In this document: positions 1-64,000 of the stretch, one piece after another
Layout of the letters: every line of letters starts with the position of its first letter
Position numbering within the stretch: position 1 is the stretch's first letter
IMG/VR virus record: IMGVR_UViG_3300022902_000004
Coordinates: 254,268-318,267 of that record
Direction: 5' to 3' (one strand)
DNA from: a virus
DNA: 64,000 bases
Program-made: the position numbers and the translations under genes
The notes under the pieces: generated by a model
What the model was told of the DNA's origin: nothing
The model's input: the letters and a program-made list of their open reading frames with translations, nothing else
The model's database searches: none

Positions 1-85
1 GAAGAACAGATCATTCCGACATCTCCCACTGCGACCGACGGGTACAACATGTCCGTCTTGGTAATCTTGACTACATCGCCGATCT

Positions 86-310
86 TCATTCATCACCTAC
101 CAGTTCGAACTCGTTTTCATAAAGGATGATTTTCACGTTTCCAAAGATCCCGGTGTGACGCAGTGCACCTTTCTGGTATATTCCTCTTACGTTTTTGTAG
201 CACTGCGTGGGATTTCCCAGGAGACCAATGGAACCCTCGTGCACGACAGTATTATTACTTACTATTGTCCTGTTTATTCGAATCAAGGGTGATGGGTTTG
301 AATTACTCAT
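86..310 (-). CDS. small paralog family A protein (KGDLV / YENEFELV beta-barrel-like), start refined to MSNSNPS
   Basis: ORF 86..376 trimmed to the internal ATG at 310, which has an AAGGTGG RBS. C-terminal ILYENEFELV resembles 307..495 and 21161..21364. Confidence 0.55.
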   Translation of the reverse strand: MSNSNPSPLIRINRTIVSNNTVVHEGSIGLLGNPTQCYKNVRGIYQKGALRHTGIFGNVKIILYENEFELVGDE

Positions 311-495
311 GATGCTACCACCTTGAACTCGTCGTCGTAAAGCGTATGATACTCGGTGCCAAACAAAACAACCCACCTGGATAGGCTGGGATCTGATTTG
401 TGGCTAATGATGGTATAAAGCTGGCCAATGTCGCCCTTCAGTCCGCCGACGAACGGCGAATCAATCAGGATTTCTACCAGGTCACCCTTTTTCAT
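307..495 (-). CDS. small paralog family A protein (MKKGDLVEIL...)
   Basis: Internal start MKKGDLV. ATGA overlap with the downstream gene. Family motif GDLV ... Y.DEFKVV. Confidence 0.55.
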   Translation of the reverse strand: MKKGDLVEILIDSPFVGGLKGDIGQLYTIISHKSDPSLSRWVVLFGTEYHTLYDDEFKVVAS

Positions 496-707
496 TATTG
501 ACCTGCCGCGGCGTAACCGCACATAATAAACCCACCGATGCCGGCCGCTAGACCAACACACCAGGCGATAAGTGAAATCATTGTAGTTTTTAGCGGTTCA
601 TCATTGTTTACCGTAAACGACAATATCAAACTCACGAAGCCCGTGATGGTTGACACTGAAGTCAGCAAAAACCCAATGCACAAAAGAATGATTCCGGCGG
701 TTACCAT
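495..707 (-). CDS. small membrane protein (2 TM)
   Basis: 70 aa, hydrophobic segments; start/stop abut neighbours. Confidence 0.45.
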   Translation of the reverse strand: MVTAGIILLCIGFLLTSVSTITGFVSLILSFTVNNDEPLKTTMISLIAWCVGLAAGIGGFIMCGYAAAGQ

Positions 708-940
708 TAGTTGACCTTCCGCGTGATGAAAATCATGCCGGTGACATACTCATGGGAAACAGCTTTCCAATTGTCACCCACGGCGTTGATTTTGGCGATG
801 ACCTCGTTCGCAGCCTCTTTGGTATCAAACTGAACCAGCCAATCCTCAGAACCAAGCTCATCGCGACCATCGCTGGTTTCGATAATGTCCTGGACCTCGA
901 ACAAGCGCTGCAGGCTCCAATCGCTCCAACCGTTAACCAT
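707..940 (-). CDS. small paralog family B protein (EDWLVQFD motif)
   Basis: 77 aa; motif shared with 13515..13781, 31439..31672 and 20148..20351. Confidence 0.5.
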   Translation of the reverse strand: MVNGWSDWSLQRLFEVQDIIETSDGRDELGSEDWLVQFDTKEAANEVIAKINAVGDNWKAVSHEYVTGMIFITRKVN

Positions 941-967
941 GATAAGCTCCGTAGTTTCTGGTCCCCT

Positions 968-1014
968 TCCCCGGGGACATATATATTATACCACGTTTTT
1001 CACCGTCTTACACG
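968..1014 (-). promoter_or_regulatory. repeated early-promoter cassette (extended -10 TGGTATAAT plus upstream GTGTAAG element)
   Basis: Plus-strand ccccggggacatatatattataccacg...cttacacg. On the minus strand this is the TGnTATAAT consensus. Confidence 0.5.
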
Positions 1015-1358
1015 AGTTCGAACACATCCTTTTCATTATCATCAACCAAATATCGATTCCACTCTGGTGAATGAATGCGTCCATCCCGGAGGCGATCCCA
1101 TGGGCGTGCCCAGGAAACAGTTCCACCAGGAACCGGCAAAGAAACCCGCTTTGGGTTCTCTTCATCACGCATGTATAGCGCCCATGATTCATCAGGATCA
1201 GCTTTTCGAACATGCCGTCGGGCCAACTTCCAAGCCGTGGAAGGGTTATTGATCGATGTGCTGATTGCAATGACAAGATCCGGATCCCCCAGGGGTACTC
1301 CGGTTGAACGATGTTTGCATGGGTATGCGTCGAAAACGTAATCGATAAGCTCAGTCAT
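1008..1358 (-). CDS. hypothetical protein
   Basis: 116 aa ORF with GAAGGTG RBS; its stop lies in the upstream element of the promoter copy. Confidence 0.5.
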   Translation of the reverse strand: MTELIDYVFDAYPCKHRSTGVPLGDPDLVIAISTSINNPSTAWKLARRHVRKADPDESWALYMRDEENPKRVSLPVPGGTVSWARPWDRLRDGRIHSPEWNRYLVDDNEKDVFELV

Positions 1359-1584
1359 TTTGCACCTTCAAGGTATGGGTCCAGTAATCAACCTGCACCG
1401 CATAATGCACTGCGAAGAAAGCCAGAAGTCCTGTCGTAAGAAAACAGAAACTTGTTTCCATAAAACTTGATTCCGTGACTGGGATAAAGCAAGTTACAGT
1501 TACCATTGCCGAAAGTATAAACCCAACCATAAAATAATTGGAAATCCTATCGCACGTTTTCATTTCAGTTTGAAAATCTACCAT
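1351..1584 (-). CDS. small membrane protein
   Basis: ORF 1351..1602 trimmed to the internal ATG at 1584 after the stop of the 1578 gene. Hydrophobic. Confidence 0.45.
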   Translation of the reverse strand: MVDFQTEMKTCDRISNYFMVGFILSAMVTVTCFIPVTESSFMETSFCFLTTGLLAFFAVHYAVQVDYWTHTLKVQND

Positions 1585-1820
1585 TGGGACATGTCCTTGC
1601 ATTCGGCCTTACCGGCTCGACGGGCAGCCTTTTTGAGCACACGACGTTTGCGTGCCTTTTTAGCTGAGGATTTGTGAGAGGAGCGGATGTCACCACCCTT
1701 ACCTCGAAGATTGCCAGAGCTGGAGTTCCGCCCGTAGGCAAAGATATCGCCGCAATCAGGGTACTCGAGGATGGGCCACCTGATATTCGCAGGCAGAGTT
1801 TCGCTTCCGTAAATCTTCAT
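1578..1820 (-). CDS. small basic protein (Lys/Arg-rich C-terminus)
   Basis: ORF 1578..1859 trimmed to MKIYGSE with a GAGGAG RBS. The N-terminal MYILPGMP is read-through of the promoter cassette. Confidence 0.55.
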   Translation of the reverse strand: MKIYGSETLPANIRWPILEYPDCGDIFAYGRNSSSGNLRGKGGDIRSSHKSSAKKARKRRVLKKAARRAGKAECKDMSQW

Positions 1821-1840
1821 GGTCAGCTCCTCGACCGGCA

Positions 1841-1887
1841 TCCCCGGCAATATATACATTATACCACAAAGATAGGTATCTTACACG
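1841..1887 (-). promoter_or_regulatory. repeated early-promoter cassette
   Basis: tccccggcaatatatacattataccac ... cttacacg. Confidence 0.5.
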
Positions 1888-2246
1888 TCGTGATAAAGAT
1901 TTCGGTATGTCTTCGTTTTTTCGTCCCATTCCAAGAATAACCCACAGTCAACGTTTGTTTGTTTTCCGTGAATCCAATATTCGTCACCGTTACGGTGTCG
2001 TACAGCCGGGTTGGGCAAACCTCTGTGACATGACCATGGAACATCTTCATCAGGAAATTCTTGGTTTGGGTTTACAGAATACTCAAATCGGCCGTCTGCG
2101 GCAATCCAAACACGATTGATGCCGTTTGAAACTAGGACCGACACCCCATTAATTCCTGTATCGATGGTGCCATCTATGATCGTGATGTTCTCCGGGCCGA
2201 ACTCGATCATAAACTCAGTCACGATTTTTGCCTGAATTGGTGTCAT
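1881..2246 (-). CDS. MTPxQ-leader superfamily protein (TEFM variant, MORN-like C-terminal repeats)
   Basis: Internal start MTPIQAKIVTEFM. ATGA overlap with 2243..2776. C-terminal NG..E.W repeats. Confidence 0.55.
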   Translation of the reverse strand: MTPIQAKIVTEFMIEFGPENITIIDGTIDTGINGVSVLVSNGINRVWIAADGRFEYSVNPNQEFPDEDVPWSCHRGLPNPAVRHRNGDEYWIHGKQTNVDCGLFLEWDEKTKTYRNLYHDV

Positions 2247-2776
2247 TTCGTTTTCTCCCACTCTGCGATCGTGAACCGCTGGTATTCGCGAGAGAAATTG
2301 CCGCCCTGGCAAATGCCTGGCACATCATTTTCAATGATTTCTTGCCTGAAAGTTTCGAGCCACTCGCCGGCCATTACCGAGGTATCAGCGAAAAACGTTT
2401 CGCGCGCGACATGTTTCTGAAAGAGCAGGTATTCCCCGGCCCCGAAAAACAAGTAAATGACGATGTGCCCGTCAAACTCTATAATCCGTCCGGACCACTT
2501 GGTGCCTTCTTCAAACACAAGAAAACGGCCGCCAGGCTCAGACCTCGCCCAAAGCGATGGGAACTCGGCGACGACCTTCGAGTAAGAAGTACACCGGGCG
2601 ACAACACGGTCATCCTCGTGGACATCATTCCCATACATCGAATAAAACGAGACCTCATGGGTCAGGAGTTTATCCTTCCCGAACTTGATATTTTTTGTGC
2701 GAATCGTTGTGCCATGGTACGACTTCTTGTTGTTTTCATCGTACAGGACTTTTGAATCGTATTTGATTTTCGTCAT
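2243..2776 (-). CDS. hypothetical protein (177 aa)
   Basis: Long ORF; operon-like overlaps at both ends. Confidence 0.55.
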   Translation of the reverse strand: MTKIKYDSKVLYDENNKKSYHGTTIRTKNIKFGKDKLLTHEVSFYSMYGNDVHEDDRVVARCTSYSKVVAEFPSLWARSEPGGRFLVFEEGTKWSGRIIEFDGHIVIYLFFGAGEYLLFQKHVARETFFADTSVMAGEWLETFRQEIIENDVPGICQGGNFSREYQRFTIAEWEKTK

Positions 2777-3012
2777 TATGCGTACTCACCCTGGAACTCT
2801 TCGCGAGCCAGGATGGTCTCTTCGATGAAATCGCGCTCTTCCTTGTACCACCAATCGCGGTCAGTGTGCTCCGACCACTGGCAAACACACTCAGTCAGGG
2901 TGCTCAGCAGATCGGGAAGGAAGGACTTATCCTCAATCATGGCCCATTCGGTCATGACTGGGTCAACGACATCTTTGATTTCTTTCTTTTCTTTATCTGA
3001 AAGGCGAACCAT
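2776..3012 (-). CDS. hypothetical acidic protein
   Basis: ORF trimmed to MVRLSDKEKKEIKD with an AGGAGA RBS. The MDMLPGIP extension is a promoter artefact. Confidence 0.55.
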   Translation of the reverse strand: MVRLSDKEKKEIKDVVDPVMTEWAMIEDKSFLPDLLSTLTECVCQWSEHTDRDWWYKEERDFIEETILAREEFQGEYA

Positions 3013-3035
3013 GGTGTCTCCTGGGCATGCCGGTA

Positions 3036-3082
3036 TCCCCGGCAACATATCCATTATACCACGACTTACGGAGTTTTACACG
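3036..3082 (-). promoter_or_regulatory. repeated early-promoter cassette
   Basis: tccccggcaacatatccattataccacg ... ttttacacg. Confidence 0.5.
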
Positions 3083-3089
3083 TAGTCGG

Positions 3090-3476
3090 CTATTTAGAAA
3101 CGACCTCGACAAGTTCTCGCTTGAGGTAAACCTGCTCGCCGGTCTCCGTGTCAAGCACCTTGACCATCCCGCCAATCGGGTTGCCCCAACCAAGTCGAAC
3201 CTGGCAGCGAGCTCGGAGAACCATGTAGCACATGTCGCGACGGAGCTTCACCATCGTCGACTGGGGCGGGAGTTTGGTCTCGCCGGCATCGGTCATGCCA
3301 CGTGAAGCGGGCGAGTTCCGCCATTCATTCTGCTCTTTGGCAGTGGTAGGTCGCCGAGCGATGACCAAGCCGTTGTCATCATCATCCATGGTGCCCAAAG
3401 ACCAGGTTAACTCGCCTCCGTTCCGCTCTGAAAAGCACGTCGCGACGTTGAGTTGGACTAGATTTCCCTTTCGCAT
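3090..3476 (-). CDS. hypothetical protein
   Basis: 128 aa, AGGAG RBS. Confidence 0.55.
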   Translation of the reverse strand: MRKGNLVQLNVATCFSERNGGELTWSLGTMDDDDNGLVIARRPTTAKEQNEWRNSPASRGMTDAGETKLPPQSTMVKLRRDMCYMVLRARCQVRLGWGNPIGGMVKVLDTETGEQVYLKRELVEVVSK

Positions 3477-3502
3477 GGTAACTCCTGATTCGTAGGGCCG
3501 GT

Positions 3503-3550
3503 ATCCCCGGCAACATATACATTATACCACGAGATGAGACATCTTACACG
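3503..3550 (-). promoter_or_regulatory. repeated early-promoter cassette
   Basis: tccccggcaacatatacattataccacg ... cttacacg. Confidence 0.5.
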
Positions 3551-3743
3551 AATCGGGAAGCTTTTCTAGTTGGGCAGGTTTTGCCATCAGTTTCCGGCCT
3601 TCGACAAGTATGTCGAAATAAACAGATCCAGAAGGACCTTTGTAAGGGCCTTTCAGGATGAGCGCATAAAGTTCCGGCACAGATCTCCGCCTGACGACCT
3701 TGACGATGTCCCCTGTGAAGATTGGTGGCAGCTTTTCCATCAC
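3522..3743 (-). CDS. hypothetical protein (73 aa)
   Basis: ATGA overlap with 3740..4429. Stop lies inside the promoter upstream element. Confidence 0.5.
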   Translation of the reverse strand: MMEKLPPIFTGDIVKVVRRRSVPELYALILKGPYKGPSGSVYFDILVEGRKLMAKPAQLEKLPDSCKMSHLVV

Positions 3744-4429
3744 TCCTCGTCGACAGGGCGCAATGTCTTTTTCGAGACCACCTTCTTGGCACCCTCAATC
3801 ATGATTTCACACCTACGCTTTCCAGGCTGGCAGTCGATAATCATAACGACGTCGCCTTTCTTGGTCTTGGCGAGTCCCCCTGAGAACATCCAGGCGCCGA
3901 ACTCATCTTTTGGGACGATTCGTTCTTCTTTCGTCGCGATGAATTTTCGGGTTGCCTTGGGATCGACGTTCTGGGCGTTCCAAAGCGTGGACATGTCGGT
4001 GCCAAACTCTTTGTCGATTCGACGATTTGTTTGCAATAGCTTCACACGTTCTGCAGCACCATCAGTGATTCGACTAATCGTGTCATAATCGCAGAGCCAC
4101 TCAGTTCGTCGCTCAGCTTTTTTCCTGTTTCTTTTACGATTGCCGAGGTACCTCTTACGATGCTTCTTGTACGCCGCCTTGATTTTAGCGGGATCATGGG
4201 CTTCAGCAATCGCATGTGCAACAGCCTGGAGTTTGGCGACTTCACGACCAGCTTCAAGCCAGCCTGGATCGCTTTTATCCATATCCAGGAACACGGCGGC
4301 GGCCTCCTTGTAGTCCCTGTACGGCCCGGGGCCGGTCATGATCGCCTCGAACTTCTCTTGTCGACGCTGATACACAGCAGCAAGGACAGCACCTCGTTCC
4401 GATTTATTGATTGCAAGACTCATTCGCAT
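3740..4429 (-). CDS. hypothetical protein (229 aa, basic middle region)
   Basis: AGGAAACACC RBS. Confidence 0.6.
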   Translation of the reverse strand: MRMSLAINKSERGAVLAAVYQRRQEKFEAIMTGPGPYRDYKEAAAVFLDMDKSDPGWLEAGREVAKLQAVAHAIAEAHDPAKIKAAYKKHRKRYLGNRKRNRKKAERRTEWLCDYDTISRITDGAAERVKLLQTNRRIDKEFGTDMSTLWNAQNVDPKATRKFIATKEERIVPKDEFGAWMFSGGLAKTKKGDVVMIIDCQPGKRRCEIMIEGAKKVVSKKTLRPVDEE

Positions 4430-4437
4430 GGTGTTTC

Positions 4438-5184
4438 CTACTTGATGATGAAATGCTTTCGTTTTGTGCCGGCCACATCACAGCGAATGAAGCTTTTGTC
4501 ATTCGCGCAGAGCCACATAATGTCGCCATACACTTTCACATCGCCGTCGATTAGGCGCATGAGCTGTGTCGGTGTCTGTTGTACGAAACGAATGCCATCT
4601 CGCGTAAGCTTTTTGACAAGCTTGTTTTTGACCCGAGTTCGTCGAGCCATTGCCTTCGTGGCCTTCTTTTTGACGCCAACCCGCTTGACAACCTTTTTGG
4701 CAGTCTTCTTCTTGGCAGGTTTTTCTTTCTTCTTGTATGTTCCAACGACCCAGGCATTCACAATCCGTGAGCCCAGGGGAACACCCCACGTGTCGATGCA
4801 TTTTCCATCAATGACCGCGAACACATGGGCTCGCATCTGGCAGAAAAACGTGCCGGTTGGGTTCTCACGAAGAAACACACCAATCGTCTGTTTTTTGCTT
4901 GGATGAATGTGGGGAACCTTCGAGATTTTGACGCCCAGCAGGCGGCCGGTCATCATGCTCGAGTAGATTCGATGAGTTGGTGTCCCACGGCGAGGTCGGC
5001 GACCGAGTCGCTCAGCCCAAGCATGTGCCTCTTTGTACGTTTTTCCGGAGACCGTCATGGCCGCGCGAACTGCACAATCATTGCGCTCACCAGGAAACCG
5101 ACTCCCATTGTAAGTGGTTCGAGTCCAGGGCACAATCTTCCGGACGGGGCGGCGATACATGTAGTCAAACTGATTCGTTCGCAT
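4438..5184 (-). CDS. hypothetical protein with Lys-rich linker (248 aa)
   Basis: GGAGAAAAAC RBS; KKKEKPAKKKTAKK low-complexity linker. Confidence 0.6.
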   Translation of the reverse strand: MRTNQFDYMYRRPVRKIVPWTRTTYNGSRFPGERNDCAVRAAMTVSGKTYKEAHAWAERLGRRPRRGTPTHRIYSSMMTGRLLGVKISKVPHIHPSKKQTIGVFLRENPTGTFFCQMRAHVFAVIDGKCIDTWGVPLGSRIVNAWVVGTYKKKEKPAKKKTAKKVVKRVGVKKKATKAMARRTRVKNKLVKKLTRDGIRFVQQTPTQLMRLIDGDVKVYGDIMWLCANDKSFIRCDVAGTKRKHFIIK

Positions 5185-5206
5185 GTTTTTCTCCAGAGGG
5201 GAACCA

Positions 5207-5253
5207 TCCCCGGCAACATAGTAATTATACCACGTTGGGGGACGTTTTACACG
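5207..5253 (-). promoter_or_regulatory. repeated early-promoter cassette
   Basis: ccatccccggcaacatagtaattataccacg ... ttttacacg. Confidence 0.5.
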
Positions 5254-5265
5254 AAACTGAACGAG

Positions 5266-5694
5266 CTAGGCAATCAATTGCAGGCTTTTTTCCCGGGCGT
5301 CTGACTTGGTCTTGTCAGCCCAGAGAATCATGTAGCCACCGTATGTCATGTGGGAGAGTACCAACCCCTGCTTTCCGGCAAGGTGAACTGACCGCTTCGG
5401 CTGTTTAGCACGACCTTCGACCAGGGAGCCGACCTTGTATTTCGGAGGGGGAGGGCATATGTAGTTGAGGAGCTGGGTGATGTTATCCGGGTAGAAACCA
5501 GGAAAGTAGTCAGTCATCGAATCAGGCATATCAGCCGAACGACGAACGTGAAGGCTCATAGCCTCACCGTCCTGAACATACCAGGAGTATGTGTACTCTC
5601 CGTGAACACCCCAGGCTTTCCGACCTTCGCGGGACATCATGGGAGCCTTCCCCAGGCGTTTGGTGGCTTTCGTCATGGCTTTGGTGTGCAGCAT
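5266..5694 (-). CDS. hypothetical protein (142 aa)
   Basis: GGAG RBS. Confidence 0.55.
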   Translation of the reverse strand: MLHTKAMTKATKRLGKAPMMSREGRKAWGVHGEYTYSWYVQDGEAMSLHVRRSADMPDSMTDYFPGFYPDNITQLLNYICPPPPKYKVGSLVEGRAKQPKRSVHLAGKQGLVLSHMTYGGYMILWADKTKSDAREKSLQLIA

Positions 5695-5715
5695 TTAGGG
5701 CTCCGTAGTTTCAGG

Positions 5716-5768
5716 TCCCCTTCCCCGGGAACATATACATTATACCACGATTTGAGCCATCTTACACG
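5716..5768 (-). promoter_or_regulatory. repeated early-promoter cassette
   Basis: ccccttccccgggaacatatacattataccacg ... cttacacg. Confidence 0.5.
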
Positions 5769-5770
5769 TT

Positions 5771-6076
5771 TTAGAAATATATTTCTCCGCTGGCGACCCC
5801 ACGGACGAACATGTCATCTTCCCAGAACTCGACGTCTCCGTTTGGGTAAACCACGGCCGGTTTTCCAACACGATGATACTTCCCCTCGGCATTGATGTAA
5901 ATAAGTTTGCCGTCCGGTGAGATGATAACATCTTCACCACTCGAAAGTGAAACTGATATCGGACGATTTGCAGCCGGAACGAATACGATGAATTTTTTAT
6001 GCGCCTCCTGAAATTCGCAGGTATGACCTGAGGCGAGCAACTTCGTAACAGCCAACGCTTGTTTTGGCGTCATCAA
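5771..6076 (-). CDS. MTPxQ-leader superfamily protein with MORN-like C-terminus
   Basis: N-terminal MMTPKQALAVTKLL plus KPAVVYPNGDVEFWEDD. Confidence 0.55.
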   Translation of the reverse strand: MMTPKQALAVTKLLASGHTCEFQEAHKKFIVFVPAANRPISVSLSSGEDVIISPDGKLIYINAEGKYHRVGKPAVVYPNGDVEFWEDDMFVRGVASGEIYF

Positions 6077-6318
6077 TCAGGCTCCCCGTGAACCCACCAC
6101 TCTCCGCTCCCATCGGCATAAACTACAGCCGGCAAGTGATTATCCCGGTGGAGTTCTCGATCATGATCCATCCAGTATGTGGCGTAATCTTGGCCATCGA
6201 CATGAACGTGTCCTGCCGAGTGAAACAAAAGCACACAATCATCAAACCCGAACTCAATACTCGAAACAACGACATCATGCATGACATCGTTGATGAGCTT
6301 TAGCACTCTCGGGTCCAC
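6073..6318 (-). CDS. small protein (KLINDV N-terminus, LPAVVYADGSGEWW C-terminus), probable GTG start
   Basis: Frame opens at a GTG directly after the TAA of 6319..6750. Family motifs present. Confidence 0.45.
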   Translation of the reverse strand: MDPRVLKLINDVMHDVVVSSIEFGFDDCVLLFHSAGHVHVDGQDYATYWMDHDRELHRDNHLPAVVYADGSGEWWVHGEPD

Positions 6319-6750
6319 TTAGACCTTGGAGAGCATGTGTGGGGGAACGCGGTAATACGTCGAACCGTAGACGTAACCCTCAGGCTCAACCGAAACGGTT
6401 TTGCGATTCACACGTTTGACCCAACCGGTCACCCGCATTCCAGTCCGAGACGAGACGAAAGTGACCTTGTCACCTCGGTAGAAACTCTCAGGGAACACGA
6501 TTTTGTCACCAGCTCGACGTGGCTTCGGCGAGTCGACCGGAGATGGAGCAGGACCTTCATTGGTCACGCTTAGCAAGCTAGGAGGCACAGTCCAGATGGT
6601 GCCCACCGGGCGCCGCCCTTGGCGACGTGGCTCAAGCTGCTCGACTTTCACCTTCACGCGATTCACCTTGGTGACACGTGCACGAGTCTGCTCACCGCCT
6701 GGGCGGCCAAAGTAAACTTCCAGACCAACATAGCAATCAAACTTATTCAT
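6319..6750 (-). CDS. protein with two KOW/SH3-like beta-barrel repeats
   Basis: 143 aa, AAAGAGG RBS. Two GDKV...V repeats. Confidence 0.55.
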   Translation of the reverse strand: MNKFDCYVGLEVYFGRPGGEQTRARVTKVNRVKVKVEQLEPRRQGRRPVGTIWTVPPSLLSVTNEGPAPSPVDSPKPRRAGDKIVFPESFYRGDKVTFVSSRTGMRVTGWVKRVNRKTVSVEPEGYVYGSTYYRVPPHMLSKV

Positions 6751-6778
6751 GAGAACCTCTTTGTTATGGCGCCGGCCT

Positions 6779-6824
6779 CCCCGGCAACATATACATTATA
6801 CCACGAAATGACGACTCTTACACG
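6779..6824 (-). promoter_or_regulatory. repeated early-promoter cassette
   Basis: ctccccggcaacatatacattataccacg ... cttacacg. Confidence 0.5.
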
Positions 6825-6825
6825 T

Positions 6826-7026
6826 TTAGGTCCCTCTTTTTGGGTCTGCCCAAACGTAGAGATATGGTTCATCCGGATTGATTGGGCAACTAACTGCAAT
6901 CGTTCGATACTTCCCGACCAACGACATTATGTTTTCGAGAGACAACGGAATCAATGTCGGTTTTCCAACACCTTTCAGGTTGACGCTGATTTCGTTTACT
7001 TCGACTTGCTTTTGTTTCTTTTTCAT
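6826..7026 (-). CDS. small hypothetical protein
   Basis: ORF 6826..7119 trimmed to MKKKQKQVEV. ATGA overlap with 7023..7364. Confidence 0.45.
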   Translation of the reverse strand: MKKKQKQVEVNEISVNLKGVGKPTLIPLSLENIMSLVGKYRTIAVSCPINPDEPYLYVWADPKRGT

Positions 7027-7364
7027 AATGTCATTGTAACAAGTTTTTCTTCGATTTTCATTTCCAGCATGTTCATTTCGTGCCCAATATCCGACGGGTA
7101 CCCATGGATTCGCGCCCAATAGTTCACGCCGGAAAAGAGCACGCCATATGTGTCATCAACGTGCCCTTCCATAAAATATGGGACGACGTGGTCATCCGAA
7201 AGAGCAAGATACACGCTATATGTCCTGATTCCGAAATGAGTGATGTTCACGACATACGATTCGTCAGTGCTACCAGGCGAGCCCTGTACCGGAACGATCT
7301 TATCAATCGCAACGTCAGGGCACGCCATTAGCTTCGTGATCAGCTCTGTATATCGTAGGTGCAT
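7023..7364 (-). CDS. MTPxQ-leader superfamily protein (ELITKLMACPD)
   Basis: 113 aa, GAGAG RBS, family D N-terminal helix. Confidence 0.55.
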   Translation of the reverse strand: MHLRYTELITKLMACPDVAIDKIVPVQGSPGSTDESYVVNITHFGIRTYSVYLALSDDHVVPYFMEGHVDDTYGVLFSGVNYWARIHGYPSDIGHEMNMLEMKIEEKLVTMTL

Positions 7365-7371
7365 TATCTCT

Positions 7372-7626
7372 CTACCACGCCCGAGACTGGCGAGAGCTCA
7401 CCTGGCGCTGGAGCAGGTTGTCTTCAACCAGTCGCGTCATGAATGCCTCATGGACACCGTCAAAGTCGCAGCACTCACCTGTGAACAAGACCGGAACCCC
7501 GTCCAGCTCAGTCAGATAGCCACGCACTTTCGGTGCATCCCGGCTCCCACCGGAAAGGTGGTTGTTGCAGTGGTCACACGTGCTTTTGTAGTTGACAAAT
7601 CGTTTTTCTGCAGTACGTGCGTTCAT
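7372..7626 (-). CDS. Cys-rich small protein (zinc-binding-like)
   Basis: Trimmed to MNARTAEK with an AGGAG RBS. Motifs CDHCNNH ... GECCDFDG. Confidence 0.5.
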   Translation of the reverse strand: MNARTAEKRFVNYKSTCDHCNNHLSGGSRDAPKVRGYLTELDGVPVLFTGECCDFDGVHEAFMTRLVEDNLLQRQVSSRQSRAW

Positions 7627-7654
7627 GATGCGCTCCTGGCGTTCTGGGACCATC

Positions 7655-7702
7655 GGTCCGGATTACATAAATATTATACCACACTTTTCGCACTCTTACA
7701 CG
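7655..7702 (-). promoter_or_regulatory. repeated early-promoter cassette
   Basis: gattacataaatattataccaca ... cttacacg. Confidence 0.45.
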
Positions 7703-7980
7703 TATGTTATCCGATCACGCCGTTTAATTCCATATTCCCAGCGTTCAGTCTGGCCATTTGGATGGATAACTGCCGGCAGCGAATCAGACCTGTGCTTAAC
7801 CCAGCCTCGGTCGCGATCGAATATGTGGTATGTGATTCTTCCAGGTGCAGAAATCATGACTGAACACTTTCCCGTGATACACGCGTTTGCCGTTCCTGCA
7901 GGTGTAACATACAATTCGACGCACTCAGCACCGTGGCAGTTCATGAATTCAGTTATTATTTTCGTTTGGTATGGGTTCAT
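7696..7980 (-). CDS. MTPxQ-leader superfamily protein (TEFM / HGAE variant)
   Basis: MNPYQTKIITEFMNCHGAECV ... LPAVIHPNGQTERWEYG. Confidence 0.55.
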   Translation of the reverse strand: MNPYQTKIITEFMNCHGAECVELYVTPAGTANACITGKCSVMISAPGRITYHIFDRDRGWVKHRSDSLPAVIHPNGQTERWEYGIKRRDRITYV

Positions 7981-8352
7981 TTAGTCACACGAGGTGGCGC
8001 GGTATGCGGTCCAAACCTCACGACCGTCAGAAAGGGTTTCAACCTTCGTGGCCCGGGTGCCGTATCCGCAGGGGTGATAACCGGCGATGAGATTCTCAAT
8101 CCACTCTTTGCAAAGCTGGGGCTCACCGACGAGCTTGAAGTTGACGGAGTAGTTATCACTTTTCCGTTTCACGCTGAATTTGCGGGCCTGCTTTAGGGTC
8201 CACTCAGCGGCGACAAGCCAGCCACGATTCGAGGTGAACACACGGTCACCCTTGATTCGCTTATTCACAGCCTCAGGGGTATGACCGGTCAGCTCACAGA
8301 TTTCGTCGCGGAGCTTACGATACTCAGCACGCTGGTCTTCAATCTTCGACAT
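7981..8352 (-). CDS. hypothetical protein (123 aa)
   Basis: AGGAGAG RBS. TAAATG junction with the downstream gene. Confidence 0.55.
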   Translation of the reverse strand: MSKIEDQRAEYRKLRDEICELTGHTPEAVNKRIKGDRVFTSNRGWLVAAEWTLKQARKFSVKRKSDNYSVNFKLVGEPQLCKEWIENLIAGYHPCGYGTRATKVETLSDGREVWTAYRATSCD

Positions 8353-8373
8353 GGTCTCTCCTGGGTCAAGTCA

Positions 8374-8423
8374 CCATTCCCGGTGACATATCCATTATAC
8401 CATGAAACGACGACTCTTACACG
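8374..8423 (-). promoter_or_regulatory. repeated early-promoter cassette
   Basis: ccattcccggtgacatatccattataccatg ... cttacacg. Confidence 0.45.
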
Positions 8424-8429
8424 AAACTT

Positions 8430-8697
8430 TATTCCAATATCGTGGGCTGCCCGTTCTGGTAAAAAAAGCCAATGCCATTGCCGCATACGACAGCAGGTTT
8501 CAGCAGGTCGTCGCGGTGGAGTTGAGCACCTTTCCAGTGCTTCAGTTGGTACCGAGAATCTTCGTGGAGGAAAACACCCAACGTATACGGGTGCACAACA
8601 TATGTAACGATTCCGGGAGGCTATCGTCTACACGAACATTTTCAGCCCCATGCTTCGTCATGAACTCAGTTACCGCTGACAACTGTTGGCCTGTCAT
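8430..8697 (-). pseudogene. frameshifted member of the TEFM / MORN-like family
   Basis: Frame 0 gives MTGQQLSAVTEFMTKHGAENV, then a stop. A second frame downstream encodes ...YVVHPYTLGVF...LKPAVVCGNGIGFFYQNGQ, the family C-terminus. Confidence 0.4.
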
Positions 8698-8951
8698 GGT
8701 AATATTCTCCGCAGGGCTTCCAGGTCCCGGATTTGCCACCGATAACGCCAATCACTCTCGAACAATGTTCGCCTGACAATAACACCATCACAAATCTCAC
8801 GGGTTTGTGTGTCGCCAAACGGAGCCAAGCTGAGTTTGAGCAAAAGTGCAGTCATGATTCGTTCTTTGTCTGTGAACTTCGTGTACCTTCGAATCCGATT
8901 GGCAACGACAAAGGTACCGACGTCATAAAAACGCCAATCAGAATCTGTCAT
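8694..8951 (-). CDS. hypothetical protein
   Basis: Trimmed to MTDSDWRFYD; ATGA overlap. Confidence 0.45.
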   Translation of the reverse strand: MTDSDWRFYDVGTFVVANRIRRYTKFTDKERIMTALLLKLSLAPFGDTQTREICDGVIVRRTLFESDWRYRWQIRDLEALRRILP

Positions 8952-9196
8952 GAAATTGTGTCCGGCTGGCAAAGATCGAACAGCTCAAGGGCTTTCGACA
9001 CAACATGCGCAGGGACCACGGCTTCCTTACCATCATCGATCCAGACGATGTTCGAAATCTCCACCTGATCTGTTTCACCGGAAACCTCGAAACCAAATGT
9101 GTTATCACCGAATCCTCGTGTGACAAACACGACCGGCTCGGTCGGGCTGTATGGATATTTCACTTCGTAACGCCATGCGTCTTGTCTAATCTTCAT
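8948..9196 (-). CDS. hypothetical protein
   Basis: Trimmed to MKIRQDAW with a GAGGAGAAAG RBS. Confidence 0.45.
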   Translation of the reverse strand: MKIRQDAWRYEVKYPYSPTEPVVFVTRGFGDNTFGFEVSGETDQVEISNIVWIDDGKEAVVPAHVVSKALELFDLCQPDTIS

Positions 9197-9557
9197 TTGC
9201 TTTCTCCTCACTTCCAGAACAACCACCAGAACAGTCACCAGAGCACCCTGATTTTACCGATACCGGTTTATCCCCACAACATCCTCCGGACGTCTGGGTG
9301 GGCTCCTGGGGTTCACGAATGGGCCCTCTGTTGGTCTGTACCGTAACGATATCAACACCTTTGCCGGCTAAAGACAAAGCGTTCAAGGTGTTCCAGTACT
9401 TATTATAATCTGAGCCAACAGCCAAAGCAAAAGGTTTCTTTTCACCCTCGTCTTCAACGGTAACGTCGAACCCACCATGCTGGCATAGCATCTCACCGAG
9501 AAATGCAGCCATGGCGGATTTACCCTCGCCAGCCCCTGCCGAAATCGTAATCTTCAT
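9186..9557 (-). CDS. small P-loop-like protein with Cys/Gly-rich tail
   Basis: ITISAGAGEGKS resembles a nucleotide-binding loop. C-terminal CCGD ... CSGDCSGGCSGS. Confidence 0.5.
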   Translation of the reverse strand: MKITISAGAGEGKSAMAAFLGEMLCQHGGFDVTVEDEGEKKPFALAVGSDYNKYWNTLNALSLAGKGVDIVTVQTNRGPIREPQEPTQTSGGCCGDKPVSVKSGCSGDCSGGCSGSEEKANED

Positions 9558-10226
9558 TTAGTCATTCACCTTCGACATCATTTCGACGTCAGTGTAGAGA
9601 TTCCACACACACCAGTAGTTGTAAACGGCGTTGCCGCCGTCGGTGTATGTCAAGCCCATGCCATCGGCCTTCTTTTTCGCCTTTTCGGCAATATATTTTG
9701 AAAGCACTTTTGCCTTGTCAAGATCACTGACTTTTACATCTTCCAGGAGCGAAATCATTTCCTCAAGACTGCCTTTCAGTCCATGGAAGTGGTACGTCAT
9801 ATTTTTATAACTCGCGGCGTGCTTCTTGGCACGTTTCGCCAGCACTTCTGGTGCAAGGTCTTCGAACTCCCAATCACCTGGGATTCCGTAACAGAAACTC
9901 TCGGTATAATCGTTCCGGTTACCACGGCCGACGAAGAGTTGGGGATCCACCAGGCATGCCTCGTACTCTTTCTGACCGAGACCAATCACATGGCAAATCA
10001 AATCGCTCCAGGAATCATCACCGCACCCGATTTGGGTGTGATATTGCCACATCTTGTTATCGAGGTTGTTTCGCAGGAAATCGAAATGATTCTCGAAAGC
10101 CTGCGTGTACTGCGTTCCCTTCTGCATGAAGTAAATCTTGATAGCCTTGTAGTCGGTGGTTTTGGTGCCCCACCCGAACTCGTCGACCTGGTTCCAGAAC
10201 TCTTGACGTGTCATTACCATTTTCAT
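9558..10226 (-). CDS. hypothetical protein (222 aa)
   Basis: AGGAGAGG RBS. Confidence 0.6.
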   Translation of the reverse strand: MKMVMTRQEFWNQVDEFGWGTKTTDYKAIKIYFMQKGTQYTQAFENHFDFLRNNLDNKMWQYHTQIGCGDDSWSDLICHVIGLGQKEYEACLVDPQLFVGRGNRNDYTESFCYGIPGDWEFEDLAPEVLAKRAKKHAASYKNMTYHFHGLKGSLEEMISLLEDVKVSDLDKAKVLSKYIAEKAKKKADGMGLTYTDGGNAVYNYWCVWNLYTDVEMMSKVND

Positions 10227-10239
10227 GTCCTCTCCTGGT

Positions 10240-10287
10240 CATCCAGGGTACATAGATATTATACCACGATTTTCGTAGTTTTACACG
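10240..10287 (-). promoter_or_regulatory. repeated early-promoter cassette
   Basis: atccagggtacatagatattataccacg ... ttttacacg. Confidence 0.45.
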
Positions 10288-10492
10288 TTTTCAAACTGAG
10301 TGCCTCACTGAGATCGATATTCTCTTGCCGCAACCGGAAAATCTCAGCCATCAGCTCGTCCGGCGATGAACGCACCGTGAGCTCGTTTGGGCCTGATCCA
10401 GGTGTGGCGTTCTCAAGGAAACACTCGTAGCACCAGTGGACATCATCGTCTTCAAGAGTGCTTCCGCACAATCCGCAGGTTCGTACATTCAT
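10259..10492 (-). CDS. small zinc-ribbon protein (CGLCG ... CYEC)
   Basis: CxxC...CxxC motif; paralog of 10492..10770. Confidence 0.5.
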   Translation of the reverse strand: MNVRTCGLCGSTLEDDDVHWCYECFLENATPGSGPNELTVRSSPDELMAEIFRLRQENIDLSEALSLKTCKTTKIVV

Positions 10493-10770
10493 TATTTCGT
10501 CTCCACTCGTTCGACACCATTGTCATCCAAGAATTTCTGGCACCGCTTGGTCCAGTCATCCACATCGATAGTCTTACCCGGGTCAACATATGATCGAGAG
10601 ATCCATCCTGAGGCCCATGCCTTTTCGACAACACCGCGCAGACGAACAATTTCTGCTTCGGCCTTGTTGAATTCAGAGAGTCCAGAGGGCCATAGGCACT
10701 CGTCGCAAATGACGCCGGTAGCGCCATCCTCAAGTCGATTCTCGCATGATTTGCATTTGACTTTGAACAT
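10492..10770 (-). CDS. small zinc-ribbon protein (CKSC ... CDEC)
   Basis: CxxC...CxxC motif, tandem paralog. Confidence 0.5.
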   Translation of the reverse strand: MFKVKCKSCENRLEDGATGVICDECLWPSGLSEFNKAEAEIVRLRGVVEKAWASGWISRSYVDPGKTIDVDDWTKRCQKFLDDNGVERVETK

Positions 10771-11072
10771 TATTTCGGTCTCCGTGAAAGAAGCAACTCA
10801 ATGTTGTTTCTTGCTGCTTCCATTTTTTGGCGAGCTGAGATATTCGCCGTGTGAATCGTGATTTTGGGTGGGGTGTAGCCGCTCATGACAACCCCTTCTT
10901 CAATCCATAACAGGACGTCGTAGCCCGTGCCTCGCCGATCATCACCTAAATCGTGGTCCAACGAGACTTCCTCAACCTTTTGAGTCTTCAGAAAATGAAT
11001 CACCTCGTCGGGCCAGTAGCACCGGACCCACCCTGGCGGCTCTTTTCTGATATCATCAAGGTAAAGTTTCAT
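10770..11072 (-). CDS. hypothetical protein
   Basis: Trimmed to MKLYLDD with an AAGGAG RBS. ATGA overlap with the upstream gene. Confidence 0.5.
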   Translation of the reverse strand: MKLYLDDIRKEPPGWVRCYWPDEVIHFLKTQKVEEVSLDHDLGDDRRGTGYDVLLWIEEGVVMSGYTPPKITIHTANISARQKMEAARNNIELLLSRRPK

Positions 11073-11275
11073 GGGTGCTCCTTGACGAGGGTCATTTCCT
11101 TTTCCCAAACGTGAAAGGTATCGAGTCCTGATTTTACACGATGCAATTGCGAATCCAATTCGCTTCCGGCATCGATGATCAAACCGAGGGCGCCACGAGC
11201 CCAGAATATGCTTCCATCCTCTGACATGATCGTGGGAATATCATCGTTCGCCTGGACTAAGTCGCCGATTTTCAT
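11069..11275 (-). CDS. small paralog family A protein (MKIGDLV)
   Basis: Trimmed; ATGA overlaps on both sides. Confidence 0.5.
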   Translation of the reverse strand: MKIGDLVQANDDIPTIMSEDGSIFWARGALGLIIDAGSELDSQLHRVKSGLDTFHVWEKEMTLVKEHP

Positions 11276-11487
11276 GCTGACATTCCTGGGATACGTTCGA
11301 GTTCGTTTGGGTAAAGGAAACCATTCTTCAGGCCGCTTTGCACTTTGTAGGCGCTGCGAGGATCTGTTGGCTGTGTAAGCACAAGGCATACATCACCAGG
11401 CATCATTATACCGCCTTCGACGTGGACTTTGGAGTCATCTGCCACTACGACGAGGTCGCCGACTGAAAACTGAACATTATTGCTCAC
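11272..11487 (-). CDS. small paralog family A protein (GDLVVVADD), GTG start
   Basis: Family motif; GAGGT RBS upstream of GTG. Confidence 0.45.
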   Translation of the reverse strand: MSNNVQFSVGDLVVVADDSKVHVEGGIMMPGDVCLVLTQPTDPRSAYKVQSGLKNGFLYPNELERIPGMSA

Positions 11488-11666
11488 GATTTCGGGACCT
11501 CGACAGCGGCGAAGTGGCGATACGCACCAAATTTTGCGCTTTCAACGGCTTCATCGCGCAAGGCGAAGGGAAACCATACACGTGTGGAAAAATGTGGGGC
11601 ACGACCCTTAGGGCGCTCCTCAACACAAACCATCCAGCCGCAGCGACCAGCACCGATGATGACATA

Positions 11667-12119
11667 TCACCCATCAATCAAGATACAATGGGCAACCAGC
11701 GTCGCGTACTCTTTGGGCGCAAGACACCGGCTCGGGAGCGGTTGGGACGAGAATCGGTCCTTTGTCACCTTGTATCCCCTGTTGTCGGGGAAATCCCACA
11801 ACAAGTACACATCAGAATTCAGCATTGTATTATAATGCCGCGGCGAGTGATCACCTCGTTGATGAATGCCCAGCTTCACCGGCTGGTGCATCATAAAATG
11901 GCCCTCAATCTCACGAAGCAAGGCGGCAATGATATTGTCATCACGGGCTGCGATGTACTCTTGGCTATCGTGGTTCAACGCGTGCTCCTCACCTTCCATC
12001 TTTTTCTCTGCAAGATAAATGTCCATGGCGGCATGAACCTCTGTCGCTGTGTGCCCACCATATCGTGGTTGTGTTAGCTCTCGGCCTTTCTTGACCATGG
12101 CATCCCATAGCTTACCCAT
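11667..12119 (-). CDS. hypothetical protein (150 aa)
   Basis: Trimmed to MGKLWDAMVKK with a strong AAGGAGGA RBS. Confidence 0.55.
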   Translation of the reverse strand: MGKLWDAMVKKGRELTQPRYGGHTATEVHAAMDIYLAEKKMEGEEHALNHDSQEYIAARDDNIIAALLREIEGHFMMHQPVKLGIHQRGDHSPRHYNTMLNSDVYLLWDFPDNRGYKVTKDRFSSQPLPSRCLAPKEYATLVAHCILIDG

Positions 12120-12183
12120 CACATCCTCCTTGTTGAATGTGCACCGACCAGGCAACCCCAGCCGATGCACACCCTCTCAATTC

Positions 12184-13302
12184 TTAGCTCGCCACAGCGG
12201 CGGCCTTCGCGATGATTTCGATGACCTCATCACCGAGACCATGCGCGTGGAGCGGGCAAATGTTGACCATTCGCTTGCTGGACATCAACTCGTTCCACAT
12301 GTGAATGAGCTGCTCCTCGGGGCAAGCATGAATGAAGTTGACAATGTGAAGAATCTGGGTCTCGTTCCAGTCATTGTCGAGGTTGTGCTCAACCAGTCGT
12401 TCAATCACTACCATCGACTCGGAAGCCTTCATGGCCTCGACACGCTCCTTGTCAATTTCACCGTCGAGCACCATCTTTGCAGTGATGACCCGCTCATACT
12501 TGGTGATGAACTCGCAGAAGGAGATGGTAGCCTCGTTGCCGACGTAACCATCACACAAACCGAAGAAGAAATCCGGTCGAGCCAGACCAGCCAGCTTCGA
12601 CGGCTGCCAACCTTCGATGCCAGCCAGAGCACCATCCAACTTGTGCCATGAGGCAGGCGTCGGCAGAACCTTGTCCGGATCCTGGCCAGCCGGGTCAACC
12701 CGAAGGTGAATCGGGTTCTGGCGAATGAAGTCGATAAGCAGTGGGTCACACTTGCCTTTGGCCCAAGCGATCCAGTCCTCGGTAGTGCACTCGATGTCCT
12801 GAGTCCAGAAACGACGCAGCAGAGCCGGGTCAACCTGGGTCACGTCATACTCGGAACCGAAGTTACCGCAAGCCACAACCCGTGACTCAGGGTGAAGCGT
12901 CATCGGCATACCACCGGCATCATTACCGAGACTACGGTCCAAGACCACCTGGAAGAACGCCTGCATCACCTGAGGCATGGAGCGATTGATTTCATCCAGC
13001 AGGATGACACAAGGCTCCTTACATGCACGCACAAACCAACTCGGCAGCACGAAGGTCGCAACCCCATGCTCCTTGGAGGCGATGAAGTCCGGAATACCGG
13101 TTACCTTCGACTCATCCATGGTCGAACCACGAACATCAATCATGGGTAAACCCAGGACCTCAGCCAGGTCAGCCGCGAGGAAACTCTTACCAATGCCGGT
13201 CGGACCGCGCATCAAGATGGCATCCTTGGCAGGCAGTTTGGGGGCGAGAAACTTGAAGGTTGCGATATCCATTTGACAGACTCCATTCATGCAGCGGGTC
13301 AT
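12184..13302 (-). CDS. AAA+ ATPase, MoxR/CobS-like (AAA_5)
   Basis: Walker A GPTGIGKS and Walker B ILLDEINR. Alternative start MDIATFKF at 13272, which has a GGAG RBS. Confidence 0.8.
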   Translation of the reverse strand: MTRCMNGVCQMDIATFKFLAPKLPAKDAILMRGPTGIGKSFLAADLAEVLGLPMIDVRGSTMDESKVTGIPDFIASKEHGVATFVLPSWFVRACKEPCVILLDEINRSMPQVMQAFFQVVLDRSLGNDAGGMPMTLHPESRVVACGNFGSEYDVTQVDPALLRRFWTQDIECTTEDWIAWAKGKCDPLLIDFIRQNPIHLRVDPAGQDPDKVLPTPASWHKLDGALAGIEGWQPSKLAGLARPDFFFGLCDGYVGNEATISFCEFITKYERVITAKMVLDGEIDKERVEAMKASESMVVIERLVEHNLDNDWNETQILHIVNFIHACPEEQLIHMWNELMSSKRMVNICPLHAHGLGDEVIEIIAKAAAVAS

Positions 13303-13304
13303 CC

Positions 13305-13349
13305 CGCCTTACACTTCTATTATACCACGATTTTCTGACTCTTACACAA
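13305..13349 (-). promoter_or_regulatory. repeated early-promoter cassette (variant)
   Basis: ccttacacttctattataccacg ... cttacaca. Confidence 0.4.
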
Positions 13350-13518
13350 AACTCACGTGTTTTTGTCGTTTCTTTTTGTAACTTTTTCGACGTTCCCAAT
13401 CGGGGCGGTCGATAAGTTTCAGCATGCCAATGGCACCCTGTTCAATCCACAGGGCTGTAGTCCCACCGATGACAGGAACACATCGTGCCGTCAGGCGAAT
13501 CAGATCTCCGTTTTTCAT
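13342..13518 (-). CDS. small paralog family A protein (MKNGDLIRL)
   Basis: Trimmed; ATGA overlap with 13515..13781. Confidence 0.45.
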   Translation of the reverse strand: MKNGDLIRLTARCVPVIGGTTALWIEQGAIGMLKLIDRPDWERRKSYKKKRQKHVSFV

Positions 13519-13781
13519 AGTCCCACCATTTCTTCGATGCGAATCAGGTAATCGTAAAACTCGGAGAACACATGCTTCGCAGTAAAGTCTCCGCCCAGGT
13601 TTCCGATGTGATGGAGGGCTTCCTGCATGTCGATTTCGCAATCGAAGCTAACCAGCCACTCATCCTCATCAAGAAAGCCATCCCGCACCTGAATCCCATC
13701 GCATTCTTCGAGGATGTCTACAACATCTTTCTGTTTCAGGGCCACTGCGTCGAAGTCAATGTCATCGAATGGGTTTATCAT
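13515..13781 (-). CDS. small paralog family B protein (DEWLVSFD)
   Basis: AGGAGA RBS. Confidence 0.5.
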   Translation of the reverse strand: MINPFDDIDFDAVALKQKDVVDILEECDGIQVRDGFLDEDEWLVSFDCEIDMQEALHHIGNLGGDFTAKHVFSEFYDYLIRIEEMVGL

Positions 13782-13789
13782 GGGGTCTC

Positions 13790-13996
13790 CTAGTACTTAC
13801 GACCGATTGTCATATGAGGGGTGCCATTGATGAGTGAGAAGATTCCTTCCCATGTGGTGTGGGTTCGGTTGAACTCAACGATGTCCTGTCTGGCCTTCTT
13901 GGCCATCAATCGGACGTACTCATCATGATGCATGACACAGACGAAGTCATCAACGACCTCGGCACCGGGTTTGCACATGTGGCATATATGTTTCAT
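13790..13996 (-). CDS. small Cys/His-rich protein
   Basis: Trimmed to MKHICHMCKPG. The MFMLPGRF extension is a promoter artefact. Confidence 0.5.
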   Translation of the reverse strand: MKHICHMCKPGAEVVDDFVCVMHHDEYVRLMAKKARQDIVEFNRTHTTWEGIFSLINGTPHMTIGRKY

Positions 13997-14017
13997 GGGT
14001 CTCCATGGGTCCGGGAA

Positions 14018-14066
14018 CCTCCCCGGCAACATAAACATTATATCATGCCAGGAGACGTTTTACACG
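14018..14066 (-). promoter_or_regulatory. repeated early-promoter cassette
   Basis: ctccccggcaacataaacattatatcatg ... ttttacacg. Confidence 0.45.
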
Positions 14067-14078
14067 TTTATCACGAAT

Positions 14079-14357
14079 CTAGTCTCGAGCGTAATAGCCA
14101 TGAACAATGGCCTGAACTCGGTCGAAATTCATTAGCCCACCCCTTTTGACGGATTCCAAATCATCTTCAGCATCGAGGAATCTTGACCACGCCATTTGAT
14201 AACGACCTCCGCCAACGAGCCTCATTTTGTTTAGGTAGACTTGGGCATCATCGAACGCTTGTTGTGCAATCATAAGATCACGTTTGTTGTTCGCGGCACG
14301 TTCTTGACGTGTGGGAGCGGCCCCAGAGCCCCATTCTGGCCTGTCACTAAACTTCAT
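14079..14357 (-). CDS. hypothetical protein (92 aa)
   Basis: ORF in the gene chain. Confidence 0.45.
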   Translation of the reverse strand: MKFSDRPEWGSGAAPTRQERAANNKRDLMIAQQAFDDAQVYLNKMRLVGGGRYQMAWSRFLDAEDDLESVKRGGLMNFDRVQAIVHGYYARD

Positions 14358-14659
14358 GAGTTGCGGTAATATGCTTTGAGCATCTTGTTCAGTTCAGACT
14401 TGATTCGCTTTGCATCCGGACCCCGGAAGGATCGTGAGTTCGTCAAAAAGTACGTGACGATTGAACTGGCGCTGTCCATCCCATAACGATCATGAATTGA
14501 ATCCAGGGAGCGCATGGCATCCAGGTAAGGTCGGGCAGTATAGTGAACATTCGGCCAGGCACTTTCGATCTCATCAGCGATTTCGCGAATGGCCCGTGGA
14601 CCCTTGTTAGCAACAACCTGCTCGACGAGTTTCTGGAGATTCTTCTTTGTAATTTTCAT
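14354..14659 (-). CDS. hypothetical protein
   Basis: Trimmed to MKITKKNLQK with an AAAGGA RBS. Preceded by an atypical TATAAAT promoter-like element. Confidence 0.5.
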   Translation of the reverse strand: MKITKKNLQKLVEQVVANKGPRAIREIADEIESAWPNVHYTARPYLDAMRSLDSIHDRYGMDSASSIVTYFLTNSRSFRGPDAKRIKSELNKMLKAYYRNS

Positions 14660-14710
14660 AATGTGTCCTTTGTCATGCGCATAAATATTGTCATGCACAT
14701 GAAAATGTAT

Positions 14711-15049
14711 TTATACTCGCCCGGGTGAGCGCACAGGTTTTCCAAGATACAACGTTGTCTCGGGATCGAATTGGTTATTGTTCCACCAGTGCTCATTAGG
14801 GATTTCCATATCAGTCGGGTAAATCACGGCAGGCAGGAAATACCTTTCTCCGTTTTCACGGGTTTGATGATCCCGATGACGCATGTGGTTTTTCCAGTAA
14901 TTGATAATGCCGAAGGTATCGACGAGGATGTATTGAGATACGGCTTTCAAAATCAGGATTGCATCATCTGTTTGAGCGTCGTTTTTGATTTCAACGATGT
15001 CCTCGGTCCCGAGAAGTCGTGTAACTGATGTGAGTTGTTCGGCTGTCAT
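14711..15049 (-). CDS. MTPxQ-leader superfamily protein (MTAEQLTSVTRLLG)
   Basis: Family D N-terminal helix. Confidence 0.55.
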   Translation of the reverse strand: MTAEQLTSVTRLLGTEDIVEIKNDAQTDDAILILKAVSQYILVDTFGIINYWKNHMRHRDHQTRENGERYFLPAVIYPTDMEIPNEHWWNNNQFDPETTLYLGKPVRSPGRV

Positions 15050-15273
15050 TAGAGCTTTTTCCGGATGTCGCTATGCTTCCACATGGAGTCTGTAGGTGAC
15101 TGAGTTCCCAGACCATACCCTCGTTTGTGATCCCACCCACTTCGGTAGCCTTCTTCCCAGCCTGCCCTGACGAGGGCACGAAGGCGCTCGATTTCAAGAT
15201 CCCGGGCCGTAATGTGAGCTTCAGCCTCAATGAGGCGCGCCTGAAAGTGAACCGCAACGGTGTTATTGCTCAT
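15049..15273 (-). CDS. hypothetical coiled-coil protein
   Basis: Trimmed to MSNNTVAVHF with a GGAGAAAC RBS. Confidence 0.45.
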   Translation of the reverse strand: MSNNTVAVHFQARLIEAEAHITARDLEIERLRALVRAGWEEGYRSGWDHKRGYGLGTQSPTDSMWKHSDIRKKL

Positions 15274-15493
15274 CTGTTTCTCCTGTTTCCTTGGTGACCA
15301 CACTTTGAACTTCGTGGGTATCGATCCAGATATGGTCGTAACATGGGCCTTTCTCGCTCTCACACATACCGCTCCAGCCTCGAGGACTGAATTTGTCTTT
15401 GCGGATATCAGCGGCCTCGGGGTTGTCGTAAACAGCAACGATGTGGGAGCCTTCCCAGTCATTCCCGCCCATCACGATCCAAACGGTATTCAT
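15263..15493 (-). CDS. hypothetical protein
   Basis: Trimmed to MNTVWIVMGG with a GGAGGAA RBS. Confidence 0.5.
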   Translation of the reverse strand: MNTVWIVMGGNDWEGSHIVAVYDNPEAADIRKDKFSPRGWSGMCESEKGPCYDHIWIDTHEVQSVVTKETGETDEQ

Positions 15494-15720
15494 TCTGATT
15501 CCTCCACAACTTTCCATTCACAAACATTCTTCTTGGCAACACCGTCTTTGCAGGCACATGCCTCACGAGCAGCTTTCCACTCACCTTGATAAGGGGTGCA
15601 CACGATGTCACAGACTTGCTTATTGGAGTGAGCTTCGCCTGCTGTTAGCGCGGCACCTCCAACAAGAGGTGCGCAGCATACGACTAACAGGTAGAGAAAT
15701 AATTTGGCGTAGTCATTCAT
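15490..15720 (-). CDS. secreted Cys-rich small protein (signal peptide)
   Basis: N-terminal hydrophobic LFLYLLVVCCAPLVGGAA and 8 Cys. ATGA overlap. Confidence 0.5.
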   Translation of the reverse strand: MNDYAKLFLYLLVVCCAPLVGGAALTAGEAHSNKQVCDIVCTPYQGEWKAAREACACKDGVAKKNVCEWKVVEESE

Positions 15721-15742
15721 TTACATTCCTCCGGAAAAATTT

Positions 15743-16018
15743 CTAGGATTTCCCGAACTTGGCCAGGCGAGCCCGCCCAGTATCGGTGATGTAGACCCTT
15801 TCCTGCTTCTTGGTCCAGTAGCCATACTCAATTCCCTGCATCCTGCACCAGGGGTTGCCTCCACCATGGAAGTACCAGCCATAATGAAGCGACGCACCCT
15901 TGACGAGGGGTTTCCCGTTTCGAAACATCAGCAAACGCTGGACGTCGGCAGCTTTGATGCCAGGGGTGCCCTCGATGGTGGTCAGGATATATTTCAGGTT
16001 CTTATGATTCTTTGCCAT
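15743..16018 (-). CDS. hypothetical protein
   Basis: Trimmed to MAKNHKNLKY with a GGAGG RBS. Confidence 0.5.
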   Translation of the reverse strand: MAKNHKNLKYILTTIEGTPGIKAADVQRLLMFRNGKPLVKGASLHYGWYFHGGGNPWCRMQGIEYGYWTKKQERVYITDTGRARLAKFGKS

Positions 16019-16033
16019 GATGGCCTCCAACAT

Positions 16034-16342
16034 TCAAGCGCCCGGTTCATCCCGTTCGCATATACATTGTACCACACTTGGGTGCATTTTACACGTGCTG
16101 GGCCGCAAGGCTGCTTCAAAATCATATTCTGCGTCATCCATGGTTTCATAGGACACATTCAAAACCTTGATGCCTTTCTTGTCGTAGTGAGCCGCCGAGC
16201 CGAGCGGGTGAACTGCGACTCGACCATTGCAAAGTTCCAACCACCACACGGGTTCATAATCGATCTGCGGCCACTCATCCATGTGCGTAACATAACCGGT
16301 GCCGACCATTTTGGTGACGATGGTGAGTTGTTCAGGTGACAT
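16034..16342 (-). CDS. MTPxQ-leader superfamily protein (MSPEQLTIVTKMVG)
   Basis: Trimmed; family D. Confidence 0.5.
   Translation of the reverse strand: MSPEQLTIVTKMVGTGYVTHMDEWPQIDYEPVWWLELCNGRVAVHPLGSAAHYDKKGIKVLNVSYETMDDAEYDFEAALRPSTCKMHPSVVQCICERDEPGA
16048..16095 (-). promoter_or_regulatory. repeated early-promoter cassette (variant TGGTACAAT)
   Basis: catcccgttcgcatatacattgtaccaca ... ttttacacg. Confidence 0.4.
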
Positions 16343-16598
16343 AAGTGTCTTCCCAGGTACGACGCAAGGCAAGCTTAAAGTCATACCACTTATCGTTCAT
16401 CCGCCCATAAGCAATAATGCTAATCCGATCACCCTCGAAATCATAGTGTTCTGCAGACCCGTTTGGGTAAATGTCGACGTGGCCGTTTTCAAGACGAATC
16501 GTCATGACGGTACCAGTTGTATAATCGAAGGTTTCCATTTTAAGTACAAGTCCGGTGCCGACCATTTTCGTCACGATGGTGAGTTGCTCCGCGGTCAT
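16332..16598 (-). CDS. MTPxQ-leader superfamily protein (MTAEQLTIVTKMVG)
   Basis: Family D; tandem with neighbours. Confidence 0.55.
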   Translation of the reverse strand: MTAEQLTIVTKMVGTGLVLKMETFDYTTGTVMTIRLENGHVDIYPNGSAEHYDFEGDRISIIAYGRMNDKWYDFKLALRRTWEDTYVT

Positions 16599-16804
16599 TG
16601 ATCGTTCCCGACTTCAGAATAAACTTTGTGGCTGGCAACGAATTCGCCATCAGGACCCCAGTGCAACCAGTCGCCTCTGCGACTAACATCAATATGATCA
16701 CCGGCACATGAGATTACGGTGGTAAATTCATGTGCACTGTCGATGCTTTTCACATTGAATTTGCTCATGAGCTTTGTAACAGTGGCCAGTTCTTGCATGG
16801 TCAT
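16595..16804 (-). CDS. MTPxQ-leader superfamily protein (MTMQELATVTKLM)
   Basis: Family D; ATGA overlaps. Confidence 0.5.
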   Translation of the reverse strand: MTMQELATVTKLMSKFNVKSIDSAHEFTTVISCAGDHIDVSRRGDWLHWGPDGEFVASHKVYSEVGNDQ

Positions 16805-17022
16805 TTGGTTTCCTGCATTGCCCAGGCGGTATATTCAATTAGGGTGCTCCCAGGTTTCGGCATGCCTTCGGCATCCTTCGGTCGAACACCGAGTCGAAGC
16901 TCGATAACATCCATGGCCCTGGCGGTATTGTCACCGGTGGCCAATGAAGGTGTTTGCAACACTTGAAAGGCAGACAGCAATTGAAGCAATTCCATGATGC
17001 CTTTAGGAGGAACGGTTTTCAT
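16801..17022 (-). CDS. hypothetical protein (73 aa)
   Basis: ATGA overlap. Confidence 0.4.
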   Translation of the reverse strand: MKTVPPKGIMELLQLLSAFQVLQTPSLATGDNTARAMDVIELRLGVRPKDAEGMPKPGSTLIEYTAWAMQETK

Positions 17023-17031
17023 AACAAAGCC

Positions 17032-17304
17032 TCAGGAAATTTCTGGAAGAACTGTGGCACGAAAGGCGACCCAGCCCGGAATCTCCTGGTAGCAGTCCTT
17101 ACGCGGGTTGCGCAGCTCGATCTTGAAGCCGACCTTGTAATCAAGCTTGGTCCCCATGACAGCATAGGCTTTGTCTCGAGCCTTGCGCGGCGTGGGCGGC
17201 GGGCCATCGACGGTGATGAGATACTCAAGGACGTACTTGCCCTTGTCGCTGTCATCTCGGCGGGTGTGAACGTCATACACATATTTGATTAGTTTAGCTG
17301 TCAT
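17032..17304 (-). CDS. hypothetical protein
   Basis: Trimmed to MTAKLIKYVYD with a GAGGAAATCACA RBS. Confidence 0.45.
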   Translation of the reverse strand: MTAKLIKYVYDVHTRRDDSDKGKYVLEYLITVDGPPPTPRKARDKAYAVMGTKLDYKVGFKIELRNPRKDCYQEIPGWVAFRATVLPEIS

Positions 17305-17554
17305 TGTGATTTCCTCGTTGTACGTAGAGCTTGACAATTGTTTCGCTGGCCGGCTCATCGCCATTCCAAACAATAAATCCTGGGCGGACCTCAACATGCG
17401 GGTAGCCTTCACCCTCATACAAAGTTCGCTGAGAATAGATGGTCTGGCCAGCCCACCTGCGGTGGCTGCCTTGATAGTGGCGCCATTTTTCCCGGATGTG
17501 TTTGTAGAATTCGCGAGTGCTGCCGCAATCTTTTTTGTATTGACGGTTTTTCAT
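17294..17554 (-). CDS. hypothetical protein (86 aa)
   Basis: AGGAGAAAACC RBS. Confidence 0.5.
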   Translation of the reverse strand: MKNRQYKKDCGSTREFYKHIREKWRHYQGSHRRWAGQTIYSQRTLYEGEGYPHVEVRPGFIVWNGDEPASETIVKLYVQRGNHNDS

Positions 17555-17564
17555 GGGTTTTCTC

Positions 17565-17786
17565 CTAGAAAGGTGCCGGGGCTGTATGGGTGATTACATG
17601 GACATTACCGTTACCCCGGGGTTCGAAATATTGGGCACGACCGTCTTCAAAGACATTGGCAAACCCACCGCGAGTAAAGTGAACCTCAACCCGGGTACCC
17701 ATGTCTGGTGGATGAACCATTTTCGAGATTTTATACAGGCCTATCATCTTTGTGATTGTGACCAGTTGTCTCGGTGTCATGGGCAT
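17565..17786 (-). CDS. MTPxQ-leader superfamily protein (MTPRQLVTITKMIG)
   Basis: Family D. Confidence 0.5.
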   Translation of the reverse strand: MPMTPRQLVTITKMIGLYKISKMVHPPDMGTRVEVHFTRGGFANVFEDGRAQYFEPRGNGNVHVITHTAPAPF

Positions 17787-17800
17787 GGTTTACACGTTTC

Positions 17801-18055
17801 CTAAGAGGCGAGGAAGTCGTCCAGGCTGATTTGGCTGGTGATGGTCAGGCGTTCCAGCAGCTGGCGTGGCGCATGATGATGGCGGCCGTTGTAGGTTTCG
17901 AAGTGCTCAGCGCGGCCGTCAGGATGAACATTGACATGGCCGGCCTCAAACATCATTGATATGAACCCGCCCACACTCGGGTGGGCTGTGAACATCTCGG
18001 TGACATCACCTGTGAAGAGCAACTTTGTTGTGATTGAGAGCTGGGCGGCGGTCAT
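17801..18055 (-). CDS. MTPxQ-leader superfamily protein (MTAAQLSITTKLL)
   Basis: Family D. Confidence 0.5.
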   Translation of the reverse strand: MTAAQLSITTKLLFTGDVTEMFTAHPSVGGFISMMFEAGHVNVHPDGRAEHFETYNGRHHHAPRQLLERLTITSQISLDDFLAS

Positions 18056-18088
18056 TGCGATTTTTCTCCCGAGAATTTTTTGCGAGCC

Positions 18089-18463
18089 TTAGCCTTTTAC
18101 AGCACGAAGGGCAGCACCATTTCCGTTGTCGCGGTCGTACCAGCGTGGATCGAAGTCTGAAGAATCTCCGGTGAACCTGACCTTCATAATCTTTCCGTGG
18201 AGATAGTCGAAGTATACCTCGTCGACGCCCTCCTCATAGAAACCCTCGTCAGTCCAGTGGACCTTGCGGGTGTGGCACTCAATTTCTGTTGCCGCCTCTG
18301 CCTCGGTCATGACACCTGCCTTGGCCTGCAGGAAGCCCATTCCCTGGACCTTGGAGGCGTTGTAGAGCCGGGCGACAGTCTCGGCGATCGTCAAGCCCGT
18401 GTCGGTGATCATGTGTGCGTGCTCTTCTTTGGTGATATTTGACATAGTGTTCTCTTGGTTCAT
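18089..18463 (-). CDS. hypothetical protein
   Basis: ORF 18089..18622 trimmed to MNQENTMSNITKEE. The N-terminal Gly/Pro-rich part is translation of a GC-rich hairpin region. Confidence 0.5.
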   Translation of the reverse strand: MNQENTMSNITKEEHAHMITDTGLTIAETVARLYNASKVQGMGFLQAKAGVMTEAEAATEIECHTRKVHWTDEGFYEEGVDEVYFDYLHGKIMKVRFTGDSSDFDPRWYDRDNGNGAALRAVKG

Positions 18464-18479
18464 AGTGGTACTGTTGCGA

Positions 18480-18625
18480 ATATTTCTCAAAAAATTTTTG
18501 TTCGACTTGGGGCCAGGCCCACGAGCCCCCAGAAGTACACTGAGTAGGGGGCCTTTTTTGGGGGCCTTTTTGGGCCCCATTTGAGGGGCCCTTATGCACC
18601 CCCCTTGCAGGTGAACCTGCACCCC
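18480..18625. repeat. GC-rich hairpin / G5C2-T5 tandem repeat cluster (candidate terminator for plus-strand transcripts)
   Basis: gggggccttttttgggggcctttttgggccccatttgaggggccc plus tgcaggttcacctgca palindrome. Unique composition in the window; no promoter cassette here. Confidence 0.45.
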
Positions 18626-18626
18626 C

Positions 18627-18872
18627 TTAGTGATACCCGACGACCACTTTCATGGTACCGTCGGGCTGGACGGGCAGGTCTTCATTGATGTACCTTCCTT
18701 TGCCCTGGTACTCGGTTTCACAGTGTGTAGCCCAACCGCGGGTAACCACGTAGGACTCAGCTACTCGAGCACCGGCATTATCGCTAACAACCGTGTGCAC
18801 GTAGATAGGAGTGGCACCGATATCATTCCACTCAGCATCCGTAGGCGTAACCTTATATATATGAACTCGCAT
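18627..18872 (-). CDS. hypothetical protein
   Basis: Trimmed to MRVHIYKVTP with a GGAGAATAAC RBS. Confidence 0.5.
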   Translation of the reverse strand: MRVHIYKVTPTDAEWNDIGATPIYVHTVVSDNAGARVAESYVVTRGWATHCETEYQGKGRYINEDLPVQPDGTMKVVVGYH

Positions 18873-18910
18873 GTTATTCTCCAACCGTGTGCACTTCAGC
18901 GCTGACCAGC

Positions 18911-19144
18911 TCAATCAATGTAAGGACCATCATCCTCGTAACAGGGCAGGTCGGCGTTCCTCAAGGTATACCCGAAGATGTTGGCCGGCCTGTTACTGTT
19001 CTTGGCAACCCATTTCTTCACCAGTTCCAGGGCAGCACTTTGATCGTTAGGTGGAGCCTCGACCGTGACAGTGTAGGCTCGAGGCATCTGCCAAAAAACA
19101 GGAGCGATGGCATCGTAGGTGTATTCGATGTGTCCAGCAGTCAT
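18911..19144 (-). CDS. hypothetical protein (77 aa)
   Basis: ORF in chain. Confidence 0.45.
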   Translation of the reverse strand: MTAGHIEYTYDAIAPVFWQMPRAYTVTVEAPPNDQSAALELVKKWVAKNSNRPANIFGYTLRNADLPCYEDDGPYID

Positions 19145-19217
19145 GGCGTCTCCAGCGTTTCCCGTCGACCAACCCGGCCAACATATCTATTGTATCACGT
19201 TTTGATGGCTCTTACAT

Positions 19218-19391
19218 GCAGGTTTTTTCAATTGACCGAGCCTGTAACACGTAGTTGACAATCCTAACAACGTCGTCGGCGCTGCAACCGAGCGCCAGCA
19301 GCTCACCGCAAACAGCAGGTGTCACAGCCTCCAGGTCATCGCCGAGCTTATCACACATCTCGTTAATCAAATCAAGCATCACTTCACCCAC
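19218..19391 (-). CDS. small paralog family B protein (MLDLINEM), 57 aa, below the ORF-track threshold
   Basis: Manual translation MLDLINEMCDKLGDDLEAVTPAVCGELLALGCSADDVVRIVNYVLQARSIEKTCM; flanked by two promoter cassettes. Confidence 0.45.
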
Positions 19392-19481
19392 CGTTTCCCG
19401 TCGACCAACCCGGCCAACATATCTATTGTATCACACGTGAACGTGCTTTACACGTGAACGCATACCACAAAAAACGCAACC

Positions 19482-19676
19482 TTACACGAACCACAAGGCT
19501 TGCTCGAGGTAATTATGAACGCTCAGGCGCTTATGGGCATCCGGCTCGTTCTTGGCCAGCCACTCCAACACCTTGACTGTCTCAAAATGTGTACGATCTC
19601 CACCTGCATCGCCGGTTGCCTCGATAGCATAGGCCAGGGCATCGATATCTTCTGTAGTAACGCGAAAGGCTTTCAT
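19482..19676 (-). CDS. hypothetical protein
   Basis: Trimmed to MKAFRVTTED with an AAGGAG RBS. Confidence 0.5.
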   Translation of the reverse strand: MKAFRVTTEDIDALAYAIEATGDAGGDRTHFETVKVLEWLAKNEPDAHKRLSVHNYLEQALWFV

Positions 19677-19677
19677 G

Positions 19678-19878
19678 TTATCGCTCCTTGATTTCATTGC
19701 AGAACACGATGACACGACGGCCATCAATCTCTGCAGCATACCGAGGGTAGCCAGTGTGCATGGGCAGCAGGTTCTCCGTGATGGTACCAACCGTACCAGG
19801 TTTGAAGATGACACCCACGCGCCAGATTTCCTTAGTGGTTTCGAATTTAGTGCCAACAGACAGTTTCAATGTGTTCAT
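19678..19878 (-). CDS. small beta-barrel-like protein (family A-like)
   Basis: 66 aa. Confidence 0.45.
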   Translation of the reverse strand: MNTLKLSVGTKFETTKEIWRVGVIFKPGTVGTITENLLPMHTGYPRYAAEIDGRRVIVFCNEIKER

Positions 19879-19924
19879 GATGAACCTCGTAGTTTCGTGC
19901 TGACCAACCCGGCCAACATATATA

Positions 19925-20146
19925 TTATACCACGCTTTTGGCCTGTTTTACACGTGCTGCATAAATTAAATGCCTGGCCCATTCGATACCTTCTGCCTTG
20001 GCAACTAGTTTGGCTGCCTTAGCATCAAGCAAAGGTGAATCACCACAGCTCCGACGTGATCTATAGATAAGCTGCTGGGCTTCATGCGATAGGCGGCGTG
20101 CCTCTGCAAACATGGCGTTGTCAATGGCGTCGATTTCAATCTTCAT
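19925..20146 (-). CDS. hypothetical helical protein
   Basis: 73 aa; stop in the promoter cassette. Confidence 0.45.
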   Translation of the reverse strand: MKIEIDAIDNAMFAEARRLSHEAQQLIYRSRRSCGDSPLLDAKAAKLVAKAEGIEWARHLIYAARVKQAKSVV

Positions 20147-20147
20147 G

Positions 20148-20351
20148 TTATTTACTCGCGTGGATGACGATCAAACCGCCAATGGCACAGTGTCGATGGG
20201 AATACCAGTTGTCCCGGGCCGCCAGGCTGTTGATAAACTCAACAACGTCGTCGGCATACATTTGGCTGGGGAACTGGACCATCCAGACTTCACTGTCGTC
20301 TGAGGTCACCCCGCCGTACTCTTTACAGATATCGTTGATGAGCTTAAACAT
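20148..20351 (-). CDS. small paralog family B protein (MFKLINDICKEYGG)
   Basis: Family motif. Confidence 0.5.
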   Translation of the reverse strand: MFKLINDICKEYGGVTSDDSEVWMVQFPSQMYADDVVEFINSLAARDNWYSHRHCAIGGLIVIHASK

Positions 20352-20356
20352 ATATG

Positions 20357-20557
20357 TTACACCTCAAACTTGATGACAATCAAATAGTCGAAGAAGCAGT
20401 GTCGTTCTGCATGGTATGGACTGACAACACCATTGACAAACTCGATGATGTCGTCGGCATCTTCCTGACTGGCAAACTCCACAGTCCAGGTGTGACTCGT
20501 CACTTGCTCAATGGCACCACCGAATTCTAGAATCATCTCGTTAATCAATTCAAACAT
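20357..20557 (-). CDS. small paralog family B protein (MFELINEMILEFGG)
   Basis: Trimmed; ATGA overlap with 20550. Confidence 0.5.
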   Translation of the reverse strand: MFELINEMILEFGGAIEQVTSHTWTVEFASQEDADDIIEFVNGVVSPYHAERHCFFDYLIVIKFEV

Positions 20558-20756
20558 TGATTGACTCCAGGGCACGCTTGTTTGCCAGGTATGAACCGAG
20601 GAGCACGTTGTCTTCGGCATCGTCGACCTTATGCAGGAGTTGGACCGCCTGACTTCGAGTGCCATCGCGATGTGACTCCACCGACTGGCAGTATTTGATG
20701 AGCGCCTTCTGAAGGATTGCCAACTCGTCAAGCGAAAGTTCAAGCGTGGTTTTCAT
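20550..20756 (-). CDS. hypothetical protein
   Basis: Trimmed to MKTTLELSLDEL with a GGAGTGACC RBS. Confidence 0.5.
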   Translation of the reverse strand: MKTTLELSLDELAILQKALIKYCQSVESHRDGTRSQAVQLLHKVDDAEDNVLLGSYLANKRALESINV

Positions 20757-20820
20757 GGTCACTCCAGTTTCTGGTCCCCTTCCCCGGGGACATGTCCATT
20801 GTATCACACGTGAACGTGTT

Positions 20821-21057
20821 TTACACGTTGCCGATGACCTTCTCCCGGATTGATTCCAGGCTGCGCATCTTGGCTTTCAAAGTGTCGACGATGTCCTGTG
20901 CTTCGACTGCGCAGCCGATACCATCACCGGCTTGTCGACGACTTGCTATGTCGTTGCGGTCGACGGCAGCCTGGTGTTGAAGGAACACTGTACTGTCGGC
21001 TTCATCAAGCATCCAGAGTAGGTGTGTCTGCTCGTCGGCTGTGAACTTGCTGGTCAT
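20821..21057 (-). CDS. small paralog family E protein (MTSKFTADEQTHLL)
   Basis: Trimmed; paralog of 21876..22094. Confidence 0.5.
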   Translation of the reverse strand: MTSKFTADEQTHLLWMLDEADSTVFLQHQAAVDRNDIASRRQAGDGIGCAVEAQDIVDTLKAKMRSLESIREKVIGNV

Positions 21058-21160
21058 GGCGGCTCCGTTTGGTGGGCCGGTTATCATCCCCGGCAACATA
21101 TACATTGTATCACACGTGAACGTGTTTTACACGTGAACGCATACCATGTTTGAGGCCGTT

Positions 21161-21364
21161 TTACACGCGGGTGACCAGTTTCATCTCATCTTCATAAATA
21201 ATAATGCCTGAACGACCATTGATTAGCACGTGATATCGTGACACTCCGCCCGCACGTCTGAGTCCTAGCAGAGCCGTGATAATTCCAATATCGCCGCGAC
21301 CTATAGGCCCTATTCCAACCCGACGGAAATCACGAGTGGTTTCAACCAAGTCACCTTTTTTCAT
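21161..21364 (-). CDS. small paralog family A protein (MKKGDLVETT)
   Basis: Family motif. Confidence 0.5.
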   Translation of the reverse strand: MKKGDLVETTRDFRRVGIGPIGRGDIGIITALLGLRRAGGVSRYHVLINGRSGIIIYEDEMKLVTRV

Positions 21365-21596
21365 TTGTTACACCATGTGTGAGGGTATGACTTTATTACA
21401 CATTTCACAAACGTCCCGGCGGTACACGCGCTACCCTTACACTGCCGGAAACCCTTACACTACACCTGGTCTCCTGGGTCATAGAGGTACACGTAATTGT
21501 GGCATACCCGGGAACCCGTCACATTGTTCACTTCCGCGGCAACGAACAAGAATTGTGCACCGGAACGGTGTTATCCCACGCAACAGGATGATATAA

Positions 21597-21869
21597 TTAG
21601 GTTACTTTCCCCGGGGTGGGTTGCTCGATTTGTACACCATTTCTAAACCACCCATCATGTTCCGGTCCCCAGCCAAATACTGCCGGCCCATCATCCAGGT
21701 GCTTGTTACCATCCTTGTAATGAATTGTAGTCCCATCAAGCCATGCCCATAGTTCAAACCTGCCTGCTGCATATGAATCATGTCGCCCGCTTGAATAGGG
21801 TATAACGCGGTCTGCACCATGGGCATTCATGAATTTGATGATGGCAACTGTTTGTTCTGGTGTGTACAC
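21597..21869 (-). CDS. MTPxQ-leader superfamily protein (FMNAHGADRV variant)
   Basis: MYTPEQTVAIIKFMNAHGAD ... DGPAVFGWGPEHDGWF. Confidence 0.5.
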   Translation of the reverse strand: MYTPEQTVAIIKFMNAHGADRVIPYSSGRHDSYAAGRFELWAWLDGTTIHYKDGNKHLDDGPAVFGWGPEHDGWFRNGVQIEQPTPGKVT

Positions 21870-21875
21870 GTGAAC

Positions 21876-22094
21876 CTATTGCTGCTTGCCACAGTTATCG
21901 ATTACCTTTTGGCGTGCTGACTCTAGGACAACCAATTCGGCCTCCAGGCGTTCAACCTCACGTGCAGCACGCAATGACTGGGTCTGACTGCACACCACGG
22001 TGGCGATACGCAGGTGATCCTCGAGGTACTGTTTCGAAACTTCAAGTGCACCCAACAAAGTGTCTTCTTCATTAGGGGTGAAATAGCCAGTCAT
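21876..22094 (-). CDS. small paralog family E protein (MTGYFTPNEEDTLL)
   Basis: Trimmed; AGGAG RBS. Confidence 0.5.
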   Translation of the reverse strand: MTGYFTPNEEDTLLGALEVSKQYLEDHLRIATVVCSQTQSLRAAREVERLEAELVVLESARQKVIDNCGKQQ

Positions 22095-22271
22095 GATGAA
22101 CTCCTGTGCACCGGATGGTGTATCCTGCTCGATTCCCGAGCACATAATCATTATAACACGTGGGAACCCTTTTTACACTCGGTGGGCGCACCTTTTGTGC
22201 GAGCTACACAAGAATGCCGGCGGTTATTCACATATATTTCGGCCCAATGGGATCAATGGGTTAGGCGGTGG

Positions 22272-22352
22272 AACGTAAAGGACTGGGTGACGACGGCGGG
22301 CAACGTAAAGGACTGGGTGACGACGGCGGGCAACGTAAAGGACTGGGTGATG
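22272..22352. repeat. tandem direct repeat, 30-bp unit x ~2.7 (aacgtaaaggactgggtgacgacggcgggc)
   Basis: Seen directly in a non-coding stretch. Confidence 0.8.
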
Positions 22353-22491
22353 ATAGTCTAGGTGATGCTTTGGGGTGTAAGCTGTTGATATCGTGTATAA
22401 CAATTTATTTTCATTTATTTTGTTCAAAACAGTGTACACCTGCCCGCGAACGGGCCAAGTCTCCCCACCTCCTGGCTCTCAGTGATACAGC

Positions 22492-22568
22492 GGGCAGGAT
22501 GGGCTGACAGTTGCCTGGTTTGGGCAGGATGGGCTGACAGTTGCCTGGCTTGGGCAGGATGGGCAGGG
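22492..22568. repeat. tandem direct repeat, ~29-bp unit x ~2.6 (gggcaggatgggctgacagttgcctgg(t/c)tt)
   Basis: Seen directly; same non-coding block. Confidence 0.8.
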
Positions 22569-23063
22569 AAACGGTAGACAGAGTGAATCTGAATTGTGTG
22601 TGACCTCGGTGCGCTGACTTTATGAGTGCTGGTGGGCTGATGGGTGAAAGGTGTAGACTCTGTACGTGCACTCTATAGATTAGGAGCCTGAGGTGTGTGG
22701 GTGTGTGTCGTAGTCTGCGTCTATGCTTGCGTAGGTGTTTCTAACCTTTTGATACCTCTGTGGGCGTGCGTGATGGGTGCCGTAGGTTTCAGTATTCATC
22801 GGGTTTCTGTTATTAGTTGTGCCAATTGCACATCTCGGGGCAGAGCCAGGCTGTTCATGACCACAGAGAGCCGGGTTGTCCTGTGAACCAGGGGATTGAC
22901 CGGGTTGTCATGCCTTCAGCCACCATCATGACCCATCTTCTGTGGTCATCTTGTCATAGTCCTGCATACCCTTATAACCATTTGGCATGCTTCAAATCCA
23001 TCGTTCAGTGGACACAGGATGACCCGTGTACGTCCCTAATCATTTCAATGGAGGATACGGTGG

Positions 23064-23402
23064 CTAGAAGGGCAGAAGGTCATCCAAGGTCGGTGTGTAC
23101 CACTCAATCATCATGTCCTTTTCGCTACCATCATCTTCATTGCCCACTAGCGTCATGGTTGTGCGGAACCTGTCGGGCAGGACATCAATGTATTTTTGAA
23201 AATGCATGTTCAGGTTCGGGGCGCAAACCCAGCCACCGCTAGCATTGTGATTGATGTGTGCCCCGAATCCTAGGTCTGCTTCCTTCCAGTCAAACCAAAT
23301 GCCAGCCTCATGTGGTTCGTCACCACCGAGAAACTCCAATGTCGACAGGTCAGGGATGCAACCCATCAGCTTTGTGACGATGACTGTTTGTGCTGGTGCC
23401 AT
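23064..23402 (-). CDS. MTPxQ-leader superfamily protein (MAPAQTVIVTKLMGCIPDLSTL)
   Basis: Trimmed; GAGGAAACACC RBS. Confidence 0.55.
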   Translation of the reverse strand: MAPAQTVIVTKLMGCIPDLSTLEFLGGDEPHEAGIWFDWKEADLGFGAHINHNASGGWVCAPNLNMHFQKYIDVLPDRFRTTMTLVGNEDDGSEKDMMIEWYTPTLDDLLPF

Positions 23403-23716
23403 GGTGTTTCCTCGATTGTCCATACCATGGTTATGTCGCCATCAAGCAATGGCTCAGCATCCGGTCTTTTAAACTCAATCGATGGTGTAATAGACTGTAT
23501 GGCATTGCAATACTTCTCCAATACCGCCCTGCGTCCGGGGTTTGGTACGCTTATCCAGCCTGTCTTGGCTTTATCGCTAATCATCCCAAGCATATTCACC
23601 CCGTCATCCTTCCATATAAGCCATACGGCTTCGGTGTCGTTGGAAACGGTGAGCGTCGACAGGTCTGGGATACAGTTCATGATATGTGTTGCGATATGTG
23701 ATTGTGCCGGTGTCAT
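23366..23716 (-). CDS. MTPxQ-leader superfamily protein (MTPAQSHIATHIMNCIPDLSTL)
   Basis: Family D. Confidence 0.55.
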   Translation of the reverse strand: MTPAQSHIATHIMNCIPDLSTLTVSNDTEAVWLIWKDDGVNMLGMISDKAKTGWISVPNPGRRAVLEKYCNAIQSITPSIEFKRPDAEPLLDGDITMVWTIEETPWHQHKQSSSQS

Positions 23717-23730
23717 TCGATTATCCTTTC

Positions 23731-24117
23731 CTATGCTGCGGTGAAATCATACGGTTCGATGCTCCAGTTCATAACAGAAACCTGCTCCTCCGGATCGGCT
23801 CGTTGCCATACTGCCCCACCCATTTGATTATACCTTGGATGCTCTGGATCATTCTCTGTGCATGCGTCGACGCCACAATCAGCAACGTACGTCATACATT
23901 CATAGCACTTTGCTAATCCAGCCGGTATTCCATCATGTGATCCGTTTGCCGTCACCCAGCCATATGTTGCGTCTTGTTCGATTAACGCCTGCATGTGCAA
24001 GCCGGCATCCACCCATTCACACCACAACTCTCCCTGGCGGATTTCGATGTTTAGTGTCGACAGGTCTGGAATACAGTTCATCAGGCGTGTCAGGATATGT
24101 GATTGTGCTGGTGTCAT
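23731..24117 (-). CDS. MTPxQ-leader superfamily protein (MTPAQSHILTRLMNCIPDLSTL)
   Basis: Trimmed; ATGA overlap. Confidence 0.55.
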   Translation of the reverse strand: MTPAQSHILTRLMNCIPDLSTLNIEIRQGELWCEWVDAGLHMQALIEQDATYGWVTANGSHDGIPAGLAKCYECMTYVADCGVDACTENDPEHPRYNQMGGAVWQRADPEEQVSVMNWSIEPYDFTAA

Positions 24118-24380
24118 GATGTCGTCCCGATGGTACATGATTTAATGTATTTGCCGTGTTCATACCAGGAGCAGGCTCCACCTAAACCGACCACCGCAGG
24201 TCGACCTTTATCTCGATGCTTGTTTCCATGCATGTAATATATCACATGCTCGGCTTGACATTCAATATAGAACGGGCCGGAGTACCACATTGGAGTGCCT
24301 GAAGGAACGGCGACATGGACATTTTCGGCGCCATACTCGTTCATGAACTCGATGACAGCTTTGGTTTGGATGGCATTCAT
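24114..24380 (-). CDS. MTPxQ-leader superfamily protein (MNAIQTKAVIEFMNEYGAENV)
   Basis: Trimmed; ATGA overlaps. Confidence 0.55.
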   Translation of the reverse strand: MNAIQTKAVIEFMNEYGAENVHVAVPSGTPMWYSGPFYIECQAEHVIYYMHGNKHRDKGRPAVVGLGGACSWYEHGKYIKSCTIGTTS

Positions 24381-24745
24381 GATAGCGGATCCTTTGAGAA
24401 CGCGAAACCACAAATCAGCCTGGGTGCTGCCTTATAAACATCATCACCAGGCTGGATTGGGTTCGGTATCATTTTGACTGCGAAATCAGGAGGAAGCTTG
24501 AAATTCATAGAAAGTGTTTCCATGGCATATCTGCTCGTTGTCAGCACAGGCGTTTCTTTATTCTCTATATACCCGCCGCGGCCGCTCTCGTTAATACGAC
24601 CTCGAAGCTTGTTTCCATTGACGCTTTCATATGCAAAAGCGACGCCGGCCTCGGAGAAAAACGTGTTGTCAGTCCAGCGAAATGTCGTCAGGTCTGGCAC
24701 GTTGTCCATGATGCTGATTAGGAGACTCATCTGTTCAGGTTTCAT
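24377..24745 (-). CDS. MTPxQ-leader superfamily protein (MKPEQMSLLISIMDNVPDLTTF)
   Basis: Family D. Confidence 0.55.
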   Translation of the reverse strand: MKPEQMSLLISIMDNVPDLTTFRWTDNTFFSEAGVAFAYESVNGNKLRGRINESGRGGYIENKETPVLTTSRYAMETLSMNFKLPPDFAVKMIPNPIQPGDDVYKAAPRLICGFAFSKDPLS

Positions 24746-25113
24746 GGTGTGTACACCAACGTTGCGTTGGGCGTGTAAAACGTGAAGCCGGTGCCCATTT
24801 TGTTGTTGGCACAGGCGTAATCGTTATAAAGGTGTGTATGAAACGGTTCTGGCATCTTGACTAATTTGGCCAGATCTAAAGCTGTTCCCATTTCCATTAA
24901 CGGCACGTCCCACTCTTCATAGCGAAACTCTCCGCCTGTCGGCTCAATACCAAGTGAAACAAGCACGACCCTTCCTTTGTCATCTTTGAACTCGAACCCG
25001 AGGCGCTCGACTTTCTTGTTTGGCATTGGCATATGTCGCCACTTGAATGAGTCCAAGTAAGGCTCGATGCAGCCCATGATGATGGTTACTGTTTTGGCTT
25101 GTTGTGGTGTCAT
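24742..25113 (-). CDS. MTPxQ-leader superfamily protein (MTPQQAKTVTIIMGCIEPYLDSF)
   Basis: Family D. Confidence 0.55.
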   Translation of the reverse strand: MTPQQAKTVTIIMGCIEPYLDSFKWRHMPMPNKKVERLGFEFKDDKGRVVLVSLGIEPTGGEFRYEEWDVPLMEMGTALDLAKLVKMPEPFHTHLYNDYACANNKMGTGFTFYTPNATLVYTP

Positions 25114-25484
25114 AATGAGTTCCTGGCTCTGCTGCCCATTCGTTCCCCGACAGGTCGAACCGTCTCGAATGTGTCCTTTACTTCATCAATCCAAAATGAC
25201 ATCCAGTTGCCATGGCCACCTTCGGTCATATGGCATCCTGCTGGGCACTCGAGAATGCTCGCGAGTTTGGGGTGTTCATCACTCGGGACGATTGAATGTC
25301 CCTTAGCATATTGAAAGCGTCCGCCTTTCCCATTCGGTGTCACATAGCCCGTAATCAGCCCGTGGTTTAGTGATATGAACTCAAACCAAACGACGTCGCC
25401 ATTCCTACTATCGAACTTCAATGTCGATGCATTAGGAACTACTTCCATAACCCGGGTCATCATCAATGATTGTGCAGGTGTCAT
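25110..25484 (-). CDS. MTPxQ-leader superfamily protein (MTPAQSLMMTRVMEVVPNASTL)
   Basis: Trimmed; ATGA overlap. Confidence 0.55.
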   Translation of the reverse strand: MTPAQSLMMTRVMEVVPNASTLKFDSRNGDVVWFEFISLNHGLITGYVTPNGKGGRFQYAKGHSIVPSDEHPKLASILECPAGCHMTEGGHGNWMSFWIDEVKDTFETVRPVGERMGSRARNSL

Positions 25485-25960
25485 GCTAAATCCCTGTTCT
25501 TGATGACCCGCATGTACCTTTTTTGGAAAGGCGGCTCGATACCCGACGACGTAGCTTCGACCAGCGAGAGGCAAATGTCCGTCTTGCTGTTTGCTGCGAC
25601 AGATTTTGCCATGTCGGCAGCACTTATGAATTGATCCTTTTCATGAAATGAAAAGAATGCATTGCGGGGAACGACTCGAATCTCGCATCCTGATGGGCAA
25701 CCAATGACATCCGCTATCTTACCGACACGTGCGGTGTCTGAGTATCCTGGGCAGGTAAAGCAGCCGCGTGTTCCGCTTGCGTTAATCCGGCCGTCAATCC
25801 TGCCAAACCCGGCCAAATCAAACCTAAAATATATGCTATGATCAGGGACTCCACCGTACCAATCAGCTTCAGATGGGTTGCGGTCCCGCATCTCCAACGT
25901 CGATACGTCAGGAATAGCTTCCATAACCCGGGTCATCATGTGGGCTTGTTTAGGTGTCAT
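25481..25960 (-). CDS. MTPxQ-leader superfamily protein (MTPKQAHMMTRVMEAIPDVSTL)
   Basis: Family D. Confidence 0.55.
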   Translation of the reverse strand: MTPKQAHMMTRVMEAIPDVSTLEMRDRNPSEADWYGGVPDHSIYFRFDLAGFGRIDGRINASGTRGCFTCPGYSDTARVGKIADVIGCPSGCEIRVVPRNAFFSFHEKDQFISAADMAKSVAANSKTDICLSLVEATSSGIEPPFQKRYMRVIKNRDLA

Positions 25961-26297
25961 TGTTTACCAACTCTCTTGTGTGGCGTTGATTGAATAACAG
26001 GAGCTCATAATTGAAGCCCGACTTGAATGGCCAAGTACAAAGTACGCCTGCTGGGACCTCGACATACTGCGTAAACTCGTCCCAGTCGCACGTGTCGCCA
26101 CCAGCTTCATCAAACATGACATAGCCATAGCCTTCCGGTCGGATCCTGCCAACAATCTTTCGACCATCTGGAATCACAAACGAAAACCTGACAGCAACCT
26201 CGCCATTCGTGTCATTGGTTTCCCATGATTCAAATAAGGATATGTCGGGTGCCATTCCCATCGCAATCGTTAGAACCGCTGCCTGTCCTTCTGTCAT
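25950..26297 (-). CDS. MTPxQ-leader superfamily protein (MTEGQAAVLTIAMGMAPDISLF)
   Basis: Trimmed; AGGAGGGGAG RBS. Confidence 0.55.
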   Translation of the reverse strand: MTEGQAAVLTIAMGMAPDISLFESWETNDTNGEVAVRFSFVIPDGRKIVGRIRPEGYGYVMFDEAGGDTCDWDEFTQYVEVPAGVLCTWPFKSGFNYELLLFNQRHTRELVNNDT

Positions 26298-26332
26298 CTC
26301 CCCTCCTTTCACTTATATTATACCACACAGGC

Positions 26333-26650
26333 TCAACGTTTACACACCAGTTCCACTGTCTTTTCCTTCGTTCCGCAGTAGCGTGTATGTATTGTCCCAT
26401 CATGCAGCAATTTCAAGGCGACGTCTTGGTTGATTTTGCCGTGATGATACATTGTTTTGTCATACCGTACCTCGATGATAGTGAAGAGGTCGTCTTTTTT
26501 TGCAGGTTTTGCATCACATTCTTCCCATCGTGGCTGACTTCTTCGCAATGGGCAGGTTTCGCAATCTTCATGGTCAAAACAATGTCCGGAGTCGATGTCC
26601 AAGCTCTTCCGGAACCTCATGACATCACCTTTTTTGAAGCTGTCAATCAC
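26333..26650 (-). CDS. Cys/His-rich small protein (GTG start?)
   Basis: AAGGAAG RBS. CFDHEDCETC ... YCG motifs. Confidence 0.45.
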   Translation of the reverse strand: MIDSFKKGDVMRFRKSLDIDSGHCFDHEDCETCPLRRSQPRWEECDAKPAKKDDLFTIIEVRYDKTMYHHGKINQDVALKLLHDGTIHTRYCGTKEKTVELVCKR

Positions 26651-26981
26651 TGTATCTTCCTTTCAACCGCCCGAGAATTGTCCTGATCTTGCCATTGATC
26701 ATGACACTCACCATGACATGGGCGGGATCTCTTTTTTTCACGTCCAGCACATGCACCAGCGTATCAGTTTCGTATCGACAGCCAACAGGTTCACAGCCGA
26801 TGTGGAGATCCCAAATGTCACACGAACTGCAATGTTTCTGCTTAAAACAATTTTGATGATATAGCATCGAGCGGCCTAGCTCTGCGACATCATGGCCTGT
26901 TATAATGTCGCCTTTTTCCGGGGCTTCACCGCCATACCAGCCAGCACCGACATTGGGCCAACACCTCCTTGTGAATGTCAT
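26643..26981 (-). CDS. Cys-rich hypothetical protein
   Basis: 112 aa. Confidence 0.45.
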   Translation of the reverse strand: MTFTRRCWPNVGAGWYGGEAPEKGDIITGHDVAELGRSMLYHQNCFKQKHCSSCDIWDLHIGCEPVGCRYETDTLVHVLDVKKRDPAHVMVSVMINGKIRTILGRLKGRYSD

Positions 26982-27253
26982 TCGGTCCCACCTGCAAGTT
27001 CAAGGTCACCGCCGTATATCGATCTCAGTTCGCCGTTGCACAACACAAGAACCAGACCGGGATTGTGATTATGCGCCGGCGCTATCGTCTCTGTGACAAG
27101 CAATGTCTCTCCGGTATGGACGATCTTTGATGTACAGGAATCCCCGGCGGTGGTATGCGGGTATTCGTCGCATGCGGAGGGCACGAAGCATCCTGGAGGA
27201 TAAGCATGGAGCGTTTTGCCGGGCGAAACCCCGAATATGTTGCCGATCTTCAT
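26978..27253 (-). CDS. hypothetical protein
   Basis: Trimmed to MKIGNIFGV with a GGAGGA RBS. Confidence 0.5.
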   Translation of the reverse strand: MKIGNIFGVSPGKTLHAYPPGCFVPSACDEYPHTTAGDSCTSKIVHTGETLLVTETIAPAHNHNPGLVLVLCNGELRSIYGGDLELAGGTE

Positions 27254-27309
27254 AAATCCTCCGCTCACTTATATTATATCATGACCAGACGGGTTTTACA
27301 CGTGCGAGG

Positions 27310-27657
27310 CTACATTCGCCAGTCGGGATAGAAGTGATCCAAGGCGGTCCTGATGTGGAAGTCGAATCCGGTGATGACACCTTGGTCATGACCCACAATG
27401 GTACCAACAAATCGACCAGGCGTCGACTCGTGTGGCTCCTTGGTCACCTCGACCTTGACAACCGGCTCGTCATCTCCAAGTTGCCAGGCACCAGGCGCAA
27501 TGTCTTTGTATTTCAACGAGGCATATTTGCTATCTTTGCCTTGTGTGATGTCAAGCTTGGCGTCTTTGTGGTTCGCTGCGTGCTGAGGGAGAACCTCGTC
27601 AAGTTGTTTCTTAGTGATGTAGATGGGAAGGGTTAGTGTCGTCATGATGTGCTCCAT
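27310..27657 (-). CDS. hypothetical protein (115 aa)
   Basis: Downstream of a promoter cassette (27255-27300). Confidence 0.5.
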   Translation of the reverse strand: MEHIMTTLTLPIYITKKQLDEVLPQHAANHKDAKLDITQGKDSKYASLKYKDIAPGAWQLGDDEPVVKVEVTKEPHESTPGRFVGTIVGHDQGVITGFDFHIRTALDHFYPDWRM

Positions 27658-27672
27658 TGTATGTTATAAATA

Positions 27673-27921
27673 TCATGCCATCTTCCAGACACGCTTGGCT
27701 GCTGCAAAATCTCTGACTGATTGCCCATCATACATGGCCTTATTACCTGAAGCATGCAACACATAAATCAGCCACTGTTTGGCAATCCCGCCCTCTTTCA
27801 CATCTGTAATCAAGGCCGGCCCGTTCATGAAAAACCAAATTTCGCCTTTCGCAGGTATCGAGTAACTCACACGGTCAGGCGGACTACATTGTTGCGATGA
27901 TTTTGGGTCGAGCTTTTGCAT
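27673..27921 (-). CDS. hypothetical protein (82 aa)
   Basis: ORF in chain. Confidence 0.4.
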   Translation of the reverse strand: MQKLDPKSSQQCSPPDRVSYSIPAKGEIWFFMNGPALITDVKEGGIAKQWLIYVLHASGNKAMYDGQSVRDFAAAKRVWKMA

Positions 27922-28249
27922 CTGCCTTGGCCTTGGCTACCGCCAGGAGTTTGTTTAGCGCTCGCTTGGCATCACCCCAGGAACCATAAATGCCTCGAAT
28001 GATAAATTGCGATGGGTTATCACTGCATGGCATAAACTTCATGTGCACGTTGATTTCCTGGATGCCTGATGTCGAAGCTGTCTTGGCTTTTTTGTTGCCA
28101 ATCATTTCATATTCGTCGAACAGGACAAACGTCGCGAAGACCTCTTTTCCTAGTCCGAAACAAACAGGACAGTCAGCCTTTGGGTTCTTTCGTCGCTTGC
28201 ATGGCTTACAATCACTGCTCGTTCGTTCTGGTAGTATGCTGGTCTTCAT
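27884..28249 (-). CDS. hypothetical protein with N-terminal CxxC..CxxC zinc ribbon
   Basis: CKPCKRR ... CPVCFG. Confidence 0.45.
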   Translation of the reverse strand: MKTSILPERTSSDCKPCKRRKNPKADCPVCFGLGKEVFATFVLFDEYEMIGNKKAKTASTSGIQEINVHMKFMPCSDNPSQFIIRGIYGSWGDAKRALNKLLAVAKAKADAKARPKIIATM

Positions 28250-28318
28250 TGTGCTCCTGCCCTTTAGGGTTGCTGTGGAGCCATTGTATCAATGTCGTCC
28301 TGAATGTATTATTCTTTG

Positions 28319-28510
28319 TCAGAATCCCAAGGCTGCCCACCAAATTGAGACCTTTTCTCCAATAAGTGCAACGCCGGCCATGAACATGATGAAGCTCGCC
28401 AAGGAGACAAAAATGGCTGCACCTGCAAGCACAGAATAACACACAGTTTGAATCAGGTGCCAGATCACCAGGGCGATGAAGCTTGACAACTTTTTGATAC
28501 GATTCTTCAT
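28319..28510 (-). CDS. small membrane protein (2 TM)
   Basis: Trimmed to MKNRIKKLSSF. Begins 2 nt after the denV stop. Confidence 0.45.
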   Translation of the reverse strand: MKNRIKKLSSFIALVIWHLIQTVCYSVLAGAAIFVSLASFIMFMAGVALIGEKVSIWWAALGF

Positions 28511-28511
28511 G

Positions 28512-28889
28512 TTATTTGTCTTCTCTGGAGTGGATCGACAACCGCTCAGCAATTCGTGCCAACAAAAGCATTCTGTCATGTTGCGTTGGGGAGTAATCGC
28601 CCATTAGCTCTTCTGGGACACCAGCCCATGCACCGCCGTAATACGTTACGTTGTATCCACAATTGATACACTCTTCGTATACTGATTCATATCGCTTTTT
28701 GAGATACCCGAGCCGTGTATAGAAAAACTTGACATGTCCGGCGCCGAGCTTGAATTCTGCAGGCTGGCCTTTAAGGTTGAATTTTCCGCTCACGATGCAA
28801 TTGGGAATTCGCTTCATTTCTCGATGTTCAGCCAGCAAATGCTGCCGCGACAATTCATGGGGCGGAATGCCAACATTAATACGCGTCAT
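28512..28889 (-). CDS. denV: pyrimidine-dimer DNA glycosylase (T4 endonuclease V-like)
   Basis: MTRINVGIPPHELSRQHLLAEHREMKRIP ... GAGHVKFFY matches the T4 DenV N-terminus and core. AAGGAG RBS. Confidence 0.85.
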   Translation of the reverse strand: MTRINVGIPPHELSRQHLLAEHREMKRIPNCIVSGKFNLKGQPAEFKLGAGHVKFFYTRLGYLKKRYESVYEECINCGYNVTYYGGAWAGVPEELMGDYSPTQHDRMLLLARIAERLSIHSREDK

Positions 28890-28899
28890 GATTATCTCC

Positions 28900-29514
28900 T
28901 TATTCGAACTCGTTGTCCAACGTTCCGCAGTGGATTCGAGTGTGGCATGAACTGCACACTGTCACCAGGTTTTCTACCGTGTTGTTCTTCTTGTTCATGT
29001 CTATATGGTGTACGAACAAAAGGAACTTCGAGCCATCATGGGAACACTTCCTACATTTGTGCCCATCACGACGTTTCACCGTGGTCCTGAGCGTAGTCGT
29101 GAACTCGAAGTCATAATCGGCAGCCCCTTCCTTTTCCCACGACCTGCCGTCAATCCAATGGCTGTTCTTTGGGCCCGAGACTCCTCGACCGATGGCTGCC
29201 CGATGTTCTGCGGTTAGCGGTATTCCTTTTTTCGCTTTACTCAGTTTACGCCTGGTCTCTTCCGAAACAGTTTTACCTAGGTGTGCTGCTGCAATGGCTT
29301 TTGACGCGCATTCAGGCGTGCAGCATTTGTTTTGACGCAGTTTGTCAGAACGCCTAACTTCGAACCCCTCTTTGCACCACACGCATATTTTCGTTGAGAC
29401 CTTTCCTTTCTTGTCTTTTGCGCCCCATCTTTTCAGGTTTGCACAAGTTTTAGAACAAAACCGACGTCCTTTGTTTACCACCTCAATGTTGCATCCAATA
29501 AATTCGCACTTCAT
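28900..29514 (-). CDS. HNH homing endonuclease with NUMOD3-like repeats
   Basis: C-terminal HHIDMNKKNNTVENLVTVCSSCHTRIH. Repeats ETRRKLSKAKKG and EHRAAIGRG. GGAGGA RBS. Confidence 0.8.
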   Translation of the reverse strand: MKCEFIGCNIEVVNKGRRFCSKTCANLKRWGAKDKKGKVSTKICVWCKEGFEVRRSDKLRQNKCCTPECASKAIAAAHLGKTVSEETRRKLSKAKKGIPLTAEHRAAIGRGVSGPKNSHWIDGRSWEKEGAADYDFEFTTTLRTTVKRRDGHKCRKCSHDGSKFLLFVHHIDMNKKNNTVENLVTVCSSCHTRIHCGTLDNEFE

Positions 29515-29572
29515 AATAGTCCTCCGACATATAAGTATCGACGGCTATAGTTTAGTGACTAATTTATTTCGA

Positions 29573-30907
29573 CTAGGCAGCATTGACCTGCGTTTTAGGC
29601 CAGCGCATCTGCGCGATTGCATCCCGGCTGTCCTTTTCGAACATCAACTTACGGTCTGGAACAATCATCCAGAGTCGCTTCATAGGTGAAGAGGAAGGCT
29701 TACCAGCTTCTCCATCTGTGATCAAAATGCAGCCGTCAAACTTTGCCTTGTTCGCATTTGCATGTTTGGTAACACACTCGAAATCAGTGCCACCACAGCG
29801 GGTTCGCATAGCCGGGTGACTCTGACCACGCTTCCAAGTGAAGGAGTTCTCAGTATCGACGCTGGTGTCGAAGTGGTATACCGTGAACTCAGTACGACGA
29901 GCCAAACCTTGCAGTTCGCCGTAAATCAAGGACAATGCCCGCTCACAAACCGAACCACTTTGGTCGATGTAAATGGCAACCGAGCTGGTGTACCCACGCT
30001 TTGCACCAGTCGCCAACGGCCCGAAGTCCGGATGAATCATTGTGGTGTTCAAGTGGCTCCACGTCGTAGCGCGAGTGCCTCGACGTGAGAATCCACAGAA
30101 GTTCTTCATGACTCCTTTCCAGTCAACCAAGCGTGAGGTGAGTTCACGGATTCGATTCCGCATCTCAGAACTGACTGTTCCCCACTGGCCACGACGGTCA
30201 GAAGAAGCAGTCGCGTCAGCCACTGCCTTTTGAACCTTGCCTTTGATGAGTGCCTTATCCTCAGCACTCAAAGTGTCCCACAGATCATGAAAGTCCATAC
30301 CCTGAAACCCTAGGCCTTGAAGTCGGGCAGCATTGTTCTCCATAATTTTGACGAAGTACCACTCCGAAGACTTATGCTTCGGGAAGGTTCGAATCAGGGC
30401 GCCAAGCGGAGTCTTTGCGAACTCATCGCTACACGTGCCAGGAATCATGCCACCTTCAGGAAGCTCGATTTCAGGAATATCGGAGTTGATTGCCAAGTCC
30501 TGGGCGATGTTCGAAATCGCATGCGGGTCATGACGCCGAGAAGTACAATGATTGAAAGCCAAGTGGTAACACTCGTGCTTCAGAAGACCGCGAATCTGGG
30601 CATTGGTCAAGGCACTAACGAAGCCGGCATTGATGAGCATGTGAATGTCGCCATTCTTGACCATCACGCCAGCCGTCGGGACCAACTCACTAAACTCGAC
30701 GTTGACAATCCGCATGATACCTGCAAACCATGGCTCGTCGAAAAGCATTTGGGTCAGATAAGGACTCAAGTCCTTCATGTTTTTGATTCGAAGTTCGACA
30801 GCACCTTTCAGCTCTTCAGGCGTCGTAATCGAAATTGCGGAGTCTTTAGAGATTGAGATTGAAGAACCCTCAGGTCCCACCGTGTGTACTTTCGTCATGG
30901 TCATCAT
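29573..30907 (-). CDS. HExxH metallopeptidase-like plus VWA (MIDAS) domain protein; partner of the MoxR-like ATPase
   Basis: HECYHL motif; C-terminal IYIDQSGSV ... GGTDF ... ILITDGEAG. Confidence 0.75.
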   Translation of the reverse strand: MMTMTKVHTVGPEGSSISISKDSAISITTPEELKGAVELRIKNMKDLSPYLTQMLFDEPWFAGIMRIVNVEFSELVPTAGVMVKNGDIHMLINAGFVSALTNAQIRGLLKHECYHLAFNHCTSRRHDPHAISNIAQDLAINSDIPEIELPEGGMIPGTCSDEFAKTPLGALIRTFPKHKSSEWYFVKIMENNAARLQGLGFQGMDFHDLWDTLSAEDKALIKGKVQKAVADATASSDRRGQWGTVSSEMRNRIRELTSRLVDWKGVMKNFCGFSRRGTRATTWSHLNTTMIHPDFGPLATGAKRGYTSSVAIYIDQSGSVCERALSLIYGELQGLARRTEFTVYHFDTSVDTENSFTWKRGQSHPAMRTRCGGTDFECVTKHANANKAKFDGCILITDGEAGKPSSSPMKRLWMIVPDRKLMFEKDSRDAIAQMRWPKTQVNAA

Positions 30908-30965
30908 GTTCGTTTCCTCTTTCCCATCCCGGGAACATATACATTATACCACGAAATGATGACTC

Positions 30966-31424
30966 TTACACGTTACCGAACATTTCTTTGTTGATCAGGC
31001 GACGGGCGTAACTAAGGCCATCGATTTTAGCCGACACCATGGCTGCCCGTTGGAGTTCTGCGGCGGCAACCTCAAGGCTCACGCTTGGGTTCTGGCCGGC
31101 CGCAGCATGTTGTCCTTGTGTCTCAGACAATCGCATACCCTCAGCGAACAAGGCGTTGTCAACGAGGCCAAGATGGGCGTCAGCTTCCATACTCAGCCCA
31201 GCTTTGGTTCGCATGTAGTGTGGGTGGTCGGTAACCTTTTCGATGGTCTCAAGCCAAGCCTCCTTAGCATCAACGACCTTGCCGTGCGGTCCTAGGCTTC
31301 GCTGCCCGCCTGGACCATATTCGTTGGTATAGTGTTCCAATGCGAACTTCAGGTCATCGAGCATCTGGCCGGTAACCGTGATGGTGTATTCAGTATCAAG
31401 ATTCTGTGGTTTCTTGCAGGGCAT
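30966..31424 (-). CDS. hypothetical protein
   Basis: Trimmed to MPCKKPQNLD with an AAGGAG RBS. Confidence 0.55.
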   Translation of the reverse strand: MPCKKPQNLDTEYTITVTGQMLDDLKFALEHYTNEYGPGGQRSLGPHGKVVDAKEAWLETIEKVTDHPHYMRTKAGLSMEADAHLGLVDNALFAEGMRLSETQGQHAAAGQNPSVSLEVAAAELQRAAMVSAKIDGLSYARRLINKEMFGNV

Positions 31425-31438
31425 GATATTCTCCTTGA

Positions 31439-31672
31439 TTACGAACATTTACGAATGGCAACGATTCGGTTGACCACATATTCATGGGGTTTAGCAAACC
31501 AGCCGTCACCGACCAAGCCGATGTGGTGTGTTGCCATCTTGGCATCGAAGTCCGAGACGAACTGAAAGGTCCACTCTGAATCCGGCTCCTGGGGTGTCAC
31601 GTCGCGGCCGATGAAAGCCTCAACAATCTCCTCGATTTCGCCGATTTTCGTCATGTCCATCATGTAAGCCAT
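31439..31672 (-). CDS. small paralog family B protein (SEWTFQFVSDFDAK)
   Basis: Family motif. Confidence 0.5.
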   Translation of the reverse strand: MAYMMDMTKIGEIEEIVEAFIGRDVTPQEPDSEWTFQFVSDFDAKMATHHIGLVGDGWFAKPHEYVVNRIVAIRKCS

Positions 31673-31817
31673 CTTGAACTCCTGTCTCCGTCCCTGCTCG
31701 GGTCACCCCCGAGCACATAAATATTATACCACGTTTTGAGGCATCTTACACGAAACGTAAGTGAAAGTTTCAATTACAAATTAAAGTTTCACTTTCACTT
31801 ACCATAGCGCCTAGGTA

Positions 31818-32078
31818 TCAAAACGTGTTATCAGGTGTCCGCATACTCTTGAGTGCGCGAGCAAGGGACGATCGTTGAACTGCCCAGTATTTAGCATCAT
31901 CGCCATCTGAGTAAAAATTCACATGTCCATCCTTCCAAACGTCTATGGAATCAAAGGCATTGGCATAAACACCTTCCACATGTAACGTTGTGACCTGGTC
32001 GTCAAAGCCGTGTACCATACTGATGATAGTGCAATCATTCATCACCACATTAATCATTCTGAGTTGAATGCTGGTCAT
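31818..32078 (-). CDS. MTPxQ-leader superfamily protein (MTSIQLRMINVVMNDC)
   Basis: Family D variant with DVW.DG motif. Confidence 0.5.
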   Translation of the reverse strand: MTSIQLRMINVVMNDCTIISMVHGFDDQVTTLHVEGVYANAFDSIDVWKDGHVNFYSDGDDAKYWAVQRSSLARALKSMRTPDNTF

Positions 32079-32362
32079 TTCATGCTCTCCGCATCGTGGG
32101 GCTTGACGCGTTCCCAGTCATCATATATCAATTTTGCAATGAGGTTGTGGTTTTGTAACCCGTAAGCGCTAATTGACGAGGAATGATATGCCTCTTGCAG
32201 GCTTGGTTTTCCGTCAAACCAAACATCAATCGCCACAAAGTCTTTCGTCTCTTCAACATCACATTCCAGCGTGATGCAACTCCATCCGGTGTCAAAAACA
32301 ATGTCGAGCACATTGCAGTGCTTCATAATCATGGTTGTGGTTAGGAGCTGCATTTCGTTCAT
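32075..32362 (-). CDS. MTPxQ-leader superfamily protein (MNEMQLLTTTMIMKHC)
   Basis: ATGA overlap. Confidence 0.5.
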   Translation of the reverse strand: MNEMQLLTTTMIMKHCNVLDIVFDTGWSCITLECDVEETKDFVAIDVWFDGKPSLQEAYHSSSISAYGLQNHNLIAKLIYDDWERVKPHDAESMK

Positions 32363-32601
32363 CTGTCATTCCATTCTTGCCAAATCATGATGGGCAGCCC
32401 GGCCGGGACATCTTGCGATTTATTGCCCTTCCAAAATGTAGGTTCACCGTCGGTCCAAACATCGATGGCATCAAAGGAGTTACCAATTGGATCAATACAC
32501 CACAAAGTCACACAGTCACCGGCCTCTGGGTGATCATCGATTTGCGTGATGCTCACGTAACCCATAATGTCTGTCACGGTTGCCAGTTGGTCTCGTGTCA
32601 T
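32359..32601 (-). CDS. MTPxQ-leader superfamily protein (MTRDQLATVTDIMGYV)
   Basis: Trimmed; AAAGGGG RBS. Confidence 0.5.
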   Translation of the reverse strand: MTRDQLATVTDIMGYVSITQIDDHPEAGDCVTLWCIDPIGNSFDAIDVWTDGEPTFWKGNKSQDVPAGLPIMIWQEWNDR

Positions 32602-32683
32602 GAGAACCCCTTTGTTATGGTCACCGGCATACCCGGCAACATAAACATTATACCACGATTTTCTGACTCTTACACGAGTCGAA

Positions 32684-32938
32684 TCATTTCTTCTTTGGAG
32701 GCTCTTTCTCCCAGGACAACTCAGCCTGCGGACCGTCACCACGATCAGCCCAGCCCATGCATTTCTCAACCAGGTCGAAACCGTTCTTGTACTCAACAAT
32801 CACACGGTACGCCTTGGACCACTCCTCGGGATATTCCTCCGCATCACGAAGGGCATTAGCCTCTTTCTTACCACGAGCACGAATGTTGTAGAGCGCGTGG
32901 TCGACGAGGTTGTGACATACGAAATAGCTGAGTTTCAT
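32684..32938 (-). CDS. hypothetical protein (84 aa)
   Basis: Between two promoter cassettes. Confidence 0.5.
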   Translation of the reverse strand: MKLSYFVCHNLVDHALYNIRARGKKEANALRDAEEYPEEWSKAYRVIVEYKNGFDLVEKCMGWADRGDGPQAELSWEKEPPKKK

Positions 32939-33005
32939 GTTCAGTCCTGCAATTCATGGAAGGCAGCGTGCCTTACAAATATATTATACCATGTCTGGAG
33001 ACGTT

Positions 33006-33236
33006 TTACACGAGTTCTAAATCTACAACGATGAACCCTTGCTCTTTCCCGTTCGGCAACCTGCAAACCGCTGTCACAGGAAATTCAACCCCATTGTGTT
33101 CCCATGCAACTCGTTGAACAATCATGACTTTTCCAAGCACAGCTTTTGAATAATGCCGATGATCAAAGAATCCTTTCAATTTGACCTTATCACCTGCCTT
33201 GAACTTGTTTCGATTGTTGGGCTTTGGGCACATCAT
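33006..33236 (-). CDS. small beta-barrel-like protein (family A-like, KAGDKVKLKG)
   Basis: 76 aa. Confidence 0.45.
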   Translation of the reverse strand: MMCPKPNNRNKFKAGDKVKLKGFFDHRHYSKAVLGKVMIVQRVAWEHNGVEFPVTAVCRLPNGKEQGFIVVDLELV

Positions 33237-33427
33237 TTCACCTCACACGATTTTAGGATAGCACCTGCTTGAATACGACCAATCGGGCTGACCAAGTCAT
33301 CAGCCGGGTCTTCAACCCATCGAACAACAGACCATCCATCATCTGAGACCTTTATCACCTCCGCAATATCAGATTCATCCGAACCATCCGGCCATACCGG
33401 GTAAACTTGGTCACCTACGCTCCACAT
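33233..33427 (-). CDS. small beta-barrel-like protein (family A-like, VGDQVY)
   Basis: 64 aa; ATGA overlap. Confidence 0.45.
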   Translation of the reverse strand: MWSVGDQVYPVWPDGSDESDIAEVIKVSDDGWSVVRWVEDPADDLVSPIGRIQAGAILKSCEVK

Positions 33428-33446
33428 TGTATTGCCTGGGTTCGGG

Positions 33447-33857
33447 CTAAATTGTCATATCGATCTTGATGTAGTTGTTGGGAATGACGTGTTTGAGAAG
33501 CGTCCGGCAAGGCTCAGGGATCGCCCTGGCCACATGAGACGTTATCGGCAGTTCAAATTCCATTCCCGGGTACGGCTTGCATTTGTGTGTATCCAGTAGC
33601 TCACTGGCAATTGAACGTACCATACCATCCGGATCCGATTCGGCAATCGTTGTCATCATTGCTCTGATATCAATATCATTCATGAATTTTGCCATTCCAT
33701 ATAACGCCCCTTCTCGAACATATGATTTCTCATGGTGCAACGCTGGGCAACATATCTTCAACATGTATTCTTTACTTACCTTTGCCGATTCCTCTGCCTC
33801 AAATGATAGAGCGACCGGATTCGCGAAGATGGCTGTAAGATCCTTTGTTTCTTTCAT
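33447..33857 (-). CDS. hypothetical helical-repeat protein
   Basis: Trimmed to MKETKDLTAIF; ATGA overlap. Confidence 0.5.
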   Translation of the reverse strand: MKETKDLTAIFANPVALSFEAEESAKVSKEYMLKICCPALHHEKSYVREGALYGMAKFMNDIDIRAMMTTIAESDPDGMVRSIASELLDTHKCKPYPGMEFELPITSHVARAIPEPCRTLLKHVIPNNYIKIDMTI

Positions 33858-34600
33858 GGGTTCACCTCGATACAAAATCCTGGGTCATGTGCAGCAATCG
33901 CTAGGTCTTCATACCCGACGTATCCTCGAGGGTTCGAAACAATACGAGTCTCGCCAAGCATGTAATCGTTATGAGTATGCGTATGCCCATGAATCCATGC
34001 AGCAGGCGCTTTGTCCAAAATCAACCCAGACATGTCACAAACATAAAACATATTCTGCCACGACATTGGCCCGGACTTGTAGTCAGGATGGATGCTCAAA
34101 TCGCATGGAAGGTGATGTGTTACAACGACATCACCTTTCTTAACTTCATTCCTCAGGTACCCTCGAGTCGTGCTGTTTGCCTTGTAGATCCAATGGGATG
34201 CGCCTTTGATACGCTTAAAATCTGACCATGCTCTTTCGTACAATTGTGCCAAGCCGTCGCCCTTAAACCACATTGTGTTGCCAAGGAACCTAATGCCATC
34301 GATTTCGACGGCTGAATCAAGCAACCAATGAAAGTTTGAAAACTTTGCAGCCAGTTCTTCCATCGCAGCCTTGACAACATGGTACCCTTTTGCACCCCAG
34401 TATTCGTGGTTGCCTGTGACGTAGACGACGTGCGGAAACTTTTCACATGCAAATGCCAGGTTCTCGGTCAAGTAACCTGCTGTTCCCAGGTCACCGGCGA
34501 TGACGAGCACATCCCCATTCACTGGAATGTTTTTCCAGAATGCCTTGCCTCTGTCTGGGTGAAATTCAGTGTGCACGTCACTGATGATTTGAATCTTCAT
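33854..34600 (-). CDS. calcineurin-like metallophosphoesterase
   Basis: ISDVHTEF ... GDLG ... GNHE ... GHTH motifs. Trimmed to MKIQIISDVH. Confidence 0.75.
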   Translation of the reverse strand: MKIQIISDVHTEFHPDRGKAFWKNIPVNGDVLVIAGDLGTAGYLTENLAFACEKFPHVVYVTGNHEYWGAKGYHVVKAAMEELAAKFSNFHWLLDSAVEIDGIRFLGNTMWFKGDGLAQLYERAWSDFKRIKGASHWIYKANSTTRGYLRNEVKKGDVVVTHHLPCDLSIHPDYKSGPMSWQNMFYVCDMSGLILDKAPAAWIHGHTHTHNDYMLGETRIVSNPRGYVGYEDLAIAAHDPGFCIEVNP

Positions 34601-34660
34601 TTGTCTTCCTTCCATGGTCGTCCCGACCAATACGTTTATTATACCACAAATTCGTGTTTC

Positions 34661-35089
34661 TTACACGAGGGCAAAGTAAATCGAAGGAAGTAGGAACAAT
34701 ATGTGAATGAGCTGATCAATTGTAATGAAGAGAATTAGGTCCAACGGCCGACTAAATCCAGCCTTGAATGCCTTGATTCCATCCAAGCGCACCATTGGCA
34801 TCTTACGCACATATTTTGCCCAGAGATAGACAGGAATGTACGTGTCCTCAACAAAATGGGATGTGAATAGAATCAAAAAGCTGGCAACCAGCTCCGGAAC
34901 ACTCAACTCCATGAGCGCCAACAACGGCATGAAACCGGTGGCATAAATCAGGCAATGACGAGCCCGCCACTTCCAATCTGATGATTTCTTCATGGCTTCA
35001 TTGTGTGTCTGGAAAACCCAGTCTACAACGAAGTGATTGAATACGAGCAATGAAAACAGTGAGCCGGCAGCAATGAGTGTTTCAAGCAT
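34661..35089 (-). CDS. integral membrane protein (4 TM)
   Basis: Multiple hydrophobic helices. Confidence 0.55.
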   Translation of the reverse strand: MLETLIAAGSLFSLLVFNHFVVDWVFQTHNEAMKKSSDWKWRARHCLIYATGFMPLLALMELSVPELVASFLILFTSHFVEDTYIPVYLWAKYVRKMPMVRLDGIKAFKAGFSRPLDLILFITIDQLIHILFLLPSIYFALV

Positions 35090-35098
35090 TGTATGTCC

Positions 35099-35329
35099 TT
35101 ATGGTTTGCATTTGCAATTGTTACAATTTCCACATAAATCAGTATGATGGCGTTCCATATCGTGACAACGATGATTTGGGCCGTACGGCTCATATCGCGG
35201 AGGCTTATTCGGTTCAAGCACCGTCTTCACACCTGCCAAGACAACCAGCGCGGTGGCTACCACAGCAACCTGCACTTTCAATTGAATGTTCCGTATTAGT
35301 TTTCTCATTTGTTTCCTTATTACCATCAT
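35099..35329 (-). CDS. secreted/membrane-anchored Cys-rich small protein
   Basis: N-terminal TM/signal plus CGNCNNCKC. Confidence 0.45.
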   Translation of the reverse strand: MMVIRKQMRKLIRNIQLKVQVAVVATALVVLAGVKTVLEPNKPPRYEPYGPNHRCHDMERHHTDLCGNCNNCKCKP

Positions 35330-35357
35330 GACTGATTATAACACATTTCGTGCAGGA

Positions 35358-36095
35358 TTACACAGAGGAACCAAGAAACCTGAGCACACCCGATTTTATT
35401 GATGCAACGGATGAATCGAACGCCGCCTCAGACGCGTCGATGTAGAAAAAGTTCTCTTTGAACAGTTTTTCGTATGCCTCTCTGTTCCTTTCAACAGCTT
35501 TCCAAGACCGAATGACGTCCTCTTCATCCACACCTCGGCCACCTTGGGCAGCTCGGTTCACGTTCCTGGCCAACGACACTTCCAATGGAACATCGACATA
35601 AATCATGCCGACTTCATATCCAGCATTAGCAAACTCTTTGAACTGTTTTGAAATCTCTCTGTAGTTGCCACCGGTACCGTCAATCAAAACATTATCGCCG
35701 GTGCCCATGAGTGACTTTTTTAGGTGCTTGGCTGCATTGCGTGCCCGGGAGAACAGCGTCATATTCTGACTGAAGATGGCCCTGAGTCGACGGTATTCTG
35801 GCTCTGCATCGGACATTGCCTGTTCGTCACCAACTCCCTGGGCTTCCAAGAATGTTGCCTTGGCCAATTTGTATTCTTCAAGTAAGTCCTTTCTATCAAG
35901 CGGGATACCTGCCTTCTTGAGCGCCGCCTCATAATCGTCGTCCGGGTTGACTACAGTTAGCTGGCTTCCAATACCAAGTTTTCTAATTGCTGTTGATTTT
36001 CCAGATGCAGGTCCGCCGGCCATGAAAATAGCAGAAGGTTTGGCTTGGAGTGCCTCCCGGAGAACCCGTCGAATATATTGTCGTAGCATTTTCAT
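35358..36095 (-). CDS. P-loop nucleoside/polynucleotide kinase-like protein with CTS-like leader
   Basis: AIFMAGGPASGKSTAIRKLG Walker A; N-terminal MKMLRQYIRRVLRE. Confidence 0.65.
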   Translation of the reverse strand: MKMLRQYIRRVLREALQAKPSAIFMAGGPASGKSTAIRKLGIGSQLTVVNPDDDYEAALKKAGIPLDRKDLLEEYKLAKATFLEAQGVGDEQAMSDAEPEYRRLRAIFSQNMTLFSRARNAAKHLKKSLMGTGDNVLIDGTGGNYREISKQFKEFANAGYEVGMIYVDVPLEVSLARNVNRAAQGGRGVDEEDVIRSWKAVERNREAYEKLFKENFFYIDASEAAFDSSVASIKSGVLRFLGSSV

Positions 36096-36748
36096 AGGTC
36101 CACGTTTGCGTTTGTAATAAGCTTCCCAGCGACGCTCAGGGCACCAATCGTTGGGGTACCACTGGCATAGTATGCCTTGGACAATGAGCTGTTCAGGTAT
36201 TTCTGTTGCTCAGCTTTGCGCTTCTTTTCATCGTTGTGGAAAAGGCCCCACCAATTTGTTTGCATGTCGGCGTCGTCATCTGGTGTTTCTGTTTCGTGGT
36301 GGTCATAATCAGGCCGAAAGTCGAACTGTTTCTTTTCGATGTCATCACGGTTGTTCATGTAAAAGTTCCACACGTTGGTGGCATCCGGTGAGACAGAGGC
36401 TCTATCAGGTGTGAGCCCGAAGCCTTTCATACCAAGACGCTCCATGACAACATCATACAGCATCGGTCCCCAACTATGAGCTGCTTTGTGGCCAGTATTG
36501 ACCCGAGCAAGAATGACAGAATATGCTTTCATTTTCTTGGCGACTTCATCACCTGGTAGCAACTTTGCCGCCACAAACCCATTGATGTCGTCGCCTCGAT
36601 TGAATCGCTTGCCATCTTTGTCACAGTAAAATGCCCGGATGAAATCGCTGGCTTCAACAATCTTGACGTGCACTTCATCCGGCAGGTCATTCGGTCCTTT
36701 GGCAGATTCAGTCAGAACTTGCCTGACATAATTTTGTAATACGTTCAT
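36092..36748 (-). CDS. paralog family F protein (SWGPMLYDVVME motif) with CTS-like leader
   Basis: Trimmed to MNVLQNYVRQVLTE. Shares motif with 56845..57369 and 58853..59479. Confidence 0.55.
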   Translation of the reverse strand: MNVLQNYVRQVLTESAKGPNDLPDEVHVKIVEASDFIRAFYCDKDGKRFNRGDDINGFVAAKLLPGDEVAKKMKAYSVILARVNTGHKAAHSWGPMLYDVVMERLGMKGFGLTPDRASVSPDATNVWNFYMNNRDDIEKKQFDFRPDYDHHETETPDDDADMQTNWWGLFHNDEKKRKAEQQKYLNSSLSKAYYASGTPTIGALSVAGKLITNANVDL

Positions 36749-38499
36749 CACACATTTCCCATCATAATCTTCAGATGTTTCGCGCCTGACTTGCCAATTT
36801 TCCGGTAGTACCAACCATCTGAATCCGGCCCGAAGTTTCTGTTTGGGTGTGGTCCCAGCCATTCGATTGGTTTCTTGAGGATGGCACGAACCTTGGCTTC
36901 ATCTGTCACAGCGTTCACGCCTGCTTTGAATGCAAGCCATGCAGGTGCACCAGACGTCTCGACGAAGGTACCTTTCCTCTTCAGTAAGTCAAACATATGT
37001 TGAGATGTTGGGTTCTTGCCATCTGCACCATCATGCCCGCGACCACCGATCTTGAGGCGACCGTCTTTGTACTTGCCAAAAATGACACCGTCGGGTTGCG
37101 GATCTTCATCCACATCAACGGTATCGAAGAACTCGTAACCACCTGGTAAATCCTCAGGCTTTTTGATTTTGAGGTTGCCACCGATTGGGGCATATGCGGT
37201 TGAAATCAGGTCGAGAACCTCATCATCGATATCAACTTCTTTCCTGTGTACTGCGAGTTCTTCAGCAGGTACATCTTCCCATTTATTTTTAGGTACGCCC
37301 ATATCTGCGAACGTCTTTTCTAGCAGAATGTTCATACGAAGAAACGATTCAGTCAATGACTTGAACACGTCCACCTCAGCAGAGTGCATCGCCTGTCCAA
37401 TCTGGGGACCCTTCAATCCTTTTGCCATTAGTTCCTGTGGTCGGAGTGTTGGGGACCTCTGGACGAACTCCAGGAACCCTTGAACGAACTTCTCGGGCAT
37501 ACCGACTGCCAACGCAAACTCTTCCAGCTTTTCCGGAGGAACCCTAAGTCGCTTGAATTCTTTCTTCAATTTTGGTGAAGTGGACGCAACAATTCCAGGC
37601 AGATTCAATAGGAACTGAACCATCCCGGCCTCGTCGCTTGTGTACTTCATCTTCCGTAGGACCTTGGCAACTGCGCCCGGGTCGTTCCCCCAAAGAAGAA
37701 GGGCAACCTGAACATCGAAATGTTTCGAAGCAGGTGCTGCGTCGACTTCAAGTCCTGGGAAAATCTGTGGCCACAAACCTAGGTCACCAATGAGCCCCAG
37801 AAGGTGCTGCCCGTCGATTGCTGACTTGACTGCCTTAGCAAACTCGTCATGAATACGTTCTGGCGACACGCCTGATAGGTCGTTGTCTCGCTTGATTGCT
37901 GAGGCAGTTGTTTCATCCAAGTCGGAGCCTAGACGAGCAGCGAACCTGACAGCCCGCAGAATACGAAGCTTGTCCTCCCTAAATCGAAGGGCAGGATCAC
38001 CGACAGCGCGGATGACTCCATTCTTTACGTCCTCAATACCGCCAACGTAGTCGACCACCTCACCGGTTGTCAAGTCGTAGAAGAGAGCATTGATTGTAAG
38101 GTCACGACGGTTTACATCGTCCTCGATTGTAGTGAACTCAACAGAGTCAGGACGTCGGCCTTCACCAATGTCATTTCTGAACGTTGCAATTTCGTATTCC
38201 TCACCACCGACAGTTCGAACCCGAACAACGCCAAACGCCTTGCCAGTTAGATCGATGCGATGTGATGGGTCCTTTGAAACAATGTCGATGACACGTTGTG
38301 GTTCGGCACCTGTTGCAAGGTCGTAGTCCTTCGGGATTTTCCCGAGGAGTGTATCCCTGACGGCACCACCAACAACGTATAGCTCCTCACCAGCCTCCAT
38401 GAAGGCATCCAGGATCCCGCCCAAATCGGCAGGAGTCTGCAGGTGCATTTTCATTTTGATTGGGGCACGGTCCAGCATTTCAAGAATGTTTTGTTGCAT
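36748..38499 (-). CDS. cca: tRNA nucleotidyltransferase (CCA-adding enzyme / polyA polymerase family), 583 aa
   Basis: YVVGGAVRDTLLGKIPKDYDLAT head-domain signature. Long C-terminal extension. Confidence 0.8.
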   Translation of the reverse strand: MQQNILEMLDRAPIKMKMHLQTPADLGGILDAFMEAGEELYVVGGAVRDTLLGKIPKDYDLATGAEPQRVIDIVSKDPSHRIDLTGKAFGVVRVRTVGGEEYEIATFRNDIGEGRRPDSVEFTTIEDDVNRRDLTINALFYDLTTGEVVDYVGGIEDVKNGVIRAVGDPALRFREDKLRILRAVRFAARLGSDLDETTASAIKRDNDLSGVSPERIHDEFAKAVKSAIDGQHLLGLIGDLGLWPQIFPGLEVDAAPASKHFDVQVALLLWGNDPGAVAKVLRKMKYTSDEAGMVQFLLNLPGIVASTSPKLKKEFKRLRVPPEKLEEFALAVGMPEKFVQGFLEFVQRSPTLRPQELMAKGLKGPQIGQAMHSAEVDVFKSLTESFLRMNILLEKTFADMGVPKNKWEDVPAEELAVHRKEVDIDDEVLDLISTAYAPIGGNLKIKKPEDLPGGYEFFDTVDVDEDPQPDGVIFGKYKDGRLKIGGRGHDGADGKNPTSQHMFDLLKRKGTFVETSGAPAWLAFKAGVNAVTDEAKVRAILKKPIEWLGPHPNRNFGPDSDGWYYRKIGKSGAKHLKIMMGNV

Positions 38500-38556
38500 G
38501 TTCGTAAGCCTGTTCCTTGTCGCCTAACTAAATATCTGCAACCTGTATAAACCGTC

Positions 38557-38850
38557 TTACCCAGCATTCACCAGCACATATGATGATGTGTTGAAAAGCT
38601 GGGTTTCCCCGTGTATAAGGATTTTGTGATGCCATTGGCTTGGGTAATCACAATCGCATATTCTTACATGCTCATTTTGCAATCTATCGAGCTCTTCCCG
38701 ATCTGCATTAGAATAACATCGAGGAGCCGCACTAACTTGAAACGTTTTTATGAAAAGCCCAATGTCACCTTCGAAGTCCCAACCTATAACCCGAACCAAT
38801 GTGCCGGACGGTCTGTTAGGATCTTCATTGATGCTCTCGAATTTGCTCAC
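38557..38850 (-). CDS. hypothetical protein (97 aa)
   Basis: ORF in chain. Confidence 0.5.
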   Translation of the reverse strand: MSKFESINEDPNRPSGTLVRVIGWDFEGDIGLFIKTFQVSAAPRCYSNADREELDRLQNEHVRICDCDYPSQWHHKILIHGETQLFNTSSYVLVNAG

Positions 38851-39146
38851 TTCTTACCTTTCTTGAGCGCCTTCTTTGCCTTCTTGGATGCCTTGAGCAC
38901 AGCGGAATTGGAGTTTGTTGGCTCCTTCGTCTTCTCAGCTCCCGGGACCTGACTCAGGCGAATCTTCACTGAGAACTTATCGATTGCCCGCTTTACAACA
39001 CGGACCTCGACATTCGTGACATCAGACTTCTTCCACTCGTTGACAAGCGCCTTACGCTTCGAGTTGGCCTTCTTGAATGTGTTGACCGTGCACACGACCT
39101 TCCATGGTTTGACGGTATTTTTCACTGTACGGTTCTGCTCGTTCAT
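38847..39146 (-). CDS. small basic (Lys-rich) putative DNA/RNA-binding protein
   Basis: KKAKKALKKGKK tail; ATGA overlap. Confidence 0.5.
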   Translation of the reverse strand: MNEQNRTVKNTVKPWKVVCTVNTFKKANSKRKALVNEWKKSDVTNVEVRVVKRAIDKFSVKIRLSQVPGAEKTKEPTNSNSAVLKASKKAKKALKKGKK

Positions 39147-39568
39147 GCTTCATCCTTTTTTAGGCGCTCAAGCCATTTTTTATCACACGCATCACACCTA
39201 ATACTCATATAGTTGTGATTTCGCATTTTCCCTTTCTCACCACACTCTTCACAGATTCGATAACTGTGAACCTCGGCCGCGTCAATCACGCCTCGAATAT
39301 AGTTGTCGCCACCTTCGTAGTAAAAACGTAGGCCACCAAACTTCTCTTTGATTTGGACCGCAACAAGTTGCTTGGTCTTCCCGATAACCTCTTCCACATG
39401 CTTGTTTTTCGCCATGCGATGTTGGATTATCCGAAGCGTGTCATCAAGCAGATCAATCCAACCATCACCGACAGCAATTCCCCATAACATGGGTGAACCA
39501 GGCTTCTCACACCGGGATAGAATAACAGGATATTTTTTGCATAATTCATCTTGTTTCTCTTTGTTCAT
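39143..39568 (-). CDS. hypothetical protein with C-terminal zinc ribbon
   Basis: CEECGEKG ... CDACDKK. Confidence 0.55.
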   Translation of the reverse strand: MNKEKQDELCKKYPVILSRCEKPGSPMLWGIAVGDGWIDLLDDTLRIIQHRMAKNKHVEEVIGKTKQLVAVQIKEKFGGLRFYYEGGDNYIRGVIDAAEVHSYRICEECGEKGKMRNHNYMSIRCDACDKKWLERLKKDEA

Positions 39569-39601
39569 AGTAGATCCTATTCGATTTCAACCAGGTGTTC
39601 A

Positions 39602-40384
39602 CTACACCTTCTTCTTCTTTTTGAGGCGTGGTTTGACCAAGTGGTCAGGGTGCACCGGAAGAGGGGCAGCACCGCAAAGAATGTCGATGGCCAACTTACC
39701 GTTCTTGGCGACGTAGCAAGACTTGACGACCAAAGCCGGGATGTCTTTCTTCGTCATGACCAAGTCGCCGGCGGGCCAGCGCAAGCGAGCATCAGCAAGC
39801 TTGGCACGTTTGCCTTTGAACATGCCACCAACTTTCTCGGTTGCCCACTTGTTCCAAGGAGCAGTGCCTTCGATAGCCGCTGCGCATTTCTTGAGGGCTT
39901 TGTCGATTCCTTGGCAGGTGTAAAGGTAGTCAGGCGAGTAAGCCCGACCCATGACAACGCCAACCTCGACCAGCGCTTGCAGTTCATCATCCGGAACCCA
40001 TGCCCCGTTTTTCTTGACGCCCTCTGCATTCTCGAGCAGGCCATTCATCCACGAGGTTTGTTTCTCGCTAAGTGCCCAGCCTCGACCAAGCTTGTAAGCA
40101 AAGTCAAGCATGACATCGGCATGCTCCTTCTCGACACCCGGAGTTGCCGCCGCCTCTTTGAGTTTGGCGACCATCTCTTTGTTTTGTGGCTCCGGTGGGT
40201 TGGTAAGCACGACGGAGTCAAACCACTCACGCTGCTTCTTGGTCATGCCCTTGCCACGACCCATACGGAAAATCATATCGCTTACAAACCGGACGCTCCG
40301 GTCCTGTTTGTGGTTTTGCTCGGTCCAGCGGGCGACCATTGCATTGCCAAGTTCGATTCGTTTCACTGCAGACATTCGAGCCAT
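39602..40384 (-). CDS. hypothetical protein (260 aa)
   Basis: Long ORF, promoter cassette upstream at 40400-40450. Confidence 0.6.
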   Translation of the reverse strand: MARMSAVKRIELGNAMVARWTEQNHKQDRSVRFVSDMIFRMGRGKGMTKKQREWFDSVVLTNPPEPQNKEMVAKLKEAAATPGVEKEHADVMLDFAYKLGRGWALSEKQTSWMNGLLENAEGVKKNGAWVPDDELQALVEVGVVMGRAYSPDYLYTCQGIDKALKKCAAAIEGTAPWNKWATEKVGGMFKGKRAKLADARLRWPAGDLVMTKKDIPALVVKSCYVAKNGKLAIDILCGAAPLPVHPDHLVKPRLKKKKKV

Positions 40385-40442
40385 GGTAACCCCCTCCGGA
40401 ACACCCCGGGAACATATATATTATACCACGTTTTCCTTTGTC

Positions 40443-40643
40443 TTACACGAAATCTTCGAAAGATCGGGGAATACCCCGCTTGGACGTTTTCTTGATCATT
40501 GAAGGCCGGTCAGGCCGGGATCGACAATGAGGGCATTCCCCATCAGGGCGTTTCTTTTCTTTCCATTCGTCACATGGATCACAGTAATACGCATCGAATA
40601 TTTCATTCAAGTGAACCTGATTGTTGCAAACCTCACACCTCAC
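40443..40643 (-). CDS. small zinc-ribbon protein
   Basis: CEVCNN ... CDPCDEW ... CPHC. Confidence 0.5.
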   Translation of the reverse strand: MRCEVCNNQVHLNEIFDAYYCDPCDEWKEKKRPDGECPHCRSRPDRPSMIKKTSKRGIPRSFEDFV

Positions 40644-40876
40644 TTATCGAATCGCCTATCGACAACTCGAACTTCCATAGGCTTCTCAGCCCAGCCGGCG
40701 TTTGTGTATCGGTTTGACATCATGATGGTACGGTCATGCTTCCCTGGCACCATGGCGATGACTTCATCCTCCTTGAGGTTCCCGTTTTTCAATGCATCCC
40801 ACCAATCAGGTCCGGTGCACTCGGCGACCGCAACAAGGTTGACACCGTATGCTCGATAGAAAACAGTGTAGACCAT
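40640..40876 (-). CDS. hypothetical protein (78 aa)
   Basis: ATGA overlap. Confidence 0.45.
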   Translation of the reverse strand: MVYTVFYRAYGVNLVAVAECTGPDWWDALKNGNLKEDEVIAMVPGKHDRTIMMSNRYTNAGWAEKPMEVRVVDRRFDK

Positions 40877-41005
40877 TTCTATACTCCTGCGCAGAAGAAG
40901 CCTAGGCCAACCGCAATGGCAGTAAATCCTACCAATGCAGCGTAAAAGACACGGTCGTAAGTTCGACCCAATTTGCTTTGCTCGTGATTCATTTCATTCT
41001 CCCCT

Positions 41006-41506
41006 TTAGTCCCACCAACCGCGGGCTTGTTTTGTGAAATCGGCCCATGCCTTGTCCCACATTTCATTTTCAGTATCACTACATCTGGTGTAGTACTTCG
41101 CAGCCTCATCAGATTGCGGTGGCATTTCAACACAACTACGACCTTGGGCCTCAGCTTTCACCTGTGCAACCTGGACTTCCTCCCACCATACTTCACTGTT
41201 TGGTTTATATCCCATTTGCATTTCGACGTAATCGAATGGGTTCCTCTGCACTGCGAGCTTGAAACAGAAATCCCTAATCTCCATTGCACTCTCTTTCGAG
41301 CTCATGTGGCGATCATTTTTCTCAATCGTGTCAGCCAGCCGTTCCAGTGACTTGATAAAGAGATCCAGGCAATATGAGTAATCCCAGTGCCGATGGTTTT
41401 TCAACTGATCACGAAAGAACCATACGTTGCGGCAGAACCAAACAATGTTCCAAAACTGATCGGTTGCTTCCTCGATAAAGTCGAGAACCCGCCTATAAGC
41501 CTTCAT
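41006..41506 (-). CDS. hypothetical protein (Trp-rich)
   Basis: Trimmed to MKAYRRVLDF with a GGAGG RBS. Confidence 0.5.
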   Translation of the reverse strand: MKAYRRVLDFIEEATDQFWNIVWFCRNVWFFRDQLKNHRHWDYSYCLDLFIKSLERLADTIEKNDRHMSSKESAMEIRDFCFKLAVQRNPFDYVEMQMGYKPNSEVWWEEVQVAQVKAEAQGRSCVEMPPQSDEAAKYYTRCSDTENEMWDKAWADFTKQARGWWD

Positions 41507-42014
41507 CCTCATCCTCCCACACTTCGGCGTCGAAGCCGGCGTCGATAGCCATGTTGGCAATGAGCTTGACAGGATCCTCACCCTTTTCCAAGAACTTGGC
41601 GAGGTATGCCATGGCTCGCAGCCCATCACATTTCACGTGTTTGAACATGTTAACCTGGGAGCCTGCCATCATCCAGTTAATATGGCTTTGGACAGCTTCA
41701 GCATCTGGGCGTTTGGGCAACTCGAGCTTGGTAACCCACATACGCTTTTTTACGGCTTCAGCGTGCTTCTCACGGAGGTTAGCACAGTTCTTTTCCCATT
41801 GAGTAACAAGATCTTTTTCAACCTCGTCCTTATCATAGTATGTATGACCGTACGATGAATACAGACTCCGAATCTGGTCGTTGGTAAACGTCACGCCATC
41901 GTATGCCTGACCGCCTAGCAACTGAATCATTGTTTCATCAGTTGGGGTCGCGCAGCGAAAGCCGCTTTTGTGACCAGGTATTTTTCGTCGAGACTCAACC
42001 ATGGGAACCTCCAA
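41493..42014 (-). CDS. hypothetical protein (173 aa)
   Basis: GGAGG RBS. Confidence 0.55.
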   Translation of the reverse strand: MEVPMVESRRKIPGHKSGFRCATPTDETMIQLLGGQAYDGVTFTNDQIRSLYSSYGHTYYDKDEVEKDLVTQWEKNCANLREKHAEAVKKRMWVTKLELPKRPDAEAVQSHINWMMAGSQVNMFKHVKCDGLRAMAYLAKFLEKGEDPVKLIANMAIDAGFDAEVWEDEDEGL

Positions 42015-42323
42015 TTAGTCAGATACGGTTGCTTTGGCGCCGCTAGAGAATGCACCAAGCCCAAGCAAATAGCCAAGCCAGTACCATCCGCCATTATTGC
42101 ATGCATCATAGCATGACACGGAGTCGTCGAATAGCGAATAAAGGAAAGCAAGACCTGCAGTCATACCATTCCAAAGCCCAAACCAGAACCCACTCTCCTC
42201 ACTCGAGGTGCAGCCGATCGCCTTGTTCACAAGCTCCTGGTTAAACCCGTCAGCACACGCAGAAAAAAGCATGCATGCGAGGAGGAGGAGAAACAGGTTC
42301 TTGGTGTTCTTATTCAAATTCAT
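42015..42323 (-). CDS. putative lipoprotein / membrane protein (lipobox LFSAC)
   Basis: N-terminal LFLLLLACMLFSAC and Gly/Trp-rich hydrophobic C-terminal segments. Near the endolysin. Confidence 0.5.
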   Translation of the reverse strand: MNLNKNTKNLFLLLLACMLFSACADGFNQELVNKAIGCTSSEESGFWFGLWNGMTAGLAFLYSLFDDSVSCYDACNNGGWYWLGYLLGLGAFSSGAKATVSD

Positions 42324-42467
42324 TTGTGCCGTCCGTATTCTAAAAAAGTGCCAATCCCCAGAGAACCAACATCGTAACTATCCAAATAGTAAACATGTGC
42401 ATCCTCCAGTTCCTATAAACATTATACCACGATTTACGGCCGTTTACACAAAACTGATGTTATTTGA

Positions 42468-43148
42468 TTCGCAAAGATATTTATATGTATAAAGAGTTAT
42501 TACGTTTATCGTATTATTAACAAGCTGAATGGGCGATTTTATATCGGCGTTAGAACCTGCAAAGGAAATATTCATACAGATTCATACATGGGATCAGGTT
42601 CTGCGATTGGATTAGCTATCAAAAAATATGGAAAGGAAAACTTTGCTAAGGTTATAATGTCGCAACATGAAACCCGCAATGAAGCATTGCTTGCTGAGGC
42701 TTTGTATGTTCCGCAAGAGTTGGTCGACGATTCAATATGTTACAATCTTTGCCAAGGTGGTCTCGGCGGTGAAGGATATTCCCCTTCTGTTGAAACACGA
42801 AAGAAACTTAGCAACGCATTGAAAGGTCACCTTGTCTCTATTGAAACACGAAAGAAAATCGCCAAATCATTGACAGGTGGAACTAGATCACTTGAATCTC
42901 GACAAAAAATGCGCGAACGAGCCTTACAAAGAGAACCCATATCAGATGCTACTCGTCAAAAAATGAGTGCAGCAAAGAAAAAGCAAGCAAGAACGCCGGC
43001 TGCACGCAAAAGAGTAAGTTTGTCTACCATTGGAAGACTTTGGTGGAACAATGGCACCCAAAATAAGTTTTGTAAAGATTGCCCGGGTGATGAATATGTC
43101 CGCGGCCGAATCAAATGGGCCAAATCACTTGATAAGAAGCCTATCTAA
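42468..43148 (+). CDS. GIY-YIG homing endonuclease with NUMOD3 repeats; no canonical ATG at the expected start
   Basis: In-frame KSYYVYRIINKLNGRFYIGV (GIY-YIG) precedes the first ATG. Repeats ETRKKLSNALKG, ETRKKIAKSLTG, ESRQKMRERA. AT-rich island. Confidence 0.6.
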   Translation, partial: FAKIFICIKSYYVYRIINKLNGRFYIGVRTCKGNIHTDSYMGSGSAIGLAIKKYGKENFAKVIMSQHETRNEALLAEALYVPQELVDDSICYNLCQGGLGGEGYSPSVETRKKLSNALKGHLVSIETRKKIAKSLTGGTRSLESRQKMRERALQREPISDATRQKMSAAKKKQARTPAARKRVSLSTIGRLWWNNGTQNKFCKDCPGDEYVRGRIKWAKSLDKKPI

Positions 43149-43967
43149 ACCTGAACCGCACATCCAGTTTTTGTCGCATTTACCTTTGACGCCTGCTGTC
43201 GAGCCTGAGCCGGTCCACTGCCACACATCCCATTGGTTCCAGACACGAACGCCGCGTTTTGGTTCAATACCGGTGTTGTAGCTTGCCCACCAACATGGGT
43301 ATTTGCTAAGCCGCTTCAGCAAATCTTCATCGGCATGCTTGAGGTATAAATCTGATGCCCACTTCGCGCAGTAAATTCCTGGCTTACAACCGAGCTTAGC
43401 CTCGACATACTCCAACCAAGTCAACGCCCACTCAGCATTGTAACTGTCGTCGGACTTACTTCCAGCTTCCAAATCGAGCATGGGAATCAAGTCGCCACAA
43501 CGAACATGGCCTTTGATGGAAGCCAGGAAATTGTCTGCTTCCTGGATTGCATCGCGGAAATCTTGCTTTGGCCCGTTGTCAGGTCGACCGAAATGGTATC
43601 CACCAACAATCAATCCAGCATTTCGCACTGCGGTCATATTTCTCTTACGTGATTTGTCCTTGAATGTGGTACCTTCTGAGCACTTGATCCATGCGAAGCT
43701 GACGCCATCCTTTGCGACCTCCTTCCAGTTGACCTTGCCGTTGCCGTTGTAGATGTCGATGCCAGCCAAAACTGGAATGCCCAGGTGATCGAGGGTGACA
43801 GGTCCTGCGACGCCATCAGATGATAGGCCATGATCTTCTTGGTAGTCCTTCAAATCGCTTTCAGTTCCGGGACCGAAGTCTCCGTCGATGAACTTGCATT
43901 TCAGCGCCATCTGGAGACGCTTGACCTCTTGACCCTTATCACCCGCTCGCATTACAAATTGTTTCAT
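43125..43967 (-). CDS. endolysin: GH25 muramidase with N-terminal peptidoglycan-binding domain
   Basis: FGPGTESDLKDYQEDHGLSSDGVAGPVT (PG_binding_1-like) plus DIYNGNGKVNW ... FAWIKCSEGTTFKD. Trimmed to MKQFVMR with an AGGAGAG RBS. Confidence 0.8.
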   Translation of the reverse strand: MKQFVMRAGDKGQEVKRLQMALKCKFIDGDFGPGTESDLKDYQEDHGLSSDGVAGPVTLDHLGIPVLAGIDIYNGNGKVNWKEVAKDGVSFAWIKCSEGTTFKDKSRKRNMTAVRNAGLIVGGYHFGRPDNGPKQDFRDAIQEADNFLASIKGHVRCGDLIPMLDLEAGSKSDDSYNAEWALTWLEYVEAKLGCKPGIYCAKWASDLYLKHADEDLLKRLSKYPCWWASYNTGIEPKRGVRVWNQWDVWQWTGSGSTAGVKGKCDKNWMCGSGLDRLLIK

Positions 43968-43995
43968 TATGTTCTCTCCTGCACTTTGTGCACCT

Positions 43996-44856
43996 CTAAA
44001 TAGGCTCACGCTTAGCGCGCTTAGACCTATTTGGCATACTGTTTCTGCCCATAACCCATCCGACGCGAATGTTGCTTTCAACATCATCAATTGGAACCAA
44101 TTTATTGGCACCATCTTTTTTCATCCATTTTCTTGCTTTGGCAAATTGTGTTCGGCCCGGCTTCCAGCCTTTTTTCAAGTATTCATCAAACAACATGTTT
44201 TGTATTTGCTTGTTTACACCATTTTTACAAACCCATTTAAACGTTTTGCCAAAGTTAGGATTGTTTTCGCCAGTCATTAAATCAGATTGGCGTTGTTTTT
44301 GTTCGTTTGTTCTGGTCGTTCCAAACATCCCGTTCTTTTCGCCCATTAAAGATGCTGATCGTCTTGCAAGCATCACAATTTGTAATTCGTCTGCTTTTTC
44401 TTTGCCATATTTTTCAAGCCATACATCATAGCATCCGCGACCACGCATTCCATGGTTTTTTGATATTAATCGTTTCGTTTTTTCTGTGTGTTTTCTACCA
44501 TAAAAAGGGTTTCCTGTTCCACGAAATGAATCGGCAATTTCATTCAATGCAATATGCTTTTCATGATCAGATGCCAGATGTTGCACACCAAATCGCATTA
44601 ATGCAAAAACCATTTTTGATTTTTCAATGCCGACTAACATTTTTGTTAACAATCTATGAACTGCATAATGCTCAAGCACGGTTAACAAAACAAGATTTTC
44701 ACAGTCGTCGGTGCCACCTAATGATTTCGGTAAAATGTGATGATTATGATAATTGGCTACATCACTTCTTCGTCGACATGAGAGTTTTGCACTTTTAATT
44801 ATTTCATAATATTGGTGCGTTGAATCGTTATCAATAAACATTTTTGTTCGTCGCAT
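43996..44856 (-). CDS. HNH homing endonuclease with NUMOD-like repeats
   Basis: HHILPKSLGGTDDCENLVLLTVLEH; repeats NPFYGRKHTEKTKRLIS and NGMFGTTRTNEQKQRQS. Confidence 0.8.
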   Translation of the reverse strand: MRRTKMFIDNDSTHQYYEIIKSAKLSCRRRSDVANYHNHHILPKSLGGTDDCENLVLLTVLEHYAVHRLLTKMLVGIEKSKMVFALMRFGVQHLASDHEKHIALNEIADSFRGTGNPFYGRKHTEKTKRLISKNHGMRGRGCYDVWLEKYGKEKADELQIVMLARRSASLMGEKNGMFGTTRTNEQKQRQSDLMTGENNPNFGKTFKWVCKNGVNKQIQNMLFDEYLKKGWKPGRTQFAKARKWMKKDGANKLVPIDDVESNIRVGWVMGRNSMPNRSKRAKREPI

Positions 44857-44920
44857 AGTTTGCCCCTTTCATAGGATAAATATGCCCGTGAATCAGTTTT
44901 GTTTCAGTATTGATAAACTA

Positions 44921-45334
44921 TTAAATTGTCCCGTCACCATCGAAAAATGCCATGAGGCGTTTATTGTATGCACCGAATGGGCCGTTGTTAACCCAGGAAA
45001 CTGGAACCCAGGCAACCCAGCCTTCTTTCTTCAGGCGGATGCCTCGAAACTTGACAGGAACACGGCACTTATAGAAGTGCGACCTCTCGCGGTATGCTAC
45101 ATGACTGACGTACGGTTTTTGGAGTAAATCCAATGTGCTCAGCATGATTCCTGTTTCTTCGTACAGCTCTCTGACAGCGGCATAAATCGCATACTCACCG
45201 TCTTCGATCTTACCTCCTGGCAAGCCCCACTTGGTGCTGAAGATTCCCCGGGTTACTCCTAGAACGTAGTCTTCCTTTGTTGGATGGTAAATCAAGACAC
45301 CTGCGCTTTCCAGCGGTCGTCGTTTGTTTTTCAT
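44921..45334 (-). CDS. Nudix hydrolase
   Basis: Nudix box GLPGGKIEDGEYAIYAAVRELYEETG. Trimmed to MKNKRRP with a GAGAGGATGA RBS. Confidence 0.8.
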   Translation of the reverse strand: MKNKRRPLESAGVLIYHPTKEDYVLGVTRGIFSTKWGLPGGKIEDGEYAIYAAVRELYEETGIMLSTLDLLQKPYVSHVAYRERSHFYKCRVPVKFRGIRLKKEGWVAWVPVSWVNNGPFGAYNKRLMAFFDGDGTI

Positions 45335-45350
45335 ATCATCCTCTCTTCGT

Positions 45351-45440
45351 TGGTGTACCCGCCCGGAGTCGAACCGGGGTGTTGAACGCTTCAATTTCAT
45401 GTCATTCACAAGGTTATCCGGTTCTTCTCAACCGGCAAGT
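45351..45440 (-). tRNA. tRNA-like element (canonical T-arm and ACCA 3' end; 5' half not foldable by eye) - possibly degenerate
   Basis: Minus strand ...CCCGGTTCGACTCCGGGCGGGTACACCA-3'. No matching acceptor 5' strand found. Followed by ~350 nt without ORFs. Confidence 0.3.
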
Positions 45441-45787
45441 CTGCCTATAAAACACCCGTCCCGTTCTAGACACTGGGACCCACCTGGCGAGCCAGGGAAC
45501 CATTTAGCAACCATTTTTATCTCAATGCGGTAAAACATCCAGCCAATTTTGGGTATCAAGGTAGTTGGCCACCTCGCAATTATGCAGCTTGTGCGTAAGA
45601 GTACTCCGAGTTATCGTTAGCAATTATCATTTCAGCGTTTTTACGAAGCCGCGCTGCCCTTCGCCTTGCACATTCAATATTATTCGCCCAATCGAAACCA
45701 GTTCGGGCACATTGTTTGTCAAATTCTCCTATGTTCAGCGACGTTTCATCGCCCTCAATATAAGTATAATCATTTTGCGAAAGATGT

Positions 45788-46420
45788 TCACAGGCCTAGC
45801 TTCTTCAAGCGAGAGATTGTGTCCTTACTCTGTCCAGTTACATGCAGGATTGCGATTCCTCCTGCTTCCTGCCACTCCTTGATTGTTCGAGGTTTGTCGT
45901 CAATCAAAACATTCGGCACACCATCAGTTGTAGCGTAATTCTGCTTTGCAGCAGCCCTCGTGCAGATAACCTCCTTTGCTTCTGGGCTCAAATTCGAGCG
46001 GGCCCAGACGACCTTTCCAGATTCAGCAGAAGTGCCAGAGCGGTGAGAAATGCCAGCAGTAAGCAATCGAACAGTTCGGCCACGTGTGACCAGGAATGGC
46101 CAAAGCAACTCAACTCCGTCAGCCTGCTTTCCAAGTCCTGCGAACCATGCACCCGGGTCCCGGCCAATCAGGAAAAACATCAAATTACGAACCGACTTGT
46201 AATTCAAGTCATCCTCAGTCGATGTCCTGAAATCTGGACCCAGCTCCTTCAGCACCTTTCGGTATGCTCGTGCCTGCCCGACACTCAGGAACTCCTTCTC
46301 AACACTCGATGCGTTGTCCAAGAATTTATTCACATCGGCGATTGCAGTCGATACAAAATCAACGATCACTCCGTCCATGTCACAGTAAATATCAGACCTA
46401 GTATCCAGCTTCACACTCAT
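45788..46420 (-). CDS. HAD-superfamily 5'(3')-deoxyribonucleotidase-like protein
   Basis: CDMDGVIVDF motif I; ~210 aa. Confidence 0.65.
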   Translation of the reverse strand: MSVKLDTRSDIYCDMDGVIVDFVSTAIADVNKFLDNASSVEKEFLSVGQARAYRKVLKELGPDFRTSTEDDLNYKSVRNLMFFLIGRDPGAWFAGLGKQADGVELLWPFLVTRGRTVRLLTAGISHRSGTSAESGKVVWARSNLSPEAKEVICTRAAAKQNYATTDGVPNVLIDDKPRTIKEWQEAGGIAILHVTGQSKDTISRLKKLGL

Positions 46421-46468
46421 AAATTAACCTCTTATTGTATTATCATTGGCCACCATGGCCATTATTCT

Positions 46469-46957
46469 CTATCGTCGATGTGCTGCAAGTCGTTCAGAGA
46501 CAACCTTTGCACTCATTCCCTTTATCGGTCGTTCGCCGTACCCGGTGTGCCATTTGAAGTTTTTCGAAGGCTTTCCCCATCCCCGGGTGATGTCACCAAG
46601 CTGGGCAATCATGCCCCGGAGGTTCCTTGCTACAACTGTACCTTTGACACCTGGTTCTGACGTCCAAAGACCAGAAACCACCGGTGGGGTTGACCCACCC
46701 ATCCCATCGTAGCCACCTTGAGCACTTCGCTCAGTCAACTCGATTGTGACCGTGTCAGTCTGCGGATGATACCATACCTTGAAAAGTTCTGATGTACGTG
46801 AGTCTTGGCCAATGAACGAAACACACTCCCCGATCAATCGGTTGGTATCCCAATTCATCTTGATTGGCTCGATTCGGTTATATCGAACGTCATACGAATA
46901 CGACTCCGACAGCGCTCGCTTTACAACATTCCGCAATTTATTCTCAGTGATTTTCAT
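46469..46957 (-). CDS. hypothetical protein (162 aa)
   Basis: ORF between the nucleotidase and purA-like genes. Confidence 0.55.
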   Translation of the reverse strand: MKITENKLRNVVKRALSESYSYDVRYNRIEPIKMNWDTNRLIGECVSFIGQDSRTSELFKVWYHPQTDTVTIELTERSAQGGYDGMGGSTPPVVSGLWTSEPGVKGTVVARNLRGMIAQLGDITRGWGKPSKNFKWHTGYGERPIKGMSAKVVSERLAAHRR

Positions 46958-47030
46958 GTTTGTCCTACTGTTGCGTATAAATATTGAAGAGAAAGCTCTC
47001 CATTGTCGTTACATTAATATTATACCACGC

Positions 47031-47303
47031 TTAGAGACATCTTACACGATATAGGTTCTTAGCAAGCACTAATTTTAGGTTTCTTTCGTACTCAAACCGG
47101 CACCCGAGATTCCACGGGGTAAGATTGTACGATGTCCATTTCGGCCACTCAGATGACGAGCGTTTTTTCCCGGTCGACGTTGTACCGTTTGGTGCATTGA
47201 TCTTTGTAATCAATCGAGGAATAGCTCCACCTTCTTCTTCCGTCAGATAGGTGATAGAAACTAAGTCGCCCACCTCGAATTTTGAAATAGATGACTCGGC
47301 CAT
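47031..47303 (-). CDS. small beta-barrel-like protein (FEVGDLVSI, family A-like)
   Basis: Abuts the purA-like gene. Confidence 0.45.
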   Translation of the reverse strand: MAESSISKFEVGDLVSITYLTEEEGGAIPRLITKINAPNGTTSTGKKRSSSEWPKWTSYNLTPWNLGCRFEYERNLKLVLAKNLYRVRCL

Positions 47304-48320
47304 TTATATCTCCAAAGGTGATGCCGACCAAATGATCTCATTCAATGACTGACTGCATGATTGGCGCAAAAACTCCCCAACGATAAACTTGAAAGTGTGA
47401 AATTCCTTAATCACAGTAATGAGCTGCCCGTCCTTGTAAAGATTGAAGACACCGACCTCCTCGAAGACATCGCTTTTGTTCATTATCAACGTGTTGACAC
47501 CATTTACGTTTACTGCCTTGATAAGGTTGTCGACGTCCAGCCAATTTGTCTGTCGTGGACGTCCCGTAGTAGCTCCAAACTCGTTGCCAACCTTTTGCAG
47601 TTCATACAACGCAGGCTCTTTACCCTGAAACGCCTTGGCACCGACGTATGTTTCGTATGGCTTGGCCACACCGTACACCTTCTTGATTGCCTGCGGTGGG
47701 ATGCCCGCCATGACAGCTCCGGCGGTGGTGCAGGTTGCAGACGTGACGTATGGATAGTCTCCCCAGTCGACATCGAGATAGAAGCCTTGGGCTCCCTCCA
47801 TTAGGACATTGACATCGGCCTCATTTGTATGAAGTTCCTTGTATTCGTCAATCAAGTAAAGCCCGAGACGCCAGTCTTCCTCAGCACATGTGCCAACACG
47901 ACTGACCTTATCACGATACGCAGGACCATTCCCTGTCTTGGTCGTACCGATTCGGGATTCACCTGCTTCCTCTTCGACATGTTCGGGTGTCACCAAGTGT
48001 GCCTTTTCAGATACACGGAGAAGATCAACCATCTCAATTCCAGCAGCCGCAAGCTCAGATATTTCATTCATCAGCTTTTTGGTGTCGACAACACAGCCTC
48101 GACCAATAATCGATTTCAGCCCGCGGAACACACCGGCTGGCACCAGGTGGGTGACAAATTTCTTCCCTTCGTGGTAGATTGTGTGGCCTGCGTTGGAGCC
48201 TCCACTGAATCGCATGACATGGGTATAGTTTCCCTTCTTCGCCAGCGAATGAACAACCTTTCCTTTGCCGCAGTCGCCACTTTGGCAGTCTACAACAACA
48301 TCTGCTGATAGTTTACTCAT
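47304..48320 (-). CDS. purA: adenylosuccinate synthetase family protein, short archaeal-type (PurA or PurZ)
   Basis: QSGDCGKGKVV and GGSNAGHT P-loop signatures; TKTGNGPAY; YLDVDWGDYPYVTS; GTTGRPRQTNWLD. 338 aa. Confidence 0.85.
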   Translation of the reverse strand: MSKLSADVVVDCQSGDCGKGKVVHSLAKKGNYTHVMRFSGGSNAGHTIYHEGKKFVTHLVPAGVFRGLKSIIGRGCVVDTKKLMNEISELAAAGIEMVDLLRVSEKAHLVTPEHVEEEAGESRIGTTKTGNGPAYRDKVSRVGTCAEEDWRLGLYLIDEYKELHTNEADVNVLMEGAQGFYLDVDWGDYPYVTSATCTTAGAVMAGIPPQAIKKVYGVAKPYETYVGAKAFQGKEPALYELQKVGNEFGATTGRPRQTNWLDVDNLIKAVNVNGVNTLIMNKSDVFEEVGVFNLYKDGQLITVIKEFHTFKFIVGEFLRQSCSQSLNEIIWSASPLEI

Positions 48321-48328
48321 TTTTTCCT

Positions 48329-49213
48329 TTATAAGATTTGTTTGAAATCGTTTATGTCAATTTGTTTTTTCGCGTTTCGCTTGTTTATAATAAAACAAAA
48401 CGTTTTGTTGTTCAGTTTACAATAATCTGTTGCCGCGGCGTTCTTTGCCATGACTTTATCTTTTTGTTTGTCATACCAATATGTGCTTTTTATTTCGACA
48501 AGCTTATTTCCATTTGTTGTTTCAACTTCAAAATCTACAAAATAATGATGAATGGTACCATTATATGCGTATTTTATTGTCGGCCCATTATGGACACGAA
48601 TATTATTACTTTCACAAAATTGAACAAATTTTTGTTCATATGATCCTTGCACCGCAATCGTGTCATCAAATTTTGTAACATAGCGTTTTGACAATGCCCG
48701 GCCACCTCCATTGCATGCTGCCCGATTTGCTATTTCATTATCATGCATTACATTTTCAACGCCATATCGTTCCATAACGACCTTTTTTATTTTTTCTTTG
48801 ATTTCTTGAGACTGTCCGGGATATTCTACACCGTAATTTTTTAGCATTGTTTGCTTTTTCTTTTCTTTGACTTCTTGAGCCTGTGATGGGTTTTCAACAC
48901 CATACTTTTCTAAATTGCTAGCAATGATTCTTTTTTTGATTTGTTTTGCAGCAAAGACATTCTTAACGCCATATCGGTCTAAAGTCGTTTGCTTTCTTTT
49001 CTCGTTAGCTTGACTTGCTTTCGCCTTAATCGACTTTCCTGATCTTTGGCGGCGTCCTGGGTTTGCATCGCAGCACGCTCGCGAGCAAAAATGATAATTT
49101 GCGCTCATACAAGCTTTTCTATACATTCTTTTGAATTTTATGTTGCATGTTTCACATTGCAGTAGCAATGTACGTTTTGGTGGGGCAGTCTTGTGTAGTA
49201 TTTTTATGAACAT
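48329..49213 (-). CDS. homing-endonuclease-like protein: zinc ribbon, tandem YGVxNP repeats, PD-(D/E)xK-like C-terminus
   Basis: Repeats YGVKNVFAAK, YGVENPSQAQ, YGVEYPGQSQ, YGVENVMHD. HYFVDFEVETTNGNKLVEIKS. Strongly AT-rich island. Confidence 0.65.
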   Translation of the reverse strand: MFIKILHKTAPPKRTLLLQCETCNIKFKRMYRKACMSANYHFCSRACCDANPGRRQRSGKSIKAKASQANEKRKQTTLDRYGVKNVFAAKQIKKRIIASNLEKYGVENPSQAQEVKEKKKQTMLKNYGVEYPGQSQEIKEKIKKVVMERYGVENVMHDNEIANRAACNGGGRALSKRYVTKFDDTIAVQGSYEQKFVQFCESNNIRVHNGPTIKYAYNGTIHHYFVDFEVETTNGNKLVEIKSTYWYDKQKDKVMAKNAAATDYCKLNNKTFCFIINKRNAKKQIDINDFKQIL

Positions 49214-49299
49214 GATTATAAATATCTAGGTAAACAAAAAACCACAATCGCCGTATTGGCAATCTACAACAATATCAGCCGTCAACATTTATAGGGCTC

Positions 49300-49830
49300 C
49301 TAAGCTTTGTCGCGGGATCCGTACCGCATGAGAACATTGTACTCGTTTGTCTTTCCAATCCGTGAAAAAATGAGCGGGATATAAATCCAGATCTTCTTAT
49401 CCTTCCACTTTTCTTTGAGCTCTGGGATGATTGCGTCTTTCAATCGCTGGCCAAATTCAATGTCAGCCACCGGCTGACCGCTCGATAGTTGTTGTGCAAT
49501 GTCATCGTTTGTTGGTCCCTGGACTGTTGCGGTCAACGTGTGCGTTAATGCGACGACCGCGTCGCCATCATCAGGAAGTGCCGCCGGAAGCGTCATAATA
49601 TCCCAGTCAAGATCAAGGTCGCGGAAGACTCTTGTAATCGCTGGAAAGACGATGTCAACAGACTCAGGAGTCCACGTGCGGGGTTTCTCCTTTGGAGGGT
49701 GGCCTGTACTCATAAGCGCATACTTCGCCTGGTTTTCCAGGAGATTCGCTGTCAAATACGCTCGTTTCTCCTCCAATCCTTGAAGCAACCCTGTCTTACT
49801 CCATTTTTCCACAATTCCTTCACGCGTCAT
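49300..49830 (-). CDS. hypothetical protein (176 aa)
   Basis: ORF chain. Confidence 0.55.
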   Translation of the reverse strand: MTREGIVEKWSKTGLLQGLEEKRAYLTANLLENQAKYALMSTGHPPKEKPRTWTPESVDIVFPAITRVFRDLDLDWDIMTLPAALPDDGDAVVALTHTLTATVQGPTNDDIAQQLSSGQPVADIEFGQRLKDAIIPELKEKWKDKKIWIYIPLIFSRIGKTNEYNVLMRYGSRDKA

Positions 49831-50104
49831 TATGTTTTGCCTCTGTTGTAATCATTGCCAGAATAACTTTCGCGATCTCACCTGTCAGAATGTCTTCAGC
49901 TTTCTTGACACCTAAAATTGCTGAGTCATCCATCAGTTGCTCAGTGTCCCAATGGAAGTCCACTTTGCGCCCATCGAGGTACAGTTTCCTGTATCCCTTG
50001 AACGTGGCGGAATCAAACATAACCGGCGACAGGCGCAAACGTCCTCGATCGATCCCGGCGACGTATGCAATTGCCTGCATGGCATCTTCAAATTTCTCTT
50101 TCAT
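49820..50104 (-). CDS. hypothetical protein (94 aa)
   Basis: ORF chain. Confidence 0.5.
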   Translation of the reverse strand: MKEKFEDAMQAIAYVAGIDRGRLRLSPVMFDSATFKGYRKLYLDGRKVDFHWDTEQLMDDSAILGVKKAEDILTGEIAKVILAMITTEAKHNDA

Positions 50105-50580
50105 TACTTTACCCCTTTTGGTTTGCGCATTGGTGCGATTTTGATGTTGTTGAACTTGCAGAAGTAGAGAATGTGTTCGTACATTTCAGTGCTGCTATTC
50201 ACACCCCAATCGGTATTCTCATCAATGATATCCTTTTCATGCGGCGCGCCGTAAGTGAACACCGAATCATATGCCTTCAATGCAATATCGAGATAATAAT
50301 CGTAGTCATCCCATTCTTGTTCTGTGTCTTTGATCCATTGAATCTTTTCATCAAGAGCCTTTTTGTTGTTTTGAACGCTGTGAGACCATACCCACTTTTG
50401 TGGAGCATCCTGATAAAAACGATATACACCTAGAAGTGTGGGATGTTTCGGGTTTGGTCTGATGGAGAAAGCTTTCGTACTGAATAAAGCTGACTCATCT
50501 TGAATCACAACGATTCGCTTTTTGGCAGCCTCAATGAGCTCCTCGAGCTCCAACACACCCAGGTTTGAAATGTCAGTCAT
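50104..50580 (-). CDS. hypothetical protein (158 aa)
   Basis: ORF chain. Confidence 0.55.
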   Translation of the reverse strand: MTDISNLGVLELEELIEAAKKRIVVIQDESALFSTKAFSIRPNPKHPTLLGVYRFYQDAPQKWVWSHSVQNNKKALDEKIQWIKDTEQEWDDYDYYLDIALKAYDSVFTYGAPHEKDIIDENTDWGVNSSTEMYEHILYFCKFNNIKIAPMRKPKGVK

Positions 50581-50863
50581 TTTCTAGCATGTCCTTGAAG
50601 CCTTGAATGCTCCTTTTCAGCATTCCCTCGAGCTTCTCGTCAGTTGCAAACACCGGGTAAACACATTCAATTCGTGTCTCAGATTCAACTGGAATAATCA
50701 CCGTAATGATTTCACCACAATCAGGTCCGGTGGGTTCGGATGTTTGCCCGGTTTGTTCCTTAAAGTAGTTTTGGGCATTTTCAAGGTAATTATGACGATC
50801 ACCAAAGGCGACTTTGCGAGTGTCCAAGTAGATTGCCAAAATCAATAGCTTATTCATTTCCAT
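50573..50863 (-). CDS. hypothetical protein
   Basis: ORF chain. Confidence 0.5.
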   Translation of the reverse strand: MEMNKLLILAIYLDTRKVAFGDRHNYLENAQNYFKEQTGQTSEPTGPDCGEIITVIIPVESETRIECVYPVFATDEKLEGMLKRSIQGFKDMLEND

Positions 50864-51131
50864 TCCTCAATTTTTCGTAGTTTTTGATGCATGATGCCTC
50901 TGACAATTCATTTGGTAGCCATGCTTTATCGAAGTACCTGTCACGTTGGATACCGAGCTCATCAATGTAAACGTAGCCTAGGTTGTTAGGGTACAGGAAG
51001 TACACACCCGGAAGCAACCCCTTTGGAAGCTCGTCCTCATGAAATGATCCTTGGAACTTCACCGGCTGACCGTTGTACGTCTTTGGTGGCTGCCCAAAGA
51101 TTGACGCGATTTCTAGGTTCACATAGCTCAT
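50850..51131 (-). CDS. hypothetical protein (93 aa)
   Basis: ORF chain. Confidence 0.5.
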   Translation of the reverse strand: MSYVNLEIASIFGQPPKTYNGQPVKFQGSFHEDELPKGLLPGVYFLYPNNLGYVYIDELGIQRDRYFDKAWLPNELSEASCIKNYEKLRNGNE

Positions 51132-51162
51132 GTATTTATTCTATGAAAAAGGGTTGTGGTGT

Positions 51163-51381
51163 TCACTTATGACGATTGATAAGGGAGAGCTCGCAAGCCA
51201 TTCGGGTGGCATTGCAATCTGCAAACATAATGCAAACAACATCTTTATCATCACACACCCGTGTGACTATGCCGGGATGAAGGTCAGACTGTTCAAACTC
51301 TGTTTGCCAGCCATGCCGTGCTTCACGGGCGTTGATAAGATCCCCAACCTCAAAGATAAAATTCGGTGCTTCTGTTTTCAT
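51163..51381 (-). CDS. small beta-barrel-like protein (FIFEVGDLINA)
   Basis: Trimmed to MKTEAPNF with a GGAAAAGG RBS. Confidence 0.45.
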   Translation of the reverse strand: MKTEAPNFIFEVGDLINAREARHGWQTEFEQSDLHPGIVTRVCDDKDVVCIMFADCNATRMACELSLINRHK

Positions 51382-51556
51382 AAAACCTTTTCCATGCGCT
51401 TTCAAACAGGAAATGACAAGTGGCAAGGACGGCATGCAATGCCATTGTCATTCCTGTGCTTTCTTTGATGTTCCCAGTGACTAGGTAAATGACCAGCAAC
51501 GTAATGGAAACCGATATGCACCTCCACAGTATTACTTTGATCAATGTACCTTTCAT
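51350..51556 (-). CDS. small membrane protein
   Basis: 2 TM; directly downstream of nadV. Confidence 0.45.
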   Translation of the reverse strand: MKGTLIKVILWRCISVSITLLVIYLVTGNIKESTGMTMALHAVLATCHFLFESAWKRFYENRSTEFYL

Positions 51557-51557
51557 G

Positions 51558-52967
51558 TTAACCCCACGTGTTCTTGCGGACTTCGTCCAGCGTGTAATCC
51601 TGTGTCACCTCACCATCCTCAAACACCGTCTCGAGCAGGTCAGCATCTGATGCCGAAGACTCCGGAACGGTCATGATTTTATTTCCGTCTCTACCTGTCA
51701 TTGCAACCAAGGCATGTCGGCCCGGCTTCGAGCGCTTACCTGGAGCATCAATCGGATCCTTGAACACGTCTCGGCCTTCACCATTTACGCTAATCCAAGA
51801 ACACTTGAATGCAAACTTCTGGGTGTCACGGTTCATCTTCTGGAGCAAGGCTCCTCCTGACCCGAATGCGATATTATCGGCACTCCAACCAGCAGCCATG
51901 ATTGCATCAAGAATCTGGGAAATCACAAAGCGGTCAACTCCATCCCCTTGGATGATACGCACGTGAGGATCTAAGACCTTGTAACCTTTCTTGTTGGTGG
52001 TAAATCCAAAGGCCTCCCCAAGACGCTCCAGACACTCCAGGACAACACTCTGTGGGTCTCCTGAGTCCGGCCGTACGACCAGCGTTCCATCTCGAGCCAG
52101 GATTTCTGCTTTCAGTTCCTGACCCCACAATTCTGAGCACGCTTTGTAAATGTCGTAGCTATCTGAAACGCATGCAACCAGTCCGGTTGGGTATTGCTCC
52201 AGCATGTTTCGAAAGGCATTGACCTCGCCTTCCTTTCCCCACGATGTAATTGTCGAGTGCTCACTGGCTGGAATGCTGAATCCTGCCATTTGAGTGTTGT
52301 AGTGGTTCCTGGCCAATACCAAGGCTGCCACCGTATCTGTTCCCATGAAGTTGACAAGGTGACCGAAGCCACCGATGCCTGCAGTTTCAACAGACGACAC
52401 ACCACGGAAACCGAAGTCGTGCAGTTTGAAGTAGATGCCTGCTGGTGTTCCGGATTTCTCCAGTGCCGCAGCAATAATCAACCGGCTGGCCCGACTAATC
52501 GTTGCCACGGTGCACGGGTACCAAACCTGAACCAGCAAGGTCTCGAGGTAATTGGTCAACCACCAACACTTCGGGTCTGTATTCTCAATCGTCAACATCA
52601 CGTTGTGGGTCGGAACAACTGTTCCTTCCCTGACCGCTTTGATTCTGACGGGCAACCGCCCATCATGCTCATTGAGAATGTGCTCCCAGCCTTCTCGGTT
52701 GAAACACGTATCGTTGCCGAAATGCAGATGGAAGAATTCCTCTGCTTCGTCGATGCGTTCCTGTGTTACGACCTGTCCCTCGAGGTATTCCTGCAAGAAG
52801 TACTGCAGTCCCACGAAGACAACATCGTCGAATTCACCGCCGCGACTCTCAAAGTAGGAGTAAACGGTCTCAGTTCCCTCAGGATATTGCTTGGAATGTG
52901 ATACCTTGTATGAATCTGTCATCAAGATAATGTTTTTTGGATCGATGTTCTTGTTGTAGTAGCTCAT
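51558..52967 (-). CDS. nadV: nicotinamide phosphoribosyltransferase (NAMPT)
   Basis: 469 aa with NAPRTase-family motifs (GTDTVA..., FGFRGVSS). AAGAGGTGAAAGC RBS. Confidence 0.85.
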   Translation of the reverse strand: MSYYNKNIDPKNIILMTDSYKVSHSKQYPEGTETVYSYFESRGGEFDDVVFVGLQYFLQEYLEGQVVTQERIDEAEEFFHLHFGNDTCFNREGWEHILNEHDGRLPVRIKAVREGTVVPTHNVMLTIENTDPKCWWLTNYLETLLVQVWYPCTVATISRASRLIIAAALEKSGTPAGIYFKLHDFGFRGVSSVETAGIGGFGHLVNFMGTDTVAALVLARNHYNTQMAGFSIPASEHSTITSWGKEGEVNAFRNMLEQYPTGLVACVSDSYDIYKACSELWGQELKAEILARDGTLVVRPDSGDPQSVVLECLERLGEAFGFTTNKKGYKVLDPHVRIIQGDGVDRFVISQILDAIMAAGWSADNIAFGSGGALLQKMNRDTQKFAFKCSWISVNGEGRDVFKDPIDAPGKRSKPGRHALVAMTGRDGNKIMTVPESSASDADLLETVFEDGEVTQDYTLDEVRKNTWG

Positions 52968-53968
52968 GCTTTCACCTCTTTCTTCGATGTGATCTTCACT
53001 TTCTTCGGGGACAGTCTTGTACGTTCCTTTGGCATGTTTTTTTCAATGTGCTCCACTAGTGCATTGCAAAGCGGAACGTGCTCATCGCAAACGAAATTTG
53101 AAATCGTTGACGGCAAAACATCCAGTCCACACTTAAGCCTTTCGATTTTGACCCATTCGACTTCGTACAAATCATCTGTCGCCTCAATGGGTCCCCACAA
53201 GTACACACCGGTGAAAAACACAGTCGTGATTTTATCCTGACGTCTTCGATAGCGCCAGTCGTCGATAACGAAAGAGCCAATGTATTTGAGTGGCTTGCTC
53301 ACCTCAATGTTCCCACCGGTTTCCTCGTTGAATTCTCGGAGAGCTCCTTGCTCATGGGTTTCTCCGGGCTGCAAAAAGCCGCCAGGGAACCGTAGCTTGG
53401 CACCTTCATACTTACGACCCATCAAGACTTCATTCGTCTTGTAGTTGATGACAGCCATGTCGGTCGTGCCATACGCAGTCGGGTAACGATTGTATGAACC
53501 GTAAATGACACCGCGGCGGAAGTCGATTGAACCGTTGGCACGTAGTGCTGCTTCGGCTCGAACCTGTGTTCCGCTGATGTAAATCTTCTGCTCCAACTCA
53601 ACGGTTGGGAAGACACCATGGTATCGCAACATGAAGCTGTCTCGGCTACCGTAAAGGGTAACATCTCCAACAGGACACACTTCTCGAATCTTCTTGTCTA
53701 AGAGGGCAGACCAGGGCTTGTCGAATTCTTGGTCTGAAATTGGTAGAACAATAATCTCAGGGTACTTTTCCTGAATCATCTTTTTTCGTAGATCGTAATC
53801 CAGTGGATTCCTTTTGTCTCCCAAACCGGGACAAATCCCGAGGAACACGATCACTTTGTTGTGGGTCTCAGCCACTTCATCCAGAACACCAACGTGTCCT
53901 GCATGCAACTCCGGAATCTGAAATCTCCCGACCACGACTCCAATCTCACGCTTTTTATTATCACTCAT
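52964..53968 (-). CDS. natV: bifunctional NMN adenylyltransferase / Nudix ADP-ribose pyrophosphatase
   Basis: N-terminal GRFQIPELHAGH nucleotidyltransferase motif; C-terminal Nudix box GGFLQPGETHEQGALREFNEETG. ATGA overlap with nadV. Confidence 0.85.
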   Translation of the reverse strand: MSDNKKREIGVVVGRFQIPELHAGHVGVLDEVAETHNKVIVFLGICPGLGDKRNPLDYDLRKKMIQEKYPEIIVLPISDQEFDKPWSALLDKKIREVCPVGDVTLYGSRDSFMLRYHGVFPTVELEQKIYISGTQVRAEAALRANGSIDFRRGVIYGSYNRYPTAYGTTDMAVINYKTNEVLMGRKYEGAKLRFPGGFLQPGETHEQGALREFNEETGGNIEVSKPLKYIGSFVIDDWRYRRRQDKITTVFFTGVYLWGPIEATDDLYEVEWVKIERLKCGLDVLPSTISNFVCDEHVPLCNALVEHIEKNMPKERTRLSPKKVKITSKKEVKA

Positions 53969-54112
53969 TTATACACTCTTCCTTGCTAGGACCACAATCA
54001 ACCTAAGCCTCCCGGCTGTGATTATGATGTTTCGCTGTTTGCCTCCCGGCATTTACGAGAACCCCTTGTCCTCATGATCTAATTATACCCGCCACCATGG
54101 CGATGTACAAAA

Positions 54113-55147
54113 CTATGCTCCGTGCGGTTTATTCTCCTGCTGAGTTGCAGATGAAACCTTCACAAACTCGTGGCGTTCATACAACTCCGGTACTGTTCGT
54201 GCTCCTGAGTATGACAGGCCACTTCGAATCCGCGCCGCGAAGGGTTTCATTACACTAGCAACAGATCCCTTTGGATCAATCATCGCTGTGGTACCTTCAA
54301 TGTATTGTGGGTCCTTGTCACCAGGCTTCTTACGGCGATGCTGGGCAACATTAGATGCCATACCTTCATACGCGATCTTGCCATTCCATGTTCCACCGTT
54401 TGGGCACTCATTCGTTCCTGCGAGAACAGATCCAAGCATCACAAAGCTTGCACCGGCGGCGAGGGCCTTTACAGCGTCACCACTGTTTCGAATGCCACCG
54501 TCTGCAATAATGGGTGCCTCGCTGCGGGATATTTTGACACGACAAACAGACTCAAGCGTCGGCAACCCGTGACCGGTTACAACCCGAGTGGTGCAAACAC
54601 TTCCTCCACCGATGCCAACACGAACCATATCAGCACCTGCTTCATAAAGAAACTCAGCACCAGCTGCTGTGGCAACGTTGCCAGCAATGATCAGAATTTT
54701 ATCACCAAACTCATCCCGTAATCGGTGAATTGCGTCTTTAACATTCTTATGATGTCCATGGGCTACATCGATTAGGAAAATCTTTGTCCCACATAATTCG
54801 TATGCTGCTTTGGCACGTACAAAAAAGTCCCCTGTCGCGCCAATTGCAACTCCGTATAGCGGAGCAGTCACTTTGCGAATGATGTCTAGCTGTTCCTCAA
54901 CGGTATTGTAACGATGGATAATACCCATCCCACCGCAATCACCCAAGGCATTGCACATCTCGTCTTCACAAATCGTTGTCATCGGCGCCGCAATGACGGG
55001 AAGATACAAATAACCAAACCCTCGAGGCAGGCCAGCACCAATCACAATGTCATCCCTCGAGGGGATCGATGATTTGCGTGGTACCAGAAGTACATCATCA
55101 AAACAAATTGTGTCATACGCAAATGCGTTATGTGCATATCGTGTCAT
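54113..55147 (-). CDS. GMP reductase / IMP dehydrogenase family protein lacking CBS domains (GuaC-like)
   Basis: FDDVLLVP and GIGGGSVCTTR catalytic loop. ~344 aa, trimmed to MTRYAHNAF with a GGAG RBS. Confidence 0.75.
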   Translation of the reverse strand: MTRYAHNAFAYDTICFDDVLLVPRKSSIPSRDDIVIGAGLPRGFGYLYLPVIAAPMTTICEDEMCNALGDCGGMGIIHRYNTVEEQLDIIRKVTAPLYGVAIGATGDFFVRAKAAYELCGTKIFLIDVAHGHHKNVKDAIHRLRDEFGDKILIIAGNVATAAGAEFLYEAGADMVRVGIGGGSVCTTRVVTGHGLPTLESVCRVKISRSEAPIIADGGIRNSGDAVKALAAGASFVMLGSVLAGTNECPNGGTWNGKIAYEGMASNVAQHRRKKPGDKDPQYIEGTTAMIDPKGSVASVMKPFAARIRSGLSYSGARTVPELYERHEFVKVSSATQQENKPHGA

Positions 55148-55148
55148 A

Positions 55149-56054
55149 TTACTTATCTCCCCATGATTTTGTTCGCAAGTGAATCGAGAACAGCTTTGCA
55201 GCTCGAGCACCAATTGCTTTCCTTACCTCTCGGGTTGGCTCAAACTCGCCTTCACCTTCGATCATGACATCTTCGATCATTGCAGGAATGATTTTCTGCA
55301 TGTCAGCGTAACCCACATCTTGCGGGAACTTGTCAAGCACATGCTCCAGGCGCATATCGGTAACCCACTCTTCAGCAATTGCTTGGGCGCCATTCAGCTT
55401 CTTCCTTGCATCGGGATCCAAGATGGTGTCACCTTTCGATGCCCGCTCAGAAAACTCAGCAGTCTTGTGTTTTGCCATCAGTCGCTTACCGCTCGGCATT
55501 GCAACCTCTTCGATTGGCCGGAGCACGACACCTTCAGATACTTTATCCTCGATGATACCTCGGCGTTTGGCAACCCGAGACGGTTTATCTCGTTCAATCG
55601 TGACTGCCGCAAGGTTGGCTGGGATCCGTTCATATGGAACGAACTCAAGCCCAAACTTAAGGACAAACTCTTCAGCCCGAGGAACAGGCAACCATTCATT
55701 GCCGAGTTTGACTTCAAATGCGATGAAGAGTAGTTTTGGTCCATATGTGTGCGACATTTTCTGTTGAGCGCCGCCATATGCCTCACCGAAAATGGTTACA
55801 TCAGCATGCCCAAGCTCGTGAAAGATGTCAATGAGTCCTTGCTGATAAAACAAGTCGGTGAACTCTTGATGCTTCGACCCGCCAGAAAAGAATCGCAATA
55901 CGGCATTGTTCTTATTCTTCGGTGTCTTGTTGGTATAACGGATATGTGCCGATGTGCCATGAACTTTCTCCATGGCATAACACTCCTTGAAAAGCAGGAT
56001 GTTTTGGTCTTTGTATAGATTTGAGATCTTGGCGTATCCAATAATGTCCCCCAC
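55149..56054 (-). CDS. rnl2: RNA ligase, Rnl2 family (probable GTG start)
   Basis: Motif I EKVHGTS (T4 Rnl2 KIHGTN). ~300 aa. Confidence 0.75.
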   Translation of the reverse strand: MGDIIGYAKISNLYKDQNILLFKECYAMEKVHGTSAHIRYTNKTPKNKNNAVLRFFSGGSKHQEFTDLFYQQGLIDIFHELGHADVTIFGEAYGGAQQKMSHTYGPKLLFIAFEVKLGNEWLPVPRAEEFVLKFGLEFVPYERIPANLAAVTIERDKPSRVAKRRGIIEDKVSEGVVLRPIEEVAMPSGKRLMAKHKTAEFSERASKGDTILDPDARKKLNGAQAIAEEWVTDMRLEHVLDKFPQDVGYADMQKIIPAMIEDVMIEGEGEFEPTREVRKAIGARAAKLFSIHLRTKSWGDK

Positions 56055-56069
56055 GGGACCTGTGCCCCT

Positions 56070-56112
56070 TATTTATAACTCAATTATATCATAAAAATTG
56101 TCAGTTTACACG
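56070..56112 (-). promoter_or_regulatory. early-promoter cassette (TGATATAAT variant) driving rnl2-guaC-natV-nadV
   Basis: Minus strand GTGTAAAC ... TGATATAAT, ~25 nt upstream of the start. Confidence 0.45.
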
Positions 56113-56157
56113 AACAACTGGATATTTAGTAACGTATACATAACCCATGGAGAATAT

Positions 56158-56823
56158 ATGAAACGCCATTACATAATTTACACATACAAAGATCCTCGAA
56201 ACGACAACATATTCTATGTTGGCCAAAGTATCAACGGAATGAAAAGAGCCCAAGCCTTTAGCCAACACAACGTTTGGTGCAGGAGAGTTATTGCAAAAAT
56301 TGAAGCATCGGGAATGCATGTTGAAATAGAGATCACTGATGAACTTGAAAAGACACGCGACGTCCGAAATGAATTGAACGTCGCTGAAAAGGCTCGCTGT
56401 GCTGCTATTCAAAATGAAGGGCATCATCTAACAAACCTGCTTTTTGGTGAAAACATGAATAGACCGCATCTGTATGAGACAGAAAGAAAAGCTCATGGAA
56501 ACAAAGGAAAAGTTCGAACCGCCGAACATAGAAAGAACATGAGTAAGGCCCAAAAAGGACGTAAGCATTCACCAGAAACAAAAATGAAAACGTCTCAATC
56601 TCTCACAGGTAGAAAAAAGTCTGAGGCTCACAAAAAAGCAATGCGTGATAATTGGTATGAAAAGCGGGGCCCAGAAGTTTTCGAGAAGATTGCCGCATCA
56701 AAACGAGGTAAACCTAGAAGTGAAGAAACAAAGGCGAAAATTTCAGCATCTGGTAAACAAGGTGCACTGAAAGGATGGGAAACCCGAAGACGCAACGCTG
56801 AAGCTAAAACCATACCAGGATGA
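56158..56823 (+). CDS. GIY-YIG homing endonuclease (Seg-like) with NUMOD3 repeats
   Basis: MKRHYIIYTYKD ... FYVGQS. Repeats AEHRKNMSKAQKG, PETKMKTSQSLTG, EETKAKISASGKQ. GGAGAATAT RBS. Opposite strand to neighbours. Confidence 0.75.
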   Translation: MKRHYIIYTYKDPRNDNIFYVGQSINGMKRAQAFSQHNVWCRRVIAKIEASGMHVEIEITDELEKTRDVRNELNVAEKARCAAIQNEGHHLTNLLFGENMNRPHLYETERKAHGNKGKVRTAEHRKNMSKAQKGRKHSPETKMKTSQSLTGRKKSEAHKKAMRDNWYEKRGPEVFEKIAASKRGKPRSEETKAKISASGKQGALKGWETRRRNAEAKTIPG

Positions 56824-56844
56824 ATCTTACACGAAGTTCACACA

Positions 56845-57369
56845 TTACTTTTCTAATAGTTTCTTCATTGATTTGAGTTTTTTCAATGTTGTTGGAGGTT
56901 TTGTCCAGCACATGCCAAGAGCGGGAGTGTCTGAGAATTCGCCGACCTCATCAATATTCGTTCCAGTCACATCCGGGCGGTAATCACGGTAGTGGTTCCA
57001 TACATTTTGGGCTTCATCTGAAACTGGGTCGCGGTCGGCCATGAGCCCATCGCCTTCCTTTGTGGCATACTCCATGGCGACATCGTATAGTAACGGTCCC
57101 CATGATTTTGATGCCCTGACGAAGTTTATCATCCAGACGTTCCCGGCGATATCATGCATCGTTTCTACTGATGCCGGTGGGTCAATGTACATCTCGCCGA
57201 GGGGTGTTCCGCCATGATCGATGGGCTTCTTTGATTTGTCGCTGTAGTAAATGTGTACACCGTACTCATCCATTGCAGACGAGTCAATGGTGATATACAC
57301 ATCGTCTAGGTCATTGATACCGACGGCACGCTCGAGGAGTATTTCAATGTATTCACGGAGGAGCTTCAT
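56845..57369 (-). CDS. paralog family F protein (SWGPLLYDVAME) with CTS-like leader MKLLREYIEILLE
   Basis: Motif shared with 36092..36748 and 58853..59479. Confidence 0.55.
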   Translation of the reverse strand: MKLLREYIEILLERAVGINDLDDVYITIDSSAMDEYGVHIYYSDKSKKPIDHGGTPLGEMYIDPPASVETMHDIAGNVWMINFVRASKSWGPLLYDVAMEYATKEGDGLMADRDPVSDEAQNVWNHYRDYRPDVTGTNIDEVGEFSDTPALGMCWTKPPTTLKKLKSMKKLLEK

Positions 57370-58196
57370 ACCAATTGAGCCCTCAGTTTTGTCTTTGGGT
57401 ATTTGCCCGCCAGTGCGGCGACGGCTTTTATGTTCTTCGCTGAGTCATCTATAAAGTAAATGTCGTCATGGCCGTTGTTGATTTTTTCTTCAATCCAGTC
57501 TGCTTTGACTTGCGGGTCTGAATTGCCTAGCGTCACCAATTCGATGCTGCTTGTATCTATACCAATGTCTTCTAGGAAATCAAGTATTCCTATCCTTGCG
57601 GCATCACCTCGAGCAGTCAAAATCACCACATGCCTGCCTTGGCTTCCGGCTGCCAAAACCCTGCGAAGGATTTTCATGTGCCCCTTGATTGCCTGCGGGT
57701 TTTTGAGGGCACCACCAAATTGGCTATAGTCGAATTCGTCACCTTTGACAGGTTTATAGATCGACCACTCGGCTGGCGTCTGTTCTATCGTCTCACCGGA
57801 TGCCTTGTTCAAGATGATCATTGAATCGGTCATCGCCAGCGTATCATCAAAATCAAAAACCCTTAGCTTTCTTTCGGTAAGCATTTTTTGCTCTACTAGA
57901 TTGCCGAACCGAGAAATATCTTTCGCCGAAACCCAATAGTGTCGTTCGCCATCAGGAAATTCGTCGTCTAAGTTTGCATATTGCTCAGGTATTTCAATTG
58001 CCACAAGCTCATTTCCATAATCATTCGTTGCTTCGCCATTAGGACTTGTTGAAAAATAAACCTCTGTTCCAAAACCCGTTTTTATCTTCGAGGTAAAACC
58101 ATTTCGCTGTATCGCGGCGGCGTTGTTCGTTCGATGGTACAGCAATAGCGTTTTTTCTGCAAGTAGCATCCCAATATATTCGCGGAGGAGTTTCAT
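57366..58196 (-). CDS. two-domain protein: unknown N-terminal domain plus HAD-like phosphatase (DxDxT), CTS-like leader MKLLREYIGMLLAE
   Basis: VFDFDDTLAM motif I; ATGA overlap. Confidence 0.6.
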   Translation of the reverse strand: MKLLREYIGMLLAEKTLLLYHRTNNAAAIQRNGFTSKIKTGFGTEVYFSTSPNGEATNDYGNELVAIEIPEQYANLDDEFPDGERHYWVSAKDISRFGNLVEQKMLTERKLRVFDFDDTLAMTDSMIILNKASGETIEQTPAEWSIYKPVKGDEFDYSQFGGALKNPQAIKGHMKILRRVLAAGSQGRHVVILTARGDAARIGILDFLEDIGIDTSSIELVTLGNSDPQVKADWIEEKINNGHDDIYFIDDSAKNIKAVAALAGKYPKTKLRAQLV

Positions 58197-58197
58197 G

Positions 58198-58851
58198 TTA
58201 CTTTATCACGACGCCCAGGTCTTTCAGATCCTTGATTGCCCGCTGCATGTTCTTTGCATCGTTCATACCGAAGTCCATTAGCTCTTGGCCGATTTCCTTG
58301 CGGGTGATTTCGTCGTAGTCAGACAGGACATCAAGAATCTCTTCCCATGCCTCGTCCTTATCCTCAACCTCAATCTTGCCGGCCGCATGACGACCTGCCC
58401 TTGACAGCGCGTCATTGACATTCTTCTCAGCGAATGCTCTGGCGTCAACTTCATGTGGAGATGCTCGGTATCCATACGTGCTACCATTCCATCTCCATTG
58501 TGCTGTGATTGACCGGTACAGCGTCTGTCGATCTATATCACCGCCTTTCTCTTCACCATGCTTTACATGCTGGTTCCAATGCTGGATTTCGTGAAGTATT
58601 GTGTTCACCTGCTGTTTGAACATGTTCTTGGTCTTAGCTTTGTTGACGGTGAGTCGAGCGTAATGAGGGCTATATCGTCCCCATATACGACTAGGAAGGC
58701 TCCCGTATTGCCACTTCAATTTACCGAGGATTGAGCTCTCTTTTGCATACGTTGAAATAAGAAAGTTGACGACCTTTGGGGAGAGCCACTCTTCGCCAAA
58801 TGCTGCGTCCTCGGTCAGGATCCTTTTTATGAATGTGATTAGGCTGCTCAT
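58198..58851 (-). CDS. SprT-like / HExxH zinc metallopeptidase-like protein
   Basis: ILHEIQHWNQH motif. Confidence 0.5.
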   Translation of the reverse strand: MSSLITFIKRILTEDAAFGEEWLSPKVVNFLISTYAKESSILGKLKWQYGSLPSRIWGRYSPHYARLTVNKAKTKNMFKQQVNTILHEIQHWNQHVKHGEEKGGDIDRQTLYRSITAQWRWNGSTYGYRASPHEVDARAFAEKNVNDALSRAGRHAAGKIEVEDKDEAWEEILDVLSDYDEITRKEIGQELMDFGMNDAKNMQRAIKDLKDLGVVIK

Positions 58852-58852
58852 A

Positions 58853-59479
58853 TTATCTCCAATCGTCCAGCTTTCCTGCTTGACGAAGGAAATCTAATGT
58901 CGGTGTTGCCCCGAGTCTTGTTCTGTACATTTTGCTAAGTTCTGAGTCGACCCAGTCGCTACTGGCGCGGCGAGCTGAGTGTTGCAGTGCATTGTCATCA
59001 TCTTGTGGTGTTAGCTGGTTTTGCATATTGTCCAGTTGAACATGCTCTACATCATCACGCGATTCTAGGTAATATTCCCAAATTCCTTGGGCTGAATAGG
59101 ACACTGATTTGCGATCTGGCATGATGCCGGAACCGTTTTCAGCCGCGACCTCCATGGCGATGTCATATAGCAAAGGTCCCCAACCATCCGGAGCACCGGC
59201 GAATGTAACCTCATATGCATCAAGTGCTTTGCCATAATCTGATGGCATCGGGCGGGCAGCACTTACCTCACCAAGCGGCCCGTCTTTGATATCGGCATCT
59301 TCGCTGATAAGATAAACTCGGAAGCCTCCTAAACCAAAACGGGTCGGTTGAATCTGAATTGATAAATGTGCCGGTAGGTCTTGAGCGGTTTTCATGCCCT
59401 CAATTAGCAGTCTACGACCACCGGTTGATTGCTGGAAACATTCAACCAAGTATTTTGTGCCTTCATATGTACTTCTCAT
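58853..59479 (-). CDS. paralog family F protein (GWGPLLYDIAME)
   Basis: Shared ~60-aa core with the other family F members. Confidence 0.55.
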   Translation of the reverse strand: MRSTYEGTKYLVECFQQSTGGRRLLIEGMKTAQDLPAHLSIQIQPTRFGLGGFRVYLISEDADIKDGPLGEVSAARPMPSDYGKALDAYEVTFAGAPDGWGPLLYDIAMEVAAENGSGIMPDRKSVSYSAQGIWEYYLESRDDVEHVQLDNMQNQLTPQDDDNALQHSARRASSDWVDSELSKMYRTRLGATPTLDFLRQAGKLDDWR

Positions 59480-59509
59480 ATGTCTAAATATCTTCCAGCT
59501 CCGGTTTTC

Positions 59510-59902
59510 TCACCCACATCCTGCTTTTGTTGGGTATGTTATCCATGCAGCGTAATAGTGCCCGTCCTGCGTTGCAAACTCTTCCCAGCCGGAGGCTTCA
59601 TTTGAAATACCGTCGACTGAGTATGGGTGCCACAACCAATCTCTTCTGCACACTCTGCGCCCATCGAGCAACAATCTGTTCTGATCATCCCATGAAAGTC
59701 GATAGCGAGGCACCCCAGTTTTTTCAAGCACGATCCGTAGGACGATGTTGTTGTAATCCTGCGTCTCGGGATCAACGTCACCGTCAACGGTATAATGGTT
59801 GTCAAAACCGAAAAGCACATAAAGCCAATATGAAATGTATGTATTGTTATGAAGCTCACTCGCGAACCATCGCTCGGTGATGTTTCTAAGTCTTGACATC
59901 AT
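59510..59902 (-). CDS. hypothetical protein (Trp-rich)
   Basis: Trimmed to MMSRLRNITERWF with a GAGGGGAAAG RBS. Confidence 0.5.
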   Translation of the reverse strand: MMSRLRNITERWFASELHNNTYISYWLYVLFGFDNHYTVDGDVDPETQDYNNIVLRIVLEKTGVPRYRLSWDDQNRLLLDGRRVCRRDWLWHPYSVDGISNEASGWEEFATQDGHYYAAWITYPTKAGCG

Positions 59903-60320
59903 TACCCGCTTTCCCCTCGGCGTCGATTCGTTCAAACTCGGCAAGGAGTTCAGGACTGATGCCTTCTAGGAGTGGCGCCATAGGCTTCATTTTTCGCATA
60001 TATGACGCAAACAAAATCGTAATCATATATGCATCCAACGGTCTTAGGCCCGGCGTGTCATCCGGCACTGAAGCGATGAAGTCAACTGCTTTCTCTAAGA
60101 CATGAAAGTTTTCTGGCGTCAGCGCTTCACAATCAGCACATCCCCACACAAACGTGTCGGAGCAAAGGATCCAGAACGTAATCTCATCATCTTTGAATGA
60201 CCAGTGGAGAAGCTCTTGTTCATGCTCTGCCTCACCACCGCCTTCCTTTGTTTTGAAAAAGACGCCGTAATCAGCCGAAAACATCCGCAAAACCTTCTCA
60301 ACAAACTCCATATTTTTCAC
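59886..60320 (-). CDS. hypothetical protein (144 aa)
   Basis: ORF chain. Confidence 0.5.
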   Translation of the reverse strand: MKNMEFVEKVLRMFSADYGVFFKTKEGGGEAEHEQELLHWSFKDDEITFWILCSDTFVWGCADCEALTPENFHVLEKAVDFIASVPDDTPGLRPLDAYMITILFASYMRKMKPMAPLLEGISPELLAEFERIDAEGKAGNDVKT

Positions 60321-60511
60321 AGTTTACCTCCGCTTGTAACAATGATGAATAACGCAACGAGAATCCCGAGGAGGGCGCCTTCGGGCTTATCAGTCACTCC
60401 GGCACCGATTACAGCGCCCAAACAGAATAGCAATATCGGTGCTGTTTCCCTGAATAGTTTCATTTCGTCCTCATTCATAAAGATTATAAAACGTCTCGCC
60501 ATGTTGTTCAA
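60317..60511 (-). CDS. small membrane protein
   Basis: Two hydrophobic helices; ATGA overlap. Confidence 0.45.
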   Translation of the reverse strand: MNNMARRFIIFMNEDEMKLFRETAPILLFCLGAVIGAGVTDKPEGALLGILVALFIIVTSGGKL

Positions 60512-60944
60512 TGGCGTATTCCAAAATCGGTTTCATTTCCTTTTTATAAAGAACATCAATTTTCCTTTCCTGCGGGAATTGGGAGATTTTTGCCTCCCAT
60601 TGTTTCGATTTGTAGCCTTTGATTTCGATCAAATCACCATCGACAACGAAATCAGGCAGAAACTTTCGATCTTTACCATCGAAGTAATATGAAAACGTCT
60701 CTTTATTTCGAATAATTTCCTTCTTATTGTCTTTTGCCCAAATCACATATGCAAGTTCCCATGTACTATCGCAGTAAATCCCCTGATACCACCCCCCTTT
60801 GCCTCGCCCGGAACCCCTTCTGTATCCACCGGAGTTCCCGCCAGCCGGTTTTGAGAAATTATAATTTACATCTTTCCGCCGGCAAACAACAGAACAAAAT
60901 ATCTTGTTTTTATGCGTTTTACCACAAATCGGACATTTCACCAT
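60471..60944 (-). CDS. homing-endonuclease-like protein: zinc ribbon plus PD-(D/E)xK-like domain
   Basis: MVKCPICGK...FCSVVCRR and PDFVVDGDLIEIKGYKS, resembling the 48329..49213 C-terminus. AT-rich. Confidence 0.55.
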   Translation of the reverse strand: MVKCPICGKTHKNKIFCSVVCRRKDVNYNFSKPAGGNSGGYRRGSGRGKGGWYQGIYCDSTWELAYVIWAKDNKKEIIRNKETFSYYFDGKDRKFLPDFVVDGDLIEIKGYKSKQWEAKISQFPQERKIDVLYKKEMKPILEYAIEQHGETFYNLYE

Positions 60945-61144
60945 GGGTTTTTTGGGTTTTTATTATGTGGGCTTTTGTTGCCAAACCCACCAATATAGCC
61001 GTGCTCTTTGAAATATTTCTTTGCCGATTGAGACATTTTTCTTTTGACTTTGCTTGTTCGTGGACCTCGGCTATTCGCACAAGGGCGAGAACAAAATCGA
61101 CCATTTTTTTGATGGGCTGACCCACATTTAGGACATGTTTTCAT
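60938..61144 (-). CDS. small zinc-ribbon protein (CPKCG ... FCSRPC)
   Basis: Resembles the N-terminus of neighbouring HE-like proteins; TATAAT -10 element upstream. Confidence 0.45.
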   Translation of the reverse strand: MKTCPKCGSAHQKNGRFCSRPCANSRGPRTSKVKRKMSQSAKKYFKEHGYIGGFGNKSPHNKNPKNPW

Positions 61145-61405
61145 GTTTATAAATATCTGCCACGAATTGAACCCGTATCAGTTTGATTGATTATAAACCG
61201 GTTACTAGTGCGAATGCCACGCACGTTCACCTGGAAACCCTATTTAGTTGTCGGCTGGCATGCCCACCCGGTCTTTTACTTTAGACAGACCGAGAGTTGT
61301 GTGACGCTAAAGCGCCGGAACATCGTAACGTGAAGCAATGTACCGCGTTTATTCCCTGCCACGCACAGGATATATCTATTGTATATACACTTGGCGAGAT
61401 GTTCA

Positions 61406-62083
61406 TCAAAACCGTTCGAATTTTAGGCCGAGCCGTTCTGCCAGTTCCTGTTCGTCAGGATGCCCATAGTATGTGTCGACGATCCAGTGAGCAATGACTG
61501 TCTCTTCAGATTTCATGTGAAACCTAGGTTTTGCAATAAAATCTTCTTTGTTTAGTGGGATAAAATTCAACTTTTCTGGAGAAAATTGCGGCCGTTTTGG
61601 TAGGCCTGAACTTTTATAAAACTCCTTGTCTGAATTTCTTGCCTTAGAAAGCCATTCTGTTCCCGCATCAACAAATGACACGAATGTCACACGCTTTTGT
61701 TTAAACGTAAAGTGCCTAACATGGCTCCTTGTTTTGTGGGTATTACCAACATAAGCATAGCAGCTTAGTTCATTTCGAGCGGGTTTATCGATTCCAGGAT
61801 TATTTCCTATAGCTGCTATGTCGAAATAGTCATTTAGCCTGTCGCCGGTCGAGAATTTTCCCAATTCATGAACAACTGTAAATTGTTGCGGATTCTCAAA
61901 AAATGAATGATCAGCATGCAGGTTCCATAACTGCTTGATCTCTCGACGATAAGTCATTTCCGCTTTATTCAACGGTGAGTGTTCAAGTCCAGCTGAGAAG
62001 CTCCGGGTGCGATATTGGGATGTTAGTTCGTCACGAAAATCAGACAAAACCTCATTCACAAATTCGCGCAAATTATTATTCAT
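61406..62083 (-). CDS. hypothetical protein
   Basis: Trimmed to MNNNLREFVNEVL. Confidence 0.55.
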   Translation of the reverse strand: MNNNLREFVNEVLSDFRDELTSQYRTRSFSAGLEHSPLNKAEMTYRREIKQLWNLHADHSFFENPQQFTVVHELGKFSTGDRLNDYFDIAAIGNNPGIDKPARNELSCYAYVGNTHKTRSHVRHFTFKQKRVTFVSFVDAGTEWLSKARNSDKEFYKSSGLPKRPQFSPEKLNFIPLNKEDFIAKPRFHMKSEETVIAHWIVDTYYGHPDEQELAERLGLKFERF

Positions 62084-62102
62084 ATCAATAAATATCAGCC
62101 CC

Positions 62103-62142
62103 AAAGGCAAACGCCCGGCCAATCCTTTCGGACCAACCGGGC
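62103..62142 (-). terminator. rho-independent terminator after the large SPFH-like gene
   Basis: Minus strand CGCCCGGTTGGTCC-GAAA-GGATTGGCCGGGCG followed by TTTGCCTTTGG. Confidence 0.55.
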
Positions 62143-62171
62143 GAATGTCTGGTTACATATCCCTATGTTTA

Positions 62172-64000: not shown

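Follow-up and report, generated by a model that had tools for sequence, protein, structure and literature searches.

Damage by anticodon nucleases is repaired in phage T4 by Pnkp with the ligase Rnl1, not Rnl2. In bacteria, the Pnkp1-Rnl-Hen1 system and the Pnkp of Clostridium thermocellum (CthPnkp) combine a kinase, a ligase and a metallophosphoesterase of the calcineurin type. A further group of RNA-repair proteins, termed 'Swiss Army Knife' (SAK), was reportedly described by Burroughs and Aravind in 2016. The window analyzed here is a stretch of 64,000 nucleotides (positions 254,268 to 318,267 of virus record IMGVR_UViG_3300022902_000004) from an uncultivated huge phage with a contig of at least 318 kb. 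What the window and its relatives have in common with SAK and jumbo-phage sets is a class II CCA-type core accompanied by RNA-end modules (HAD, HD, Nudix, kinase). Rnl2-type ligases, calcineurin-like phosphatases and CCA-adding enzymes are also shared with jumbo phages, for which the same component list is given in section 3.4.9 of Iyer et al. 2021 (PMC7824862). As an RNA-repair kit, the set is of this known kind.

Two gene clusters in the huge phage

Coordinates and lengths of the four genes that an earlier note had described as a dispersed RNA-repair toolkit were confirmed, and all of them lie on the minus strand. They are, however, tightly grouped at two places (33854..38499 and 55149..59479), and both clusters contain additional members. 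Cluster A, read on the minus strand from 38499 to 33854, comprises a nucleotidyltransferase, a GNAT-fold protein, a P-loop kinase, a DUF3307 protein and a metallophosphoesterase. In cluster B, from 59479 to 55149, a GNAT-fold protein, a zincin-like protein, a HAD phosphatase, another GNAT-fold protein, a homing endonuclease and the Rnl2 ligase follow each other. All features described below are on the minus strand except for the homing endonuclease. On a related 53.5-kb contig, copies with 80-91% identity occur in the same order, and the genes are therefore real and conserved. The metallophosphoesterase, three GNAT-fold paralogs, the zincin-like gene, a Nudix gene, a tmRNA and a common N-terminal leader had been absent from the earlier note.

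Judged from the sequences, the balance tips slightly towards the two clusters forming a modular tRNA/RNA end-repair kit, and this kit is somewhat likelier than otherwise to be a disaggregated version of the SAK proteins. What was directly seen are the genes themselves, their families and motifs, and the links through fusions and neighbourhoods. The RNA-repair interpretation is partly supported since fusions in relatives and the neighbours of ligase relatives link the parts. Cores fused to HAD_SAK_1 share 50-60% identity with the window nucleotidyltransferase. By contrast, the window modules are separate genes, the window HAD is neither HAD_SAK_1 nor HAD_SAK_2, and three unannotated GNAT-fold paralogs and the common leader are prominent.

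Ligase, kinase and phosphatases

The Rnl2-family ATP-dependent RNA ligase (55149..56054; 301 amino acids, GTG start) matched PF09414 RNA_ligase with 42.1 bits (cut-off 27) and phrog_548 with an E value of 1.4e-27; T4 Rnl2 (2hvq) was the sole match with a solved structure. Alignment with T4-type RnlB revealed conservation of E29-K30-x-H32-G33, F89-G90-E91, E174-G175, K195-x-K197, R235 and D262. The Rnl2 motif set is complete, the arginine and aspartate of the C-terminal domain included, and the assignment made earlier is borne out with every catalytic motif. The statement that this is the toolkit used by T4 has to be abandoned because T4 tRNA repair pairs Pnkp with Rnl1. The 94 neighbours recorded for 28 distant ligase relatives include Thg1 six times, Metallophos twice, and HAD_SAK_2, AAA_33, cREC_REC and RNA_ligase once each. 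No homolog of the HAD, the kinase, the CCA enzyme or the WGPLLYD (GNAT-fold) family was detected within 10 kb of 33 distant ligase loci, which counts against the kit, and adjacency of the ligase to other parts is kept in one close relative only. The homing endonuclease (56098..56823, plus strand; NUMOD3, phrog_314) that separates the ligase from the HAD cluster was rejected as a kit member; it is a mobile element, and in the relative this place is taken by a different HNH gene.

The kinase (35358..36095; 245 amino acids) belongs to the Pnk/AAA_33/zeta clade and is predicted to be a polynucleotide 5'-kinase. Its P-loop reads GGPASGKST, and it matched Zeta_toxin with 55.7 and AAA_33 with 43.3 bits. 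Family invariants are G27, G32, K33, S34, T35, D52, D139-G-T141, R177, R181 and R187. The P-loop, the invariant aspartate of 'NPDD', the 'DGT' motif and the RxxxR lid resemble Pnk-type kinases, and the AF2 model has a pLDDT of 88. Several results count against the kit. As a single sequence, the kinase matched only adenylate and UMP/CMP kinases in the PDB, the NCBIfam matches were weak nucleotide-kinase models, and the fold search was generic and not discriminating. When the family profile was used, Pnkp1 (4xrp, E 6.8e-9, 38.8 bits), an RNA-repair kinase, came first, yet adenylate kinase (36.2 bits) followed by a small margin of 2.6 bits. Alignment with adenylate kinases instead of polynucleotide kinases, which the earlier note had named as contrary evidence, was thus half observed. 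The kinase of CthPnkp gave the highest target-normalised TM-score (0.73) and, as in the bacterial systems, a metallophosphoesterase is encoded 0.7 kb from the kinase. Unlike these systems, the window kit does not contain a Hen1 methyltransferase, its ligase is of the Rnl2 type and not a Pnkp/Rnl adenylyltransferase, and its proteins are separate.

The nucleotide-kinase matches (adenylate, UMP-CMP and uridine kinases in PDB and NCBIfam) would also be expected if the kinase and the HAD protein acted on small molecules such as nucleotides, nicotinamide riboside or NAD/ADP-ribose-derived signals. The two proteins would then belong with the nearby NAMPT, NMNAT-Nudix, GMP-reductase-like and PurZ-like genes, and the four genes would not constitute one pathway. 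This is rather improbable, even though the top Pfam family of the kinase is Zeta_toxin, whose characterized members phosphorylate small molecules, e.g. UDP-GlcNAc and NAD. A Nudix-kinase fusion (P0035) and L098, in which one long ORF combines the kinase with an N-terminus like that of HIGH-type nucleotidyltransferases, could point to NAD or nucleotide chemistry; moreover, Melnitz has an NT5C-type nucleotidase gene after the kinase, and clusters A and B are separated by, among others, NAD salvage and purine genes. On the other hand, the invariant aspartate directly after strand 2 ('NPDD') and 'DGT' fit the Pnk/AAA_33 type, the kinase family has no conserved NMP-binding arginine after 'DGTGGN', Pnkp1 tops the profile matches, and the Pfam search of the kinase gave no match to AAA_28 (NadR ribosylnicotinamide kinase). 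A truncated relative (P0027), whose ORF is open to the contig edge, even carries the kinase fused to a tRNA nucleotidyltransferase core.

The HAD phosphatase (57366..58196; 276 amino acids) consists of the leader (residues 1-15), an inserted domain of about 90 amino acids with the pattern YHRT...YFSTS...E.E (residues 16-108) and the core (residues 109-276), which contains the motifs DFDDT (D115-F-D117-D-T119), LTAR, K231 and FIDDS. It matched PF11019 DUF2608 (27.9 bits, cut-off 22.6) and phrog_415 'polynucleotide kinase' (E 9e-13). The family comprises about 1700 proteins, the majority of which are insert-free and about 182 amino acids long; D115, D117, T119, T194, R196, K231, D250 and D251 are invariant. 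With the T4 Pnkp phosphatase it shares DxDxT, the arginine after motif II and the DD in motif IV. Thus, the HAD DxDxT designation is correct for the motif, but the searches linked its sequence neither to the T4 Pnkp phosphatase nor to HAD_SAK_1/2, which counts against the kit.

In the window, the genes for kinase and phosphatase are separate and 21 kb apart, contrary to T4. That they are split, as stated before, is borne out by two viral contigs (L063 and L070), in which the same kinase family is nested in the window-type HAD in one reading frame, probably yielding a Pnkp-like bifunctional enzyme from both window families. If the kinase and the phosphatase enclosing it acted on one and the same small molecule, a futile cycle would result, whereas the combination of 5'-kinase and 3'-phosphatase has a known rationale; this arrangement argues against small-molecule substrates. 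The components shared with T4 Pnkp plus Rnl1/Rnl2 would be a predicted 5'-kinase, a HAD 3'-phosphatase and a Rnl2-type ligase with all motifs, and a fused kinase/HAD form exists among the relatives. However, these relatives have the kinase inside the HAD and not at the N-terminus, and the similarity to T4 Pnkp is confined to the P-loop for the kinase and is not detectable for the phosphatase. RNA-repair enrichment was not found among the kinase neighbours across viral contigs, which also counts against the kit.

The calcineurin-like metallophosphoesterase (33854..34630; 258 amino acids) is a candidate for a second 3'-end-healing enzyme. It matched Metallophos with 38.3 bits and phrog_1649 with an E value of 9e-49, the PDB match being generic. 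In one locus (L029), a ligase relative is followed immediately downstream by a homolog with 31% identity. A DUF3307 protein (34661..35089; 142 amino acids, PF11750 37.9 bits) is encoded between metallophosphoesterase and kinase, at the same position in a close relative (L014); its membership of the kit is uncertain.

Nucleotidyltransferase and the tRNA 3'-end

The 583-amino-acid nucleotidyltransferase (36748..38499) has a class II core of the CCA-adding/poly(A) polymerase type (37300..38499, residues 1 to ~400), which matched the PolyA_pol head domain with 120 bits and, in addition, PolyA_pol_RNAbd. The motifs GGAVRD...DYD, RRD and EDKLR were read from the sequence. Best PDB matches were CCA-adding enzymes (6ibp, 1miv) and a poly(A) polymerase (3aqm). 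Its designation as a CCA-adding enzyme holds for the class, while the specificity may be for CCA or for poly(A)/A addition; PcnB reached 183 and CCA 179 bits in NCBIfam, both below the cut-off. An extra C-terminal domain (36748..37299, residues ~400-583) is preceded by a degenerate leader, 'FLRMNILLEK', and gave no match in a Pfam search at E<=10. P0169 and P0170, the closest relatives, are the only ones to have kept it; an identical nucleotidyltransferase (P0168) was found on contigs up to 318 kb. At this place, other relatives have a kinase, Nudix, GNAT-like, 2H-like or WGPLLYD domain. Cores 50-60% identical to that of the window are fused to HAD_SAK_1, HD_4, Nudix (P0184), DUF192 and WGPLLYD (P0221) domains. 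Fusions to 2H domains are also likely in close relatives, in some of which double HxT/S (2H-like) tails were recognized by eye, with one faint tRNA_lig_CPD match. The enzyme sits in a clade with fusions to domains named 'HAD_SAK_1 ... Swiss Army Knife RNA repair' in Pfam.

Due to these fusions to 3'-end phosphoesterases (HD_4, Nudix, HAD_SAK_1, 2H-like tails), it is conceivable, if unlikely, that the tRNA 3'-CCA end and not the anticodon loop is the focus of the kit. ToxSAS toxins pyrophosphorylate the CCA end, which is reversed by SAH-type hydrolases (bioRxiv 10.1101/2021.04.30.441581), and CapRel is an anti-phage system (PMC9712102). HAD, metallophosphoesterase and Nudix might strip (pyro)phosphates added by toxSAS enzymes (CapRel, FaRel2), the nucleotidyltransferase restoring the end and the ligase serving a separate function. 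The HD_4 domains of P0275 and P0222 have the RelA/SpoT-hydrolase motif HxGQxR..GEPY..HP...LHDxxED, and beyond close relatives, no link between the ligase and these modules was seen. However, HD_4/SAH domains are absent from the window itself, the nesting of the kinase in HAD corresponds to the classic combination of 5'-kinase and 3'-phosphatase in the service of ligation, and ligase relatives adjoin Thg1 and cREC, i.e. break- and end-repair functions. Protection of the CCA end is, besides, compatible with the end-repair kit.

Between the clusters, a tmRNA gene with an encoded 3' CCA was detected by ARAGORN (45351..45710; Rfam RF00023 92 bits, gathering score 47). Ribosome rescue would be an associated translation-protection function, a link to the kit that we infer. 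The adjoining Nudix hydrolase (44921..45409; NUDIX 55 bits) is possibly a member acting in RNA 5'-end or nucleotide processing, its link likewise being presumed.

GNAT-fold proteins, the common leader and a model of repair

The GNAT-fold 'WGPLLYD' family is large and unannotated, and three paralogs are encoded in the window: A (36092..36748; 218 amino acids, leader MNVLQNYVRQVLTE), B (56845..57369; 174 amino acids, leader MKLLREYIEILLER, leader HMM E 4.5e-7) and C (58853..59479; 208 amino acids). Paralog C aligns with A, B and the C-terminal domain of P0073, a HAD-WGPLLYD fusion, with conservation of GWGPLLYDIAME. The relative has a paralog B with 89% identity, likewise positioned after the HAD gene, and a WGPLLYD gene adjoins the kinase in relatives with 48% identity. 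The three paralogs have no evident role in RNA repair, which weighs against the kit. The zincin-like protein (58198..58851; 217 amino acids, HEIQH motif) showed a faint SprT match (E 0.006) and is 70% identical in the relative L012.

A leader of the type MKLLREYIxxLLxE is common to four window genes, that of the kinase being MKMLRQYIRRVLRE. The zincin-like gene, with the weak leader 'LITFIKRILTED', ranked fifth among the distinct ORFs matched by the leader HMM (E 0.33). The identical leader type, ending in a near-invariant L-x-E, occurs on unrelated folds and ahead of each domain in multi-domain relatives. In the literature covered, to which Burroughs and Aravind 2016 did not belong, no published description of the GNAT-fold family or the leader was found. 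T4 internal proteins possess a capsid-targeting sequence, MKTYQEFIAE, which is cleaved by the gp21 prohead protease. Like the window leader, it is a short N-terminal peptide common to unrelated proteins, with the pattern M-K-x-hydrophobic-(Q/R)-E-(F/Y)-I and the end (L/I)-x-E; kinase leaders of T4-like relatives (MKTYQ[ED]LQE or MKSYQELQE) are close to it. The leader of several enzymes resembles the T4 head-packaging signal, although it has 14 residues instead of 10 and is also found internally, before each domain of multi-domain proteins.

It is doubtful that the proteins with a leader (kinase, HAD, GNAT-fold paralogs, zincin) serve counter-defence as effectors that are packaged into the virion, injected and directed at unrelated targets, their fusions reflecting co-delivery as in polyvalent protein domains. 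Such effectors would account for one leader on unrelated folds, for its near-invariant L-x-E end, for its resemblance to the T4 capsid-targeting sequence, for giant ORFs of 1242 to 3027 amino acids among the relatives and for fused zincin-like, ParB-like and GNAT modules. Yet the fusion partners are strongly skewed to RNA-end chemistry (CCA core, HAD_SAK_1, HD_4, Nudix, 2H-like, kinase), and packaging and RNA repair can coexist. In polyvalent phage proteins, fusion need not imply a common pathway, a consideration that weighs against the kit.

For the favoured end-repair kit, every substrate and the reaction order are what we infer. Host defence RNases would cut tRNA or other RNA, leaving 2',3'-cyclic or 3'-phosphate and 5'-OH ends. 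The 3' end would be cleared by the HAD phosphatase, possibly also by the metallophosphoesterase, and the 5'-OH phosphorylated by the P-loop kinase. The Rnl2 ligase might then seal the nick in the still base-paired RNA, while damaged 3'-CCA ends would be rebuilt by the nucleotidyltransferase and ribosomes stalled in the meantime may be rescued by the tmRNA.

Candidate enzymes of the locus

All four ORFs of the earlier note, encoding a P-loop kinase, a 583-aa nucleotidyltransferase, an RNA ligase and a HAD phosphatase, were found on the minus strand with the coordinates and lengths described there. The window is phage-like in character. Megablast revealed no close relative of the region among GenBank phages, and the nearest GenBank match, an unannotated 485-kb uncultured phage, was obtained via the ligase only. 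An identical 583-aa protein is encoded by metagenomic contigs as long as 318 kb, which identifies the virus as an uncultivated huge phage. On a related 53.5-kb contig, copies are 80-91% identical and the gene order is kept. No tRNA genes were detected within the 64-kb window.

The ligase (55149..56054, minus strand) scored 42.1 bits against Pfam RNA_ligase (cut-off 27) and also matched phrog_548. T4 Rnl2 is its sole relative with a solved structure, and phmmer aligned residues 172-268 with residues 203-299 of this enzyme. By tblastn, T4-type RnlB proteins are approximately 25% identical across 81-95% of the length, and a relative in the 485-kb uncultured phage reaches 48%. The proposed Rnl2 type was confirmed, as every nucleotidyltransferase motif is conserved. 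In an alignment of the window protein with three annotated RnlB proteins (A4), motif I with the lysine nucleophile (E29-K30-V-H32-G33) corresponds to EKIHG of T4-type RnlB, and motifs III, IV and V (F89-G90-E91, E174-G175-V-V177 and K195-H-K197) are invariant. The Rnl2-specific C-terminal domain is present as well, with invariant R235 and D262; in T4 Rnl2, the essential arginine and aspartate of this domain are R266 and D292. Because the score against the NCBIfam equivalog TIGR02307 is far below its cut-off (37.8 versus 197 bits), the protein is a divergent member of the Rnl2 family.

The kinase (35358..36095, minus strand) matched the Pfam families Zeta_toxin (55.7 bits) and AAA_33 (43.3 bits). 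The single sequence had no matches other than adenylate and UMP/CMP kinases, all weak (E 0.004), which goes halfway towards the outcome that the earlier note gave as refuting its proposal of a polynucleotide kinase. The family profile, compared with solved structures, placed first Pnkp1, the 5′-kinase of a bacterial RNA-repair complex (38.8 bits), with adenylate kinase close behind (36.2) and zeta (21.3) and T4 Pnk (20.2) far weaker. In the family alignment of 28 sequences, the P-loop residues G27, G32, K33, S34 and T35 are invariant, and so are D52 (VNPDD, aligned to VNRDD of Pnkp1), D139-G-T141 (aligned to IDATN of Pnkp1), R177, R181 and R187. The structure model is confident (pLDDT 88). With this model as query, Foldseek gave roughly equal matches to putative kinases, zeta toxins, adenylate kinases and the polynucleotide kinase of C. 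thermocellum; it recognized only the generic P-loop core and did not tell kinases of the polynucleotide, nucleotide and zeta types apart. The motifs place the kinase in the Pnk/AAA_33/zeta clade, a polynucleotide acceptor being a prediction.

For the HAD protein (57366..58196, minus strand), motifs I-IV are invariant in 22 sequences (D115, D117, T119, T194, K231, D250 and D251), T194 being followed by an alanine and R196. The protein scored above the DUF2608 cut-off (27.9 versus 22.6) and matched phrog_415, which is annotated as 'polynucleotide kinase' (E 9e-13). The DxDxT signature and all motifs are in place, but a sequence relation to the phosphatase domain of T4 Pnkp did not emerge: the family profile (A2) found no PDB chain below E 0.9, T4 Pnkp (1ltq) was not listed, and tblastn revealed no homolog in GenBank phages. 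HAD_SAK_1 (PF10307) and HAD_SAK_2 (PF18143), the HAD families of "Swiss Army Knife" (SAK) RNA-repair proteins, were not matched in Pfam at E<=0.01, nor did BLASTP reveal similarity to the HAD_SAK_1 domains of two related proteins (P0240, P0275). These results rule out that the window protein is the SAK-type HAD fused to CCA enzymes. Most of its approximately 1,700 relatives have about 182 aa. In the window protein, an additional domain of approximately 90 aa (residues 16-108; 57873..58151, minus strand; 'LLLYHRT...GTEVYFSTS...ELVAIEIPE') follows a leader of 15 residues and precedes the HAD core. This insert is missing from an 89%-identical relative, where a separate 130-aa GNAT gene occupies the spot, and a similar module is located at the N-termini of two multi-domain proteins (P0288, P0341) of the WGPLLYD family treated below. 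To the eye, the insert resembles ADP-ribosyltransferase (H-Y-E) or Tpt1 motifs, an impression that Pfam and PDB searches did not support.

The nucleotidyltransferase (36748..38499, minus strand) had been called a CCA-adding enzyme. Residues 1 to ~400 are indeed of the class II Pol-beta type, with a PolyA_pol head (120 bits) and the motifs GGAVRD, DYD, RRDLT (motif B) and EDKLR (motif D), but CCA-adding enzymes and poly(A) polymerases scored nearly equally. In NCBIfam, PcnB reached 183.5 bits and the CCA transferase 179.5, both under the cut-off; in PDB, CCA-adding 6ibp reached 129.4 bits and the poly(A) polymerase 3aqm 128.5. It is conceivable that repair by this phage is centred on the 3′-CCA end, against pyrophosphorylation of the toxSAS type. 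This alternative is clearly less probable than the main reading given below. The extra C-terminal domain (residues ~400-583; 36748..37299, minus strand) gave no family match and is kept only in the closest relatives (P0169, P0170); other relatives have kinase, Nudix, GNAT-like, 2H-like or WGPLLYD modules in its slot.

Overlooked genes, fusions and neighbourhoods

Several genes absent from the earlier note lie in the same two clusters (33854..38499 and 55149..59479) or between them. Three paralogs of the WGPLLYD family (A, 36092..36748; B, 56845..57369; C, 58853..59479; all minus strand) share the signature GWGPLLYDVAME...VW..Y...R.DV with a family of 2,648 cluster representatives. They qualify as GNAT-fold proteins; no Pfam family was found at E<=10, and the acetyl-CoA motif Q/R-x-x-G-x-G/A is lacking, the loop reading (S/G)-W-G-P-L/M. 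A calcineurin-like metallophosphoesterase (33854..34630, minus strand) is encoded 0.7 kb downstream of the kinase, and a zincin-like protein with HEIQH at 58198..58851 (minus strand). A tmRNA (45351..45710, minus strand; Rfam 92 bits) was detected immediately beside a Nudix hydrolase gene (44921..45409, minus strand). Its tag peptide is ANDNSEYSYAQAA, and the pair is kept in the close relative (L014). The 3′ CCA is encoded in the tmRNA gene, which rules out that the CCA enzyme is needed for maturation of the phage tmRNA.

Fusion proteins of relatives link the parts. On two viral contigs (L063, L070), the kinase is nested in a window-type HAD within a single frame, in the order motif I, kinase, rest of the HAD. 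As judged from its sequence, this protein would unite precisely the two window families in one bifunctional enzyme of the Pnkp type; as the two contigs are closely alike, they represent one lineage. The kinase and the predicted 3′-phosphatase are physically coupled in these relatives and uncoupled in the window itself. With much lower probability, kinase and HAD may instead carry out small-molecule (nucleotide or NAD) chemistry. The adenylate and UMP/CMP kinase matches of the single kinase sequence would suit this explanation; the first rank of Pnkp1 in the profile search and the nested protein speak against it.

The nucleotidyltransferase is linked to the other families in a similar way. One fragment, with its ORF open to the contig edge (P0027), joins a window-type kinase to a CCA-core tail that is 44% identical to residues 296-400 of the window protein (E 1e-20). 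CCA cores 50-60% identical to the window core are fused to HAD_SAK_1 (described in Pfam as 'HAD domain family 1 in Swiss Army Knife RNA repair proteins'), HD_4, Nudix and DUF192. In some relatives, inspection by eye gave hints of 2H-like (double-HxT/S) and GNAT-like tails on the CCA cores, at sub-threshold Pfam values (E 0.004-0.05). P0073 joins a WGPLLYD domain to a HAD, and P0221 joins one to a CCA core; several proteins have tandem copies of the domain, and in relatives of 48% identity it adjoins the kinase. Giant uninterrupted kinase ORFs were also seen (L063:1312..10395, 3027 aa; L070:54..3782, 1242 aa; L098:3427..7224, 1265 aa), the last opening with the HIGH-type nucleotidyltransferase-like motif WGRLNPVTIGH.

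Gene neighbourhoods partly support and partly weaken the link. Those of the kinase weaken it: they vary among relatives, showed no enrichment of RNA-repair genes and rule out a conserved operon. Support comes from 28 distant ligase relatives with 94 neighbouring genes, in which Thg1 was the commonest family (6), Metallophos occurred twice, and HAD_SAK_2, AAA_33, cREC_REC and a second RNA ligase were also present. The link is again weakened by the result that within 10 kb around 33 distant ligase loci, no homolog of the window-type HAD, kinase, CCA or WGPLLYD proteins was found; in one of the 33, a metallophosphoesterase lies directly downstream of the ligase. At these loci, adjacency of ligase and HAD was not seen, and a conserved arrangement beyond the close relative is rejected. 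A phage on 204-241-kb contigs, with a 48%-identical kinase, encodes a CCA enzyme of 764 aa (P0263) with a 2H-like and a HAD-like tail. Approximately 7 kb upstream (L002/L003 1..968), a second AAA_33 kinase and a SpoU-type RNA methyltransferase are located. Together with the P0263 tails, they suggest that the kit of relatives has additional members that modify RNA.

Other genes of the window belong to nucleotide and NAD+ metabolism. A PurZ-like gene (47304..48320), whose 338-aa product is a short adenylosuccinate-synthetase homolog matching phrog_1211, the PHROG used for PurZ, and an IMPDH/GMP-reductase-family gene (54113..55213; both minus strand) might serve 2-aminoadenine (Z-base) DNA or purine re-routing. 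A NAD+ salvage pair of NAMPT (51558..52967; phrog_448, E 1e-168) and an NMNAT-Nudix fusion (52964..53968; both minus strand), located between the two repair clusters, resembles the NadV/NatV pair of KVP40. Also on the minus strand are a protein that matches the Major Vault Protein shoulder, the Vault_3 repeat and SPFH/Band 7 (62172..63734), unusual in a phage and with an 868-aa homolog in the relative L012, a MoxR-like AAA_5 ATPase (12184..13302), and a single protein with both a putative metallopeptidase domain (DUF2201_N) and a VWA-like domain (DUF2201; 29573..30907). Homing-endonuclease-like genes (NUMOD3/HNH; DUF7487 with TnsA-like) are located at 56098..56823 (plus strand), 43996..44856 and 48329..49213 (both minus strand). 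One of them separates the HAD cluster from the ligase; a different HNH gene at this spot in the relative suggests independent insertions. The close relative encodes a TROVE (Ro60-like) and VWA protein between the PurZ-like gene and the tmRNA region (L012:20015..20549 / L014:1..289) and a second, short RNA_ligase-like ORF of 219 aa (L012:1571..2230), for neither of which tblastn found a counterpart within the window.

A leader shared by the candidate repair proteins

The kinase, the HAD protein and two WGPLLYD paralogs open with the same leader, M-K-L-L-R-E-Y-I-x-x-L-L-x-E. With E values of 5e-9 to 5e-7, a leader HMM picked out these four ORFs from 1,097 candidate N-termini; the next matches, all weak, were the zincin gene, the ORF at 61406..62122 and a linker inside the CCA protein. 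The likeness exists at the peptide and not at the DNA level: the stretches of DNA upstream have no relation to one another, and synonymous sites differ between the codons, which rules out a DNA repeat. L12 and E14 are conserved in at least 90% of 72 WGPLLYD sequences. The leader helix heads the CCA enzymes of most relatives and precedes each domain in multi-domain relatives.

The capsid-targeting sequence (CTS) of T4, MKTYQEFIAE (PMC8442874), requires residues 4 and 7 for targeting and has an (L/I)-x-E site at which the prohead protease cuts (PMC9026906). The window leader ends in L-x-E and so matches this site. In T4-like relatives, the kinase core is immediately preceded by MKTYQDLQEG, MKSYQELQEG or MKTFxELQEG as the N-terminus, resembling the T4 CTS. 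One of the T4-like phages with a kinase homolog, the cultured Methylophilales phage Melnitz, encodes a gp21-type protease; genes for baseplate and tail adjoin its kinase homolog (QZI95068.1, starting MKTFAELQEG), and the same kind of N-terminus is found on two unrelated proteins. Pelagibacter phage HTVC008M, also cultured, has a kinase homolog as well. Adjacent genes of Melnitz (L134, MZ577098.1; 14525..14917 and 14914..16866) start CTS-like with MKKFSELTSE... and MKKFSEIIEA..., the second encoding 650 aa with the HIGH-type nucleotidyltransferase (NMNAT-like) motif GRFNPPTTGH; judging by these starts, both products are candidates for capsid-packaged enzymes. Melnitz likewise encodes a tmRNA.

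On this indirect evidence, the leader fits a capsid-targeting and processing propeptide; it may also be a structural linker or docking helix. The leader helix is the low-confidence portion of both structure models. If it is a propeptide, the phage head might be pre-packed with the RNA-repair kit, multi-domain precursors being cut into single enzymes at each L-x-E and these injected with the DNA. This scenario is tentative, and we regard it as rather doubtful. It would account for the leader on the kinase, the HAD, the GNAT-fold paralogs, the CCA enzymes of most relatives and each SAK domain. The injected repair enzymes would be in place ahead of any phage gene expression, and the GNAT-fold family, with more than 2,600 protein clusters, would be a core member of the injected kit. 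As an alternative much less probable than a repair kit, proteins with a common leader may be co-delivered, injected effectors without any functional relation.

Possible significance for phage RNA repair

In the best-supported reading, towards which the balance of probability leans slightly, the locus encodes a modular kit for tRNA/RNA end repair that belongs to the SAK or jumbo-phage type. In such a kit, a split Pnkp-like kinase and HAD would form the healing pair, perhaps helped by the metallophosphoesterase; the Rnl2 ligase would seal, the CCA-type nucleotidyltransferase would rebuild 3′ ends, and the tmRNA would stand alongside. tRNA repair in T4 uses Rnl1. To speak of the same toolkit as in T4 was therefore too loose, as a likeness to T4 Pnkp could be demonstrated for neither kinase nor HAD. 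Since an RNA-repair kit of this kind has already been described (PMC7824862), the finding in its stated form brings no new kind of system. New here are the kinase and HAD of uncharacterised families in split and in nested form, the large GNAT-fold family with its connection to tRNA nucleotidyltransferases and the CTS-like leader.

RNA-repair kits of phages counter host defences that halt translation through cleavage or modification of tRNA. Should the components act as proposed, the locus would offer experimental work a natural split Pnkp-like kinase/phosphatase from uncharacterised families, nested in relatives, and a divergent Rnl2 clade repeatedly adjoining Thg1. It would also provide a GNAT-fold family that is very large, lacks annotation and is connected to tRNA nucleotidyltransferases. 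Should the leader be a capsid-targeting propeptide, counter-defence RNA-repair enzymes would be delivered pre-made with the genome, and a simple sequence tag would be at hand for injected proteins in uncultivated T4-related and huge phages.

Follow-up and report, generated by a model that had tools for sequence, protein, structure and literature searches.

Do genes for nucleotide and NAD+ metabolism that lie side by side in a jumbo phage genome encode connected chemistry, or have unrelated genes simply accumulated in one place? The locus that raises this question spans positions 44,921 to 56,054 of the window, the 64,000-nt stretch of an uncultured virus genome that was analysed here. A first-pass annotation had read it as a single island in which purine interconversion, yielding the adenylate moiety of NAD+, lies next to NAD+ salvage. 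We compared the locus with a related phage contig (L001), with sequence and structure databases, and with IMG/VR loci that carry its purine genes.

A conserved, co-directional gene block

All six enzyme genes named in the first-pass annotation were found, all on the minus strand (Table 1). Every island enzyme is under purifying selection relative to L001 (dN/dS 0.05–0.16) and the gene order of the island is kept in that contig, so the genes are real; an identical protein was also found on a 318-kb contig. Missing from the first-pass annotation were a tmRNA gene, one homing endonuclease and nine ORFs without recognised enzymatic function.

Table 1. Features of the island and its upstream flank, in window coordinates
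Feature	Position	Strand	Basis and remarks
MutT-like Nudix hydrolase	44921..45334	-	PF00293 E 1e-14; intact Nudix box GKIEDGEYAIYAAVRELYEETG; probably 137 aa
Phage-encoded tmRNA (ssrA), full-length	45351..45710	-	ARAGORN; Rfam RF00023; tag peptide ANDNSEYSYAQAA (stop)
HAD-superfamily phosphatase, NT5C-like	45788..46420	-	Transitive homology
Conserved ORF, 162 aa	46469..46957	-	88% identical to L001 counterpart, dN/dS 0.055
ORF, 90 aa	47031..47303	-	Abuts PurA stop codon; 64% identical in L001
Short PurA-type adenylosuccinate synthetase, 338 aa	47304..48320	-	PF00709 E 3e-78
DUF7487/TnsA-like endonuclease	48329..49213	-	PF24308 E 5e-28; Tn7_TnsA-like_N E 2e-5
Seven small ORFs	49300..51556	-	Tightly packed or overlapping; 176, 94, 158, 96, 93, 90 and 68 aa
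NAMPT (NadV/Nampt), first NARP2 enzyme	51558..52967	-	NAMPT_N and NAPRTase domains
NMNAT-Nudix (NatV/NadM-Nudix type), second NARP2 enzyme	52964..53968	-	CTP_transf_like E 1.6e-5; NUDIX E 8e-15
CBS-less, flap-truncated IMPDH/GMPR-family oxidoreductase, 344 aa	54113..55147	-	PF00478 E 2e-84
Rnl2-like (ATP-type) RNA ligase	55149..56054	-	PF09414 E 1.4e-10; first gene of tightly spaced block
Extended -10-like element TGaTATAAT	56083..56091	-	Upstream of RNA ligase; read directly from sequence

Counterparts of the seven small ORFs occur in identical order in L001, with dN/dS of 0.07–0.15 for four of them (o93, o94, o96 and o158). The last of the seven is a DUF2061 predicted membrane protein (E 8e-7), the sole family match among them; family searches gave no match for the 162-aa ORF (Pfam, NCBIfam) or for the 90-aa ORF. 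The DUF7487/TnsA-like gene, with a terminator-like hairpin upstream of it (49,264–49,246), is absent from L001, where PurA comes 10 nt after the small ORFs. It probably represents a homing endonuclease whose insertion separated PurA from the small-ORF block.

The Nudix assignment held, on the Pfam match and the intact Nudix box; NCBIfam gave only weak MutT-type matches. Its frame stays open back to a GTG at 45,409 (listed ORF 44,921–45,409), but because that extension overlaps the tmRNA gene the start most likely lies at 45,334, giving 137 aa as in the L001 homolog (88% identical, dN/dS 0.06). The tmRNA gene matches RF00023 over model positions 1–374 of 374, scoring 92 bits where the gathering threshold is 47 (E 3.7e-35), and L001 carries the same gene with the same tag at 14,937–15,296. 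The claim of a 5′(3′)-deoxyribonucleotidase-like HAD protein stood in part. The direct Pfam NT5C match is insignificant (E 0.12), whereas homologs at 30–35% identity carry PF06941, and DMDGV, K136/K159 and DD174–175 are invariant in the alignment (A5). An AlphaFold model (pLDDT 94.5) has the HAD fold; cdN/mdN are among its lowest-rmsd matches, yet generic HAD phosphatases score equally. The Nudix and HAD proteins would act as accessory nucleotide hydrolases.

An NAD+ salvage pair of known type

NAMPT passes the NCBIfam PRK09198 cutoff (631 bits against 405), is 47% identical to nadV of KVP40, a characterised enzyme, over 97% of its length and has a dN/dS of 0.06. The NMNAT-Nudix gene overlaps it by 4 nt and encodes a Nudix box, GFLQPGETHEQGALREFNEETG, and the motifs GRFQ..HAGH and ISGTQVR, all intact. 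This second protein matches all PRK05379 bifunctional models weakly, far below the NCBIfam cutoffs, and a direct tblastn comparison with KVP40 NatV found nothing at E ≤ 1e-5; its motifs and domains identify it as a predicted, divergent member of the NatV/NadM-Nudix type. Its relatives occur mostly in huge uncultured phages, and in LR756502 the homolog adjoins NAMPT. The earlier proposal that NadV and NatV form a nicotinamide-to-NAD+ salvage route that could counter NAD+-depleting defences agrees with the published NARP2 pathway of NAD+ reconstitution by Nampt and Nmnat and its anti-defence role (bioRxiv 10.1101/2024.02.11.579819), and this part is already known. Nampt would combine nicotinamide with PRPP to give NMN, which the NatV-like protein would adenylylate to NAD+ with its NMNAT domain, rebuilding the cofactor in the infected cell, also after attack by such defence systems.

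A flap-truncated IMPDH-family enzyme as putative GMP reductase

Alignment of the catalytic Cys loop, chosen beforehand as the test of the IMPDH/GMPR assignment, found the loop present (GGGSVCTTR), with C185, T187 and E284 kept. The protein, which evolves under a dN/dS of 0.09, has no CBS pair and is missing the GuaB flap insert MSKGSSDRYF; its flap measures 18 aa, against 24 in E. coli GuaB and 17 in E. coli GuaC. Viral relatives have flaps of 14–15 aa, without the Arg-Tyr dyad at 80 of 80 loci. GMP reductases are without this dyad and have a truncated flap because hydrolysis of E-XMP* must be avoided, and in IMPDH the R418A substitution cuts hydrolysis ~1000-fold (Min et al. 2008, PMC2525682). 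The long flap of GuaB1-type GMP reductase, which is proven, means that flap length is not a universal marker of this activity. The combination of flap truncation, loss of the dyad and retention of Cys, Thr and Glu is a GMP-reductase signature, and we regard the protein as a putative GMP reductase; the viral clade to which it belongs is large and had not been characterised before.

The earlier label of GuaC-like did not survive as a statement of descent. In a neighbor-joining tree the viral proteins form a clade with 100% bootstrap, apart from IMPDH, GuaC-type GMPR and a Legionella-type short clade (the viral and Legionella-type clades group at only 53%). Overall the window protein is nearer IMPDH than GuaC-type GMPR, both in PDB searches (1e-64 vs 5e-38) and in NCBIfam (223 vs 179 bits, neither reaching a cutoff).

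This proximity raises the alternative of a minimal IMP dehydrogenase, converting IMP to XMP through ancestral Thr-Glu water activation or a flap Arg/Lys; together with PurA it would boost the first committed step of each branch from IMP, to AMP and to GMP, and convert no guanylate to adenylate. The DVAHGHH and C-terminal ES..H motifs are IMPDH-like, JGI labels the relatives “IMP dehydrogenase”, and the retained Thr-Glu relay by itself sustains slow IMPDH turnover, seen as residual activity in R418 mutants (PMC2525682). A basic residue is also conserved in the short viral flap (WRG at 73 of 80 loci, RK in the window) and could conceivably activate water. Against these points, all canonical cellular IMPDHs recovered keep DRYFQ, CBS-less ones included, and loss of Arg418 is costly, as noted above. 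A true CBS-less IMPDH scores 455 bits with IMPDH models and 226 with GMPR models, whereas the viral clade scores nearly equally on both, and no GuaA was seen near the viral IMPDH-like loci to complete GMP synthesis. We therefore consider a minimal IMP dehydrogenase unlikely, and retain the putative GMP reductase as the preferred assignment.

Recurrence of the purine pair in uncultured viruses

The new point to emerge is that many genomes of uncultured viruses carry a short PurA close to an IMPDH-like enzyme. Counting only IMG/VR loci with enough flank, and partners within 10 kb, the two co-occur at 11 of 49 loci centred on the IMPDH-like gene and 11 of 62 centred on PurA, that is, in ~20–25% of testable loci. 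Paired genes are always on the same strand and mostly 0.8–3.9 kb apart, in the usual order PurA, dUTPase, small zinc-finger ORF, IMPDH-like. The window and L001 have the opposite order (IMPDH-like, NARP2, PurA); in the window, 5.8 kb of sequence holding NARP2, the seven small ORFs and the homing endonuclease separates them. Contigs carrying the pair have a GC content of 0.34–0.49, which offers no obvious compositional reason for converting G to A.

Might the island nonetheless hold no pathway at all, being a hyperplastic region that gathers unrelated auxiliary genes, RNA genes and homing endonucleases, each enzyme acting independently and proximity reflecting shared marine phage ancestry? The tmRNA, the homing endonuclease and the nine ORFs of unknown function fit such a picture, as do at least four homing-endonuclease-like genes across the 15 kb around the island. 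At ~75–80% of testable loci a single purine gene has no partner within 10 kb, and many paired loci share flanks (dUTPase, the zinc-finger ORF, a sigma-r4-like ORF) and may represent one phage lineage. The pair does, however, recur in two orders and contexts, the marine PurA-dUTPase-IMPDH-like arrangement and that of the window; PurA sequences from the two are only ~51–59% identical to each other, and IMP is a metabolite common to both enzymes. Among the remaining island proteins, just NAMPT (2 loci), NMNAT (1) and HAD (1) turned up near PurA, and none near the IMPDH-like gene. An island without any pathway is, in our judgement, quite improbable, and we prefer to read the purine pair as a functional module.

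The PurA-like protein as a PurA-type enzyme

The PurA-like protein belongs to the adenylosuccinate-synthetase family, as first annotated, and to a large viral group of ~330–340-aa forms with 430 related IMG/VR loci; its dN/dS is 0.08. In E. coli numbering it keeps D13, K16, N38, H41, T128/T129, R143, Q224 and V273, as well as T300/T301, R303, R305, K331 and D333 (TTGRxR and the NKxD GTP motif). It has two deletions (E. coli residues 152–194 and 384–413), a P-loop reading GDCGKGK (GDEGKGK in E. coli) and Thr in place of R131. PDB searches place it nearer cellular PurA (5e-54) than PurZ (5e-20 to 4e-16). PurA models in NCBIfam score up to 267 bits, under all PurA cutoffs (402). PurA-type genes are present in aquatic viral contigs whose dA is unmodified.

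A PurZ-type enzyme making 2-aminoadenine (Z) or another modified purine, with the Nudix, HAD and IMPDH-like proteins supplying or clearing precursors, would suit the short length (shared with PurZ and archaeal PurA), the predominance of PurZ among PurA homologs of sequenced phages and the pairing of PurZ with nucleotide hydrolases in Z-genome phages, but it is very improbable given the retained Asp13 (99% conserved in PurA, Ser in 100% of phage PurZ; PMC12884076), the retained K331/D333, T300 and R303, the score of 135 bits with the NCBIfam PurZ model (cutoff 300) and, more weakly since the genome is at least 318 kb long and the window covers 64 kb of it, the absence of DatZ, MazZ and DpoZ among the scanned window ORFs. 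By its residues, the protein is predicted to be a true PurA-type enzyme.

Proposed role of the island

We think it somewhat probable that the island belongs to a long run of co-directional accessory genes of a jumbo phage, which manage nucleotide and cofactor pools of the infected cell through two functionally separate modules, NARP2 and a route from GMP through IMP to adenylosuccinate. In the latter, the flap-less IMPDH-family enzyme would act as a GMP reductase (GMP + NADPH to IMP + NH3), and the short PurA would join IMP to aspartate, using GTP, to form adenylosuccinate. Searches of the window and of 2.4 Mb of viral loci turned up no PurB, so host PurB would have to finish the pathway by splitting adenylosuccinate to AMP; the PurZ pathway likewise depends on host PurB. 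Overall, guanylate (freed, for instance, by breakdown of host RNA and DNA) would be shifted to the adenylate pool, which is needed for ATP, dATP and NAD+. The earlier idea of a GMP reductase feeding IMP to PurA is thus strengthened by the PurA residues, the GMPR signature and the recurrent adjacency, with the activities themselves predicted from sequence. Its extension, that the adenylate is made for NAD+, found no specific support: most viral purine pairs are without NARP2, which lies within 10 kb of PurA at just 2 of 80 loci.

Neither pathway includes the tmRNA, the RNA ligase or the homing endonuclease, which are simply adjacent. The ligase has motif I EKVHGTS, a weak match to NCBIfam TIGR02307 (Rnl2) and 91% identity to its L001 counterpart (dN/dS 0.05). 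Because the Rnl2-like family uses ATP, the suggestion that salvage offsets NAD+ consumed by ligases is inapplicable to the adjoining one.

Transcription of the block

Tight gene spacing, including the single nucleotide between the ligase stop codon and the start of the IMPDH-like gene, suggests that the island genes may be co-transcribed. The single promoter previously placed at 56,070–56,112 fared less well: the region offers only the extended -10 match TGaTATAAT (56,091–56,083, minus strand), a possible promoter, and the -35-like hexamer is just 10 nt from it. A sigma-70 two-hexamer scan reported nothing at 56,070–56,112, and its hits in general were at chance level (27 vs 23.3 ± 4.5). In L001 the RNA ligase directly follows co-directional upstream genes.

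Comparison with known systems

The salvage pair resembles its prototype, KVP40 NadV/NatV, in having adjacent Nampt and bifunctional NMNAT-Nudix genes with the same domain architecture and motifs; it differs in that the window NMNAT-Nudix is highly divergent and the pair sits between two purine-metabolism genes.

The PurA-type protein retains every catalytic and substrate-binding residue of E. coli PurA together with its GTP motif, and matches archaeal short PurA (PDB 2d7u/5k7x) in length; its deletions, altered P-loop and R131 replacement, and its membership of a virus-borne family, set it apart from cellular PurA. Like PurZ/PurZ0 of phiVC8 and S-2L it is a short PurA relative carried by a phage, and its product needs host PurB, but PurZ has Ser13, Thr14, V300, F331 and N333 (NKxD lost), none of which occurs in the window protein.

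The putative GMP reductase is, like E. coli GuaC, CBS-less and ~340 aa long, with a Cys-Thr-Glu triad and, in its short flap, no Arg-Tyr. It differs from GuaC-type enzymes in grouping apart from them (90% bootstrap), in a flap without the E-Y-R-A-A motif and in DVAHGHH where GuaC has DVANGYS. GuaC-type GMP reductases are annotated in the phages XacN1, Cr30 and G. When the profile of the viral family is searched against the PDB, the top match is 3r2g (381 bits, almost without gaps), of the Legionella-type short clade, which was deposited under the putative function “IMP dehydrogenase”. Members of that clade are likewise CBS-less, without the dyad and ~335–349 aa long, but their 17-aa flap ends in EWKTA-EG, whereas the flap is 14 aa long and contains WRG in the viral family, and is 18 aa long in the window protein.

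Gene content and conservation of the island

The window is gene-dense, mostly minus-strand and about 49% GC. A megablast search with the island returned no match among 50,697 phage records, and the phage has no close sequenced relative; the closest protein matches of the window are in uncultured "huge phages" of 460-735 kb. The HAD protein of the island recurs at 100% identity on a metagenomic contig of 318,267 bp, which makes the source a jumbo phage. Domain searches confirmed the gene content proposed in the first-pass annotation, with several corrections to the anatomy. L001, a 53.6-kb contig of a related phage, has the island genes in identical order and encodes proteins that are 80-94% identical, but lacks the endonuclease and carries an extra TROVE/Ro60-like gene. 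Comparison of the two phages gives dN/dS values of 0.05-0.16 for all enzymes and several unassigned ORFs, which argues that the island genes are real and functional. On balance, we are inclined to read the island as an NAD+ reconstitution module (NARP2) combined with a purine-interconversion pair, consisting of an adenylosuccinate-synthetase homolog (short PurA) and a flap-less IMPDH-like enzyme.

Coordinates of island genes (44921-56054) and neighboring features; window positions unless L001 is stated.
Feature	Position	Strand	Remarks
MutT-like Nudix gene	within 44921-56054	-	
tmRNA gene	45351-45710	-	ARAGORN and Rfam
HAD phosphatase gene	within 44921-56054	-	HAD motifs and fold model
Two unassigned ORFs, 162 and 90 aa	within 44921-56054	-	
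Adenylosuccinate-synthetase homolog (short PurA), 338 aa	47304-48320	-	PF00709
DUF7487/TnsA-like endonuclease	48329-49213	-	homing-endonuclease-like; no L001 counterpart
Seven small ORFs	within 44921-56054	-	
NAMPT gene	within 44921-56054	-	PRK09198
NMNAT-Nudix fusion gene	within 44921-56054	-	cytidylyltransferase-like and Nudix domains
CBS-less IMPDH/GMPR-family protein, 344 aa	54113-55147	-	
Rnl2-like RNA ligase	within 44921-56054	-	
Overlapping ORF, 90 aa (one of the seven small ORFs)	51163-51435	-	
Overlapping ORF, 68 aa (one of the seven small ORFs)	51350-51556	-	DUF2061 membrane protein
Terminator-like hairpin	49264-49246		
Extended -10 TGaTATAAT	56091-56083	-	
Homing-endonuclease-like gene	29573-30907	-	
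Homing-endonuclease-like gene	42588-43148	+	
Homing-endonuclease-like gene	43996-44856	-	
Homing-endonuclease-like gene	56098-56823	+	
Metallophosphoesterase	33854-34630	-	RNA-repair-like set
Zeta-toxin/AAA_33 kinase	35358-36095	-	RNA-repair-like set
tRNA nucleotidyltransferase, 583 aa	36748-38499	-	RNA-repair-like set
HAD/DUF2608 PNK-phosphatase-like protein	57366-58196	-	RNA-repair-like set
MVP-like ORF, 520 aa	62172-63734	-	
tmRNA gene of L001	L001 14937-15296	+	same tag as in the window
TROVE (Ro60-like) and VWA protein of L001	L001 11406-12746	+	absent from the window

The tmRNA gene (RF00023, 92 bits versus a gathering score of 47; E 3.7e-35; model positions 1-374 of 374) encodes, according to ARAGORN, the tag peptide ANDNSEYSYAQAA*, which is also kept in L001. 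It sits between the HAD and Nudix genes, occupying most of an apparent 378-nt gap, and overlaps the Nudix ORF as listed; because of this overlap, the Nudix protein most likely starts at Met26 (45334), giving the same 137 aa as in L001. tmRNAs are known from huge phages and some mycobacteriophages.

The description of the HAD protein as NT5C-like was borne out in part. Its homologs at 30-35% identity bear the NT5C domain (PF06941), and the catalytic motifs DMDGV, K136/K159 and DD174-175 (DxDxV, Lys, DD) are invariant in alignment A5, but its own match to PF06941 reaches 12.7 bits against a gathering score of 24.8 (E 0.12). A HAD fold is predicted for it with confidence (pLDDT 94.5); in a fold search cdN/mdN structures took ranks 6-34 with the lowest rmsd, generic HAD phosphatases scored equally, and the fold thus does not separate the two. 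Querying the PDB directly with its sequence gave no match. From these similarities, NT5C-like appears a reasonable label.

Two of the small ORFs, of 90 and 68 aa, share 86 nt that are read in different frames, and both are matched in L001 by tblastn. Since the L001 gene caller retained just a 70-aa version of the longer one, its true start is probably internal.

Several genes in and around the island may bear on RNA. Directly after its PurA gene, L001 encodes the TROVE protein with a VWA domain, and the window contains an MVP-like ORF with a major-vault-protein shoulder (E 2e-21), a vault repeat and an SPFH/Band-7 region, as well as an RNA-repair-like set in two minus-strand blocks (33854-38499 and 57366-58196). 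Taken together, the TROVE protein, the MVP-like ORF, the tmRNA, the CCA-adding enzyme and the RNA ligase suggest a theme of RNA quality control and repair. ARAGORN found no tRNA genes in the 64-kb window.

An NAD+ salvage module of the NARP2 type

The NAMPT protein scores 631 bits against the NCBIfam equivalog PRK09198 (cutoff 405) and is 47% identical to NadV of KVP40 over 97% coverage. Its gene is overlapped by 4 nt by that of the NMNAT-Nudix protein, in which a cytidylyltransferase-like domain (GRFQ...HAGH and ISGTQVR) is fused to a Nudix domain whose box is intact. The fusion protein is divergent, falling far under the NCBIfam cutoffs and with only nine phage matches, mostly huge phages; in LR756502 its homolog also adjoins NAMPT. 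The nicotinamide-to-NAD+ salvage that had been assigned to these genes as NadV and NatV thus corresponds to the published NARP2, in which Nmnat is present in 94% of phages with Nampt. NARP2 occurs in ~1.1% of sequenced phages, NAD+ rises during infection, and co-expressed NARP2 abolished type I Thoeris and DSR2 defence (bioRxiv 10.1101/2024.02.11.579819). Judged by its proteins, this part of the island is a routine further instance of an already known system.

Two proposals that tied neighboring genes to NAD+ fared less well. The purine pair is usually not accompanied by NARP2, which leaves its role as a source of the adenylate moiety of NAD+ without direct support. An offset for NAD+ consumed by ligases does not apply to the adjacent one, which belongs to the Rnl2 family of RNA ligases; these are ATP-dependent and do not consume NAD+.

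A flap-less clade of the IMPDH/GMPR family

The IMPDH-like enzyme had been called GuaC-like, with its catalytic Cys-loop named as the feature to verify. The loop is present in the alignment as GGGSVCTTR, and C185, T187 and E284, the counterparts of Cys186, Thr188 and Glu289 in human GMPR2, are invariant across the family. By descent, the name does not hold. PDB matches are stronger to IMPDH (1e-64) than to GuaC-type GMP reductase (GMPR; 5e-38), and the protein stays under the NCBIfam cutoffs for IMPDH (TIGR01302, 222.7 bits versus 481.5), GuaC-type GMPR (179 versus 397) and GuaB1 (171-173 versus 549-675). A rough NJ tree has four groups, namely the viral family, to which the window protein belongs (100% bootstrap), canonical IMPDH, a Legionella-type clade (100%) and GuaC-type GMPR (90%); the viral and Legionella-type short clades lie nearer IMPDH, apart from the GuaC-type set.

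Relative to E. coli GuaB and GuaC, the enzyme has no CBS pair and lacks the flap insert MSKGSSDRYF, which holds the Arg-Tyr dyad. The CBS subdomain is dispensable in IMPDH, and CBS-less true IMPDHs exist. Measured between GM[AGS]S and EG, the flap is 18 aa without RY in the window protein, versus 24 aa in E. coli GuaB (with DRYF) and 17 aa in GuaC; all 80 of 80 viral relatives have a flap of 14-15 aa without RY. Across 185,579 species genomes scanned, each canonical IMPDH recovered, with or without CBS, had a 21-34-aa flap with DRYFQ or a near variant. The same scan contained a cellular short clade of 334-349 aa with a 17-aa, RY-less flap ending EWKTA-EG, which resembles the EYRAA-EG end of the GuaC flap. 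Its members (loci L175, L177, L182, L184, L185, L187-L189, L191 and L205) come from Legionella, Bdellovibrionota, Blastocatellia, Desulfobacterales and others, and include PDB 3r2g, which comes from Legionella, bears the deposited name IMP dehydrogenase and is the top PDB match of the viral family profile. In NCBIfam searches, one CBS-less but RY-bearing IMPDH scores 455 bits as IMPDH versus 226 as GMPR, whereas the short clades score nearly equally. Gene neighbors of the cellular clade in Legionella, Bdellovibrionota, Blastocatellia and Sedimenticolaceae gave no functional hint.

In GMPR the Arg418-Tyr419 dyad is missing and the flap is truncated, hydrolysis of E-XMP* being the reaction to be avoided; Thr321 and Glu431 are kept, and the R418A/Q substitutions of IMPDH cut hydrolysis ~1000-fold (Min et al. 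2008, PMC2525682). We infer that the window enzyme bears the signature of a GMP reductase with an origin separate from that of GuaC. On its sequence, the name GMP reductase suits it less well than membership in an uncharacterised clade of flap-less IMPDH-family proteins, mainly viral and with a GMPR-type signature. This viral clade may be related to the proteins of Legionella, Bdellovibrionota and others, and the cellular short clade, now annotated as IMP dehydrogenase, probably represents a type of GMP reductase that has gone unrecognised.

The flap-less enzyme could instead be a minimal IMPDH, with which the phage would boost both branches from IMP. Its short flap keeps a basic residue (WRG in 73/80 loci), and slow IMPDH turnover is possible with the Thr-Glu relay (PMC2525682). 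The flap of the proven GuaB1-type GMPR is long, so flap length alone is not diagnostic of GMPR; the GuaB1 papers are silent on the Arg-Tyr dyad of that enzyme. With the dyad absent from all 80 viral relatives examined, we give the minimal-IMPDH reading a modest, minority chance and continue with the GMPR-type assignment.

Recurrence and arrangement of the purine pair

The viral IMPDH-like family comprises at least 572 confirmed IMG/VR loci and the short-PurA family at least 430. In a tblastn search of 160 fetched loci with all island proteins, PurA was found together with the IMPDH-like gene in 13/80 and 15/80 loci of two 80-locus sets, in 11/49 and 11/62 of those with enough flank to test, and in 5/18 and 7/27 of those with full 10-kb flanks. 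In every case they share a strand and PurA lies upstream, mostly at a distance of 0.8-3.9 kb, and the usual order is PurA, dUTPase, a small zinc-finger ORF and the IMPDH-like gene. In the window and L001 the order is opposite, and the NARP2 genes and small ORFs lie between the two purine genes. NARP2 genes were found ≤10 kb from PurA in only 2/80 loci, for example L149 on a 242-kb contig. Our literature search for phage PurA paired with GMPR or IMPDH, or for an anti-defence role, yielded just a brief reference to a GMP reductase encoded by a deep-ocean ecotype of pelagimyophages; within the literature searched, the recurrent pairing is undescribed.

In the PurA/dUTPase module of marine loci, the IMPDH-like gene is regularly followed by an ORF of ~110 aa and then by a sigma-70 region-4-like ORF of ~80 aa (examples of ORFs after the IMPDH-like gene are L155 13422-13676, L006 11336-11575 and equivalents). 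A need of AT-rich phages for G-to-A conversion was considered and found no support, pair contigs having an ordinary GC content of 0.34-0.49 (window 0.49).

Alternatively, the island genes might have no functional link and merely share a hyperplastic region rich in endonucleases. Five homing-endonuclease-like genes (HNH, NUMOD3-containing and DUF7487/TnsA-like) lie within ~27 kb; the one inside the island has no L001 counterpart, and L001 has a different HNH gene immediately before its RNA ligase gene. Most intergenic gaps in the island are between -14 and +31 nt, with larger ones upstream of the NMNAT-Nudix gene (144 nt) and the endonuclease gene (86 nt); there is also a terminator-like hairpin. 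Transcription from a single promoter upstream of the RNA ligase, as initially proposed, was upheld only insofar as an extended -10 element is found there: a sigma-70 scan, with matches at chance level, did not recover that promoter, and co-transcription is suggested by gene spacing alone. Only 8 nt separate the ligase of L001 from the co-directional genes that precede it, and the start of the transcription unit may therefore lie further upstream; at that spot the window has an inserted plus-strand NUMOD3 endonuclease gene. Given that the purine genes recur together in two different gene orders, we think it rather unlikely that the genes are unlinked, and we retain the reading of a NARP2 module with a purine-interconversion pair.

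Short PurA is of the PurA type by sequence

The short PurA matches Adenylsucc_synt (PF00709) at E 2.9e-78 with 264 bits versus a cutoff of 27, and belongs to a viral family of 330-340-aa proteins, 52-63% identical, on viral and jumbo-phage-like contigs. D16 and H46, the counterparts of E. coli catalytic D13 and H41, are invariant in this family. The IMP and aspartate ligands N38, T128/T129, R143, Q224, V273, T300/T301, R303 and R305 are all identical in the window protein, which also keeps K16 and S414 when aligned with E. coli PurA and the PurZ proteins of phiVC8 and Burkholderia phage Bm1. The guanine-specific NKxD of the GTP site (K331, D333) is kept as NKSD at residues 281-284. Its best score of 267 bits is under the NCBIfam PurA equivalog cutoff of 402 because of two deletions, corresponding to E. 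coli residues 152-194 and 384-413, that are likewise found in short archaeal PurA; substitutions are E14C and R131T.

The length of 338 aa and the odd P-loop, QSGDCGKGK, had raised the suspicion of PurZ, which was rejected on residues and model scores. The protein is nearer cellular PurA (5e-54) than PurZ (5e-20 to 4e-16) in the PDB, and scores only 135 bits against PurZ NF038379 (cutoff 300). PurZ of phiVC8 and Bm1 has S13, T14, L18, V300, F331 and N333 at the corresponding positions; residue 13 is Asp in 99% of PurA and, without exception (100%), Ser in phage PurZ (PMC12884076). Discriminators of PurZ in the literature are S14, F12, T262, F295 and Y298 (phiVC8 numbering), of which the aromatic F295 and Y298 replace NKxD for ATP, and aquatic viral contigs with unmodified dA are reported to bear PurA-type genes. 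No DatZ, MazZ or DpoZ appeared among the window ORFs scanned, a weak indication given that the window is 64 kb and the genome at least 318 kb. A PurZ-type base-modification system is highly improbable, and assignment of the window protein to the PurA type is solid at the level of sequence.

A possible route from guanylate to adenylate

With these assignments, the flap-less enzyme would convert GMP to IMP in an NADPH-dependent reaction that releases NH3, and the short PurA would form adenylosuccinate from IMP, Asp and GTP. Conversion to AMP would fall to host PurB: a search of the window and of 2.4 Mb of viral loci gave no PurB homolog, so the host enzyme must cleave adenylosuccinate, as a host enzyme does the PurZ product. 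The Nudix and NT5C-like hydrolases would act as accessory enzymes.

A bolder proposal, which we put forward as a long shot, is that the pair forms a dedicated and widespread viral "adenylate reconstitution" pathway, used with NARP2 to rebuild AMP/ATP from IMP and GMP after immune depletion, with the flap-less clade as a third, independently evolved GMP-reductase type and the Nudix protein possibly an ITP/GTP pyrophosphatase. Speculatively, the immunity countered would be of the kind that destroys adenine nucleotides, such as RADAR- or Cad1-type ATP-to-ITP deaminases and ATP nucleosidases. Two large, often adjacent viral enzyme families that share the metabolite IMP make the guanylate-to-adenylate route a directly testable hypothesis that needs two clonable genes. 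The viral clade and its possible cellular kin are now called IMP dehydrogenase, yet are without the residues that make IMPDH a hydrolase.

Established phage routes rebalance pyrimidines (dCMP deaminase, thymidylate synthase) or rebuild NAD+ (NARP1-3); we know of no established virus-encoded route from guanylate to adenylate. With NARP2 of KVP40, the window shares Nampt and an adjacent Nmnat. Should the purine pair accompany this module for a reason, the principle of rebuilding what immunity depletes would extend from NAD+ to adenine nucleotides.

Follow-up and report, generated by a model that had tools for sequence, protein, structure and literature searches.

We analysed a 64-kb stretch of viral DNA (64,000 nucleotides, referred to here as the window) and found that ARAGORN predicts exactly one RNA gene across the whole of it, a tmRNA at 45351-45710 on the minus strand with the tag peptide ANDNSEYSYAQAA. 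An independent scan with Rfam returned the same coordinates, and the only family above threshold was RF00023 (tmRNA), with a score of 92 bits and an E value of 1.8e-34. The gathering score for this family is 47, and the match spans model positions 1-374 of 374 and is not truncated. The gene (ssrA, one-piece) is 360 nt long including its encoded CCA, and both programs place its parts in the standard order of 5' acceptor, PK1, tag, pseudoknots, T-arm and 3' acceptor. A two-piece (circularly permuted) tmRNA was considered and rejected, since the tRNA-like 3' half does not lie upstream of the tag-coding half. Apart from the exact number of downstream pseudoknots, every defining feature of a one-piece tmRNA that could be tested was found, and it is near certain that 45351-45710 on the minus strand is a complete, one-piece tmRNA gene. 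Minimum-free-energy folding of the 360 nt gave z = -0.94, which is uninformative, an outcome to be expected of an RNA with pseudoknots. Seven more copies of the gene, found in metagenomes from different samples, were 100% identical to it, so the unusual features described below are not assembly errors.

An earlier note on this DNA had drawn attention to the end of the minus strand, CCCGGTTCGACTCCGGGCGGGTACACCA, and had read it as a near-canonical T-arm followed by the 3' strand of an acceptor stem, a discriminator and CCA. Our reading of 45351-45378 agrees with this, and also with the claim that this end sits just upstream of the ribosome-binding site of a Nudix gene; the ATG of this gene follows GAGAGGA and lies 16 nt downstream, at 45334. 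The resemblance to a tRNA end is far greater than chance would give. One explanation offered at that time, the tRNA-like 3' tail of a larger structured RNA, was essentially right, the RNA being a tmRNA with a tRNA-like domain built from both of its ends. The covariance-model search that had been proposed as a check, with the lack of a match counting as refutation, gave the strong match described above (92 bits versus 47). It had also been suggested that 45440-45787 encodes the RNA. This holds up to 45710, where the sequence is tmRNA body, and fails for 45711-45787, which resembles a leader or promoter and lies outside the mature RNA. The statement that there is no open reading frame of more than 16 codons was too strict. 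On the minus strand of 45351-45787 the longest complete frame has 36 codons with an ATG start and 43 with a TTG start, and frames of this length are too short to argue for a protein gene. The original observation is partly confirmed by these results and its interpretation is partly supported; an apparent orphan tRNA fragment next to a long non-coding gap is resolved into one ordinary gene, which corrects the annotation of the locus.

To place the gene among relatives, we used a tag-pattern search of marine metagenomes, which yielded 52 contigs, 41 of them with tmRNAs that could be called by ARAGORN. The metagenome tmRNAs, the window gene and copies from its sister lineage make up an alignment of 39 distinct sequences, and the family that they represent, with at least this number of different tmRNAs, is found on contigs of marine phages. 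RNAalifold predicted 57 pairs from the alignment, 36 of which have compensatory double changes. We also carried out a formal covariation count on 46 pairs in 8 helices across the 39 sequences, using as controls 3' partners that were slid by 1-3 columns and 500 shuffles. Pairing was seen in 95.1% of cells compared to 33-50% when the partners were slid, and the covariation score was 0.487 compared to 0.04-0.11. Changes on both sides occurred in 34 of the 46 tested pairs, and none of the 500 shuffles reached any of the observed measures. Together, these sequence comparisons indicate that the tmRNA structure is under selection.

A tmRNA has no anticodon arm, and its tRNA-like domain is formed by its two ends. 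Our results with the window gene conform to this. The 5' acceptor strand, which had been described as absent, is present 350 nt upstream of its partner; GUGCCCG (nt 1-7, 45704-45710, minus strand; GTGCCCG in the DNA) pairs with the 3' strand CGGGUAC (nt 350-356, 45355-45361) to form seven pairs, as judged from the sequence and the family alignment. These include G3·U70, with G3 at 45708 and the equivalent of U70 at 45357. G3·U70 has an established role in alanylation, and it is GU in 39/39 family sequences. The acceptor helix as a whole is 98.2% paired over the alignment, with both-side changes in four of its seven pairs. The discriminator A (A357, at 45354) and the encoded CCA (C358-C359-A360, at 45351-45353) complete the 3' end. 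Some other family members do not encode the CCA end.

The remainder of the tRNA-like domain and the adjoining helix P2 are also well preserved. The family alignment identifies a D-loop analogue, AACUGGUUUCGA (nt 8-19, 45692-45703, minus strand), in which G12, G13, U16, C17, G18 and A19 do not vary among the 39 members. The T-arm, CCCGG-UUCGACU-CCGGG (nt 333-349, 45362-45378, minus strand), has a 5-bp stem and a 7-nt loop. This stem (helix 8 of the count) is paired in 100% of cells with both-side changes in four of five pairs, and the T-loop is conserved. Helix P2a is formed by UUGGGCGA (nt 20-27, 45684-45691, minus strand) and GCGUUCAA (nt 322-329, 45382-45389, minus strand), as seen in the pair map and the covariation count, where it is helix 2; 94.6% of its cells are paired and seven of its eight pairs have changed on both sides. 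The 5' strand of upper P2 (nt 38-46, 45665-45673, minus strand), which includes a conserved GUGCAAG, pairs with nt 299-312 (45399-45412), and these helices (3 and 4) are paired in 96-99% of cells. Taken together, P2 helices 2-4 are 94-99% paired with 11 covarying pairs.

These data bear on whether the locus could hold a degenerate tRNA, such as a tRNA-Phe, or another tRNA-like element unrelated to tmRNA. The earlier note had raised this option, along with a possible Phe (GAA) anticodon stem-loop, and the canonical T-arm, acceptor 3' strand and CCA are indeed there. However, ARAGORN found no tRNA in the whole window and Rfam gave no tRNA match, the acceptor strands are 350 nt apart with sequence of tmRNA architecture between them, an anticodon arm is lacking, and the identity element present, G3·U70, is that of alanine. 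We consider this reading extremely improbable.

The interior of the RNA contains several predicted pseudoknots. PK1 (nt 47-78, 45633-45664, minus strand) was identified with a per-sequence search for H-type pseudoknots and consists of stem 1, GCGAAG/CUUCGU, and stem 2, CAGCG/CGCUG, its 3' end sitting 11 nt ahead of the resume codon. Just 0.26% of shuffled regions reached the score of the window PK1, and the pseudoknot was detected in 37/39 members, among which stem 1 has 9 different sequences and stem 2 has 21. PK2 (nt 135-170, 45541-45576, minus strand; stem 1 CGAGGU/ACCUUG, stem 2 GGCCAA/UUGGCU) was read from the sequence, because the automatic finder over-extended stem 1 and missed it in the window copy. 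It is present in 31/39 members, with 12 stem-1 and 15 stem-2 variants, and all six pairs of stem 2 (helix 5 of the count) have changed on both sides. The family pseudoknot search also revealed a PK3-type pseudoknot (nt 232-269, 45442-45479, minus strand; stem 1 GUCCC/GGGAC, stem 2 UGUCUA/UAGGCA), and a pseudoknot was seen in this region in 36/39 members with 30 stem-1 and 21 stem-2 variants. Further downstream, the hairpin CCGGUUGAGAAGAACCGG (nt 276-293, 45418-45435, minus strand) is part of the last pseudoknot region and corresponds to helix 7, in which six of six pairs have changed on both sides, with G-C replaced by A-U between the window and sister copies. A search for PK2-PK4 in the window copy alone, with a strict home-made finder and shuffles, was not significant, and no third downstream pseudoknot was resolved from nt 171-231 and the hairpin at 276-293. 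Across the family the architecture of PK1, PK2 and the PK3-type pseudoknot is kept with many different stem sequences. The conserved architecture and the covariation support PK2 and one PK3-type pseudoknot as predicted structures.

The tag reading frame (45580-45621, minus strand), obtained from ARAGORN and by translation, comprises 13 codons, ANDNSEYSYAQAA, followed by UAA. It opens with the resume codon GCU at nt 90 (45619-45621) and closes with the stop codon at 45580-45582, which ends at nt 131. U85 and A86 (45625-45626, minus strand) have an established role in frame selection and are invariant in 39/39 sequences, as is the GC of the resume codon across the 39 members. The numbering, with U85/A86 ahead of a resume codon at nt 90, is the same as in E. 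coli tmRNA. The tag frame is conserved in the family, where the majority of members encode ANDNVEY(D/N/E)YALAA. In the window tag, position -3 is Gln where Leu is usual, giving a C-terminus of AQAA instead of ALAA, and the three changes V5S, D8S and L11Q are confined to the window sub-lineage within the family. Recognition by ClpX in E. coli depends in part on the Leu of LAA, and by analogy the proteolysis step may differ with an AQAA tag. A literature search for the tag sequences found none of them. The tag type ANDNxEYxYAxAA occurs on 10 IMG/VR viral contigs and 52 metagenome contigs, and a pattern search of 185,579 bacterial and archaeal species genomes showed that it is absent from them. 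Within IMG/VR, two patterns specific to the window lineage found the sister contig only and a broader pattern was needed for further members; the full 25-nt 3' end had no exact match there.

To gain a better understanding of the unusual features, we compared the window gene with the copy on the sister phage contig from IMG/VR. The two tmRNAs have the same tag and are 93% identical, with Rfam scores of 113.8 bits for the sister copy and 92 for the window. There are no indels between them, and of 10 predicted pairs that differ, seven have changed on both sides and still pair. Of the 27 substitutions, 23 fall in the tRNA-like domain, which is 68% identical; identity is 98.6% for the 288-nt interior and 76-81% for the flanking genes. 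The usual pattern of conservation is thus inverted, with the interior more conserved than the flanking protein genes and these more than the tRNA-like domain. This could be explained by gene conversion of the interior, by extreme constraint on it or by adaptive change of the tRNA-like domain.

The changes in the tRNA-like domain set the window copy apart from the entire family. It is the only one of the 39 sequences to start with GUG and not GGG, having U2-A71 where the others have G-C, and its acceptor stem has been rebuilt with compensation (U2-A71, C4-G69, C5-G68). In addition, it has U20-A329 where 38/39 sequences have C-G, and C330 replaces a near-invariant G. Pairs 2:71 and 4:69 make a modest contribution to alanine identity in E. 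coli, and by comparison with that system alanine charging could be weaker for the window tmRNA. In the sister copies the same AQAA tag is found together with an acceptor stem of the usual GGG... type, so the tag and the stem have changed independently of one another.

An unusual acceptor stem and an Rfam score below that of the sister copy (92 versus 113.8 bits) would also suit a decaying, non-functional tmRNA pseudogene derived from a host. Several observations argue against this: no indels separate the two copies, pairing is kept in seven of the 10 differing pairs by changes on both sides, covariation is strong across the family, the seven identical copies come from different samples, and conservation is higher in the interior than in the protein genes next to it. 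We therefore think it very unlikely that the gene is in decay. The recombination remnant proposed in the earlier note can also be rejected, since the gene is full length, has all functional elements and differs from its relatives by stem changes that are compensated.

A different idea is that the RNA has been repurposed, such that the rebuilt tRNA-like domain and the AQAA tag provide an altered activity and not plain rescue. Examples would be tagging without degradation by ClpXP, use of another protease or adaptor, a match to the SmpB or AlaRS of another host, or competition with the host tmRNA. This would agree with U2-A71, C4-G69 and C330 being unique to the window copy among the 39, with V5S, D8S and L11Q occurring only in its sub-lineage, with a tRNA-like domain that is less similar to that of the sister (68%) than the interior (98.6%) or flanking genes (76-81%) are, and with the absence of the 13-residue tag type from the bacterial genomes searched. 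Yet all of the canonical determinants (G3·U70, A73, CCA, the T-loop, U85/A86, PK1 and the Ala-Ala C-terminus) are kept, and the pairing of the AQAA tag with a GGG... stem in the sister copies uncouples the changes from each other. We regard repurposing as quite unlikely. The proposal that this lineage has re-engineered the tmRNA of a marine-phage clade with a phage-specific 13-residue tag, by way of its stem, G330 and AQAA changes, we also hold to be unlikely, if marginally less so. If it were true, the changes could reflect an arms-race or host-switch adaptation of the interface for charging and SmpB, or the tag could escape or redirect host proteolysis, so that the phage would set the fate of rescued proteins, beyond ribosome rescue. 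The window and sister copies provide a natural experiment in having the same interior and a different tRNA-like domain.

The preferred reading remains that of a functional tmRNA, and the surroundings of the gene show in what kind of genome it resides. Open reading frames are densely packed in the window, most of them small and on the minus strand, and those that can be named, including PHROG hits, are typical of phages. They include a GH25 endolysin with a peptidoglycan-binding domain, several HNH/NUMOD3 homing endonucleases, NAMPT, an NMNAT-Nudix fusion, an enzyme of the GMP-reductase/IMPDH family, a CCA-adding enzyme (36748-38499), an RNA ligase, an AAA_33/zeta-type kinase, a metallophosphoesterase, a MoxR-type ATPase and a VWA/metallopeptidase-like (DUF2201) protein. 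A search of the integrase-sized frames of the window gave no integrase, and no bacterial core or housekeeping genes were seen in it. For a PurA-like protein and the CCA-adding enzyme, the best matches come from uncultured megaphages of 595-735 kb. The PurA-like gene, which is short and a neighbour of the tmRNA, was examined as a marker of a 2-aminoadenine (Z) genome and rejected in this capacity, the match to PurA having an E value of 5e-54 versus 5e-20 to 4e-16 for PurZ.

The gene order of the window is shared by at least 23 metagenome contigs, and related contigs reach up to 176 kb. The sister phage has the same gene order, with 80-88% protein identity, and is syntenic over more than 15 kb. 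Other family members adjoin PhoH and T4-type tail-fibre and baseplate genes, and some are held in tRNA arrays (Lys-tmRNA-Asn-Thr-Ala-Gly-Pro-Ser). A DNA similarity search with the locus and 20 kb around it gave no match in 50,697 deposited phage records.

These results also address the possibility that a prophage or genomic island has its junction here, with an ssrA gene of bacterial origin or only a 3' piece of one, left as an attP/attB remnant. Such a junction was worth considering given that ssrA is a well-known integration target (PMC9004378) and that only the 3' part of the gene had been seen in the earlier note. It is very improbable here. Both ARAGORN and Rfam find the gene complete, both flanks are phage-like and syntenic with the sister phage over more than 15 kb, integrase and bacterial core genes were not seen among the frames described above, the tag pattern is in 0/185,579 species genomes, and the nearest bacterial tmRNAs are only about 50% identical. 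From its sequence context, a complete tmRNA gene appears to lie inside a phage genome, away from any prophage/chromosome junction.

The nearest bacterial tmRNAs were obtained with a looser tag pattern, which retrieved genes in Myxococcota and Desulfovibrionales with 11-residue tags, for example ANDNVEYALAA. The tmRNAs of Myxococcota MAGs (ANDNVEYALAA) and Desulfovibrionales (ANDNYEYA(L/M)AA) resemble those of the phage family in the context of the resume codon and in the start of the tag, ANDN-x-EY, but are without the two extra residues of that family (...EY-DY-ALAA). They are approximately 47-51% identical to the phage family, which is about 68% identical internally and forms a single clade in a rough neighbour-joining tree. 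As a comparison, E. coli tmRNA, used as a rough outgroup, is approximately 45% identical. Judging by these identities, the Myxococcota and Desulfovibrionales tmRNAs are not a recent donor. The window gene thus seems to be phage-borne and old within this phage group, with no recent capture from any sampled bacterium.

Upstream of the gene, a consensus scan identified a candidate sigma-70-like promoter (45763-45790, minus strand) composed of TGAACA (45785-45790), a 16-nt spacer and TATACT (45763-45768). The scan by itself is at chance level, with 1 site found versus 0.9 expected. Both hexamers are kept in all three lineage variants, where the leader is only 79% identical. The leader also contains a hairpin, GGCGA-UGAAACG-UCGCU (45737-45753, minus strand), which was read from the sequences and is a putative part of a 5' precursor. 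Its 5-bp stem and 7-nt loop are kept in the three variants with the stems GGCGA/UCGCU, GGUGG/CUACC and GGUGA/UCACC. The window lineage has a tmRNA with its own upstream block of approximately 90 nt; most other family members start within a few nucleotides after a protein stop codon. A terminator scan, likewise at chance level, found none between the tmRNA and the Nudix gene, so read-through into the Nudix gene is possible.

Taken together, these data make it very probable that the window tmRNA is functional and acts in trans-translation in a large uncultured marine tailed phage. The gene has, in conserved form, all of the elements predicted to serve processing, alanine charging, frame setting, tagging and termination, and a working model can be built on them. 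The RNA would be transcribed from the candidate promoter just upstream with a leader of approximately 45 nt, and RNase P would remove this leader with its hairpin by cutting after U-1. CCA is already encoded, and the phage's own CCA-adding enzyme could repair the 3' end. With G3·U70 and A73 in a paired tRNA-like domain, the host alanyl-tRNA synthetase should charge the RNA with alanine. SmpB, presumably that of the host, and EF-Tu would then bring the tmRNA into the empty A site of a ribosome stalled on an mRNA that is broken or lacks a stop codon, where U85/A86 and PK1, both present, would position the GCU resume codon at nt 90. The ribosome would switch template, append (A)ANDNSEYSYAQAA, terminate at UAA and be recycled, and the rescued peptides would carry the AANDNSEYSYAQAA tag.

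The source of SmpB is a special point in this model. A tblastn search with an SmpB query that had been validated (194 bits to PF01668) gave nothing better than an E value of about 1 within the 64-kb window and nothing at E<=1e-3 in 105 related loci totalling 687 kb. Within the 64 kb of genome visible, we thus did not find a self-contained module of tmRNA and phage SmpB. Because no SmpB was found in the window or the related loci, the tmRNA would depend on host SmpB, with an uncertain fit between the two.

As for its role, the phage tmRNA may keep ribosome rescue running during infection, as mRNA cleavage yields non-stop messages and host tmRNA may fall. Possible sources of cleavage would be host shut-off, nucleases, and defences that cleave anticodons or mRNA. 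The CCA-adding enzyme, kinase, phosphoesterase and RNA ligase of the window suggest a wider investment in repair of the translation apparatus, and the proposed role fits these genes for RNA repair and translation maintenance.

In its general layout the window tmRNA resembles E. coli SsrA and the RF00023 family. It is approximately 360 nt long with an alanine-type tRNA-like domain, PK1, U85/A86 and a resume codon at nt 90, and has a short start-less reading frame ending in Ala-Ala and UAA that is followed by downstream pseudoknots. It differs from standard bacterial tmRNAs in being carried by a phage, in a stem that starts with GUG and not GGG, and in a 13-residue tag ending in AQAA.

Phage tmRNAs are already documented, and the window gene adds another that can be detected with standard tools. 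About 2.3% of the genomes of phage isolates contain a complete tmRNA gene (PMC9004378), and of the one-piece phage tmRNAs only 2.5% were reported to be marine (Buchholz et al. 2022, PMC9004378). This still small set of one-piece marine-phage tmRNAs is enlarged by a case with good support and by its family of no fewer than 39 members, and the family makes it testable whether phages gain ribosome rescue, a means of countering RNA-cleaving defences or the steering of proteolysis.

Complete tmRNA genes have been documented in huge phages (Al-Shayeb et al. 2020, PMC7162821) and in phage G, where the tag is AKLNITNNELQVA (PMC12484599). As in these phages, the window gene is complete and found alongside other translation-related genes. 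Some huge phages also encode SmpB, whereas none was found in the window, and the window tag differs from the AKLNITNNELQVA of phage G. Marine myophages such as the OM43 phage Melnitz and pelagimyophages have a complete ssrA gene, and its proposed function is to keep the hijacked translation machinery working or to mark host proteins with a tag (PMC9004378). The window tmRNA is like these in being marine, phage-borne and complete. By contrast, the tmRNAs of Melnitz and the pelagimyophages are two-piece (permuted) and of the alphaproteobacterial type, some of them with a glutamine riboswitch, whereas that of the window is one-piece.

At least 39 distinct one-piece tmRNAs form a family with 13-residue tags of the form ANDNVEY(D/N/E)YALAA, found on 52 marine metagenome and 10 IMG/VR contigs (handles L014-L065 and L097-L105). 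A search for this tag pattern in 185,579 bacterial species genomes gave no matches. The closest bacterial tags, ANDNVEYALAA of Myxococcota, are two residues shorter than those of the phage family.

The window copy of the tmRNA (45351-45710) was compared with that of the sister phage (contig L013, 9625-9984; also L051 and L043). The interior of the molecule, comprising PK1, the tag and PK2-4, is 98.6% identical in the two phages, whereas the tRNA-like domain is only 68% identical and contains seven compensated pairs. For comparison, identity is 76-81% in the flanking genes and 79% in the tmRNA leader. Compared with the sister phage, conservation inside the tmRNA is inverted, and gene conversion and adaptive change are both possible readings of this. 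The putative leader on the minus strand also contains a hairpin (45737-45753) with a 5-bp stem and a 7-nt loop, beginning a few nucleotides past the predicted transcription start. All three lineage variants compared keep this hairpin through compensatory changes, and its possible roles are stabilisation or processing.

About a quarter of the family have tmRNA genes without a complete CCA end (contigs L016, L017, L022, L024, L029, L037, L040, L046, L054 and L064; the tmRNA of L052 is truncated by its contig end). One such 3' end reads CUCCA followed by CUUUU. These family members would need a CCA-adding enzyme. In the window the tmRNA does encode CCA and the same phage also carries a gene for this enzyme, a tRNA nucleotidyltransferase on the minus strand (36748-38499). 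Together with a calcineurin-type phosphoesterase (33854-34630), a zeta/AAA_33-type kinase (35358-36095) and an RNA ligase (55149-56054), all on the minus strand, it makes up an RNA-repair-like set. Taken with the tmRNA, this set suggests that the translation machinery is maintained in the face of RNA damage.

We also examined the genes around the tmRNA in relatives. In some, the tmRNA lies within a tight tRNA array in the order Lys, tmRNA, Asn, Thr, Ala, Gly, Pro, Ser, and the spacers of such arrays (contigs L058, 6652-7636, and L032, 53-867) are a few nucleotides long. No tRNA genes were found in the 64 kb of the window. Elsewhere in the family, the neighbours of the tmRNA include genes for a PrkA-type kinase, an Hsp70/DnaK and weak tubulin/FtsZ-like proteins, the last with matches under the Pfam threshold (L018, 7469-9397; L048, 8005-9144; L019, 6219-7259; L058, 3011-4846). 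These neighbours are typical of the gene content of very large phages.

Several homing-endonuclease-like ORFs of the HNH/NUMOD3 and DUF7487/TnsA-like types (43996-44856, 28900-29514 and 48329-49213 on the minus strand; 42588-43148 on the plus strand) are not shared by the window and the sister phage. One example, the HNH/NUMOD3 ORF past the Nudix gene, occurs in the window only. Another, an unannotated, opposite-strand ORF of 207 residues, occurs only in the sister phage, where it is inserted between nucleotidase gene and tmRNA leader (L013, 8894-9517). The sister phage also has a TROVE (Ro60-like) and VWA gene of 446 residues (L013, 6094-7434; also L001, 3805-5145) between its PurA-like gene and the nucleotidase/tmRNA block, a position where the window lacks it. 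A search of L001 for Y-RNA-like Rfam matches at the gathering threshold gave none.

The window encodes a short adenylosuccinate-synthetase homologue of 338 residues (47304-48320, minus strand) whose PHROG match carries the annotation of a PurZ-like enzyme. However, in sequence this protein resembles canonical PurA structures (E 5e-54) far more than PurZ (E 5e-20 to 4e-16), and a 2-aminoadenine genome is therefore unsupported. Elsewhere on the minus strand, a 520-residue protein (62172-63734) has major-vault-protein shoulder and repeat domains, a weak SPFH/band-7 match and no PHROG match. The window also has a pair of NAD salvage genes (51558-53968, minus strand), coding for NAMPT and an NMNAT-Nudix fusion, that is conserved in the sister phage.
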